A stretch of DNA of 64,000 nucleotides from Macrostomum hystrix. Taxonomy: Eukaryota; Animalia; Platyhelminthes. The stretch's first letter is position 1. The number at the start of each line of letters is the position of its first letter. Shown in pieces: positions 1 through 64,000 of this stretch. A program made the position numbers and the translations under genes. The DNA is taken from positions 9,920,001 through 9,984,000 of the forward strand of contig CATNEN010000007.1 in the NCBI GenBank assembly GCA_950097015.1. Reading direction: 5' to 3'. Below the pieces are notes generated by a model. That model saw only the letters and a program-made list of their open reading frames with translations. It was not told where the DNA came from and searched no databases.

Positions 1-404
1 CCCCATTTGAACCATCAGTGTTGGTCACGTGACTAAACCCCATTTGCACCATCAGTGTTGGTCACGTGACTAAACCCGATCTGAACCATCAGTGTTGGTC
101 ACGTGACTAAACCCCATTTGAACCATCAGTGTTGGTCACGTGACTAAATCCCATTTGAATCATCAGTGTTGGTCACGTGACTAAACCCCATTTGCACCAT
201 CAGTGTTGGTCACGTGACTAAACCCGATCTGAACCATCAGTGTTGGTCACGTGACTAAACCTCATTTGAACCATCAGTGTTGGTCACGTGACTAAACCCG
301 ATCTGAACCATCAGTGTTGGTCACGTGACTAAACCTCATTTGAACCATCAGTGTTGGTCACGTGACTAAACCCCATTTGAACCATCAGTGTTGGTCACGT
401 GACT
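1..404. repeat. Minisatellite, 37-bp unit (CCCCATTTGAACCATCAGTGTTGGTCACGTGACTAAA), ~11 copies, truncated by window start
   Basis: Head-to-tail near-identical units read directly; each contains the palindrome GTCACGTGAC. Confidence 0.97.
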
Positions 405-1290
405 GTCTAAAACCTAGCCTGAAATTTCGATTAACTTTAGGTATAATTAAAAAAATTATGAATAATGTATAATATAAAGCAAAAAATATCATTAAAAACT
501 AATCATTAACTCAGTGGCGAAGTCCAACTAGGACAAAAGTAGGTTCCGTAGAGTTTGCTTGACAAAACTAGGTTGGTAAGACAAATAGTCATTTGCTTCC
601 AGCCGAGTTTCTGTATAAAGAATAAACAAACAGCTGGAAGCCCGACAGCGCGCATTGTCAGCGGCCGAGCTCAGGCGTCAGTCTCATTTTCAGAGCTGCT
701 CGGGCTGCTAGAGTGTTGTGGAGCCAAAGAGGACCCTGTCCTGTGGGCAATGGGCGGTGTTTTGGTTGAAGGCAAAACTTGTCAACTGAGCGGCAGCCAA
801 GTAAAGGGGGCTCAACTTTTTTCTGGGGCTTATGAGACCAAAGGGGTTAACGTGGATTTTATATTAATTGAAATGTGCGACACAAGGATATAAAATGTAA
901 TGCAATGTACAATTTCAGAGACAATTAGCGGTCGATAGGAGGTGTCGGTGAGAAAGCTGGTGAATACAAAAAAAACAAAGGTTTATCTGATTAATTATTT
1001 GTGTGAGTTTGAGAAAGAGATAATGCAATCGCTAATATATGCTCAGGTAGGCTGTGAAAAGGACTCCGAAACATATTTGGAAAGACCTGTGGTCGCTGAG
1101 TTCGCTTCAAACCTATTTAAGATGGGTCGCGAGTTCGAATCCCGGACATTGCCAGCTGCGGCGGGATGAGAAAGGTCAGGTCAGACCACATCCCGCCCAG
1201 CGGCCGTTCGCAGGATCAGGAATCGAGGAAATCGGCGACGCGATGGCACGGGCGCCGGCGCGGAGACGGAGGCGTCGGCGTCAACAGGGC

Positions 1291-1975
1291 TTGACAGCTG
1301 CTACATTCACAGTTGGGGGAGGAGAGCACCAATTGATTGATTGACAGCTGCTACATTCATAGTTGGGGGGAGAGCACCAATTGATTGATTGACAGCTGCT
1401 ACATTCACAGTTGGGGGAGAGCACCAATTGATTGATTGACAGCTGCTACATTCACAGTTGGGGGAGGAGAGCACCTATTGATTGATTGACAGCTGCTACA
1501 TTCACAGTTGGGGGGAGAGCACCTATTGATTGATTGACAGCTGCTACATTCACAGTTGGGGAGGAGAGCACCTATGATTGATTGACAGCTGCTACATTCA
1601 CAGTTGGGGGAGGAGAGCACCAATTGATTGATTGACAGCTGCTACATTCACAGTTGGGGGGAGAGCACCAATTGATTGATTGACAGCTGCTACATTCACA
1701 GTTGGGGGAGGAGAGCACCAATTGATTGATTGACAGCTGCTACATTCACAGTTGGGGGAGGAGAGCACCAATTGATTGATTGACAGCTGCTACATTCATA
1801 GTTGGGGGGAGAGCACCTATTGATTGATTGACAGCTGCTACATTCACAGTTGGGGGAGGAGAGCACCAATTGATTGATTGACAGCTGCTACATTCACAGT
1901 TGGGGGAGAGCACCAATTGATTGATTGACAGCTGCTACATTCACAGTTGGGGGAGAGCACCTATGATTGACTGAC
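1291..1975. repeat. Minisatellite, ~46-49-bp unit (TTGACAGCTGCTACATTCACAGTTGGGGGAGGAGAGCACCAATTGATTGA), ~14 copies
   Basis: Direct tandem units with a variable G-run. Confidence 0.97.
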
Positions 1976-3480
1976 CGTCAGACTTCACAGCATCAGCACC
2001 GAATCGATAATGGCTAATTAGATAAAATCAACGGTTTCAATTTCGGAGACGGAGGGAAAAGAAGGCAGACGGCAAAGAGAGGGCCAATCGAGTGGTGAGA
2101 CCAGCTATTGGTTTCCGGTGGCAGACCAGCGGCAGAATAATGCGATTAATAAAATCAATTTAAGCTCCAATTCAAAAACTTAAACAAAAAGCACGCAACA
2201 GATAAGCACCAATTCCGCAATTAAATACGTGTAAAATCATCACATTTCTACTTCAAGTAGCATGATCGACACGCGCAACTCAAGTAAGGATAAGCAAATG
2301 AAAAACTCAGTTTTTATAAACAGCACCGCAATTTGTGCAAAAAGCTAAGAATTTCGCAGCTGGAAATTTTCTGCGGGCCGCAACCTGCCGCCGGAGGATG
2401 CGATTTTTTTCTCAAATCTTTCGCGTCGCGCTCAGGGCCAGGCGGAACTCCGCTAGTCTTACCTCTGGCCAAGTCGATCGTACTTCCGAGGCAGCGCGTT
2501 CTTCTGCTGAGCGGGTGCGGGCGTTGGGGCATTGTTAGCATGCGGTGGCCGAGACCCATCACAGAGTGCGAGTCGGAGAGCGAGGCAGAGTTAAAAATGT
2601 TATAGCCTCATAAAAAAACAGATCGTGCACTTTAGTAGGTCGGTCAGTGAGCCTGCGCAGACTTTGCACAGGTGAAATCACGATTCCGAAGAAAATAAAA
2701 ATTAATTAAAATGACAAAATTAAGTTCAACAGAAAAGCTAGTAAACAAGCGGTGCAAACGTCACCATGACAACAAGGCTGGCTAGCAATCAATAAAACTC
2801 GACATTGGCAGCTGTTGCTATGACAACATATAACCTGATGAGTAACAGCGTGATCCCAGTCACCCAAAGTATTCATCAGTGCTGCTTTACCCTCGCCTCG
2901 TCCGCAGAGAGTCTTGACCGGCCTCTCACACTGTGGTCGGGGATCAGTGGAGGTGGGTAGGGCGGAGCATAATGGGAGAAACGGGATGAGAGTATGAGGT
3001 TAGGCTGGATGAGCCAATGGCAGTCACTCACGCAGCACAAACAGAATCTGAACTTTCTGAAGCCGGCACTTTCAGGTGCCAAGGGTCCTGAGTTTGAGTC
3101 CGCTGTGAGGCCTCACATTCATTTCGGGGGCGCATTTAATCGCGTTGAGACAGATAAACCTGACAATGGGTAAGTCAGGAATCTGTGTTAGGTAACTGCT
3201 GTTTGCTAATAGGCATATTTGTGTACTGATTGTGGCACATTCTGCATTGCGGCTTCAGCACTCGCAGCATGTCACTCATTCGCACTCAGCTTCAAGACGC
3301 ACCTTGCAGTGGTGGCCGATGACAGCGGCTGAAGACCGAGTATTGGCACTGGGTCGAGCTGCAAAGCATTTGATTGAGTAGAAAAATCAAACCTCGGAGG
3401 TGGGGGGTTTGTAGGAAGCTGAGAAGCATCGCGGGGGTGATGTACTCGCGAGAGCTCGATGTTCCACCAGCGGATTCCAA

Positions 3481-4406
3481 GAAACGGTTGGGAAGGGATG
3501 GAAACCGTTGGGAAGGGATGGAAACAGTTGGGAAGGGATGGAAACGGTTGGGAAGGGATGGAAACCGTTGGGAAGGGATGGAAACAGTTGGGAAGGGATG
3601 GAAACGGTTGGAAAGGGATGGAAACCGTTGGGAAGGGATTGAAACGGTTGGGAAGGGATGGAAACGGTTGGGAAGGGATGGAAACGGCTGAAAAGGGATG
3701 GAAACAGTTGGGAAGGGATTGAAACGGTTGGGAAGGGATGGAAACGGTTTGGAAGGGATGGAAACGGTTGGGAAGGGATGGAAACGGTTGGGAAGAGATG
3801 GAAACAGTTGGGAAGGCATGGAAACCGTTGGGAAGGGATTGAAACGGTTGGGAAGGGATGGAAACAGTTGGGAAGGGATGGAAACGGTTGGGAAGGGATG
3901 GAAACCGTTGGGAAGGGATGGAAACAGTTGGGAAGGGATGGAAACGGTTGGAAAGGGATGGAAACAGTTGGGAAGGGATGGAAACCGTTGGGAAGGGATT
4001 GAAACAGTTGGGAAGGGATGGAAACGGTTGGGAAGGGATTGAAACGGTTGGGAAGGGATTGAAACAGTTGGGAAGGGATTGAAACGGTTGGGAAGGGATT
4101 GAAATGGTTGGGAAGGGATTGAAACGGTTGAAAAGGGATGGAAACGGTTGGGAAGGGATTGAAACGGTTGGGAAGGGATTGAAACGGTTGGGAAGGGATT
4201 GAAACGGTTGGGAAGGGATTGAAACGGTTGAAAAGGGATGGAAACGGTTGGGAAGGGATGGAAACGGTTGGGAAGGGATGGAAACAGTTGGGAAGGGATT
4301 GAAACGGTTGGGAAGGGATGGAAACGGTTTGGAAGGGATGGAAACAGTTGGGAAGGGATGGAAACGGTTGGGAAGGGATTGAAACGGTTGGGAAGGGATG
4401 GAAACG
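3481..4406. repeat. Minisatellite, 20-bp unit (GAAACGGTTGGGAAGGGATG), ~46 copies
   Basis: Direct tandem units; they explain the repetitive ORFs at 3272-4549. Confidence 0.97.
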
Positions 4407-4534
4407 AAATAGGAAAGCACGGTGCGAAAACTGCTCATACAGGCGAGTGCCGTACAGCGCAGAAGCAGCGCGGCTTGGCGCGCAGATGGCTAGCATATGT
4501 CAGCGGTGCAAGCTGGCGCTCTACGAATGAGTGC

Positions 4535-15171
<10,637 letters not shown>

Positions 15172-17452
15172 GGCTGCTGCTGGCTTTCAGAAGAAGGCCT
15201 GCAGCGGCTGCTGTAAGAGCAGTGACTGGCTTTTGTGTAATAAAAATAGTTATAACGAAAACTACAATGATAACAATAACAATTAAATTATATTCTAAAG
15301 AAAAAAGTAAGCACTTAATTAAAACAGTCATTACAACAGTAAAACAGTGACAAACTTAAAACAGTCAAATCCAGACTTTGGCTAGAAAATAAATAAATTT
15401 CTTTATGAAAAACTCTATGAAAATTATATACAGCTACTTACTGTTAACATTGTACAAAAATAGACATCTTAATTCATGAAATATGAGAACATATATTTTA
15501 CTGTACATTTAAAGCAGTCAAAAAAATAAAATTCACCTTTAAAAATCAATATTATTAAAATATATATATGTAAAATGTTGTTGTTTTTTGCTGGTTACCT
15601 AATGCGGTTAAAAGCAGAAAAGTGGAAGCAATCATTCAGCTTTTAGGAAAAGACCTATGTATATACTGGTCAAGCTAAAACACAATAAAAAAATTTTAAA
15701 CTTGCCTGCAATAAGTTAATCAGTTATAAAAAACATATTACAAAGAAATCGAAAGATAGATAATTATATCTCGAATATAATCGAAAATATATTCGATTAC
15801 ATTTAGCTGAAGGGAATGCTCAAAAACATAAGACGAAACGCTGGAATAGTTCTGGCTACTGTTGTCAACATAGCAAACTAAAATTAAACCTTATAAATTA
15901 AGACGACTATTAGAAATGCATATAAAACAATTCTTAACAAAAATTCTTAACACATTTCAATCTAGTATACTTTTGCTACTTAGCAAGTTAGCATTTATCA
16001 TAAATGCATTTTGGCTGTTACCTGTTGACTAACTTGTGTTGGTTCGATTGTCGATAAACACAAGCAAGGAAATATGGCAATACGATCGAAACGCACAAAT
16101 GGCTTAATGACGGTATTAAGAGCACTTAAACAGATGGGGAGACGAACCAAGCCAAATTGCACAAAAATCAATTACAATTACCGGGGGATCGAATGAGGAG
16201 GCGAACGGTATAGGAAAATTCAATTTATTGTTCGGAAAAAAGAAACCAAGGCCTGAAATCAAATATACAAGCAACTCATGTGCACGATTTTAAACAAATC
16301 AAGAAAAGTTTTAGCACTAGAAAATATTTTTTCTTATTGCTATTTTTTAGAAAGATGTATTTACTTACTTATCTTGTCGCTACGAATATTTATTTTAAAA
16401 TAAAATCAAAGGAAAAAGCGATGCTGGAAGAAAGCTGATTGGCTGTAAACAAGTTATTCACATAGGCTCGACTTAGCCTTTAGCCCCCAGAAGACAACAA
16501 ACATAATCACCTTAATAATCCCCTCCACTGATAATATACAGACAACACTATTGGCAGACCAGTGAACCAACTCCCTCACCCCCAAGCAGCAGTGAACCAA
16601 TTCCCCCTTGCAGCAGAGAACTAATGCCCCCCAGCAGCCAGCAGCAAAGAATTACTGCCCACTAGCAACAGAAAAACTAATGCCCCCAGCAACAGGGCAT
16701 TAGGTGAATGCAGCGAATTCAGGGCAGGGCAGGGCAGGCATCAGGGTGTCAGGGCAGGCATCAACGGCATCTGAAAGCAAGCGGTGATTTTGATTTTGTA
16801 AAAGTTTAGAAATGCGACATCTATCATAACATACCACTGATAAATAAGATTCACAGTAGCACAATTTTATTTCTTAAATTACTTCGCATCAGCAAAAAAC
16901 AAGTAAATAATTCGGCTTTCATCTCCTGTTGATTTAAAAACAACCAAGACAGTCACTTCAAACAAAATTAACCTGCAGGTGGGGCAATAAACGATCTCAA
17001 TCACCCCCCTCCCTCTTACACCCCCTCCCTAATTTCTCATCCCTCTGCCTACTCCTTTTTCTTTTCTCGCTTCTCCCTCCTACTCTTCGCGTTCATTTTG
17101 GTCCGTTCCCAATTCCTTCCCAATTATGAATTTCCTTTGATCCGATAAATTTCATTTTGACACTCAATATTCACTCATTGAATAATTTAGTTTCATAGCC
17201 GTATTGTTTTACATTGGATGTGCTGTTCTGGCTTCCGATGAGCCATTTAGCCCTCACTGTTAAGGAGGAAGTATCATTTGCGTGAGTGTGAGTCTGGGTG
17301 TTCACTTATTGGTTCTTACTTAGCACGATAGAAAAAGCGTCATCTCATCTACAAACTTGTATTTAGATGTAAAATGCACTTAATCAGTAAGTCACATCTG
17401 AACTCATTCAGCTTTAGTTGTCTTGTATTTATTAGTATGAACTGTCAATATT

Positions 17453-17683
17453 GCTTGCCTATATGTTTGGAAAGAAATGATTATCAGTGAAAAGGTAAAA
17501 TATAAGTATATATTTCATACTTTCTACTTGCAGTAGACGAGTAGCATGATTCATGTAACATTTATCGGAATTCCCCCAAGTCCACCGAATGTACGGCTAG
17601 CCCCCCCCCCCGTGTGTCCACATGGGTCCACACGGCTAGCCGATTATTTTTTGACTAGTGGAAGTGTCGGCTAGCCGGCGGCC
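17453..17683 (+). repeat. Dispersed repeat, copy 1 (CGGCTAGC-rich, probable DNA-transposon relic)
   Basis: 17567-17683 closely matches 19100-19219; upstream 21-mer GCTTGCCTATATGTTTGGAAA is shared at 17453 and 19032. Confidence 0.8.
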
Positions 17684-18332
17684 CAACGCACAACCACAAA
17701 CAAGCAGGCATGCAGAAGGCAGGGGTTAAGCTATTTTAAATTAGCTTTGGTTGCACATAATAAGGTGCATCTCCGTAATTGGCGAATTGAAAGTTTTTTA
17801 CTTTTTGTCATTTTTTTGTTATTTCACACTTCTATTAATCTGTCATCTGTTTCTATTCTAAAATATGCATAGAATATATTTTTGCGATTGAATTCGTCCA
17901 AACTGCAAAACCTTTGGCCCACTAACGCTTTCTTAATGGGAGCTAAATTTAGATCATACCATGGACAACTGTGTTCACGCAAAACGGTTCATCCAGTTTG
18001 TAAAACATTTCGTCTAAACCCTTCGTCCAAACAGCTAACAGCTAAACGGAGCGACTTATTTCATATCACGAGATATTGAACAAAGCAAAAACAGTGTCTC
18101 TTGTTAGAATGTTAGTTCAAAATGTCTTCGTAGTCCAAACAGCGGCCGTAGTAACCCACAGTGTGATTGGCCCATTGCTGCCACTTCTCCTGTGTAATCA
18201 CGTGCAGTGCCGTCCTAGCCAAAAATCTATAATTCATTAGGCCAGAGTTTCCCATATGCAACATTCGTTCGCCACTGCTTCTAGCGGACAACTGTAGTTT
18301 CTTTCGAAAAATGGCTTTGTCTCATTTAATAG

Positions 18333-18947
18333 CAGGCGCGTAACCAGGATTTTGTTTCGGGGGGGGGATGCAAAAGTACTTTTGAAAACGATTGCACTCT
18401 ATTTTCGTTTTTCTTTTATCCCTATTGTACTCGTATAAAACAAAATTGATGAGGACCGGACCTCTCCAAGTTTAACTCAATTAAATGTTGCTACTAAGGA
18501 TGAGACATCAACATCAATCATTGTTTATTTTATTGAGCGTGTAAAAAGTCGACCAGCTATGCATTCTATTCCAGTTAATTAGCTAATCACATAATTACAT
18601 ATAATCTATAAGACAGGGCAGGAATTGAAAAATAGCTAGCTTCCTTCCTTCAACCCTCCCCCCGCCCGTCCCCCTTGCCCCCTCCCCCCGGCAAGGAACT
18701 TAGAGTTGAGGAACTTAACTCTAAATGAAGGGCAAGGGTCTTTTCAAATCTCATTATGCCATCTGTATTCTCACTATTCTGTAATCTGCTCGTACATTTA
18801 CTGGCAGTGGCACTTGGCAGGCAGGCTCCCGTCACTCCAGTCACTGATAAAATAAGCAAAAGTGTAAAAAATTCATTACCTAAATTTTTTTTCTTCAGCC
18901 CTTCGGGGGGGATGTATCCCCCCATCCCCCCCTTGGATACGCCACTG
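18333..18947. mobile_element. Non-autonomous hAT-type DNA transposon (MITE-like), 615 bp
   Basis: Imperfect TIRs CAGGCGCGTAACCAGG... / ...CTTGGATACGCCACTG with subterminal G/C runs; perfect 8-bp target-site duplication TTTAATAG at 18325-18332 and 18948-18955. Confidence 0.85.
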
Positions 18948-19031
18948 TTTAATAGTTTATAAAATTAATTTATCTCATTTAGCTACTTAGTCGAAGTTAT
19001 TCTACGCTACATCGTACATCGTAAAATAATG

Positions 19032-19219
19032 GCTTGCCTATATGTTTGGAAATCAATTATTTTTATAGTTATTTTACTACATGCAAGTGGGTTAGGAATG
19101 GAATTCCCCCAAGTCCACCGCCGGTACGGCTAGCCCCCCCCCCGTGGGTCCACATGGGTCCACCCGGCTAGCCGAGTAGTGGATTTTTGACTAGTGGAAG
19201 TGTCGGCTAGCCGGCGGCC
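19032..19219 (+). repeat. Dispersed repeat, copy 2
   Basis: Direct-orientation match to 17453-17683. Confidence 0.8.
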
Positions 19220-19741
19220 GCGAGCTGCCGTTAGATGCGCGTTGTATGGGGGGTGGGGCGGGTGTGAACCAATGTGTACTCTCGCCCCTACCCTTCAGGC
19301 ATGTAAGTCCTCCCCTGGTTTGATCTGCTCTGTGCGTGTGCGGGCCTGGGGTGAGAGGCACTCCGGCTGCCGCCCCCTTCCCCGCTTGGCTTGCTGCTGT
19401 GTGTGAGGTCCCTGTGTCCAGGGGTCCAGATGGCGCGATGGGCGACTCCCGCCTAGTTCACCGGCCTGAGGGCACGCCGTGCCTGTGCTTGTGCGTCAAG
19501 TGCCCCTGGCAAATAAGCAAATAAGCAAAAACTAAGCAAGACCAGTCGTCTGCAGACTGCAGCCACCGCTCGCACTGAGTGACCAAGACATTCACTCACG
19601 TACAGGCGGCCTCTCCTGTCCAGTCCACGGCCACACCACACCCACTGGCAAATCATACAATTTGAGATCGCAACGCTCAGTCGGTTGGGAGTCGACCACC
19701 TACTGGGAGTCCATGCCCACTCTGTGCACCTGCTTGTGCTT

Positions 19742-20180
19742 CTAGTCCATTACCAGAATGCAGTTGTCGTGAATCGCCAGGTTGCTTAGTCGAGCATCAG
19801 GAAGCTCAGACAGCGTGATGAACGTCTCCATCTCACTTGTCGCTTTGCTGAATGCAACAATTTTGTTGCCACCGGACACAAACACGGAGGCTGAGTTGCC
19901 GCCGATTCCCTCAATGCCAAGAAAGCCCTCCATTTTTGGTTCATTCGACGCACTTTTCGACCGCTCAGGTCCGTCACTGTCAGTGCGTCTTCTTGAGCAA
20001 TGAACAGCAGCTGACGATCACAGTGAAAATCACAGATTGCCTTTTTCCTGTCGATGTTTCAGTGGCACCGCAGCTTCTTCGAGCCGTCCACAGACAGCAC
20101 CTGAAGGCAGTCCTCGCCGTCGAATGATGCGATGATGCAGGGCTGAGGCCGAGCCTCATCGCCGTCACCTCATTGCTCGT
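19742..20180 (-). pseudogene. Degraded coding remnant, beta-propeller (NHL-like) character
   Basis: LQVLSVDGSKKLRCH*NIDRKKAICDFHCDRQLLFIAQEDALTVTDLSGRKVRR, a frameshift, then GIEGIGGNSASVFVSGGNKIVAFS...LSNLAIHDNCILVMD. Blade-like beta-strand spacing with an internal stop. Family call is by eye only. Confidence 0.4.
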
Positions 20181-20937
20181 ATCTTTAATTTTCTCTAGGA
20201 CATAACCACGGTGAGCAGTTTTTTTAATTACTCGTAGAAACAAATCGTGCATAGACCTCAGAAAAGGATTCTAATCCCAAAAACGATAGTTGTTTCAAAT
20301 GCCAAAAAACTGCTTCAGTCATAATAGATTAGTTAGTTTTGAATGTTAAATTTAAGTTTAGAAAATGCATCACCTAAAATTTTTCAAATACTTCAAATAC
20401 TTTTGAAGACTTTAGAAGTTCTACTGGTGGTCTACTGTTCCTTGTCACCGCAGTGTGACACAAAGAATCGTCGAATGAAAGCAGTTAGATGTCAGAATTA
20501 TAATTAATCAGCTCCAAGTTAAAGTTTAAATCATCCGCCCCTCACCACCGACAGGCCACACATGATTTCTGAAGACGCGTCTGTCTGTTTCTATTCGTAT
20601 TCAATATACAGGTCCAATTCACATTTTGAAACTTATTGACGAAAAAGTCTTTATTCGACTTCTCAACTTACGAGTCCAAGTGTTACATCGAAAAGTCTTC
20701 AATTGCTATGTAGTGACAGTACATAAAATACGATAAAAATGATTAAAAAAGGTAACATTTAATCTTTAAAAACAACATTTTAATGAGGCCAAGCTACGAT
20801 CGAGTCTGTCAGTTTGCGGTAGTGTGGCACACTGTCATTTTCACGGCTCTTCGTCCATCAGCAGGTCGAAGTGGACTTCTGAAAACAAAATGGGAGGCTT
20901 GCATGATTGCAGTGCATTAAATTAGAAAATAAACGCA

Positions 20938-21010
20938 ATTTTTACTCGCAGATTCCACACAGATTCCACGCAGATTCGCAGATTCCACCCGTAAAATACG
21001 GAAAGTAGTG
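20938..21010 (-). mobile_element. Solitary CACTA-like transposon end
   Basis: Minus strand begins CACTACTTTCC followed by repeated (G)GAATCTG(C/T)G subterminal motifs; no partner end seen. Confidence 0.3.
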
Positions 21011-21466
21011 TTACTTTTACAAATGTTGGGGACATTTGGTTAGTCGCATCCAAACAAATTTGGTGTCGTTTGAAAGCGGAAAGTCTCTTACTCAAAACGA
21101 CTTTTAGAGCAATCTGTTTGGATTTAGCTCGTATATTTCTATAGAACGTGTACTTAAGTATTGGGAGCAGCGATATACTTGTACAGAACCTCAAATATCT
21201 GCAAAGAGTATAGCATTCTACTCAGTGGCAATCAATACTTTTCTCGAATGCCTCAGTTTTACGGTCAAAATTGGCACAGAAAAAGAAGGGCCAGAGAGGG
21301 CGAGCAAGCAACTCAATTATTGCACATGCCTATAGCTATACATCAGGAACACAGCTTCTGAGTTAACACGCCGTTCCCACACATTGAGCTGGGTCATTTC
21401 ACTTAAAGAAAAATGTCGAATTTCCCAAACAAACAGACTATGAGAATCAGACTGCATGCAGATTAC

Positions 21467-21865
21467 CTATCGGCAGGCGAGACTCTTTGCTCTTGTTCTG
21501 GAACTCCAGCAGTAGCCGCAGCGTCCTATTGGCGTGGCTCAGCCTTGTGGTGTAGTTTATTATCCGCAGGGCGTCTTCCAGTGGCTGCATCTGCGAGAAG
21601 ATGAGAAAGTCCAGGATGATGAAGATAACTAAATATCCTCAGAAATTTGTGATACAAGTTAGAGCCACAATTTAGCTGCGTAGGTGGCTTTTACAGGGAG
21701 GGCTAGGGAGTCTACCACCTCAACTACCTTCCCGCCGACTGACCGTGTCCGCATCGCGGAGTTGAATGTCCTTCCGAGGCACGCGCAGCCTCTCGGCAAG
21801 CTTCAGCTTCAGATTGCCCACGTAGATCCAGTTGCAGAACTCTGAGATGCTCAGGGCCTCTGCTG
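21467..21865 (-). CDS. Two orphan exon-like segments encoding a ubiquitin-like-fold fragment
   Basis: ~21865-21744 (donor GTCAGT) joined in phase 0 to 21590-21467 (acceptor TTCTCGCAG, donor GTAATC) gives YVGNLKLKLAERLRVPRKDIQLRDADT|MQPLEDALRIINY; parent gene not identified. Confidence 0.35.
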
Positions 21866-22204
21866 CTGTTGCATGATTTGCCGTCATTTTATTATTCATT
21901 TCTGATTCCAGCAGCATTTGCAGCGCCTCTTCATGCAAACAGCATTGCACAGGTGAAGAAATTTTTTATACGTTGACTGGGTTGATTCCATAGACAAAGC
22001 CTAAGAAACACAGCCATTATGATTTATTGTGGATTAAGTGTCCGACTTCAAATCATGAGCGAAGAAACAAACTGGAATTCTACTCTGAATGAACAATTTA
22101 TCAGCACGTACATTTTGACGTCTTTTGTCCCATCTGTTCAATCACCTAGCTGTCGAACAGGTCATGAACTTCCTTTCTCTTCCACAAGTTTTTTGCTCTA
22201 TGAT

Positions 22205-22363
22205 CAATTCTCAATCCACTGCCTCCTCTAATTGAATCCAGATCCCTGCAGTCTCCACTTTGAATCTCAATCCACTGCCTCCTCTTTGAATCCCGATCCC
22301 AGTCTCCACTGTGAGTCTCAATCCACTGTCTCCTCTTTGAATCCCTCAGTCCTCAGTCTCCAC
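22205..22363. repeat. Degenerate ~52-bp tandem repeat, 3 copies
   Basis: TCTCAATCCACTG(C/T)CTCCTCT...GAATCC...CAGTCTCCACT recurs three times. Confidence 0.8.
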
Positions 22364-22537
22364 TATTTTATTATTCATCTATGAAAAAAGCATTCAGTCA
22401 GATACGAAATAGCTTAAATTAATATACTCTTAATTTCTCAATCACATTTTTTATTTCGAGCGTAAATGTGCGTGTCAGCTTACTAATACGAGTCAGGACC
22501 ACTAGAAGGACGGGATAATTCTTTTCTGGAAGTGCTT

Positions 22538-23197
22538 ATTCCCACGGTCCCATGCCGATAATTTCAATTTTATCCACACGGATCCGTGCCGATAATTTTC
22601 TGCTTATCCACACGGCAGCTTGTATGAATAGGTCTACTTTCAAGTCCCTACCTGTTCTTCTCTGAGCATAAGGCTTTTGCTTCAGAGTATAGTGTATAGT
22701 GTACACTATCAATGCATAGTGTAAAATAATAACAATGATGTGTGATAATATGTGTGACGAGTTTGGTGCTGACTAGAATTCTGCTGGTTGACTCGTATGT
22801 GTTTCTTTGGTAGACTTCTTACTTTTTAAGCCAATAAAATTCGAATGAAAACACGTAACGATGACAAAAGATTTAGTAAGTTGTTATTACAATAATTAAA
22901 AAGGATGACATTAATGTCGGTTAATGAATGTGTAGGTCAATGTAGAACACTGTCGTAACACACTTGCAACATTGTCGATATATTGGCTCGAGGGTTCAAC
23001 AAAACCTTCAAACCCGAAAGGGCCTCGTTTCAAAAAACAGAACCGTGTGGATAAAATTGAAATTAACGGCACGGCATATTTATATAAAGAGTTGTAGACC
23101 TATTCATACAAGCTGCCGTGTGGATAAGATAAGCAGAAAATTATCGGCACGGATCCGTGTGGATAAAATTGAAATTATCGGCACGGGACCGTGGGAA
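22538..23197. mobile_element. Long inverted-repeat (foldback/MITE-like) structure: ~100-bp arms around a ~460-bp AT-rich spacer
   Basis: 22538-22637 is the reverse complement of 23095-23197 apart from a few differences; arms contain internal repeats (TTATCCACACGG, TGCCGATAATTT). Confidence 0.8.
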
Positions 23198-24743
23198 TTC
23201 TCGGAAAATTTATTAAAGGCAGATTTTCACGGAAAATGCACTGCGAGAAAAGAACTTTTCATGTTTCTCCCATTAAAATGTTTATAATTTTTATTGGAAG
23301 CAAATCCAATGCTGTTCTTTTAATATATCTAGCAGAACATGTTGCTTAACTGCATTTTAGATACTCGTAGCTTCGTTTATGAATAATTGATCTTCATATT
23401 ATTAGTTTTTATAAGCCAGTGACTAGACCTATAAACTTCAATTGAAATGAATGCAGTTTTAATTTTAAATTTATTTTTTTAATTAGGGCTTACCTACAAG
23501 CTATCTTACTTTGGCTATTGACCTATATATTGTATTATTTATGCATTCTAAATGAGGTAGGCCTAGTTCTAAAGCATAGGACAAGCTTGTTTAATGCCTA
23601 CACTTTAAATAAATTGTTGGTATTTTTATGGACAACAATTTTTTTATAAGTTTATAAAGAAAGGCCTAATGATGTAAGTAGGCCCTAGTCTTTATAACAA
23701 TCCATAGTCACAGACAGTGCCAATAACTCTTAAATAAGGTAAGGTTGTGTGCTTCAAGAGGTGCAAGAAAATGAAAAAAATAACTTAATGTATCAATAAA
23801 TCAATAAATCAACATAAATAACTTCTAATAAAATCCCAATGTATTTTTGTCCATAAGGGTCCCTTGTATATTATCTTCTTGCACACAACTAAATTAAAAA
23901 AGAAAGATAATAAACATCCACTATACTGTCCAATGGGTAGATCAAGGGCATAATGTTAGGATACAAGTATCTTGAGCAAATAGCCTATGTATATCACACT
24001 AAAAGTGAGGAACAAACCTCTTGCTGGCAGACCAAAGCCAGTTTTGGGCTTGTTTACCTTTGTCAGTCAGCCATAGGCCTAGCCATATGTAGTCCTCTCC
24101 CACCACCCTTAGTGTGCACAGAAGTCTCTTTGAACATTGCCATTTTATGGCAATACTTTTTAGTGTCATGTGAGAGCTTTGCAGCCAAGTCCTTGCTTTT
24201 CTACTGTTGCCAGTAGTCTGAATTTTGTTATAGTACATTGATCCTCTTGGAAGTTAATGTAAATAATTTTTAGTTTTTGACAGAAAGTGCTATGAACATT
24301 GTGCTATTATTAAAATACATTGATAATCATGTTACTATTCCCATTAGCAAAAAATGTAAAGAATTGTATATAAAAGTTAATAAAAATATCATATAGTTTG
24401 TAATTTTGTAAAAAATAATTTGATAGCTACCTTCTGCCTCTAGAATAACCACAACCTATTACTTTTACTATTACCCTAGCCTGTGTGAATCATTGATATG
24501 AGTGTAAACAGTTCACTGGCCATTTTTTACTTGTCTGTAGTAGGACAAAGACCAAGATATAGATTACTGATTGCATGATAAAGTTATAATTGCATTGTGC
24601 AATAAAGAAATTCAATTATGCTTTATTCCTTAAAAACAGACTCTTGCTACCCTAGCAGAGTACAAAGTGGTAGTATTTATACTAAGTTTTGCCAAAACTC
24701 CCAGAAAATAGCAGTTAGGCATTTACTTTCAGCTGAGCCAGCC

Positions 24744-26711
24744 ATGCCGCCGAAGAAGCGACAGTCGACATCTTCAAAAGCTGGTGCTGGCGGCAAGCGG
24801 GCAAAGCTAGAGGAGGCGGCAGCCCCAGCCAGCAGTGCAGCGGATGCAGAGCCAGCCAGTCCAACTGTGGCAAAGGCCAAAAAGTTGACCAAAGCTGCAG
24901 CCAAAGCCAAGGCGCCCAGTGGAAAGACTGCGGCATCTCCCGCGCCCGCAGCTGCCGCTGCCGAAGCAGCTCCTGATCCATCTAGCTCTCTGGAATACCC
25001 CGCCGCTAAGGACGCCGAGGGCCGGCCCTGGAGCCTCAAGCTGGCCTCGTGGAACATCAACGGCCTGCGAGCCTGGATCAAATCAAACGGCTACCGATAC
25101 GTGACTGAGGAGTCGCCATTCATCATTGGCGTGCAGGTGGGTGGGCGTCTTGTCATTTCGCAATGTTTTGCTGTTTAGGTTGCGGCAAAAATTATCCCAG
25201 GGTTAATTTAATTACTTTTTAAAGTTTAAAAGTAAGACAAGAAAAGTCATAAACTTAATCCTGCCTCCCCAATCGATAATCCCACCTTTGATCCTAACTC
25301 CATAAATCGATAATCCCAACCTTTGATCCTGACTCCCCAAATCGATGATCCCAACCTTTGATCACAACTCCCCTAATCGATGATCCCAACCTTGGATCAT
25401 GACTCCCCAAATCGATGATCCCAACCTTGGATCATGACTCCCCAAATCGATAATCCAAACCTTTGAGCACGACTCCCCTAATCGATAATCCTAACCTTTG
25501 ATCATGACTCCTCAAATTGTAATCCTCTTTTGTACTTCCATTCTCCCATTCGAATCCAGGAGATCAAGTGCCCGGCTAGCAAGGTCCCCCCGGAGGCCAG
25601 CGTCCCCGGCTACCACTGCGTGTTCAGCTCGGCAGACAAGGACGGCTACGCGGGCACCGGTATCTACAGCCGTGAGAAGCCGCTGTCCGTCAAGGAGGGA
25701 ATCGGCGCCGACAAGCACGACAGCGAGGGCCGGGTGATCACCGCCGAGTTCGAAAAGTTCTACTTCGTGACGGCCTACGTGCCAAACAGCGGGCGGCAGC
25801 TGGCCCGCCTGAAGTACCGCGTCTCCGAGTGGGACCGCGACTTCGCCGCCTACCTTCGCAGCCTGGACGCTATCAAGCCCGTGATTGTGTGCGGGGATCT
25901 CAATGTGGCCCACCTGGACATCGACCTGGCTAATCCCAAGGGCAATCAGCGCACAGCCGGTCAGTTGCTTCGGCATATTCTGTGTTGTAGCAGCCCTACT
26001 GACACTTTTGTGGGCTTTGTGGGATAAAACAGCGATTTTTAGGGGTAGCGGCAGAGCGGGTGAATTTTTCGCCTCTCGCACCAAGCTGCCTAAGCTCGAT
26101 TCCGCGGCGAGGCCAAATTCATTTATCGTGCAATTTACGCCCTTGAGTGCTAAACTCGAAGGCACAGGTAAAGTGTAAAGATTTGCCATTTGCCTGCAGC
26201 CCTCCTGCAATTATTATTTCTTATTTTTTAAGTGTGATTTTAGGCATGAGCAGAATTTTTTCCTTTTAAGTTTTTTTCACTGTTTCTTTGGGGTTTTAGG
26301 GTGCGTCAGAACAGATAATTTCCCGAAAAATCTATTAGTGATCACTATTTGGTATATTTTGGGATCAGGAAATATAATTTGGACTGCTGTATACCTATGC
26401 ACTCACGAGAGTACTCTAAGCAGACACCCGCCCGCCGTGCCTCAGGCTTCACGAAGGAGGAGCGGGACAGTTTCTCCTCCATGCTGACTGAACTGGGCCT
26501 GGTGGACTCGTTCCGGCTGAAGCACCCGGACCAGACTGGCGCCTACACCTTCTGGTCCTACATGCGCAACGCCAGGGCTCAGAACATCGGCTGGCGCCTG
26601 GACTACTTCCTGGTGTCTAAAAGGCTGGCCGACCGAGTCTGCGACAGCCTCATCCGGTCCAGCGTGATGGGCAGCGACCACTGCCCCATTGTGCTGCTGC
26701 TCAGTCAGTGA
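24744..26711 (+). CDS. APEX1: AP endonuclease 1 (ExoIII family), 3 coding exons
   Basis: Exons 24744-25136, 25560-25959 and 26446-26711. Basic N-terminal tail MPPKKR; motifs SWNINGLRAW, Q|EIK, EGRVITAEF, YVPNSG, CGDLNVAH, YTFWSY, GWRLDYF, GSDHCP. Confidence 0.96.
25259..25515. repeat. Minisatellite, ~39-bp unit, ~6 copies, APEX1 intron 1
   Basis: GATCATGACTCCCCAAATCGATGATCCCAACCTT(T/G) tandem units. Confidence 0.9.
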
Positions 26712-27326
26712 GCCAGGGCTCGAATCTCTCGTCTGTGCCATCGAGGCTCGACTAATAAGATTACGAGGCAGTTACACTCTAAGGTGGCAGGCATAGTTAA
26801 TCGTGCCGGTTATTTTCTTAAGTGCAACAATTACTAGAACTATTTTTTAACTATGCAGCACATGTACGAACTGTTTTTCTACTCTTGTGTGTGTATATTT
26901 TTCCCTAGCGACGAATTTACAAACAGCCACTGCTTGTTTCTTGAATTCCACGTTTTCGTACGAAAATTAACTGCTCCAATGTTTTCTCTGTAACGAGAAA
27001 GAAACTTTTTCAACCGCAACCCTACTGAAGTTTACTGTATACAATGCTTTTCCCGGTCGCAGTCTTTTTTTCCACTTTATTATAGTCGTTCGTTTTTAAC
27101 CTTCCAAGCTACGTTTGGCTTGAGCCGAAACTACGGCTGCGAATCAAGGATCAAAATATAACATTTAAAATGTATTTTTCCATCCGAATTTGCTTTACTA
27201 GCAAAGTCTATGAAGTTTACATGTCCAATTGTCCATACTACTGTTCAGATAGTAGCACGGTAGGAACATTTGCAGCGAACAAATGCCTTTAATACGGTCC
27301 AGCATTTTGTCTGACTCTGATTTCAG

Positions 27327-28520
27327 TTCGCAGCATCCGCATCTGTTTGTCGCTGGCTTCTGCGCCGCAGTCCCCGGATTGTTTTTGCCAGCAGCAGTTC
27401 GCCTTGCCTCGCCGTTTGCTTCTCCGCGCCTCGCGCCGGCCTGGCCAACATCCGGTCTGGCCGTCACCTGGAGCACGTGCTGTACCCGCAGCGCCTGCGG
27501 CCCAAGCGTCAGGACCAACAGAAGCTGCCGCGGGCGCCATCCAACCTGGTGACTCGCGAGGACCTCGAGGCCGCCTGGTCCTGGAAGGCCGAGGGCGGCG
27601 ACTCGGACGCTGCGGCTCAGCTCATCCTCAGCGTCGACTGCCGCGCCATGGACTCGGAGGATCTGGCGCTCAGTCTGCGCGCAGTTGCCTCTCCGTATCG
27701 GGCGCGCCACCTCGGCGCTGTCGGGGAGGCCAAGCTGGCTGTCCTGCGCGCAGATCCACGGCTGACGCTGCTGGAGTGCGCGGCCGCGGCGCGAGCTCGG
27801 CACCTCGGACCTTCGCAGCTGTGCCGCCTCGTCTGCGATGTCTGCGTGGCACTCCGCGCCGACCCGCGCATCTCCGCCGCTCTGCTGGCGCTGCTAAATT
27901 CGGCGGCGAACGACCTGCCGCTTGAGCGCCTGCTGGAGACGCTGTGGCGCCTCGAACGCGCGCCGCCACCCGGCCCCGAGCTGGCGCTTTTTCGGCGCCA
28001 GACGCTGACACACCTGCGCGCCCGCCTTCACGAGCTGGACGGCAGCCCAACGCCAAATTGCGCGGCCGCCTCTCGTGCGGCCCTCCTGTTCTCTGGCGAG
28101 CTGGAGCCGGGTGATTCAGCGCGGCTTCTGACGGCGGCGCGGCGTGGCGCGGCCCAGACCTCTGCCCTGGATCCCGCTCGCGTCGGCGACTCGGTCTTCG
28201 CCTGGCGACCCCTCCTGGCCTGGTCGCTGCCCCCGGCCTGCCGACACCTGAGCGAGTGCGCTGACGGAATGTTTGAGCTAGGCGCCGACGACCTTGACGG
28301 CCTGCTGTGCGCGCTGGAGGCCCTGCTGGGCGCCTTGGCTGAACCTCCGGCCAGCGATGAGCAGCCAATCGGCGAGCTGCTGGCCGACCTGTGCGAGCTG
28401 GGGCCGCGCGTGCTGGCCCGCCTGCCGGAGACGGCCCGGCCAGATGATTTGACCGCCAAGTTTCACGAGCTGCGTCGGCGACTGCTGCCGCTGAGCCTTG
28501 CGCCTCCCGAGCCGGTTTGA
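27327..28520 (+). CDS. Leu/Ala-rich alpha-helical protein, tentatively FASTK-family-like, with a putative mitochondrial presequence; no genomic ATG at the 5' end
   Basis: Frame is open from acceptor TTTCAG| (exon starts 27327; in-frame TGA at 27318) to TGA at 28520 with GC-rich coding bias. N-terminus FAASASVCRWLLRRSPRIVFASSSS is Arg/Ser-rich with no acidic residues. AATAAA at 28615. FASTK similarity is by eye. Confidence 0.65.
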   Translation, partial: FAASASVCRWLLRRSPRIVFASSSSPCLAVCFSAPRAGLANIRSGRHLEHVLYPQRLRPKRQDQQKLPRAPSNLVTREDLEAAWSWKAEGGDSDAAAQLILSVDCRAMDSEDLALSLRAVASPYRARHLGAVGEAKLAVLRADPRLTLLECAAAARARHLGPSQLCRLVCDVCVALRADPRISAALLALLNSAANDLPLERLLETLWRLERAPPPGPELALFRRQTLTHLRARLHELDGSPTPNCAAASRAALLFSGELEPGDSARLLTAARRGAAQTSALDPARVGDSVFAWRPLLAWSLPPACRHLSECADGMFELGADDLDGLLCALEALLGALAEPPASDEQPIGELLADLCELGPRVLARLPETARPDDLTAKFHELRRRLLPLSLAPPEPV

Positions 28521-29369
28521 AAGTGCTTCATATTTGTGTTTCTGCCCGCCTCAGGTCGGGTTTTGTGAGCTTGTCACATGCAGTCTTTCCTATTGCTTTA
28601 TATGACTGTTCGGAAATAAATAAATGAAAGCAAATACAGTGCTGTGCTGCAGTTCGATGCAGCCAAGGCCTGTGGCGTGCATCGTGCATTTACCTGCGCT
28701 GAAAAATTTACGGCTATTAATATGTCGTGTCTTCTTCATATCTTTTCTCTTCGGAATATCAATTTTTGTGATAGCTCCTAGGATTATCACCTAAGTCAAC
28801 ATCCCGTCCACCCCTCTGACTCCCGAGTCACTAGACTGTGAGGTACACGTTTTTGTGAAGATTTAACGTCCAATGCCTGCGTGGCTTAGAACAGCTATTT
28901 CTATTCATATGCGGCTGATTTTACCGCCTTGTTATTCGTCTAGTCTGTGCAATATTAACAGACGCCGAGCACAAGAATTAATCCCTAACCCTTACCTCTA
29001 TTCCCTACTCTCTGCCAGTTGCCCTTCATACTTTACCTCTAACTTTGAGGCTTGAGACACCTCAGCGTTTCAAATCTAACAGGACCAAAAACTGGACATC
29101 TCATCGATTAAAGATTCTAACAACCGATATTCGAATTCGTATTCCTTTCAATAGGACTGATCCTCACCTTGAGCTCCGGCTCCAGCCTTCGCAGACTCCA
29201 CCAAGATAAGTCCAATCTTATTCTTGTCTTCCAACAATATCCTTACTGTTTTAACATCTCTGTACGAAAAGAAATATAACATCCTAGTTGACGAGACTGA
29301 CATCTGGAAAACTGTCGATCAGGCTTCCTGTCTCCATCTTCGATTATACGAGAGATAGCCAGATTTCAA

Positions 29370-30038
29370 CTGCTCATCCCCCTGACACTCGAATCACTAG
29401 AATGCTCACCCCCCCTGACCCTCGAGTCACTAGATTGCTCATCCCCCTGACACCCGAGTCACTAGATTGCTCATCCCCCTGACACCCGAGTCACTAGATT
29501 GCTCATCCCCCTGACCCTCGAGTCACTAGATTGCTCATCCCCCTGACCCTCGAGTCACTAGATTGCTCATCCCCCTGAGCCTCGAGTCACTAGATTGCTC
29601 ATCCCCCTGAGCCTCGAGTCACTAGATTGCTCATCCCACTGACACCCGAGTCACTAGATTGCTCACCTCCCTGACACCCGAGTCACTAGATTGCTCATCC
29701 CCCTGAGCCCCGAGTCAATAGATTGCTCATCCCACTGACACCCGAGTCACTAGATTGCTCATCCCCCTGAGCCTCGAGTCACTAGATTGCTCATCCCCCT
29801 GAGCCTCGAGTCACTAGATTGCTCATCCCCCTGACCCTCGAGTCACTAGATTGCTCATCCCCCTGACCCTCGAGTCACTAGATTGCTCATCCCCCTGACC
29901 CTCGAGTCACTAGATTGCTCATCCCCCTGACACCCGAGTCGCTAGATTGCTCATCCCCCTGACCCTCGAGTCACTAGATTGCTCATCCCCCTGACACCCG
30001 AGTCGCTAGATTGCTCATCCCCCTGGGCCCCGAGTCAC
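29370..30038. repeat. Minisatellite, 32-bp unit (GATTGCTCATCCCCCTGACCCTCGAGTCACTA), ~21 copies
   Basis: Direct tandem units; a lone diverged unit lies near 28810-28836. Confidence 0.97.
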
Positions 30039-30144
30039 CAAGCTCGAGTTAGGACCAACTTAATAAGCACATAACTAACTGTAAACATTACAAAGCCAAG
30101 TTTTTCCTGCCTTTCAGTCACCAGACTAGCCTGAACATCTCACA

Positions 30145-30837
30145 ATGTCAGCTGAACCAATCATTGTTGAGCAGTCCAAGCCGCCACTGCCTGACAGCAT
30201 CCAGTCCAATGAGCAGCAGTCGCAGTCATTCTCACTGCGCCAGCTCACAGACAGTTTCGACCGATGCCGCGGCCAGCCAGATCTCGACCTCGCCGCCTAC
30301 GCTGAGGGCTACGATCAGCTGCTGCACTTTTTGCGCAGCCTGAACAAGGCGTTCTACTTCGTGGTGCAGGACGTGGACTCCAAGCTGCGCATCCTGCGCC
30401 TCCGCTTGTCCGGCCCTGAAGGCGCCAACTTCGCCAGCATTGGCGGCATGCTGCAGTTCGAGGCCGCCGCTAACTTCGCCGGCAAGGAGAACGGCTCGCG
30501 CACCCTGCTGCGCCTGCACCGGGCGCTCATCTTCCTGGTGCTGCTGCTGGAGCGCCTGGTCAGCGCCCCGCCTGACAGGGCCATCTCCGGCATTGCTGGC
30601 GAGTCCTACAACGAGTCCCTGGCCAAGCACCACCCGTGGGCCGTTCGCAAGGCGGTGGGCCTGGCCCTCTACCTGCTGCCATCGCGCGAGCACCTGCTAG
30701 CCAGCATGGCCGAGCAGAACGCCTGCTCGCCTGACGAGGTTCGCCGCCTGGTCATGGAGTCCGCGCCCTGCCTGCGCGACGTCTATGACCGGACCCAGCG
30801 GCTGTACGAGGAGGCCGGAGCTCTGGAACTGCCCTGA
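30145..30837 (+). CDS. CPTP: Ceramide-1-phosphate transfer protein (GLTP fold), single coding exon
   Basis: FVVQDVDSKLRIL, NGSRTLLRLHRAL (the RT.LRLHRAL signature of CPTP/GLTPD1 rather than GLTP) and YNESLAKHHPWAVRKAV; acceptor CCTTTCAG at 30117. Confidence 0.9.
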   Translation: MSAEPIIVEQSKPPLPDSIQSNEQQSQSFSLRQLTDSFDRCRGQPDLDLAAYAEGYDQLLHFLRSLNKAFYFVVQDVDSKLRILRLRLSGPEGANFASIGGMLQFEAAANFAGKENGSRTLLRLHRALIFLVLLLERLVSAPPDRAISGIAGESYNESLAKHHPWAVRKAVGLALYLLPSREHLLASMAEQNACSPDEVRRLVMESAPCLRDVYDRTQRLYEEAGALELP

Positions 30838-31600
30838 GCCGGCATTTCTAAATCAACAAAATGATAAACCCGGTTGAGATTGACTACTACTATGAGTAGA
30901 GCAGGCGAATGCAAAGGAAATTCAATTAATAACACATGCAATATAGGCAATTCTTGGAAGTTAATTCCTGATTCATAAATTTTCATTCAATTCCGGATTT
31001 ACATTGACCTGTGTCAAATTTTGTTTTATAATATTCCACCTCAATCTTTAAATTTCTTGTTTGGTCATGGAACAAGCATCAAATTTCAGATATAGCTCGT
31101 AATTACCTGTTCATCTTGAGCCACTTTATACTTTCGAATTCCTTACAACTTGCATCCAAACCCAGATAAATTTCTTTTATTGTCTTTCCGATCAAATCTT
31201 AGTTGTTTGGTTGTTCTTGTGGCATTTTGTATTTTGATTTTACCGGGTAATTTGCCGCATATGCTACTCGCGCTTTGTGCAGTAGCGCACCAGGCGCATG
31301 GTTAGTACTGTTTCCGATTGATATCTCGCCCGCCTCGTCTAGTTATGGATAGTAATCGCCCTCAGTATCGCCATAACTCGCCTAGTTGTCAAATTATCTC
31401 TGCCTCACCCACCCAGTTAAATGTGTCTGCATGACAGAAACTGTTACGAGTATACACCTTTAAAATTTTTTTGTGCTTCAAATTTAGTGTTTTAACTCGA
31501 TTGCTGCTTTAAAACACAATTTCTGCTCAATATGCCGAATAGGATCGATTAACTTGACTTCCATAGTCAGTTGTAGCTGTAGATAGCTGTAGTTGTAGTT

Positions 31601-31750
31601 GTAGTTGTATGGTTAGATTCATCGGACTCATGACTTGGAAGTCAGGGGTTCAGTTCACCCAGCTGTTAAAAGAGTACCCAGCATTAGCTGGGGTATTTGA
31701 GTGCAGGGTGTGGTTCCTTCCTGGTCCATGGACTGAGGAAGGGTTAGAGT
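31601..31750 (+). mobile_element. Possible tRNA-derived SINE remnant
   Basis: A-box-like GTTGTATGGTTAG, B-box-like GGGTTCAGTTC, then CACCCAGCTGTTAAAAGAGTACC, which resembles the downstream part of CORE-type SINEs; no intact cloverleaf. Confidence 0.35.
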
Positions 31751-31818
31751 TAGCGTAATTGCATAAATATGTTAGTCCAGAACCTGTGCAGACTCCGGGC
31801 TTGCCCTGCGCATTGCAG

Positions 31819-33501
31819 GCACGGCAGCCCGCGGCCAGCGATCCCTGGGCCAGCAGTTGCTTCGGCGAAGACGAGGAGCCGCCAACTGGCGCTGCCTCGC
31901 CAGACGCCGAGGACTACCTGCTACCAAGGCAGGAGGTCGAGCGGCTCTGCGACTGCCGGCTGGACCCGCCTCCCGACGCCACGTCAGCTGCGGCTACGGC
32001 GGCTTCGGCCGCTTCTTCGAAGTCGACAACTGCGGCTGCGCTGCGGCGTCGGCATCGTCAGCTGGTGCGCGCCGACTCGCTGGTTCTGCGCGACCCTCAG
32101 GCGCGGCACGCCGTCGACATGCTGGCGGCCGTGCGGCGCCTTCGACAACTGCAGCGTCGACAACTGAAGCGGCGCCGACAGAGGCTGCTGTTACAGGTGC
32201 TTTTAATTAGCTATCCTAGCTATCCCTAACCTGTTAGATATTTGGTGTCCTTCCTGTTAGACACTCCCTAGCCTGTTAGATATTTGGTATCCTTCCTGTT
32301 AGACACTCCCTAGCCTGTTAGATATTTGGTGTCCTTCCTGTTAGACACTCCCTAGCCTGTTAGATATTTAGTGTCTTTCCTGTTAGGCACTCCCTAGCCT
32401 GTTAGATATTTGGTGTCCTTCCTGTTAGACACTCCCTAGCCTGTTAGATATTTGGTGTCCTTCCTGTTAGGCACTCCCTAGCCTGTTAGATATTTGGTGT
32501 CCTTCCTGTTAGACACTCCCTAGCCTGTTAGATATTTGGTGTCCTTCCTGTTAGACACTCCCTAGCCTGTTAGATATTTGGTGTCCTTCCTGTTAGACAC
32601 TCCCTAGCCGGTTAGATATTTGGTGTCCTTCCTGTTAGACACTCCCTAGCCGGTTAGATATTTAGTGTCCTTCCTGTTAGACACTCCCTAGCCGGTTAGA
32701 TATTTAGTGTCCTTCCTGTTAGACACTCCCTAGCCTGTTAGATATTTGGTGTCCTTCCAGGCCCAGACGGGAGCCGCTGCGCCTCCGCCGTCGCCGCCGG
32801 CGATCTCCCCTGAAGAGGCTGCCCGCCTGCGCGAGCTTCTCGCGGTGCCGGCACACACAACGGATCCGCGCGTGCCTCTGCTGCTGGGCGCCACCTCTGC
32901 CGAGGACTGCCACCGGCTGCTCCTGTGCAGCTCGTCAGCCACCGTGCTTCTAGCGGGCTTTGACAATGTCTCAGATGCTGCGCTGCGTGCGCTGGCGCAC
33001 TCGCTGGACTTGTTCCTGACGCAGGTTGGTGCAGACTAACAATGCCCGTTCGCTTTGATTGCTGCGGAATGCTCTGAGATGTCACATTCTTGGGAATCAA
33101 ATGCTGAGCCAAGATGCTCTGAATTGAATGAATGAGATTTCAGTTTTCAGTTCTCAGATGAGATTTCGCATTCGTCAGACCTGTTATTTGAGATCCTCTC
33201 TGCTCCCCTTCAGCTGTGCCAGCGCATCGCCGACCAGCCCAGAGTCAGCGACTATCCCGATGGTCTGCACAAGGCGCTGGCCGACTTCGGCATCACGGAG
33301 CCCTCCCAGCTGCGCCGCTGCTACGACCGACTCTTCACCGGTGGCCGGCGGCGGGCGCAGGACCGTCTGGCAGCCCTGCTCGGCCAGCTCGCCCCGCAGG
33401 TGCCTCCCGCCTTCGTCTCCGGAACCACTGCCGCCCTACCGGCTGCTGTCGACGTGAAAGTCGAAGCCAATGTTGTGGAGGCGTCCGGCGCCGTGGAGTA
33501 G
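31819..33501 (+). CDS. SUPT7L: SAGA/STAGA subunit SUPT7L (STAF65-gamma; bromodomain-associated histone fold), 3 exons; no genomic ATG at the 5' end
   Basis: Exons 31819-32196, 32761-33024 and 33214-33501, all phase 0. YLLPR...DPP, HAVDMLAAVRRLRQL, CHRLLLCSSSATVLLAGFDNVSDAALRAL and YPDGLHKALADFGI align in order with SUPT7L motifs (DLLPR..DPP, HTIQLIQHNRRLRNL, CRQLL...AGFD, FPDVMEQVFHEVGI). Confidence 0.8.
32229..32758. repeat. Minisatellite, 42-bp unit, ~12.5 copies, filling SUPT7L intron 1
   Basis: CCTGTTAGATATTTGGTGTCCTTCCTGTTAGACACTCCCTAG tandem units; the last unit ends in the acceptor CCTTCCAG. Confidence 0.97.
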
Positions 33502-33633
33502 AGACGAGGATATTCGGGATGGCTGCTTTCACTCCCTCGGCGATTCCGTCATGAGAGCCATCGGAAACCGTTGCCTCTTAGTCGATTCTTTTGTACAGAC
33601 TGAACTCAAGTGAATGTGCTCTGCCATCCATTT

Positions 33634-34127
33634 CCACTCCTAGATCCCCAGTTCGGTGTCCACTCCCAGATCCCAGTTCGGTGTCCACTCCCAGATCCCA
33701 GCTCGGTGTCCACTCCCTGATCCCCAGTTCGGTGTCCACTCCCAGATCCCAGTTCGGTGTCCACTCCCAGATCCCCAGTTCGGTGTCCACTCCCAGATCC
33801 CAGTTCGGTGTCCACTCCCAGATCCCAGTTCGGTGTCCACTCCCAGATCCCAGTTCGGTGTCCACTCTCAGATCCCAGTTCGGTGTCCACTCCCAGATCC
33901 CAGTTCGGTGTCCACTCCCAGATCCCAGTTCGGTGTCCACTCCCAGATCCCAGTTCGGTGTCCACTCCCAGATCCCCAGTTCGTTGTCCACTCCCAGATC
34001 CCAGTTCGGTGTCCACTCCCAGATCCCCAGTTCGGTGTCCACTCCCAGATCCCCAGTTCGTTGTCCACTCCCAGATCCCAGTTCGGTGTCCACTCCCAGA
34101 CCCCCAGTTCGGTGTCCACTCCCAGAC
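33634..34127. repeat. Minisatellite, 22/23-bp unit (TCCACTCCCAGATCCC(C)AGTTCGGTG), ~21 copies
   Basis: Direct tandem units; explains the six-frame repetitive ORFs here. Confidence 0.97.
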
Positions 34128-34681
34128 CGTCAGTAGCCAGTTTAAATGTTCATTTTCAGCCTCTGCCATACTGAATCATAAGGTTAAATTCAATGGAAAT
34201 ATACCAACAGTTTAGAAAATCCAACCTATTGAGTTGGACAAAACGAATTGTTGAGTTGAGAGTTGTCTGTCATTCTGCACTTTTTAATTGGACTAATATA
34301 GTTCTCGCATGGCATGTGATGAGCTGACTAGATCAGCTTAGAAAATATTTAGTCATCATTCAATGCAGCAACCAGTGGGCAGCAGGAAACAAAACCTGAA
34401 CCAACCAGCTTTGGAAAGCAAACAAGACCAATCTGATGTGCGTCCTATAATTTTCTCATAAAAGCTCATGGCGAGTAACTCGAGTAATGGCGAGTAGCTG
34501 AGCAAGCCAGCGGGGCTGTGTCAACAATCAGGCCGATGCCAGTGAAGACAAATTTGCTTTTTAAGGTCTTTTTCGTAGGAGCGGGTTGATTTCTGGTTTA
34601 AAAAACCAAAGCCAAAAAGCCAATTTAAAAAACGCGCTGAGCTAAGGACCTAAACACAGGCGTTCTGTCTCTGTCCTGAGC

Positions 34682-35593
34682 ATGACCTCACTTGCAGCTG
34701 TTCTCGTCACTGCGCTGCTGATGATGGCCCAGACCGCTGCTGCGAGCGGATTTTATCAGCAGGCCGAACTGTTCGCGACACCCGCTCTTCCGGGTGCTCT
34801 CACTGGCTGCCATCGGCTGCCGATATCGCACCTGCGGTCCTTGCTGGACTGCCAGATGCTCTGGATGAGGCTGGGGCAGTTAAATGCTAAACTCGGCTTC
34901 ATCCGCTACAATGCGTCTGACGACAGCCGAGGCTGCCAGATCTCCGCCTGGTGCGACCAGCTGCTCGTGAACGAGTCGGACCCGCTCACCGCACTGCTGC
35001 CGGTGTCCCTCGGACAGCCCCGACTCGTGCTGTTCGCGGTCAAGTCCGGAAGCCAGGTGAAGGTCCTGGACTCGTTCCTGACGCCCATCGGATGCAACCA
35101 GTCCCTCCTGGTGTCGCCGGCTGTCGGACCGCCTCCGATCCACTTCTGGCGCTCGTGCTGGCTCGACCGACTGCCCGATCTCATGAGACTGCTGTCGAGC
35201 AAGACTCTGTCTGTGGAGATTCTGAAGGACGGCGCCACAGTGCTGAAGATCTCCTTCGACGCGAGCTTCGCTGGACTGAACGTGACGAACTGGTTCGGGA
35301 AGGACAGACTGGTCGGCAGCGAGCCGGACTTGGCCATGGCGGGCAGGACCTTCAACTACTTCTCTGTCTTTGGCTATGTGAATTTATTCTTTAATCGTAC
35401 TTTTTTCATCAACATGGTTTTCGGTGGATGCAGTGCGGACTCTGGCATCCTGGCTGTGATCGAGCGGGACGAGGCCTGCGCCTGGGGCATGACTGGCGGC
35501 ATCGGCTTGCCCAGGATTCTGTACGCCCTGGCTGAGGGAACCTGGGAAAATCGCGCAGCTCTAGCTGACTACCTGCTCGTCACAGCCGCCTGA
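34682..35593 (+). CDS. Secreted protein of unknown function (303 aa, intronless)
   Basis: Signal peptide MTSLAAVLVTALLMMAQTAAA; coding-type GC bias; C-terminal NWF..DRL...FNYFSV.G...RTFFIN...GGC..D.G...C.W...P.ILY domain of a kind seen in uncharacterised invertebrate secreted proteins. Confidence 0.8.
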   Translation: MTSLAAVLVTALLMMAQTAAASGFYQQAELFATPALPGALTGCHRLPISHLRSLLDCQMLWMRLGQLNAKLGFIRYNASDDSRGCQISAWCDQLLVNESDPLTALLPVSLGQPRLVLFAVKSGSQVKVLDSFLTPIGCNQSLLVSPAVGPPPIHFWRSCWLDRLPDLMRLLSSKTLSVEILKDGATVLKISFDASFAGLNVTNWFGKDRLVGSEPDLAMAGRTFNYFSVFGYVNLFFNRTFFINMVFGGCSADSGILAVIERDEACAWGMTGGIGLPRILYALAEGTWENRAALADYLLVTAA

Positions 35594-37184
35594 TTTGAGA
35601 TGAACACTACAGTGGCGAATACTGCTTCGGTGATAGAGAAGCTTTGGTTCTTCAGATTTTTTCAAAGCTGAGTTTTAATTAATTTACTGAAAAGTAAACT
35701 ATGAATAGCATTGATATGCTACTCACTCTACTCAGTTCTATAAGTAGCACCATGCGTTTAATTTTTCCTGACTAACTTAAAGCAAAGGAATCGAGCCTAA
35801 AACAGATTTCTCAGAAGCGATATACGAGCTGTGCAAAGACATGGCGAAGACGGCTATTCGAAGGTCTTCTGCTTCCCCATCCCGAATGCATCCAATGAGC
35901 TCTGAGTCAGGTTTGCATGGCTACAAGCCGGCTAATTCAGAAGAACACTTGAAACATGAAAGCAGCCTTCCAGTCTCAGAACAGCAGTCTCGAGCTCGAT
36001 GCTCCTGAGCTGGTTGGCCAGGTTCAGCTGAACTTCGTCAATATGAAAAAACAAGTAAGTCTGCACAAGTCGGGATCTATTCCGTCCACCCTGACTTCGC
36101 CGATTGAAATTTCGACGTCGTCCAGTGGGGAATGTAGCCTCCCGGTGTCAGACTGATGCTCAGCGTCAGTTTAGCGTAGAATTCCAGCACGCGGATCTCG
36201 GATGGCTCGAAATTAATTTGTCCATTAAGCAGATGCAACTGAACTGAATTGTATGGAGACTATTATGCATTCGACTCCCGGAACTCCTGAAATGGTTTGA
36301 CTACTGGAGTAGTGTACCACAGCAAAGAGTGCAGCAATCCTCCGCTTACCTGTAAATTCTTGTAGATTAGTTCTGTACGCCGATTTTCACATTGAGATTC
36401 ATCAACTGCACATTGCCGTAGCGAATCACACTGTTCAGACCGGTTATGCGCAGTATTGAAATCTCCCAAAGCCTAAGCGGCATTCCTTCCTGTCCTAGTC
36501 TAAACATGGTCGGCATATTGTCCAGATGGGCGATGACGCAAGTGCTCAGCAAGTAGTCGGTGGTGAGATTCAGTAGTATCAGTCTTGCGTCCATTTGCAG
36601 GAGCATCAGCAGCTTCTTCCCCAGCCACTGCAGCTTCTGCATAAGTAGCAGCCATAGCGACAGCAGCAGCAACTGCACTAGCAGCAGCTTCGTCATCGTC
36701 AGCAATCCATCGATGGTCAGCAAGTCCAGTCAAAAGGAACTTCTAACCCAGTCATCTGGCGGACTCCCGGCGCGTGTAATTATAGATGCTATAATTTCTA
36801 TGCCAGTCGCGTACACATGGCGCCAGGGAAATGAACCTATGTTTATCAGAATCCATGGCAACGGTTATCGCCTCCAGAAGGAAAATCCATGGAATTGCCG
36901 TGGGCTACCCTTCTTTTAGAGGCATTTTATTATTCCAGATTACCAAAGCTGAAATAAAAAATAGGAAGAGACGAGACTTTGCCCAGTAATTGGTGGGATC
37001 TACATTGCGCGAAATTAGAATATACAGTTTTATATGGTTTAAATGATGCACGTTAATTTTACAAATTGCAAAATAAGTTTTACAAAAATTACAACCGAAG
37101 AACTTAGCTTCTTGTGCTATTTAAAGGAGTATCTTCCTGACATTTCAGCAGACAATTTATTTAAAGATAAGCCAGTCAGAGTGT

Positions 37185-38336
37185 CTAGGCGGGCAGCACC
37201 ACGGCCTTGAGCGCCTCCCGGATCTTGCGGCCCAGCTGCTCGGCCACTGTGAGCCGGATCTGCTCGCGGACGGCCTCGATCTGCAGCGCCTTGGAGACCA
37301 GGTCGCCAACCAGGCCGTTGTTGGTCACCTGAATCGGGCTCAGCCAGGCGTCGAAGAACTCCAGGCCGATGGCGCCACCCGGCGTCAGGTTGGCGCGCAG
37401 GGTGAGGCGGGCGCGGAAGTCCGTAATGTGGATGGTGATGAAGATGAGAGGCTGGCCTAGCAGCTGCACCTGCAATTTGCGAGATCTCAGATGACATTAC
37501 AATGAGCACATTGGCCAGGTGAATATGGGACTCAAATAAATATATGGACTAAGGGGCTCAAGGGACTCAGGGAGCGACGGGACGCTGACCTGGAAGGCGC
37601 CGCGCACGTTGCGAATGTGCACGCAGGTCTTGGCCTCCGCCAAGGCGCCGCCGAGCGGCTTCAACTGCAGGCTGCAGCTGCGGCTCACATTGTCCAGGCC
37701 GGCCACACGCAGGTTGACAATCTTGATGAAGCCCGGGAGGCTGATCTCTGCGGGAAGGTCTACCTGAGCGAGTCCCTTGAACAGGTCCGTGCGCAGGATG
37801 TAGTCCGCGGCGAGGTTCACCGCAGCTGTGGTGTCGTCAGCTGACTGTGCGGCTGTGGGCGATGCGGATTCGAGTGAGAGTGAGAGCAGATGTGAGAGCA
37901 GATGTGAGAGCAGATGTGAGAGCAGATGTGAGAGCAGATGTGAGAGCAGATGTGAGAGCAGATGTGAGAGCAGATGTGAGAGCAGATGTGAGAGCAGATG
38001 TGAGAGCAGATGTGAGAGCAGATGTGAGAGAAGATGTGAGAGCAGATGTGAGAGCAGATGTGAGAGTAGATGTGAGAGAAGATGTGAGAGCAGATGTGAG
38101 AGCAGATGTGAGAGAAGATGTGAGAGCAGATGTGAGAGAAGATGTGAGAGAAGATGTGAGAGAAGATGTGAGAGCAGACAGTGAGAGCAGACAGTGAGAA
38201 CAGTGAGAACAGTAAGAGCAGCCTGAATATGGCAGCCTGTTCTAGTGGACTTGCATCCCAGGGTCTCACCCGCAGTGCCAAGCAGCAGCAGCAGCAGTAA
38301 CGGAAGTCGAACAGTGACCAGCAGGAAATATTGCAT
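37185..38336 (-). CDS. Secreted ~205-aa protein, TULIP (BPI/Takeout/group-7 allergen)-like, 3 exons
   Basis: Exons 38336-38270 (signal peptide), 37852-37590 and 37469-37185, phase-consistent. Alternating hydrophobic beta-strands, VAGLDNVSRSC motif and a long C-terminal amphipathic helix. Fold call is inference. Confidence 0.7.
37878..38195. repeat. 12-bp tandem repeat (GAGAGCAGATGT), ~26 copies, intron 1 of the TULIP-like gene
   Basis: Direct tandem units. Confidence 0.97.
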
Positions 38337-38864
38337 AATTTTCTGTCTATTTTTTTCTTAGTGTTTGGTCTAAACGGGAGTCCCTAAGTCGAGTCCGTAG
38401 GCACTTTTGCTCGGCAACAGAACCAGGCACAGTGCTGATAGGTAGACAGGTTTTACCTTCTGTCACAGTGGAATTATTATCGTGAGACTTTGTCATTCTT
38501 TAGCTAGGGCGCGGGGCGCGACTGCAGATAATGCACTCTGCAGTTATTTCAGTTATTGCAGTTATTGCACTGCACTAAATGCGATTGTAGGAACGCCATG
38601 TAATGTGCAAATCAAAGCAAAAATTATAAGTATAGGCACAAAAAATAATCAATTGATTCTTCAGCAACAATTCGAATGTATTTTCACTTATCGCTGGCGA
38701 ACTATTAAATAAGTCGAGAGCCTAACCCTAACCCAATTGGGATAAATAAGATATTGCCGCTTAACTCGATCTGGCATCTAAACCTGGGACTCTACTGAAC
38801 TTTTTTGACTCATATTTGACCCATTACCAGTCGTTTTGATAGTTGACTCAACCTGATTATCAAG

Positions 38865-39260
38865 ACCCATCCTGACCTTTCATGACCTTTCATGACCCAT
38901 TCCGACCCATCCTGACCCGTCCTGACCAATGATGACCCTTCCTGACCCTTCCTGACCAATCCTGACCAATACTTACCCGTCCTGAACAATCCTGAACCGT
39001 CCTGACTCATCTTAACCCTTCCTGCTCAATCCTGACCCGTCTTGACCCATCCTGACCCGTCCTGACTCATCCTAACCCATCCTGACCCATCCTAACCCAT
39101 CCTGACCCATCAATCCTGACAGTCCTGACTATCCTGACTATCCTGACCAATCCTGAACCTTGCTGACCCATCAAGACCCATCCTGACTATCGTGACTCAA
39201 CCTTATCCTGATCCCCATTAAACAGTCCTGACAATAATGACCCCAATCGACCTGACTATC
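38865..39260. repeat. Degenerate 10-bp tandem repeat (CCTGACCCAT)
   Basis: Recurrent CCTGAC(C/T)N(A/G)T units. Confidence 0.85.
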
Positions 39261-39350
39261 CACCCAGGTCAGATCTAATTTCGCCCGCCTAAATTATCGG
39301 CAAAGTGAATTTCCATCGTCTGCTGAACGATGCCGATAGCAGAAGGCGGG

Positions 39351-40641
39351 TCACTTCAGGATGCCGAACGGCAGCTTCCGCGCCACCGGCTGGCAGTCCG
39401 CAGCCACAGCGGCGGCTCCGCCGCACTCGTCCGCCATCAGCCGCAGCAGTAGCGGCGGCTCCGCCTTCGCCTCAGACTTTCTCATCTTTGGCTTCGTCAA
39501 GGTGGCGCCGTTTTGAGCCGGTGTGGTATAGCGCCTGCGAAATAGGACATCAAATGGCTGCCAGGGTGCATAAGCAACTTTTTAAATCGTCTTATCGACC
39601 CCACTCTCAATCTCATCGATCTCCCTTTCAATCTCATCGATCTCCCTCTCAATCTCATCGATCTCCCTCTCAATCTCATCGATCTCCCTCTTAATCTCAT
39701 CGATCTCCCTCTCAATCTCATCGATCTCCCTCTCAATCTCATCGATCTCCCTCTCAATCTCATCAATTTCCCTCTGAATTTCATCGATCTCCCTCTGAAT
39801 CTCATCGATCTCCATTATCAAATTCGCGCCCTCCGCACCTGCAGGCCGCCAGGTCGGGCATTGGGGCGCCCCAGGCGGCCTCCAGCCGGCAGCCGATGCC
39901 ATAGACAATGAGTGCCGCCCGCGCCGCCGCCGCCGCCTCGGTTGCCATCTGCAGTGTCAGCGGTCGGCGCTGCCAGTAGGCGTGCCCGCTCGAGTTCTCC
40001 TCAGCCAGCGGCATCCAGCCGGCAGCTGCCGAGTTCGCGGCCGTCGCGGACAGCTGCAGCAGGGCCCGCAGGCTGACGCGCCGTCTTGGCAGGCCGCTCC
40101 GCACCAGCAAGGCCTCGAAGGCCAGCCCGATGTCGCAGATTCGGCGCCAATGACCCAACGCGAAGGCGGCAGTCAGCTCACTGGCGTCATCAACGCCATA
40201 GTGAAAGACTTTCGTAATCTCTGCGGACTGCAGCAGCCTGCCCAGGCCGCCACGGCCGAGCACCTCCGGCCGGCGGGTCAGGTCGATCAAGTAAGTCGGC
40301 GCCGTGGCAGCCGCAGCGTCGTTGGCGACTTCGCGACAGACCGCCACCGCCAGCAAGACCGGCGAATGGCGCGGAGGGCCACCTCGGCGGCAACTGATCG
40401 CTAGGAGGGGCGGCCCGCTTCCGCCGCTCCCGCTGTCTCTGTAGTCGTCGTCGAGGAACAGAAGCGAGTCAACAAGGCGGCCGCAGGCAGCTGGGGATTC
40501 GAGCAGGCGGATACCCGCTTCGGCCAGCTGCTCTCGCTTCACGGCCTCAGAGGCCCCGGCTGAGCACTGCACGGCCAGCGCGGCCGCAGCCGCTTCCGCC
40601 GCCTCGGCCTCAGCAGCCGATGGACAGTTGGCGCGCCTCAT
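39351..40641 (-). CDS. EXD1/Egalitarian-like DEDDy 3'-5' exonuclease-domain protein with degenerate catalytic motifs, 2 exons
   Basis: Exons 40641-39839 and 39534-39351 (phase 2). TYLID, LGRLLQSAEITKVFH...D, ICDIGLAF, VSLRALL and YWQRRPLT are typical of the EXD1/Egl nuclease domain. Confidence 0.8.
39592..39812. repeat. 21-bp tandem repeat (TCTCAATCTCATCGATCTCCC), ~10 copies, in the EXD-like intron
   Basis: Direct tandem units. Confidence 0.95.
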
Positions 40642-41398
40642 CACAGCCTGAGCAGCTAAGGAAACCTTAGTGAGCTTGTTGTTGCCTACTTGCCTCTTCT
40701 CTCTCTGCTTCTTTTGTGCTCTGCTCTCCTTATTGTGGTGTCTTATTTAGCTCTCGGCTTGCTCTCCCTCCTCTCTTCCGCTCTGAGTGCGTTGCAGAGA
40801 CTTCAATTTCTTCAATATAAATTCAATAGCCTGAGTTTATGCAATTCATTGAAAATGTAGGGCTTGATTTATTACTACCAGTAGAATATAAAGCTTTAAT
40901 TATAGACTGGGTGGATATGGAATTCCGACACAAAAATAGTCACTTTGGACTTTCAAAAAACATATTGTTACAATTTTTCTTTATTTGAACGCATTTATAA
41001 AAGTTGTGTACAACTCTTCAGTCCGTGGACTGGAGATGGTGGTACACATTTTACAGCTGCAGATTAGCTGAAGCTCAGGGGAATCGGGAACTAGTTTCAA
41101 CATTCGGTGAAGTTCTGGCGTTGCTGACCCCGAGCGGTGCCCGGCAGAGTCGGCCCTTTAACCCAGCAGATTCAGCTGCCCCTCGCTTTTCTTCTTCTGC
41201 TTTACTTTTTTGTCTTCTGCTTTTTTCCTGAGAGCTTCTCATCGGGGGTTCTCAGAGCGGGGCTCTCCGCATTCCTTTCTCCCTCGCTCTCCGTCTCTCA
41301 GGTGGCCAAGAAACTGATTATTAAGTCCTCGAGACCTGCTTGAGCTGCGGCCGAATGGCCTGGGCGTTTACTCTGTGCGGGCTCTCGCTTCAGCTCAT

Positions 41399-41482
41399 TG
41401 TGTGTGTGTGAGTGTGTGTGTGAGTGTGTGTGTGTGTGTGTGTGTGAGTGTGTGTGAGTGTGTGTGTGTGTGCGTGTGTGTG
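41399..41482. repeat. (TG)n microsatellite with GA interruptions
   Basis: Direct observation. Confidence 0.95.
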
Positions 41483-41749
41483 CTCAGTTCATCAGCCAGG
41501 CGAAAGTTAAATCTATTCATAGCAAGCAGCCATAGAGGCATTTACCTAGCCTAGCGGTGGACAAACAGTGCCTCATCAGCGCAGGAGAGAAAGATGTAAA
41601 ATGTAAAATATTTTTTCTGATTTCTAAGACGGAAAAGGAAGCTCCGGATTTAGGGCATCTGAGTGCAGCATTTCTGGATTTCCAGGTTCAGGACTCAAAG
41701 ACTTTCTCAACCTGGGACCTCAAAATACGGGACTTCTAATTTGGGACTC

Positions 41750-42623
41750 ATGAACTTAGAGACTTCTAAATTCGAGACCTCCGCATTCTGGACTTCTGTT
41801 TGAGGGACTTCTAAATTCGAGACTTCCGCATTCTGGACTTCTGTTTGAGGGACTTCTAAATTCGAGACCTCCGCATTCTGGACTTCTGTTTGAGGGACTT
41901 CTAAATTCGAGACTTCCGCATTCTGGACTTCTGTTTGAGGGACTTCTAAATTCGAGACCTCCGCATTCTGGACTTCTGTTTGAGGGACTTCTAAATTCGA
42001 GACTTCCGCATTCTGGACTTCTGTTTGAGGGACTTCTAAATTCGAGACCTCCGCATTCTGGACTTCTGTTTGAGGGACTTCTAAATTCGAGACTTCCGCA
42101 TTCTGGACTTCTGTTTGAGGGACTTCTAAATTCGAGACCTCCGCATTCTGGACTTCTGTTTGAGGGACTTCTAAATTCGAGACTTCCGCATTCTGGACTT
42201 CTGTTTGAGGGACTTCTAAATTCGAGACCTCCGCATTCTGGACTTCTGTTTGAGGGACTTCTAAATTCGAGACTTCCGCATTCTGGACTTCTGTTTGAGG
42301 GACTTCTAAATTCGAGACCTCCGCATTCTGGACTTCTGTTTGAGGGACTTCTAAATTCGAGACCTCTGTAATCTGGACTTCTGTTTGAGGGACTTCTAAA
42401 TTCGAGACTTCCGCATTCTGGACTTCTGTTTGAGGGACTTCTAAATTCGAGACCTCCGCATTCTGGACTTCTGTTTGAGGGACTTCTAAATTCGAGACTT
42501 CCGCATTCTGGACTTCTGTTTGAGGGACTTCTAAATTCGAGACCTCTGTAATCTGGACTTCTGTTTGAGGGACTTCTAAATTCGAGACCTCTGTAATCTG
42601 GACTTCTGTTTGAGGGACTTCTG
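41750..42623. repeat. Minisatellite, 45-bp unit (three 15-bp subunits), ~19 copies with 90-bp higher-order alternation
   Basis: GACTTCTAAATTCGA-GAC(C/T)TCCGCATTCTG-GACTTCTGTTTGAGG units. Confidence 0.97.
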
Positions 42624-42855
42624 TATTTGATTTCGGGTTCTTGGTTCTTGTAAGGCTGACCATCTAAGCTCAGGACGGACCATAAAAAGTTCTTTGACGT
42701 TGCAGATCTTTTTGCTTTGCCAACTCATAAAAAACGAAAGGACTCATTCCGTGTAGGCATATGAGCACAGCTCAATGTCTGGCGCACATCTGCACTAATG
42801 TCTAACAAGCCCTGTCGCACCATAAGGGGCTGAGAATATCTCTTAGCCAAGGCCT

Positions 42856-42862
42856 TATAAAA
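42856..42862 (+). promoter_or_regulatory. Candidate TATA box (TATAAAA) of the TAL gene
   Basis: Consensus match ~340 bp upstream of ATG 43194, with an acceptor at 43181 implying a short 5' UTR exon/intron. Confidence 0.35.
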
Positions 42863-43193
42863 CACTCCCAGAGACTCAGACTCAGAGTCTCAGGGCAGCA
42901 GTGACGGCTCTAATTTAGCTCTAACATAAAGAAACCAGCTGAAAAAAACAAGCTCAGAATATGACACTGAGCTGTGAGCATGGAACAGAAGGGACAGGCA
43001 GTGTCTGGCGCCCACCCGCCTGCGGCGGCTCCGCCCATGTGATTGGCTGGCCGGCCTTCTGTCCAACACGTCCAGCCCACCTGCCCGCGCTATCTTGTGC
43101 CACCGCCCTCACATATGCGCTCTGGCAGCTCATTGCCCTGAGAGCGCAGCTCGGGAGACGCAATTTTCCACCGATTCGCAGACAACACCGAGC

Positions 43194-44374
43194 ATGGCAG
43201 ATTTTCTAAAGGCTTTCGAAGCCATCGACCAGGATTTCAGCGGCGAGATCACCAAAGAGGAGCTGGAGGATTACTGCAGGAAACAGGAGTTCGATGATCG
43301 CTTCATTCAGGTGACTGGTGAAATTATAAAAAAAATAGGATTTGTTGAGTGCGCTGAGCCTACAGGCCAAGACATGAAAATTGAGGGCTAATCTTATCGA
43401 TGCCGAGTTCATGTGCTAACTTGTTTAGAGGGCCCTGTGTGCCCAGCAATAAATCAGCTCTTTCTTATCAACCCACTCGCACAGAAATGGCTGGACCTGT
43501 TCGACTCTGACAACAGCGGCACGATCACGGTGGAGGAGTACTGCGAGACTCTGGGACTCACGCCCAACACCGACTACATGTGAGAGCCTCGCTTCTATGG
43601 CCGCTTGCTTGATGAGTCACCCAATCGAAAACTAATACATCGGCAGGCGTTGATGTGGGTTCACGAGATGCTGTCCAATTATAGACCCTTTCCGAAAGAC
43701 CCTAGCGGGAGAGTGAGCTGGTCGTTCAGGATGCAGTCCAATCATAGACTCTTTCCAAAGACTTGCAGGGGGAGTGAGGTGGTTGCACACATAATGCCGT
43801 CCAATCAGCGGATTGTATAGCTCGTAGAGTAATTTTATGGCTCTGCAAAAGGCAAACAAGGCTGCATTGACTAAGTAAACTAATGTGAATTTGAACCCAA
43901 AATGAAAAAAAGCTGAGGTCGCGAAGAAAACTTAGAATTTTTGCCCCAGAGCCAATTGTTATATGCACCTCGCTTGCCCGCAGCGAGAAAGTACAATCCC
44001 ACCGCCAGCAGGCAGGACCACCTGGCTCTAGCGCAGATGACAATGACGGCTACGCCGACCACGTGGACGTCGACGGTGTAGAAATGGGTGACGATCTAGA
44101 TGGCGTCCAGATCCTCGCCATCGATGATCAGCTGCCGGCTGACCTGTTGCGCGCATGTGTCCGGCTGGCCCGGGAAGGCCAAGCCGCTTACACTGTGGAG
44201 AAGGACATTGCCAAGCACATCAAGTGCGGCCTGGACCAGCTGGACGGCCGGGCCTGGCATACTATCGTGGGCCGGTTCCAGTACGGCTCCTTCTGCACTC
44301 ATGAGGTCGGCCGCATGGTGCACTTCTTTGTTGGCCGGTTCGCCGTGCTGGTCTGGCGCACTCCTGACTATTGA
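43194..44374 (+). CDS. Tegument allergen-like (TAL) protein: two EF-hands plus a C-terminal dynein-light-chain-like domain, 3 exons
   Basis: Exons 43194-43310, 43485-43579 and 43984-44374. EF loops DQDFSGEITKEE and DSDNSGTITVEE; DLC domain EKDIAKHIKCGLDQLDGRAWHTIVG...YGSFCTHE...FAVLVWRT. Confidence 0.92.
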
Positions 44375-47203
44375 AAAGCAACTTATTTTCTCTTGACAAG
44401 CAGTTGTGCCTTATTTGATTGGCTTGCACTTTTAAATTGGCTTTTATGAGTACTTTGATTCACTATTATCGAAATTTTATCAAGGAGAATTTTCTTTGTG
44501 GGTAATTTATGTTACTATAATCAACATAAAAAACTCTAAGTATAATCACTTTGGAGGATTCGATCTCACGGCATCACCGCATAATGTTTTATTTCTAATA
44601 ACTATGCGTTGCACAGTTATTGCACAGTAATATTTCCTCGTGGCTATATAGTTAGAATTGATTTAATGATTGCGCATAAATTTTTAAATCTAATATTGGT
44701 AACCTTGAACATACATGCAATAGAATTTAAATTTGCTTAAAAGAATCAGAGATGATATTCTTTACCAATCATCATTATAAGAAGCGCTTATTACGAAAGT
44801 ATATAAAAAGTACGATCAAAAGTCTCCAGTGCAGCACAACAAAGGTTATAAAACTACTTTTTATAATTTGAGTCAGTCATTGGAAGCAAGGTTTAAGTCC
44901 TGAATAGTCTTCATGGCAAGATAGCTCTATATACTTACATATAATACATACTTTGCATACTTACATACGTCTGTAGCTAATTACAGTGTGAATTCACAAT
45001 TGACAGCACCTCAAGAAATATCAAGAAATGTTTTTGCAGCATTTAGTCTCCATTTTCAGTCCCTTATTTAATAATATTACATTTTTATAAATACACAAAG
45101 TTCGAAACACAAAAAAACAAATAGAACATTTGAGTCGCACACTAATGGGAGTAGAGCATAGTATACGAGATGTAGCTAACTTGAACGGATTATTAATTCA
45201 CAAAATTTTACTCTAAGGATTGTTTAAGCCAAACTTTTAAAAGTCTTTTTTTGTTTTTTTTATGAGGAGAAAGCAGTTATTTTCAGTTCAAGGACTTCAA
45301 GGTAAACTATAGTGATTGCATCGGTTTGGCTCAAGTAAAACAAAAAGTGGTCTTTAATTCTAATCTAGTCTCTCAAATTTCGCGTCTTTTGCAAAAAATT
45401 CAAGTAAAAATAAAATTTGTTATTATTTTTGCTTTTTGTGCTTCTTTTATTCGTTACGTTTAGCTACGAGAATAAAATATTGTTTAAAATCAAATATTTC
45501 TGGCCCATATCTTCTAGTATCAGAAATACGAAAACTAACAATCGAATATAATTTTTTTTACCATCCGGAGTTTATGTTTTTAAAGGTACATTTTTATACT
45601 GTCGTCAAAACTAGCGCTATTATAGCCGACAGTATATCTAACTTAATGTTGTTATTGACATATTGTTAGCAGGATTCGTAAAAATCGCATATACATAAAG
45701 ATAAATTTACATAACTTTGTTCTAAATAAGATTATGTGTTAAAAACATTTAACAGAGTCAGAAAATGTACCAGAACTTATTAAAATCTAACGATTCATTA
45801 TTTTACTTGATTCTTGAGACCTGAAGCATAAGTTTAGTAAAAAGTACTTGCTTTTTTGCTATCTGTTTTCATAGGGTAGTTTTTCACAAATAAATGGAGA
45901 ATTTGCTTTCCTAAAAAGTTATTTACATTTTTTATAAAAATAGGCATGGTAGTTAGTTTTCTTCGAGCTATTGGCTAGCTTTTGCTAATTTTTGTATGAT
46001 ATATATTTTTACGATACATTTTTAATGATTGTATGTCATAAAATTAAAAGTCATTATTCATTTATAAAAATATACTTACTTCTCAATGTGTTAAATCGAA
46101 GTTAAGTTTCTCTTTATTTTAATGCAAAAATAACAGTACAGCAGTTTTCTTGTCATTGTAAATAGCTGACATAAAAATAGCTCTTGTAGTGTAGTTAGTA
46201 ATTATGGGTAACTTTGTATTAAAAGTTGAAAGTAACTTTTAACAAAAGCAAGCACTCCTATTTTGTTGCTTACAGAACAATTGAGACATTCTTTACAGAA
46301 CATTTTAAACAATTGAATTAGAGTCGAAAAAATCTATATATATTTTTTAAGTATTGGCTTTCATTTTTATATATGCTCTTAAGATATAAAAAGTCGTTTC
46401 TTGCTTTTTGCCTTTGAGTCCTGAGTCCTGAACTTAAGAAGCCCGCTATGGTTTGAGTATTTATGGGGTTTATATTACGAGTTATTCTGTAGTTGCAATG
46501 AATTAATTTTTTGTGGGATGAATTATTAGAACTGAAGGCACTTTTCAATTGCGTTATTCATTTGTTTTAATGAAGGCAATTGAAAATCAGCCTGAAAACT
46601 TCTTGCTCGAACTCAAGACAAACTAAAAAGTCTGGGGATTAGTCCGGAATCTATTAAGCTGTCCTTTATGCACGATTTCTGCTGACTGGATCTACAATGG
46701 CTTTCAGTTCGGGAGGCATTAGCCCGGTACTTCGGACCCTGGGGGAAGCCCAGCTTAGCCCGGCTTGAGAGGCTTTCGGACGTAAATCCCATTCAGGCCG
46801 GAGCCGGCGAACAAACGGGCCTGCTCCCCTGCCGACCTCCACAGGCCCTCGAGCCCCAGTGAGCACAGGACTCGAGCCCCGCACTGCCCAGTGAGCACAG
46901 GACTCAGACACCCGCCCCTCTTTCGTTCCGGGAGGGAGCGATTCCCATAGAATTCCTTGCTGGATGTAGGCAGCGGGTGGTATGGGCGGCTGGGAGATTT
47001 ATTTGCTACTGAAAGCCACCTTGGGCAATCCAAGATACTGCTGCTGCTGTTGCTAGAAACTTCACTGCTGCGTTCACTGATTAGATTTGAAAACTGACGT
47101 GACAACCGTACAAATCTGTTTCGTTGAAAATCTGAATGCCAAACCAAACTATTGCTGGCACGTGACCGGTTGGACCAAATGCCACTTCCCTCCCGCAGCA
47201 GAC

Positions 47204-50200
47204 ATGAGTGCACCGGAGCCGCCGCCGCCGGAAGTGCCCAGGACTGAGCTGGAGGAGATCCAGCTGCTCATGAACCAGAAGACTGATGAGGTGAGGCCCC
47301 AAGTCACTGTCTATGGCCAAGAGCCTGCCCATTTGCAGCTATTTATTTTTCTCGTATCGGCCCGTCATCGGGCAATTCTTCAGCTTCGGTGGGGCCAGCA
47401 ATACGGATCGATAAGACTCCGAGATTTCTGCTTTCGGGCCCCGAAATTCGGGTCAGCTCTGCTCCGGGGGGGAGGTTTCCTCATGAACCCCCACACACAA
47501 TATTCTTCTTTCAGCTCCCATTCTCTTCCCGAGCTCGGAGGACAAGCAGTCCAAGCCCCCCCCAGCTGCCGATAAACCGCTGCGTGCACACTGCAGGGGC
47601 GGGATATTCAGCATTGATTTCAGCCAGCCCTGGACTGCGGGAGCAGCGCCTTAACCCGGCTCAGCAAACCCACCCCCAGATACTCGCAGCTCCTGTTCGG
47701 TCATTCCACCCGGCGACTGGGGGATGGCGGGAAGAGGAGAGGGAGCTCCCTAGGGAGCTTTGCCTGCCCTCCCTATCCCATCCCTCCTCTCATTCTCCCG
47801 TTTTGCTCCCCTTTTCCCAGTCGCGCACACTCCGGTCCGTCCCTCTGCGTCTCCCCTCAGCCCCAGCAAGCGCAGAATGGAGGAAGGAAGACGGGGCCAG
47901 GGGAGAAGCGGGTCTGGAGATGGCGAGCTCAGCGCGAGTCCAGGCCGGGTCTGAGGCTGCCTTTGAGCTTTCCCTGAGTGAGGCTGAGGCGGGCGCCACT
48001 CTCTCCTGGCCTCTCCTCGTCTCTCTTGAATTCAGAGCCGCTGGAGGGCCGCGGTAAAGTGAGGATTAAAGTGCATCTGAACGGCCGAGGTCGTCCTGCC
48101 CCCTCGCAGCCTCTCGAGCTGGCTGGCAGCCAATTTATTTAGAAGACGGAGAAGCCGGGAGGCGGAGGGTTGGCGGACAGCGGTCGGGAGCGTCGCGCCG
48201 GGGAACCGGTTCAATCCGGTTTTCGAAAGAAGTTTTTTCCTTCGCGCTATAAATATCTGTGACAGTCGGCTCGAGTGCGTAATTTCTGTCCCGGTCTGGC
48301 AGCCGCCCAGCAGACACGAAAATAATTACCCCTGAAGGCTATGAGCATAGGTCTTAGTCTGAGAATGAGTAGGCAGCTCCCGTGAGCTGAGGTGTTGTGA
48401 CTCACTTTCATTCTTTTCCCTCTCGCAGCCTCCCCGCCTGCTTCCTCAATTCCCATTATTCCCCTCAAGCTCCATCCCAGTCTGCCAGCTGCACTTTGCT
48501 GCGCCTCCGGCACACACGCGCTGGCTCAAATTTTCTTAGCCACAAATTCTCCCCTGGATTTGGGAAGGTGGGGAGAGCGGCCCATTAGCTAAACGATGGG
48601 CAGGTGGCTCAAGCAGTGAGAGAGTGGGCGGCTGCACTGGCTGCTCCAGCTGCACGACTGACGCATCTCGGGAGCGGGCCTGAGACTCCTTCCAGTTTCT
48701 CCATCCCCGTCTCCAACTGGGGCAGCGGATCGCGAAGTGAATTCCTGATGAGGACAGCCTAATGAAACTGTAATGTCCCTCACAGTTGCTTCATTTCCGT
48801 CTCCCTCTCCGTGTCACAGGGCTGTCTGGGGGAATTTGACTCACCCACTTGGTCGGCCCGCGGCTGGTGGGGAGAGAGCTGGCGACTTCTCGTCTCCCAG
48901 CGATCCAACGAGTACATGCCGTTCGATCGGCTTTTTTCTTTAAACGTGTCGATATGAGTCTTGCATGCTCAAATTACTCTACTGTCAGTAGGCTGGGGAG
49001 CGTATTTTGCAATCTCCATGCTGGCTGCAGCTAAATTGAGGTGAGCGGAGCGCGGGCCAAACCGCAGCCAACCCCACAATGTTTCACACCGGTGGCCGCT
49101 GCCAGCCCATTATCCCGCTGAAGTTCCTGCGCCCCAACCCAGCGGCTCAAGTGTACACTTCTGCTGGCATGAAGAAGGGCAGGCTGAGGGCAAAGGGGGA
49201 GGGGAAAAAAGGAATTCATTGCGGCCTGGCCTGCATCCCAGGACATTGTGTCCAAGCCTGCAGCGCTATATTGGTTGAGCAAACCTGCTCAGCCTGTTTT
49301 CCTGTGTAGCACCGTGCCCCGCCCCGCCAAAAACTGTCAAGAGCCTTCAGCCAGCGTAGAGCCTTGCCAGCTTACCACCGATATGGACGGAGCCGAGGAC
49401 GCCGCGGACGCCAACGCGCCTCCGCTGACTGAAGCCGAAGAGATCTTGCTGCTCATCGACCGTGCTCAAACTGAAGTAAAAAGACGAGTGAAACAGAAGC
49501 GAGTTAAACAGAAGCGAGTGAAACAGAAGCGAGTGAAACAGAAGCGAGTGAAACAGGAGCGAGTGAAACAGGAGCGAGTGAAACAGAAGCGAGTTAAACA
49601 GAAGCGAGTGAAACAGAAGCGAGTGAAACAGGAGCGAGTGAAACAGGAGCGAGTGAAACAGGAGCGAGTGAAACAGGAGCGAGTGAAACAGGAGCGAGTG
49701 AAACAGTAGCGAGTGAAACAGAAGCGAGTGAAACAGAAGCGAGTGAAACAGAAGCGAGTGAAACAGGAGCGAGTGAAACAGGAGCGAGTGAAACAGTAGC
49801 GAGTGAAACAGAAGCGAGTGAAACAGAAGCGAGTGAAACAGAAGCGAGTGAAACAGGAGCGAGTGAAACAGGAGCGAGTGAAACAGGAGCGAGTGAAACA
49901 GAAGCGAGTGAAACAGAAGCGAGTGAAACAGAAGCGAGTGAAACAGAAGCGAGTGAAACAGTAGCGAGTGAACCAATGCATTTTCTTAGAAGTATTCTGA
50001 AACTGTACACGGAGTTCGGGTTTCCAGATGTCATCCATGTTCAGTCCATTGCTTATGATCAGTCTCAGTTTCTTTCTCTCATTCCAATCCGCCCGCCCCT
50101 ACCCGTCCATTTCAGTCGCTGGAGTCCACCCGCCGAATGGTCTCCATGTGCGAGGCGGTGAGTTTCGCCGGTTACTTCTGATGCACGCCCTCCAGGTCCC

Positions 50201-53200
50201 AGATTACTTTCACCTGTCCCGGATGTGTGAAATGCCATGAAGCTGAGTTCAGGACTTTGCAGTCAGTGGTTTTTGAGGGGCTGTTGTCACGAATCAGGAG
50301 AGCAGTAATCAGGTGGGGGTAATCGTTTGGGCAGTAGTCAGGAGAGCAGTAGTCAGGTGAGGAGTAATCACGTGAGCAGTAATCAGGTGAGCAGTAATCA
50401 GGTGTGCAGTAATCAAGTGAGCAGTAATCAGGTGAGCAGTAATCAGGTGAGCAGTAATCAGGTGAGCAGTAATCAGTTGACCAGTAATCAGGAGAGCAGT
50501 AATCAGGAGAGCAGTAATCAGGTGAGCAGTAATCAGGATCAGTAGTCATGTGAGGAGTAATCAGGTGAGCAGTAATCAGGTGAGCAGTAATCAGGAGAGC
50601 AGTAATCAGGAGAGCAGTAATCAGGTGAGCAGTAATCAGGATCAGTAGTCATGTGAGGAGTAATCAGGTGAGCAGTAATCAGGTGAGCAGTAATCAGTTG
50701 ACCAGTAATCAGGAGAGCAGTAATCAGGAGAGCAGTAATCAGGTGACCAGTAATCAGGTGAGCAGTAATGAGGTCATGTTCGGCTGCTTTTGAGAAGTTC
50801 AATGAGAATCAAAAAACAAATTTCGAACACGCTTACTCCCGAGTGCCTAGCCTTAGTAGATGACCTCATCTGTCTCTTTTTCCGCGTTAATTTAAATGTT
50901 GACAAGTGCGTAACCAGTCCGGTGTAGAATGGTCACGTGATCCCGCTGAGCCAACCCGCTGCCTCTGACCCATCCTTTATCCGCCTCGCCGAATAAAAGT
51001 TCTGTCGCAATTCCGTTTAGGCCAAGGAGGCCGGCATCTCCACGCTGGTGATGTTGGACGACCAAGGCGGTGAGTCCGGAACCGCGATGCGAGTCGCAGA
51101 CACGCCGCAGTTCGAGTTTGCACTTTCCTCTGTTGTCCGTGCGCTTTGTAGACGTGTAGCCTTTAGTAGCATTCTCGCCTTCCTCTGTTCATTTAGCACT
51201 TTTCTCAAATTTATCGGCGAGTGATACCTTAATCAATGGGTTTTCCTCGCGTAAAAGCTGATCTTCTGATTGTTTTTAAACGTTTTCCTATTGTATGAAA
51301 TTTATTTTCAGCAAATCGCCTCTGATACTGTCATGAAATCGGCTAATCATGATTTTTCGCATTTATTTTTTAACTCGATGGACTTAAATTGCATTGAAAG
51401 TTGTGTTTCCTGAAATTGATTCGCTACTGAACATAGCTGAGCATGGTACTCAAATCCTGTTGAAAACTGCCAATTGCCTGCAGAGCAACTTGACCGCATC
51501 GAGGAGGGCATGGACCAAATCAACCAGGACATGAAGGACGCCGAAAAGAACCTGGACGACCTCAACAAATGCTGCGGCCTCTGCATCCTGCCCTGGAACA
51601 AGTGAGCTGCCTCGAGAATTCGATTCACCAGTATGAGCCGAGCTTTGAAGTCACTCTTAAAATTTGTCCTTTTCCAGGGCTGGAAAAGGCAAATTTGACA
51701 AGAACTTCAAGAAGGACGACGACGGAACCGTGAACACCGACGGACCCCGGGTGGTGCTGGGTGACAACGGCATGGGTCCGCAGGGCGGCTATGTTACCAG
51801 GTGCGTGAGAGTGTAGTGCTCCGCATAGAAGTGATTGAATGGCTGAATGTACATTGAGGAGAGTTACGAGATTGGGCTAAATGTATTCTTTAGGGAGAGA
51901 CGAGATTCGGCTGAATGTACATTGAAGTGAAGGACGTGATTGGGATAAATTACTCTTTGGGGAGAGAGACGAGATTCGGCTGAATGTACATTGAGGAGAG
52001 AGACGAGATTTGATTGAATGTACATTGAGGAGAGAGACGAGATTTGGCTGAATTTACATTGAGGAGAGGGACGAGATTCGGCTGAATGTACATTGAGGAG
52101 AGGGACGAGATTCGGCTGAATGTACATTGAGGAGAGGGACGAGATTCGGCTGAATGTACATTGAGGAGAGAGACGAGATTTGGTTGAATGTACATTGAGG
52201 AGAGAGACGAGATTTGGCTGAATTTACATGGAGGAGAGGGACGAGATTTGGCTTAATTTACATTGAGGAGAGGGACGAGATTCGGCTGAATGTGCGTTGA
52301 GGAGAGGGACGAGATTGGGCTAAATTTACTCTTTGGGGGAGAGAGACGAAATTCGGCTGAATGCACGTTGCAAGAGATAATAGAGATTGGGTTAAATATA
52401 CTCGTACATTTGAGGAGGAAGAACGAGATTGGGTCGAAAGTAGATTGGAGGAGAGTGGGGCGAAATTGGGCTGAATGTACGTTGCGTAGAATATTAGGAG
52501 TAAATGAAGAATATACTAGAGTCTCTATATTATATAAGTACGGGTCCGTACACTGGGAGGAAGTGGGTGGAACTTGCTATTTAAAGTGGAAATTCATCGC
52601 GGTGTCCATTTGATAATAAATCATTCCGCCTCGTTCCGCCAAATTAAACATTTGTATGTCAAAAATGCAGAATCACCAAGGACGCCCGCGAGGACGAGAT
52701 GGATAACAACATCCAGGAGGTCAGCAACATGGTGGGCAATCTGCGCAACATGGCCGTCGACATGGGCAGCGAGATTACTTCGCAGAACAGGCAGTTGGAC
52801 CGCATCAAGGAGAAGGTGGGTGCCCACCTTTCTCTTCGGAAGTATTTTTCATACATTTGTAGCTTTACTCGCATTAAAGTACATTAATGGGAGTATATGG
52901 GCAGTGTTTGTGTACTTTTTGGGCGCTTATTTGCTTTCACAAAATACTGACATTTATATCATATTCTGTAGATAATGATTTACTACTGTGCAAAGCCATG
53001 TAAAGACTTTCCACAAAAATTGTGCGTATGTCTTCGCAGTAAGAGACCGACTTTAGGCTTTAAAAGAGATAATAGGCCCTTTAAGCCGATACCAGTCAAC
53101 AATTAAAAAACCAAGAGATATGGAGGGTCTGAAGGGTAAAACGAGTGAAGACGGGCCAGAGGGAAAGATAAGGAGGGGGTGAGGAAAGACAGACGAACAG

Positions 53201-53406
53201 CGAGCCAACCATAGACGAGAAAACAGGCATGAAAGTCGCGACATATCAATGTACTTTTATGGTCGTTACGTACTTTTAAAGAGCACTTGCGAATTCGATG
53301 GAAGTCACGGAAATGGCTGACCTCATATCTGACCCGCCCGCAGGCCGAGTCCAACCAGTCGCGCATCGAAGGCGCCAACGAGCGAGCGAACAAGATGCTG
53401 AAGTGA
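47204..53406 (+). CDS. SNAP25: Synaptosomal-associated protein 25 (Qbc-SNARE), 7 coding exons
   Basis: Exons 47204-47290, 50116-50157, 51021-51069, 51484-51601, 51678-51800, 52671-52815 and 53344-53406. TDE|[13 protein letters not shown]|[14 protein letters not shown], palmitoylation cluster [25 protein letters not shown]; AATAAA at 53448. Confidence 0.97.
49383..49475 (+). CDS. SNAP25: Alternative first coding exon of SNAP-25 ([31 protein letters not shown])
   Basis: Own ATG, 31 codons, phase-0 GT donor at 49476 compatible with exon 50116; homologous to exon 1a ([18 protein letters not shown]). Confidence 0.7.
49485..49972. repeat. 15-bp tandem repeat (CGAGTGAAACAG(A/G/T)AG), ~32 copies, SNAP-25 intron
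   Basis: Direct tandem units starting ~10 bp after the exon 1b donor. Confidence 0.97.
50293..50771. repeat. 15-bp tandem repeat (AATCAGGTGAGCAGT), ~31 copies, SNAP-25 intron
   Basis: Direct tandem units. Confidence 0.96.
51841..52482. repeat. 36-bp minisatellite (GGCTGAATGTACATTGAGGAGAGGGACGAGATTC), ~17 copies, diverged at the edges, SNAP-25 intron
   Basis: Direct tandem units. Confidence 0.93.
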
Positions 53407-54596
53407 CCGCCCTCGCGCCCAGCACAAAGACCAACCGTTTATATGCTAATAAAATATTTTCTCTCAGCTTATTCTGCTAGTTCGAGGCGTAAAGTACACA
53501 GCGAAAGTTACAGAGACGGCGCAGATTGAGTCCGGGGGCAGCAGCCCACCCGCAGCTGGCCTTTGTTGGCCTCATTCCCTCCCAGACTGGCTGGCAGAGC
53601 TGTGTTTCATTTTTCTCCTGTTCCTATGCAAGCTGACTGGCTGCCTGCCTGCTGCTTTGACTGCATATTTATGTTCTACATGCTAACACATTATACAGAA
53701 GTGCACGCGGCTAGCTGGGGCCTCGCCCGATTCGCTCTATCTACAAACCGCTAATGTTTTTTATCTGTCTGGCCCCCCGCCACCCAGTTCCTCCCAGTTT
53801 TTTAACACCGCACGGCTTTGCATCGCGTCATCTCCGCAGCCTCATCGTGATCCACCGCCTCCATCGCACTGCACCAAATTTCACACACGCTTATATTCGA
53901 GTTTTATTCCAATTTTCTGTTACATTTTTGCGCTTTAGCGAGTGAAACTATATCTATCTCTTTTCTGTTTAATTTTCCTTTGCATACTATATATACTACT
54001 CATATAGGCGCCTACGAGTAGGCCGGACCGGGCATCGAATTCGTGCCCGGCCTCGCTCGTTGGATGGAGCAGATTTATATCTAAATCAATTTTAACTGAC
54101 CGAATCTAAATTGCTACTTTTGCCACCAGCCCATACCGAATAATCCCACATCCCAGCTCTTCATTAAACGACCGATCGCATAATAAAACTCATCGCCCAA
54201 AGCATCGCGGCACAAAGCGAACATTTACTTAAAACTAACCGCTGCCTCTCGGCTTTTTTCTTTACTTATCTTATTCGTTTTAGCATTCCTCGCAGGTGTT
54301 TTTCTATTGTTGCTACTGTTAGTAGGTTAGCTAGGCTTAGCATTTCTCTGACTGAGAAAATCTAGTTAAACAAGGCAGCTGGCATATCAGTGACGCGTCC
54401 GTGACAGCTGAGCCGCTCATCTATGAGCTCCGTGACATTGTTTATTGACTGCCCAGACTGTGACCTGGCCAGCTGTCACGGCCTGCTTGCCGATAAGCCT
54501 GTCTGGGCGTTCCCCAGGGGGGAAGGCCTGCCAAGCTAGGCTGAGGAGTGCATCAAAGTTCACAAACTAACTTGGAGGACACTTTCCTGATTCCCG

Positions 54597-55545
54597 ACTT
54601 ATCCTCATCCCATCCTTGACTATCTGCTCATCCTATCCTTGACTATCTGCTCATCCTATCCCTGACTATCTGCTCATCCTATCCTTGACTATCTGCTCAT
54701 CCCATCCTTGACTATCTGCTCATCCCATCCTTGACTATCTGCTCATCCTATCCCTGACTATCTGCTCATCCCATCCTTGACTATCTGCTCATCCTATCCC
54801 TGACTATCTGCTCATCCCATCCTTGACTATCTGCTCATCCTATCCCTGACTATCTGCTCATCCCATCCTTGACTATCTGCTCATCCCATCCTTGACTATC
54901 TGCTCATCCTATCCCTGACTATCTGCTCATCCCATCCTTGACTATCTGCTCATCCCATCCTTGACTATCTGCTCATCCCATCCTTGACTATCTGCTCATC
55001 CTATCCCTGACTATCTGCTCATCCTATCCTTGACTATCTGCTCATCCCATCCTTGACTATCTGCTCATCCTATCCCTGACTATCTGCTCATCCTATCCTT
55101 GACTATCTGCTCATCCTATCCTTGACTATCTGCTCATCCTATCCCTGACTATCTGCTCATCCCATCCCTGACTATCTGCTCATCCTATCCTTGACTATCT
55201 CCTCATCCCATCCTTGACTATCTGCTCATCCCATCCTTGACTATCTGCTCATTACATCCTTGACTATCTGCTCATCCTATCCCTGACTATCTGCTCATCC
55301 CATCCTTGACTATCTGCTCATCCTATCCCTGACTATCTGCTCATCCCATCCTTGACTATCTGCTCATCCTATCCTTGACTATCTGCTCATCCCATCCTTG
55401 ACTATCTGCTCATCCCATCCTTGACTATCTGCTCATCCCATCCTTGACTATCTGCTCATCCCATCCTTGACTATCTGCTCATCCTATCCCTGACTATCTG
55501 CTCATCCCATCCTTGACTATCTGCTCATCCCATCCTTGACTATCT
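54597..55545. repeat. 23-bp minisatellite (GACTATCTGCTCATCCYATCCYT), ~41 copies
   Basis: Direct tandem units. Confidence 0.97.
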
Positions 55546-55919
55546 TTCTCTTTCTCATCGTCAGGCCAGTGAGCACTCCGCTGTGCCTTGGAGGTTGGCC
55601 CTCAAGGGTGAAAAATTGCACAACAAGCTCCCAAGCCTTCTCTCCGCGGCTGTGCCCTAAATGATTGTGGCCTCGCCGAGTAATCGAGTTCATGGACCTT
55701 GGTGCGAGAGGCAAACGCGTTAGACCGCCCTACCACTCACTCCCTAATTCACTCATTCCGGTGTACATAAGGCTATTAACAGAGTTGTCTATGGTAGTCA
55801 GGAAGCTACAAAGTTAGAATAATGTAGACTAAAGTTATCTCAGTACTCAAAGGTGGTTATTGAGTTATTGAAAGCAACCGATAGCGAGAAGCAAATGAGC
55901 TCAGGCTAAATTTTCCCAG

Positions 55920-58043
55920 GCGCAGGAGGAGCCTCGGTTGTCGTCACCGGCGCAGCTCACGCAGCTGCAGCATCAGCAGCACCTGATACCGCAGGTTCTG
56001 CAGCCGCCAGCCGAACTGAGCCGCCAAGCTCACATCGGCTCGATGGCAGCCTATAGGGCCGCCTACGAGCGCTCAATGTCGGCACCTGACGACTTCTGGC
56101 GCGAGGTCGCCGATTCGCTGCTCGACTGGCGCCACCGGCCAGACGACTGGCGCCAGGCGCCGGTGACGCGCCAGAATTTGGACCTGCGCCGGGAGGGCGG
56201 TGTCCACTTCGACTGGTTCAGCGGATGGAGCCTCAACGCCTGCCACAATGCGCTGGACAGACACGTAGCCGCAGGTCACGGCGACCGGATCTGCCTGCAC
56301 TGGGAGGCCAACGAGCCTGACGCTGCTGGCTGCTCCGTCAGCTACGCCCAGATGCTGGCCCGGGTGCGCCGGCTGGCCCGCGTCCTGTCCGACGCCGGCG
56401 TCCGCCGCGGCGACCGGGTCGGCGTGTACATGGCCGGCGTGCCGGAGCAGGTGGAGGCGTTGCTCGCCTGCGCCCGCATCGGCGCCGTCCACGTCGTGGT
56501 GTTCGCCGGCTACGCGGCCGAGTCGCTGGCCGACCGACTGTTAGACGCCGGTGCGCGAGTTCTGCTCACCTGCGACTTCGCCTGGCGCGGCCATAGGCGC
56601 CTGGCGCTGAAACCGCTCGCCGACGCCGCCATGCGCACCTGCGCGGAGGCCGGCGCCGAGCTGAGCGCCTGCTTTGTGCTGCGCCGCGCGACTGACGAGC
56701 CCTGCTCGATGCTGGCCGGGCGCGATCGTCTATGGCCGGAGCAGCCGACTGAGCTCGCGCCAGAGGACCCTTGCCCGCCCGAGTGGCTGGACGCTGAGGA
56801 GCCGCTTTTCGCGCTGCACACCAGCGGCAGCACCGGGAAGCCGAAGGCGTTGCTGCATAGCACGGGCGGCTACCTGGTCTACGCCGCCTTCACCACCAGA
56901 CTGGCCTTCGACATGCGGGCCCCGGCGGTGCACTGGTGCACGGCGGACCTGGGCTGGATCACCGGCCACACCTACCTGGTCTACGGGCCCCTACTGCTGG
57001 GCGCCACCTGCGTCATGCTGGAGGGCCCGCCCTGCTGGCCGGACGCCGCCCGCTGCTGGCAAGTTGTCGACCGCTACCGGGTCGAGTCCTTCTACACGGC
57101 GCCGACACTGCTGCGCACCCTCATGCGCGCCGGCGACTCTCAGCTGGACGGCACCGACCGCAGCTCGCTGCGCGTCCTCGGCTCGGTTGGCGAGCCGATC
57201 AACCCGGAGGTCTGGCTTTGGCTGCACGACAAGGTCGGCGCCGGCCGCTGTCCGGTCGTTGACACCTACTGGCAGACTGAGACCGGCGGTCACGTGATCG
57301 CCCCGCTTCCCGGCGCCACCCCGACCAAGCCCGGGTCCGCCTGCCTGCCGCTACCAGGCGTCAGGCCGGTGCTGCTGGACCCGGACACCGGGCGCGAACT
57401 GGATGGCCCCGCCGAGGGTCACCTGGCGTTTGGGCCGCCTGCTTGGCCCGGCCTGGCCCGCGGCATCCTTGGCGACCGCGAGCGCTTCGAACGGACCTAC
57501 TTCTCAGCCTACCCTGGCTACTACTGCTGCGGCGACGGGGCCCGGCGTGATGCCGACGGCTATCTATGGATCACCGGCCGGGTTGACGACGCTATGAACG
57601 TCAGCGGCCACCTGCTGAGCTCCGCGCAGCTCGAGGCAGCCCTGCTGCGCCATCCGGCTCTGGTCGAGGCCGCCGTTGTCGGTCGGCCGCACAGCCTCAA
57701 AGGCGAGGCCGCTTGTGCCTTTCTGGTGCTGAAGTCGGACAGCGGCGAAGACAATTCGCTCAACGACAGCCTGCGGGTGAGTCTTCGTTCGCTGGTGCGC
57801 GAAGTAATCGGCCCGTTCGCCGTGCCTGACCACATTCTGCGCGTGGCCGCCCTGCCGAAGACCCGCTCCGGCAAGGTGATGCGCCGCCTTCTGCGGCTGC
57901 TGTCGATCGGGCGCGGCATCAACGAACTCGGCGACCTCAGCGCGCTTGCCGAGCCGCAGTGCCTGGGGCAGGTGCAGGCAGCTGTACTGGACGAGTTTGG
58001 ACCGCCAGGTGGAGGCAACAGCGCATTCTCTGCTGTCGACTGA
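55920..58043 (+). CDS. ACSS2: Acetyl-CoA synthetase (AMP-forming), ACSS2-like, single long exon; no genomic ATG at the 5' end
   Basis: LNACHNALDRH, ACARIGAVH, TSGSTGKPK, WCTADLGWITGHTY, GSVGEPINPE, DTYWQTETGG, GDGARRD, NVSGHLLS (ACSS2-type) and LPKTRSGK. Frame is open from acceptor TTTTCCCAG| (55920); in-frame TGA at 55896. Confidence 0.95.
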   Translation, partial: AQEEPRLSSPAQLTQLQHQQHLIPQVLQPPAELSRQAHIGSMAAYRAAYERSMSAPDDFWREVADSLLDWRHRPDDWRQAPVTRQNLDLRREGGVHFDWFSGWSLNACHNALDRHVAAGHGDRICLHWEANEPDAAGCSVSYAQMLARVRRLARVLSDAGVRRGDRVGVYMAGVPEQVEALLACARIGAVHVVVFAGYAAESLADRLLDAGARVLLTCDFAWRGHRRLALKPLADAAMRTCAEAGAELSACFVLRRATDEPCSMLAGRDRLWPEQPTELAPEDPCPPEWLDAEEPLFALHTSGSTGKPKALLHSTGGYLVYAAFTTRLAFDMRAPAVHWCTADLGWITGHTYLVYGPLLLGATCVMLEGPPCWPDAARCWQVVDRYRVESFYTAPTLLRTLMRAGDSQLDGTDRSSLRVLGSVGEPINPEVWLWLHDKVGAGRCPVVDTYWQTETGGHVIAPLPGATPTKPGSACLPLPGVRPVLLDPDTGRELDGPAEGHLAFGPPAWPGLARGILGDRERFERTYFSAYPGYYCCGDGARRDADGYLWITGRVDDAMNVSGHLLSSAQLEAALLRHPALVEAAVVGRPHSLKGEAACAFLVLKSDSGEDNSLNDSLRVSLRSLVREVIGPFAVPDHILRVAALPKTRSGKVMRRLLRLLSIGRGINELGDLSALAEPQCLGQVQAAVLDEFGPPGGGNSAFSAVD

Positions 58044-58131
58044 CGGGCAGCTTGACTGTTTTCCGTTTTCTTTGAGTCTTTTAAAACTCTTCAGATACGT
58101 TTAGATTTACGAGATTTCGATTTAGTTTGTT

Positions 58132-58376
58132 GCTATATTTAGATACAGCTTGTGGCTATATTTAGATACAGCTTGTGGCTATATTTAGATACAGCTTGTG
58201 GCTATATTTAGATACGGCTTATGGCTATATTTAGATGCAGCCTGTGGCTATATTTAGATACGGCTTGTGGCTATATTTAGATACAGCCTGTGGCTATATT
58301 TAGATACAGCTTCTGGCTATATTTAGATACAGCTTCTGGCTATATTTAGATACAGCTTCTGGCTATATTTAGATAC
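58132..58376. repeat. 23-bp minisatellite (GCTATATTTAGATACAGCTTGTG), ~10.5 copies
   Basis: Direct tandem units. Confidence 0.96.
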
Positions 58377-59136
58377 ATTTTATTGTTATCTTTAGGCGCA
58401 ATCTCTAGCTGGTTTGTTACATTCATTGAATATTAGTTCAAATTTAGTGAAAATATTATCCAGCAGTCTTTTTATCTAGGCTAGGATTTACATACTCATT
58501 GTTATTATTAGCAAATAGGTTATGTACTGTGATAGTCTACTAATATCACTTATTTGAAACTTATTTTGCACCAAGAAACTTGCATAATTAGACGCAGTTT
58601 TATCGCCTCTTTAGCTGTATATTTTGCCCATTCTATCAGGTGGTGTGGCCATCGTCCATTTTTTGTTAATTTTTTTTTCACATGCTACGAGAAAAGCTAT
58701 TCATATTTTTTAAACGCTTTTCGATCTGGTCGAGCATAATATTCTTCAATTCGTGTCGATTTTTTCGTCCCGGGACGCAGTTGGCCCAGCAACCGATCCG
58801 AGAGCTTTCAGTGAAAGACGGCCCAGTTAGCATTGACGGTTTGCGAACACATTCTTGACTGGACTGCGGCAGCTGACAGCGAATGCCAACCTTTCCGCCA
58901 TCCCAAACCAGCCCCCGTGTTCCCGCGTCCTGTCAGATCCGGGCTCATCAGTCAGCTGATGTCCCTGGGCTGAAGCCGCGGCTGTCACAAATTCTCCGGC
59001 CGGACAGACGGATCAGTTGAAAGGTTTTGTTGCTGGCATTTTTGCAAGCTCTTGTTTTGTTTTGCAGTCTTTTTCCAAAGTCTTTGTGTCCGTGTTGTTG
59101 ACTTGTTCTTAGCACTGCTGTGTTGTGTCGCGGCTG

Positions 59137-59490
59137 TAGCATTTCGGTTTTATCCCATGCTAACTCACAGACAGCAAAGGTTGTATTAGCATTTCGGTTT
59201 TATCCCATGCTAACTCACAGACAGCAAAGGTTGTATTAGCATTTCGGTTTTATCCCATGCTAACTCACAGACAGCAAAGGTTGTATTAGCATTTCGGTTT
59301 TATCCCATGCTAACTCACAGACAGCAAAGGTTGTATTAGCATTTCGGTTTTATCCCATGCTAACTCACAGACAGCAAAGGTTGTATTAGCATTTCGGTTT
59401 TATCCCATGCTAACTCACAGACAGCAAAGGTTGTATTAGCATTTCGGTTTTATCCCATGCTAACTCACAGACAGCAAAGGTTGTATTAGC
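59137..59490. repeat. 50-bp minisatellite, 7 identical copies
   Basis: TAGCATTTCGGTTTTATCCCATGCTAACTCACAGACAGCAAAGGTTGTAT tandem units. Confidence 0.97.
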
Positions 59491-59919
59491 AGTAGGCCGA
59501 GTTTTCACTTGTCTAGTTTTGATAAGCATTTTTGCAATATTTTTGCCATTTTTATATATACTACTGATAATAGCCGCATATAGATGTTGGTTGCTGATAT
59601 AAACTCAAAATAAATATACTGGCTTTATTGGCTTTGCTCCATAGACAGCTCACTCATTTATTTATCATAGTGATCTAGTTCCGCATTCAGGATATTTGAG
59701 CTGACAAAGACCTGCTCAAACTAAAATGCCCACTGTTTCGAGTTCACTTCATACTACTGACTCTGAGTAGACTGAATATTTCCAGGTTCTTTGATTCCGA
59801 TTCGTAGGTTACGGAAACATAAATCGAATACTGGACTCACACTTCAGCCTGACTCAATTGGAATTGACATCATCTGGGCCTTGAAATGCACCCAATTCAT
59901 GTAGGCACGCAGACTAACA

Positions 59920-60085
59920 TCAAGACTAGCTCATCAAGACTCACGCCTAACTCAAGACTCACACCTGACTCACCAAGGCACACACCTGACTCATCAAGAC
60001 TCACACCTGACTCATCAAGACTCACACCTGACTCATCAAGACTCACACCTGACTCAACAAGACTCACACCTGACTGATTAAGACT
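59920..60085. repeat. 21-bp tandem repeat (CAAGACTCACACCTGACTCAT), ~7 copies
   Basis: Direct tandem units. Confidence 0.92.
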
Positions 60086-61509
60086 CGATTATGCCGGAAC
60101 AGGCATATGATTCTATGCTACTCAAGCAAAGATTATACTCAAGCATTGTTGTGAATCAAGGCCCTATTTACCCGGGCCTCAGACTGCAACTCGTCAGGCA
60201 CCGCGGCTGCCCGAAGTCTCTGAAGGATGCCATAAAAGCGAGCAGCTGAAGCCGCCTTTGCCGTGAGTGCGATGAGCCGAGACAAATGAGCTGATGAGGC
60301 GCAGATGACATCTGTGAGCGGCATGTGATTTAAAATTCACTTTGCCCGACCCCTCAAATCAAGCTGCCTTCGCCGACTGGGCGGGGTTTCCCAACTTCGC
60401 CGTCGCCGATCAAAGATCTTGCGACCTCTGTCTCAGGCCTCCTAAATTTCTTTATCTTCTGCTTTTAGTGGATCGGCTTCAAACGGCGTCGCCTTTCATT
60501 TGCTCGGCCGGCAATCCGAGGGGCGCCCCGCACCCCTGAGGGATTGGGCCGGCCAATTATTTTCCCCAGAGTTTGCAGCTCGGGGATCACTCCGCCTGTG
60601 GGGCAGGAGCTGAGCACTGGGGCTGTCGGGGAGGTGCAAAAGGCCGGCCTCCATCAGGCTGAGTAGATTTCAAAAGATGAAGCAGAGGCCGCGGCGCACA
60701 GGGATCAGCAGATGAGCAAAATATCCTGCTAGCAAAGCGAAGACAACACAGGCGGTGCGCGGCCGGGGGAACAGAGAAACCACGGGACACGGGATCTGGG
60801 AGCAGTTGGCCGGGGCGCTGATAGATTTCCCAATTTCGGCAGCAGCATCTAATCATCTCCGCGGCATGGAGGACTCGGTTGCTCAGCCCCTCCGCGCCGC
60901 AACCCCCGTGAGTTCCCACGCAGGGCTCAAGTGGCGAGCGGAGAGAGCAGCGGCTCGTGTGTGAGATGTCGAACCGAGATCAAGAACTTCTCCCTCGCAA
61001 CCTCATCCTCCCTCGCCTCCTCCTGCTGAAGCGGCTGAAGGGTCCTCAGACTGCTCTCTGGGCGGGCCTGATTGAGTTAGGAACGCCGAGGGGATCCGCT
61101 GGTAGGCGGTGCAGTGCCGGCACACACGGAGCCGATACAGCATTCGGGCGGGCACGGTGGCCCTCACTGCCCCTCTCTCCCCGTAATTGGGACTGGGATT
61201 TGAGTCCGGGGCGACGGGGATCTGAGCTGCCTGGCGCCGAAAATTCGATAACCCGACGAATCCCCGCCCGGCCGTGCCTTTGGCCGCTGCGATGTCTGAC
61301 TCAGCCCCCTGCCGTCGGCCCCCACCTGGCTAAATGCAGGGCCGGCACTTTTGCTCCCCCCGATCTCTCAAATTCGCTCTTGATTTCTCCAACCGACTCC
61401 GGCACAAGTGGCCCTGGCTGCCTGCACTTTCCCTTCTCGCCTTCTTGGGACGAAACCGTCAAACCGACGTTGTTGCTGATTGAACTGCCCAGAGTGGGAC
61501 GGACTTAAT

Positions 61510-61720
61510 GGTCGAAGCTGATGTTGGGAAGTATTCGACATGAGGTCGAAGCTGATGTTGGGAAGTATTCGACATGAGGTCGAAGCTGATGTTGGGAAGT
61601 ATTCGACATGAGGTCGAAGCTGATGTTGGGAAGTATTCGACATGAGGTCGAAGCTGATGTTGGGAAGTATTCGACATGAGGTCGAAGCTGATGTTGGGAA
61701 GTATTCGACATGAGGTCGAA
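61510..61720. repeat. 34-bp minisatellite (GGTCGAAGCTGATGTTGGGAAGTATTCGACATGA), 6 identical copies
   Basis: Direct tandem units without spacers; internal GTCGAA/TTCGAC inverted repeat. Confidence 0.97.
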
Positions 61721-62282
61721 TTAGAAGTAGTGACTATATTGAGTTCAACTCATTCAGTTGAAAGGGGGGGCTGGCCTCTCATCTCATCAGGGACATTGCG
61801 CAACAAATGGTCCGCAGTTTCACAGCCCAGTGCGAATGTTAAGCCAGCCCCGAGGGTTGGGGGCTAGTTTCTTAGAAACAGCTAGAAGTTTTACAGCAGC
61901 CACGCTTCGTGAAATCCCGGGAAGCGGTTCATTTGTGGGCTTCGGCCTCATAAAATTCAGATTATTGGCGACGATCGACTTCTGATACTGCGAGAAGGCA
62001 GACGATTGGAGGGCTTGGGGTGGCGAGATCGGAATGATGAGGAATGGAAACTGGGCTGGACATAGTTGCGGAGCCAGGGAGCGACTTGTCGGTGGTCCGG
62101 TGAGCGAGAGTGTCATTGCGGGAGAGCTGGTGATATTGTAAAACTAGAGCAGTCGTAGAATTGTACTGCGCAATGGTGGAGTAGTGGTAGAGAGGATGAA
62201 CGAGAAAGGGAAGAGGGAGAGGGAAGATTTGGAGATTTGAGATTTATCGATTGTGAGAGAGATTAAGAGATTGTGGGAGAAG

Positions 62283-62475
62283 GGGAGAGTGGGAGAGTGG
62301 GAGAGTGGGAGAGTGGGAGAGTGGGAGAGTGGGAGAGTGGGAGAGTGGGAGAGCGGGAGAGTGGGAGAGTGGGAGAGTGGGAGAGTGGGAGAGTGGGAGA
62401 GTGGGAGAGTGGGAGAGTGGGAGGGTGGGAGAGTGGGAGAATGGGAGAGTGGGAGAGTGGGAGAGTGGGAGAGTG
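62283..62475. repeat. 8-bp tandem repeat (GGGAGAGT)n
   Basis: Direct observation; purine-rich with regular GGG tracts. Confidence 0.96.
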
Positions 62476-63623
62476 AATAGAAGGGGTAGAAAGGAATATT
62501 TTGTTGGGGAGTAATGTTTTGGGATCAAATGTTCAGCTTGTCAGTCAAGGCGCAGGCCTGCCCATTCGATCAAGCCGTGTCAGGGTCAGCCGCCGCAAGT
62601 CATTTCGACATGGTGGACATGCCGGCCGCAGTCGGGCAGCCAGAGCCTTAGGAAAGCTGCAGAAGGCGCGGATTTCATGACAGGCCTCAGAAACCCTCGG
62701 ATTTGACACAGGGTCAGTTTCTCCAGCCCGCTTGTTCTTGCGCACTTTGCGGGCATCCGCGCAGAACATTTTGCCGGCGAAAGCCAGTTGGCAAGGTAAG
62801 GCAAAATTTGTGGGAATTGAAGGCGGGACAAGCTGGGATATTCGGCCGGCTTCACAGCAACCTCCGACACCGCGTGGCGGTGGGCGAAATGGAGTGAATT
62901 TGCGGGGGATAATCAGAGGGGCGGTGGCTGGGATCCGCCAGTGTGGAAAGAGTTTTGCGGCCTCGGCCTTCTTGTCAGCCGCAGCAGCTGGCGGAGGCGG
63001 AAAGGAGGCCGCAGATAGTTGCCGGGCCCGCACTGTCAGCAGGCTGCTGGGTGGAGCCGAAGTCGCCATTGCGGCCTAATGAGCAGATATCAATCGCCAG
63101 GGATTAGCCCCGCCCGCCTCCGCCCAGTGCTCCCACCCTCCGTGCCTCCGCGCAGACGAGCTTGGCGGGCGCTGCCACCAGGAGGAAGAGACGGGAAAAT
63201 GATTTTCGAGTGGCGGGGCGAGCCTGCAACTTTTGTTGGGCCTCCAATGAATTCCTTTTTAGCGCTCAGCCGAGTTTTCTCCTCTCCTCATCCCCTACTC
63301 CAGATGAGTCCAGATGGGCCGCAAAACATGGGGACAAAATTGAAGTAATTCACTGCGAAATCAGGCAGGCTGTATGGAGTGAATTCGGCAGGCAAATTTG
63401 GGCCAAGTCTCGCTTGCTGAATCTAGAGGGATTTGCAGTCGGCACGGCAGCCAATGGCACCGCTCGGCAAGTCCCTGGCCAGACTGGCCACACCCCACAT
63501 CCCATATTGGGATCAACAGAGACGCCAGGTGACCCGCGAAACGGCAGCACACTCGGAGCTTCCGGCAGCCAGCAGCGCGAAATCTTTTGAAAAAAGCTGT
63601 TTGCAATCCAACTTCATCAGATA

Positions 63624-64000
63624 ATGCCGCTGCTGCCGCTGCTGCTGTTGCTCGCGTCACCATGGCAACAATCGGGCCTCTGCCTAGCTACCGATCAAGC
63701 GGCCTTCACAGCCACCATGACTGGCAACGCCTCCTACCTGGAGCTGCCCGCCTGGCGGCCGTGCATCAACGCGAGCCTCTCGCTGGAGTTCCGAGCTTCG
63801 AAGTCCTCCGGCTTGCTGCTGTACACCGAGCTGGGGCCCGGCCTCTTCCTCAACCTCAACTTATTCGAGGGCCGCCTCCAGCTGTCGCTCAATCTGGAGT
63901 CCAACGCATCGCAGGCCATAGGGCCGCTGGTTGCAGAGGCCGGGCGCGACCTCCACCTGCCGGCGACCGGGTTTCAACGGGTCGCAGTCTCTGTCAGCTC
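63624..64000 (+). CDS. NRXN: Neurexin-like protein, 5' part (signal peptide plus first laminin-G/LNS domain), runs off the window
   Basis: Not in the ORF track because there is no stop in the window. MPLLPLLLLLASPWQQSGLCLA signal peptide, then SYLELPAWRPCINASLSLEFRASKSSGLLLYTE...FLNLNLFEGRLQLSLNL, matching the alpha-neurexin LNS1 pattern (W...LxLEF....GLxLY.....LxLxEGxL). Confidence 0.8.
   Translation, partial: MPLLPLLLLLASPWQQSGLCLATDQAAFTATMTGNASYLELPAWRPCINASLSLEFRASKSSGLLLYTELGPGLFLNLNLFEGRLQLSLNLESNASQAIGPLVAEAGRDLHLPATGFQRVAVSVS

What the first reader, a model, noticed from the sequence alone, without database searches (positions are those of the whole stretch)
27318..55945. Three genes lack their own start codon: initiator AUG probably donated by the trans-spliced leader
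Seen in sequence: three unrelated ORFs each have an in-frame stop, then a pyrimidine-rich YAG acceptor, then coding sequence starting in phase 0 with no ATG. FASTK-like: TGA 27318, TTTCAG|TTC 27327, first ATG 107 codons later. SUPT7L: TAA 31756, TTGCAG|GCA 31819, first ATG 100 codons later. ACSS2-like: TGA 55896, TTTTCCCAG|GCG 55920, first ATG 41 codons later. In each case functional-looking sequence lies upstream of the first ATG: a presequence-like stretch, the SUPT7L LLPR/DPP motifs, and the ACS AHI.S motif. Established: flatworm spliced leaders end in AUG, and in schistosomes this AUG can act as the initiator. Inference: these mRNAs become translatable only after SL trans-splicing (M-FAASA, M-ARQPA, M-AQEEP), making trans-splicing an obligatory on-switch. 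ATG-dependent gene finders would truncate all three. Caveat: the acceptors were chosen by eye.
Basis: partly seen in the sequence, partly recalled or inferred. Interest (0 to 1): 0.85.

Follow-up and report, generated by a model that had tools for sequence, protein, structure and literature searches.

The report
Start codons borrowed from spliced leader
In this Macrostomum flatworm, two genes with no start codon of their own are shown by assembled transcripts to receive the AUG that ends the trans-spliced leader; a third (an acetyl-CoA synthetase) very probably does too, and the mechanism has been known in flatworms since 2006.

Summary
Each of the three reading frames is closed by an in-frame stop, resumes directly after a YAG acceptor, and has no ATG for 107, 100 and 41 codons.

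- **Sites A (27327) and B (31819): shown at RNA level.** Transcript contigs from three public runs carry the tail of the Macrostomum spliced leader (...TTTATTGCATG) joined exactly at these positions. The mature mRNAs read AUG-UUC-GCA... and AUG-GCA-CGG....
- **Site C (55920): no transcript evidence.** The single read-laying run was already spent. The indirect evidence is good. Residues conserved in animal ACSS2 and in an own-genome paralogue lie upstream of the first ATG. Codon usage is coding in that frame. Every AG from 55905 to 56004 would keep the leader AUG in frame.
- **Gene names.** "FASTK-like" and "SUPT7L" are only weakly supported.
- **"Obligatory on-switch".** This is a logical consequence for the full-length proteins, not evidence of regulation.

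The mechanism is established (Cheng et al. 2006, as cited in PMC12582326 and PMC9851317). This scan has already confirmed it on other DNA of the same genome (POP5, ADCK1, SIRT6). These are therefore new members of a known kind, of modest interest.

The parts
26460..27179 (+). 3' end of the upstream gene (APEX1-type AP endonuclease). Its transcript contigs end at 27179, 147 nt before acceptor A.
   Evidence: Pfam Exo_endo_phos on 25482-26024 and 26319-26708. Contig records 9, 17 and 25. M. lignano cluster members are named APEX1.
27318..27320 (+). In-frame TGA closing the frame of gene A, 2 codons before the acceptor.
27320..27326 (+). Trans-splice acceptor of gene A (atttcag). It fits the M. 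lignano trans-acceptor motif YTNCAG.
   Evidence: The leader tail lies directly before 27326 in runs X5 and X6. The motif is from PMC8629364.
27327..28520 (+). Coding sequence of gene A, from codon 2 to the stop (397 codons plus TGA, single exon). It has no ATG until 27648. The N-terminus looks like a mitochondrial presequence.
   Evidence: Contigs end at 28642, after an AATAAA at about 28617-28626.
30112..30117 (+). Trans-splice acceptor (ctttcag) of the GLTP gene. This is a natural control site.
   Evidence: The leader tail lies before 30117 in X4, X5 and X6.
30118..31395 (+). GLTP mRNA. The leader AUG plus TCA CCA GAC TAG gives a 4-codon upstream ORF. The gene uses its own ATG at 30145 (ORF 30145-30837).
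   Evidence: PF08718 GLTP, E = 9.6e-34.
31756..31758 (+). In-frame TAA closing the frame of gene B, 21 codons before the acceptor.
31812..31818 (+). Trans-splice acceptor of gene B (attgcag). It fits YTNCAG.
   Evidence: The leader tail lies before 31818 in X4 and X5.
31819..32196 (+). Exon 1 of gene B: 126 codons in phase 0, with no ATG until 32119. It contains the LLPR...DPPP stretch.
   Evidence: The donor is cag|gtgctt.
32761..33036 (+). Exon 2 of gene B, at least to 33036. Intron 1 (32197-32760) is filled by a 42-bp tandem array.
   Evidence: The 30 letters following 32197 in contig record 16 match 32762-32791 uniquely. Bromo_TP hit at E = 0.09. Array.
55896..55898 (+). In-frame TGA closing the frame of gene C, 8 codons before the proposed acceptor.
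55911..55919 (+). Proposed acceptor of gene C (ttttcccag). No transcript evidence. It is a partial fit (YCNCAG) to the YTNCAG motif.
55920..58043 (+). Acetyl-CoA synthetase (ACSS2-type) coding sequence from the proposed codon 2 to the stop. It is a single exon with its first ATG at 56043.
   Evidence: Pfam ACAS_N, AMP-binding and AMP-binding_C. Best named hits are animal cytoplasmic ACS at 47-53% identity. Conserved P, A and H upstream of the first Met.

Best explanation
The window comes from a Macrostomum flatworm. Its spliced-leader RNA gene ends ...TTTATTGCATG|GTAAG, so every trans-spliced mRNA begins with a leader of about 43-45 nt whose last three bases are the only AUG in the leader.

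Gene A is a single-exon gene for an all-helical, probably mitochondrial protein. Gene B is a Bromo_TP/SUPT7L-like gene. Both have an unpaired 3' splice site immediately in front of codon 2 and no ATG of their own. The spliceosome joins the leader there, and the mature mRNAs read AUG-UUC-GCA... and AUG-GCA-CGG.... A scanning ribosome therefore meets the leader AUG first, in frame with the whole ORF, and makes the full-length protein. For gene A this includes an arginine-rich, acid-free presequence.

What is shown: the leader-exon junctions in transcripts. What is inferred: that translation starts at that AUG. The inference rests on the scanning model and on the schistosome precedent.

Gene C is an intronless ACSS2-type acetyl-CoA synthetase with the same anatomy, and it most likely works the same way. 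Its junction was not observed. Without the leader, the unspliced RNAs can only give proteins truncated at Met108, Met101 or Met42. Trans-splicing is therefore needed for the full-length products, but nothing indicates that it is used as a regulated switch.
For: **The leader and its gene**
- The leader RNA gene in the window's own genome ends in ATG followed by the GTAAG donor. It has a U-rich Sm-like site and a 3' hairpin.
- It is identical to the published M. lignano 35-nt SL (PMC8629364).
- It also matches the M. hystrix and M. cliftonense SLs (PMC10468722, supplementary Table S3).

**Transcript junctions**
- Contigs of runs X5 and X6 carry GCGAAGACTCAATTTATTGCAT in front of G27326.
- Contigs of X4 and X5 carry CTGCGAAGACTCAATTTATTGCAT in front of G31818.
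- The runs are RNA-derived. Contig record 16 skips intron 32197-32760 of gene B, and coverage follows the exons.

**Coding evidence**
- The ATG-less stretches are coding in the proposed frame.

**Gene A**
- Three M. lignano orthologues (72% identical) are deposited as 'partial', start without Met, and have their first Met at the position of Met108.
- With the leader Met, the first 49 residues hold 7 Arg and no Asp or Glu.

**Gene C**
- Alignments to solved ACS structures reach residues 25-38, upstream of Met42.
- An own-genome paralogue with its own ATG aligns from residue 19.
- Pro, Ala and His upstream of Met42 are invariant across animal ACSS2.
- All 13 AG dinucleotides from 55905 to 56004 are in frame 0, so any of them would keep the leader AUG in frame.

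**Precedent**
- Cheng et al. 2006 (J Biol Chem 281:733), as cited in PMC12582326 and PMC9851317.
Against: - There are no ribosome-profiling or N-terminal peptide data, so use of the leader AUG is inferred.
- The leader AUG has U at -3, and U at +4 in gene A. This is a weak context, so some ribosomes may scan past it.
- In run X4, one contig (record 10, 27184-28054) crosses acceptor A unspliced. Not all RNA in that sample is trans-spliced.
- For gene C no transcript was examined. Its acceptor fits the YTNCAG motif only partly.
- An earlier follow-up on this genome (s1-316733) found one look-alike case in which a tiny upstream exon supplied the ATG.
- All three supporting runs belong to one study.
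Confidence: 0.8

Rival explanations
1. Gene C is not trans-spliced. A small upstream cis-spliced exon carrying or ending in ATG is joined to the acceptor at 55920.
For: No transcript evidence exists for C. In-frame ATG-plus-GT candidates lie upstream, for example ctATG|gtagtc at 55791-55793, and others 3 kb away. An earlier follow-up on this genome found such a mini-exon in one look-alike case (s1-316733).
Against: Equally good or better ATG|GT candidates lie upstream of A and B, where the leader junction was nevertheless seen. Such candidates therefore carry no weight. The nearest one has a poor donor, with no G at +5. The 942 bp directly upstream (54604-55545) are a 23-bp satellite without ATG.
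Confidence: 0.15
2. The leader AUG is mostly skipped and the proteins start at the next in-frame AUG (27648, 32119, 56043). The upstream stretches would then be 5' UTR.
For: The leader AUG has a weak context (U at -3). No ATG in any frame lies between it and the next in-frame ATG, so leaky scanning would land there. The Pfam ACAS_N match of gene C begins just after Met42.
Against: The skipped stretches have coding codon usage in that frame. They are conserved as protein in M. lignano. They hold residues invariant in ACSS2. In gene A they carry the only presequence-like segment. A minor truncated isoform from leaky scanning is not excluded.
Confidence: 0.08
3. Trans-splicing of these genes is a regulated on-switch: the genes are transcribed but kept untranslatable until the leader is added.
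For: Unspliced RNA cannot encode the full-length proteins. One unspliced contig crosses acceptor A.
Against: No condition-dependent data exist. Unspliced precursor is expected for any operon-like transcript. A and B sit in a same-strand gene row with short spacers, the usual constitutive context of SL addition.
Confidence: 0.05

Closest known systems
Flatworm SL 3'-terminal AUG used as initiator methionine (Schistosoma mansoni; Cheng, Cohen, Ndegwa & Davis 2006, J Biol Chem 281:733, as cited in PMC12582326 and PMC9851317)
   Same: The leader ends in AUG. The acceptor sits directly before codon 2. The recipient ORF has no start codon of its own, and conserved N-terminal residues lie upstream of the first genomic ATG.
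   Different: The species is a free-living macrostomid and the genes are different. Here only the RNA junction is shown, not translation.
Macrostomum SL trans-splicing and operons (M. lignano, PMC8629364; M. hystrix and M. cliftonense, PMC10468722)
   Same: The same leader sequence, the same YTNCAG acceptor motif, and short same-strand intergenic distances. PMC10468722 already notes that the SL's final ATG is probably a translation start codon.
   Different: Neither paper, in the passages read here, lists genes that depend on the leader AUG. The three genes here are specific examples.
slORFs: ORFs created by start codons within spliced leaders (nematodes, Oikopleura, trypanosomes; slORFfinder, PMC9851317)
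   Same: The start codon is supplied in trans by the leader.
   Different: In those taxa the codons are mostly near-cognate NUG, and the ORFs are often alternative. Here a canonical AUG serves the main conserved ORF.
Earlier confirmed cases in this same genome from this scan (POP5 s1-316750, ADCK1 s1-300469, SIRT6 s1-339199, YARS2 and thimet peptidase s1-316733)
   Same: Identical anatomy and the same kind of transcript-contig evidence.
   Different: Other loci. Those are AI notes that I did not re-check.

Membership tests
SL-AUG-dependent (start-codon-less) trans-spliced flatworm genes | The organism's spliced leader ends in AUG directly before the GU donor. | tested here: met
   The SL RNA genes in the window's own genome read ...TTGCATG|GTAAG. 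This matches the published SLs.
SL-AUG-dependent (start-codon-less) trans-spliced flatworm genes | Transcripts show the leader joined at the acceptor, with its AUG in frame with the main ORF. | tested here: met
   Met for A (27327; X5, X6) and B (31819; X4, X5).
SL-AUG-dependent (start-codon-less) trans-spliced flatworm genes | No in-frame genomic ATG lies between the upstream stop and the conserved N-terminal coding sequence. | tested here: met
   Conservation upstream of the first ATG is shown (A; C).
SL-AUG-dependent (start-codon-less) trans-spliced flatworm genes | Translation actually initiates at the leader AUG. | not testable with these tools
   This needs ribosome profiling, N-terminal proteomics or reporter assays.
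FASTK / FASTKD family (gene A) | FAST_1, FAST_2 and RAP domains. | tested here: not met
   No Pfam hit even at E up to 10, for gene A or its M. lignano orthologue. The atlas gives only leads: RAP, FAST_1 and RESC6 clusters at 0.87-0.93. The AF2 model is all-helical but poor (pLDDT 50.6). Foldseek found no match at E <= 0.001; the weak rows are organellar helical-repeat RNA-binding proteins.
SUPT7L / Bromo_TP histone-fold proteins (gene B) | Bromo_TP (PF07524) histone-fold domain. | tested here: inconclusive
Exon 2 matches profile positions 4-45 of 77 at E = 0.09, below the gathering score. There was no PDB sequence hit. The atlas gave only a 0.80 lead to TAF.
Acetyl-CoA synthetase, ACSS2 type (gene C) | ACAS_N, AMP-binding and AMP-binding_C domains, with closest relatives among cytoplasmic animal ACS. 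| tested here: met
   Pfam E-values 1.1e-11, 1.9e-81 and 1.4e-23. Best hits are M. lignano acetate--CoA ligase (53%) and animal 'cytoplasmic-like' ACS (47-51%).

The most novel reading that the evidence does not exclude
The leader AUG may act as an evolutionary rescue device: gene copies that lack a start codon become expressible simply by acquiring an unpaired acceptor. Gene C is an intronless, divergent copy of an intron-containing ACSS2 paralogue that keeps its own ATG, so it could be a 5'-incomplete retrocopy rescued this way.

In addition, all three leaders are free of ATG in every frame up to the next in-frame ATG. This may be selected so that leaky scanning yields a second, N-terminally truncated isoform, for example gene A without its presequence.
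Probability: 0.1. Interest if true: 0.55.

Novelty: new member of a known kind. Interest (0 to 1): 0.25.

Why it matters
In practice, gene models in Macrostomum genomes that insist on a genomic ATG will truncate such genes, mark them 'partial', or fuse them to a neighbour. This has already happened to the M. lignano orthologue of gene A, and it can remove targeting peptides from predicted proteins. Biologically, these cases add to the evidence that a free-living, early-branching flatworm relies on the leader AUG for conserved housekeeping genes, as schistosomes do. This supports the view that the terminal AUG is an old, functional feature of flatworm leaders. It does not open a new question.

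Tried and rejected
**Transcript evidence for site C**
- The search for homologous proteins returned no Macrostomum hystrix transcript-derived protein. I tried the N-terminal region, a 200-aa piece and the whole protein.

**Cis mini-exon scan**
- I scanned for upstream exons of the form ATG, open frame, GT donor.
- Candidates of similar quality exist upstream of A and B, where the leader is proven. I rejected the scan as uninformative.

**Naming gene A**
- Pfam, atlas, AF2 and Foldseek give only 'all-helical, organellar RNA-binding-like' leads.
- FASTK membership is rejected as unproven.

**Naming gene B**
- PDB sequence searches of exons 1 and 2 found nothing.
- Joining the exons for a search was left out.

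**Other readings**
- Horizontal transfer of gene C was considered, because the fragment search returned mostly bacterial partial proteins. I rejected it: the full-length search puts M. lignano and animal ACSS2 on top.
- The supplementary files of PMC10468722 give the SL sequence but no per-site list.
Full report
**1. The observation**

I read the three sites directly and translated them.

| Site | In-frame stop | Acceptor ends | Codon 2 | First in-frame ATG |
|---|---|---|---|---|
| A | TGA 27318-27320 | atttcag, 27326 | TTC 27327 | 27648 (107 codons on) |
| B | TAA 31756-31758 | attgcag, 31818 | GCA 31819 | 32119 (100 codons on) |
| C | TGA 55896-55898 | ttttcccag, 55919 | GCG 55920 | 56043 (41 codons on) |

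- None of the three stretches holds an ATG in any frame.
- I trained a codon-usage log-odds score on other coding sequence of the window.
  - In the proposed frame it gives +21.5, +15.0 and +13.6.
  - In the other two frames it gives -11 to -38.
  - None of 1000 shuffles reached the observed values.
- G+C jumps at each junction.
- The ATG-less stretches are therefore coding sequence, not leaders.

**2. The organism and its leader**

- The window is C7:9920001-9984000 of a 220-Mb, 42-contig assembly.
- The assembly holds about 20 exact copies of a leader RNA gene that reads ...GCCGTAAAGACGGTCTCTTACTGCGAAGACTCAATTTATTGCATG|GTAAG. This is followed by a U-rich Sm-like site and a terminal hairpin.
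- The leader equals the published 35-nt M. lignano SL (PMC8629364).
- It also matches the 43-nt and 45-nt SLs assembled for M. hystrix and M. cliftonense (PMC10468722, supplementary Table S3).
- Earlier scan notes name the species M. hystrix. I did not verify the species beyond the genus. Gene A is 72% identical to its M. lignano orthologues.
- The terminal ATG is the only ATG in the leader.

**3. Transcript evidence**

The look-up of sequencing runs returned four runs of one 2020 study holding about half of the words of 26500-32400, plus three small-share runs of a second study. I laid X4, X5, X6 and X1 on 26460-32440.

The X4-X6 contigs are RNA-derived.
- They cover exons and UTRs.
- One of them (record 16) leaves the genome at 32197. 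Its next 30 letters match 32762-32791 uniquely, so intron 32197-32760 has been removed.

Leader junctions seen:
- **Site A:** contigs of X5 and X6 begin with GCGAAGACTCAATTTATTGCAT directly before G27326.
- **Site B:** contigs of X4 and X5 begin with CTGCGAAGACTCAATTTATTGCAT directly before G31818.

The last G of the leader coincides with the G of the genomic AG. The junctions are therefore ...GCATG|TTCGCA at 27327 and ...GCATG|GCACGG at 31819, exactly the acceptors chosen by eye, and both are in frame.

**A natural control site**
- A third leader junction, seen in all three runs, lies before 30117. It starts a separate mRNA (30118-31395) for a glycolipid-transfer protein (PF08718, E = 9.6e-34).
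- There the leader AUG is followed by TCA CCA GAC TAG, a 4-codon upstream ORF. The gene uses its own ATG at 30145.
- This shows that not every acceptor is built for the leader AUG.
- In X4, one contig (27184-28054) crosses acceptor A unspliced, as expected for precursor RNA.

**4. Gene A**

- It is a single-exon mRNA, 27327 to about 28642. The stop is at 28518-28520, an AATAAA lies near 28620, and the contigs end at 28642.
- With the leader Met, its first 49 residues hold seven Arg, many Ser and Ala, and no acidic residue. From established knowledge, this is the composition of a mitochondrial presequence.
- A search of 1.84 billion representatives found only two relatives, both from M. lignano.
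- The cluster holds three GenBank entries annotated 'partial'. They begin without Met at the positions of residues 2 or 9, and their first Met is at the position of Met108. The start-codon-less state is therefore shared by the sister species.
- An older UniProt model fuses APEX1 to this protein, so the APEX1 > gene A neighbourhood is conserved too.
- 'FASTK-like' is not established:
  - There was no Pfam hit even at E up to 10.
  - The atlas points to RAP, FAST_1 and RESC6 clusters at 0.87-0.93.
  - The AlphaFold model is all-helical but poor (pLDDT 50.6).
  - Foldseek gave nothing at E <= 0.001. The weak rows are organellar helical-repeat RNA-binding proteins.
- I call it a helical-repeat, probably mitochondrial protein.

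**5. Gene B**

- Exon 1 is 31819-32196 (126 codons, phase 0). Exon 2 starts at 32761.
- Exon 2 gives a sub-threshold Bromo_TP match (E = 0.09, profile positions 4-45 of 77). The domain seems to be cut by the next intron.
- PDB sequence searches of exons 1 and 2 found nothing.
- The LLPR...DPPP resemblance to human SUPT7L rests on memory and is only a lead.

**6. Gene C**

- It is a 707-codon single exon with ACAS_N, AMP-binding and AMP-binding_C domains.
- Its closest relatives are an M. lignano acetate--CoA ligase (53%) and animal cytoplasmic ACS (47-51%).
- I could not obtain transcript evidence:
  - The protein collections hold no transcript-derived protein of this species.
- The indirect evidence is consistent:
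  - Alignments to solved ACS structures run from residues 25-38, upstream of Met42, and pair the A-H-I of gene C with H-V or H-L in the structures.
  - A paralogue on contig C39 has its own ATG and introns. It aligns from residue 19 (QVLQPPAELSRQAHIGSM against QVFEPPTSIQSRAHVSSM).
  - In an alignment with mollusc, barnacle, fluke and fish ACSS2, the Pro, Ala and His upstream of Met42 are invariant.
  - All those proteins begin 14-25 residues before the PP motif. Gene C would begin 28 residues before it.
- The protein must therefore start upstream of Met42. The frame is closed at 55896, so the AUG must arrive by splicing.
- Every one of the 13 AG dinucleotides from 55905 to 56004 is in frame 0. 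Any acceptor choice in that stretch keeps the leader AUG in frame.
- The acceptor at 55919 has the best pyrimidine tract, but it fits the M. lignano trans-acceptor motif YTNCAG only partly. A, B and the GLTP site fit it fully.
- A cis mini-exon remains possible. An earlier follow-up on this genome met one (s1-316733). My scan for ATG-open-GT candidates found them as readily upstream of A and B, where the leader is proven, so it cannot decide.
- I put leader donation at gene C at about 0.7-0.75.

**7. Mechanism**

- **Shown:** the leader gene, and the junctions at A and B.
- **Inferred from the scanning model and the schistosome precedent:** the leader AUG, about 43 nt from the cap and the first AUG on the mRNA, initiates the full-length protein.
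- **Precedent:** Cheng et al. 2006, as summarised in PMC9851317. The SL AUG is in frame in 28% of trans-spliced S. mansoni transcripts, and more than 40 cDNAs need it.
- **Context:** the AUG context is weak (U at -3). The next ATG in any frame is the in-frame one, so a minor truncated isoform from leaky scanning is conceivable.
- **The 'on-switch':** it holds only in the trivial sense that unspliced RNA cannot encode the full protein. Nothing points to regulation.

**8. Context**

- APEX1 (ending at 27179), gene A, GLTP and gene B lie on one strand with gaps of 147, 1475 and 423 nt.
- The 1475-nt gap holds a 668-bp minisatellite.
- By the repeat-adjusted 1-kb criterion used for M. lignano (PMC8629364), this is a candidate four-gene operon.

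**9. Novelty**

- The mechanism is textbook for flatworms.
- PMC10468722 already remarks that the Macrostomum SL's final ATG is probably a start codon.
- This scan has already confirmed the same thing on other DNA of this genome: POP5, ADCK1, SIRT6, YARS2 and thimet peptidase.
- These are further members of a known kind.

Noticed in passing
window 25482-33036 (+): APEX1-type endonuclease, gene A, GLTP and gene B lie on one strand. The transcript-end to acceptor gaps are 147, 1475 (including a 668-bp minisatellite) and 423 nt. The three downstream genes are all SL trans-spliced, and one contig crosses acceptor A unspliced. This is a candidate four-gene operon by the M. lignano 1-kb criterion.
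   Followed up: partly
window 30118-30147: At the GLTP acceptor the leader AUG opens a 4-codon upstream ORF (AUG UCA CCA GAC UAG). It ends 15 nt before the gene's own ATG at 30145, which is in the same frame. It is a built-in contrast to sites A and B.
   Followed up: yes
window 55905-56004: All 13 AG dinucleotides in the first 100 nt of the ACS coding stretch fall on codon positions 2-3 (CAG and GAG codons). Trans-splicing at any of them would keep the leader AUG in frame. This may be just Gln-rich coding, or tolerance to sloppy acceptor choice.
   Followed up: partly
window 27327-27647, 31819-32118, 55920-56042: No ATG occurs in any frame in any of the three stretches, where about 2.8, 2.6 and 1.1 would be expected from composition (my rough estimate). 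In each gene the next ATG in any frame is the in-frame one. Leaky scanning would therefore give in-frame truncated proteins.
   Followed up: partly
L008 1447-1920 (-), L010; G000:C39:16186487-16187305: A second ACSS2-type gene on contig C39 has introns and its own ATG (MSTRDL...). It is the counterpart of the M. lignano protein A0A1I8JEN4. The window's gene C is intronless and only 35-44% identical to it over the N-terminal part, so it may be an old retrocopy.
   Followed up: partly
L013 (G000:C39:12667800-12668900); L002 (G000:C15:8228-11255): There are two leader RNA gene classes. The canonical one sits about 300 bp from a U1 snRNA gene in a repeat of about 11.6 kb. A variant leader (...GACTCTCTTTTTTGCATG|GTAAG) sits with a 5S rRNA gene in a 927-bp tandem array with about 90 or more copies. 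All four junctions seen here use the canonical leader. The scan had already noted this (s1-085025, s1-845277).
   Followed up: partly
window 26000-58500: Thirteen minisatellite rows were found in 32 kb, with periods of 10-51 bp and lengths up to 942 bp (two of the rows describe one array). One array fills intron 1 of gene B (32223-32758, 42-bp unit). Another lies between gene A and GLTP (29371-30038). A third lies just upstream of gene C (54604-55545, 23-bp unit).
   Followed up: no
window 41707-42663 (-): A 318-codon ATG ORF with a Pentapeptide_4 hit coincides with a 45-bp tandem array (41761-42622). It is probably a translated repeat, not a gene.
   Followed up: no
G000, for example C7:8556413, C7:8561401, C24:365104, C38:27887531: Dispersed copies of the leader's 3' part are followed by GC or other letters instead of the GT donor. 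They look like DNA relics of reverse-transcribed trans-spliced RNAs, as earlier scan notes describe for retrotransposon LTRs (s1-306094).
   Followed up: no
P0091 (UniProt A0A1I8FN49, M. lignano): An older M. lignano gene model fuses the APEX1 endonuclease to the gene A orthologue. This is an annotation artefact of the missing start codon and the short intergenic gap.
   Followed up: partly
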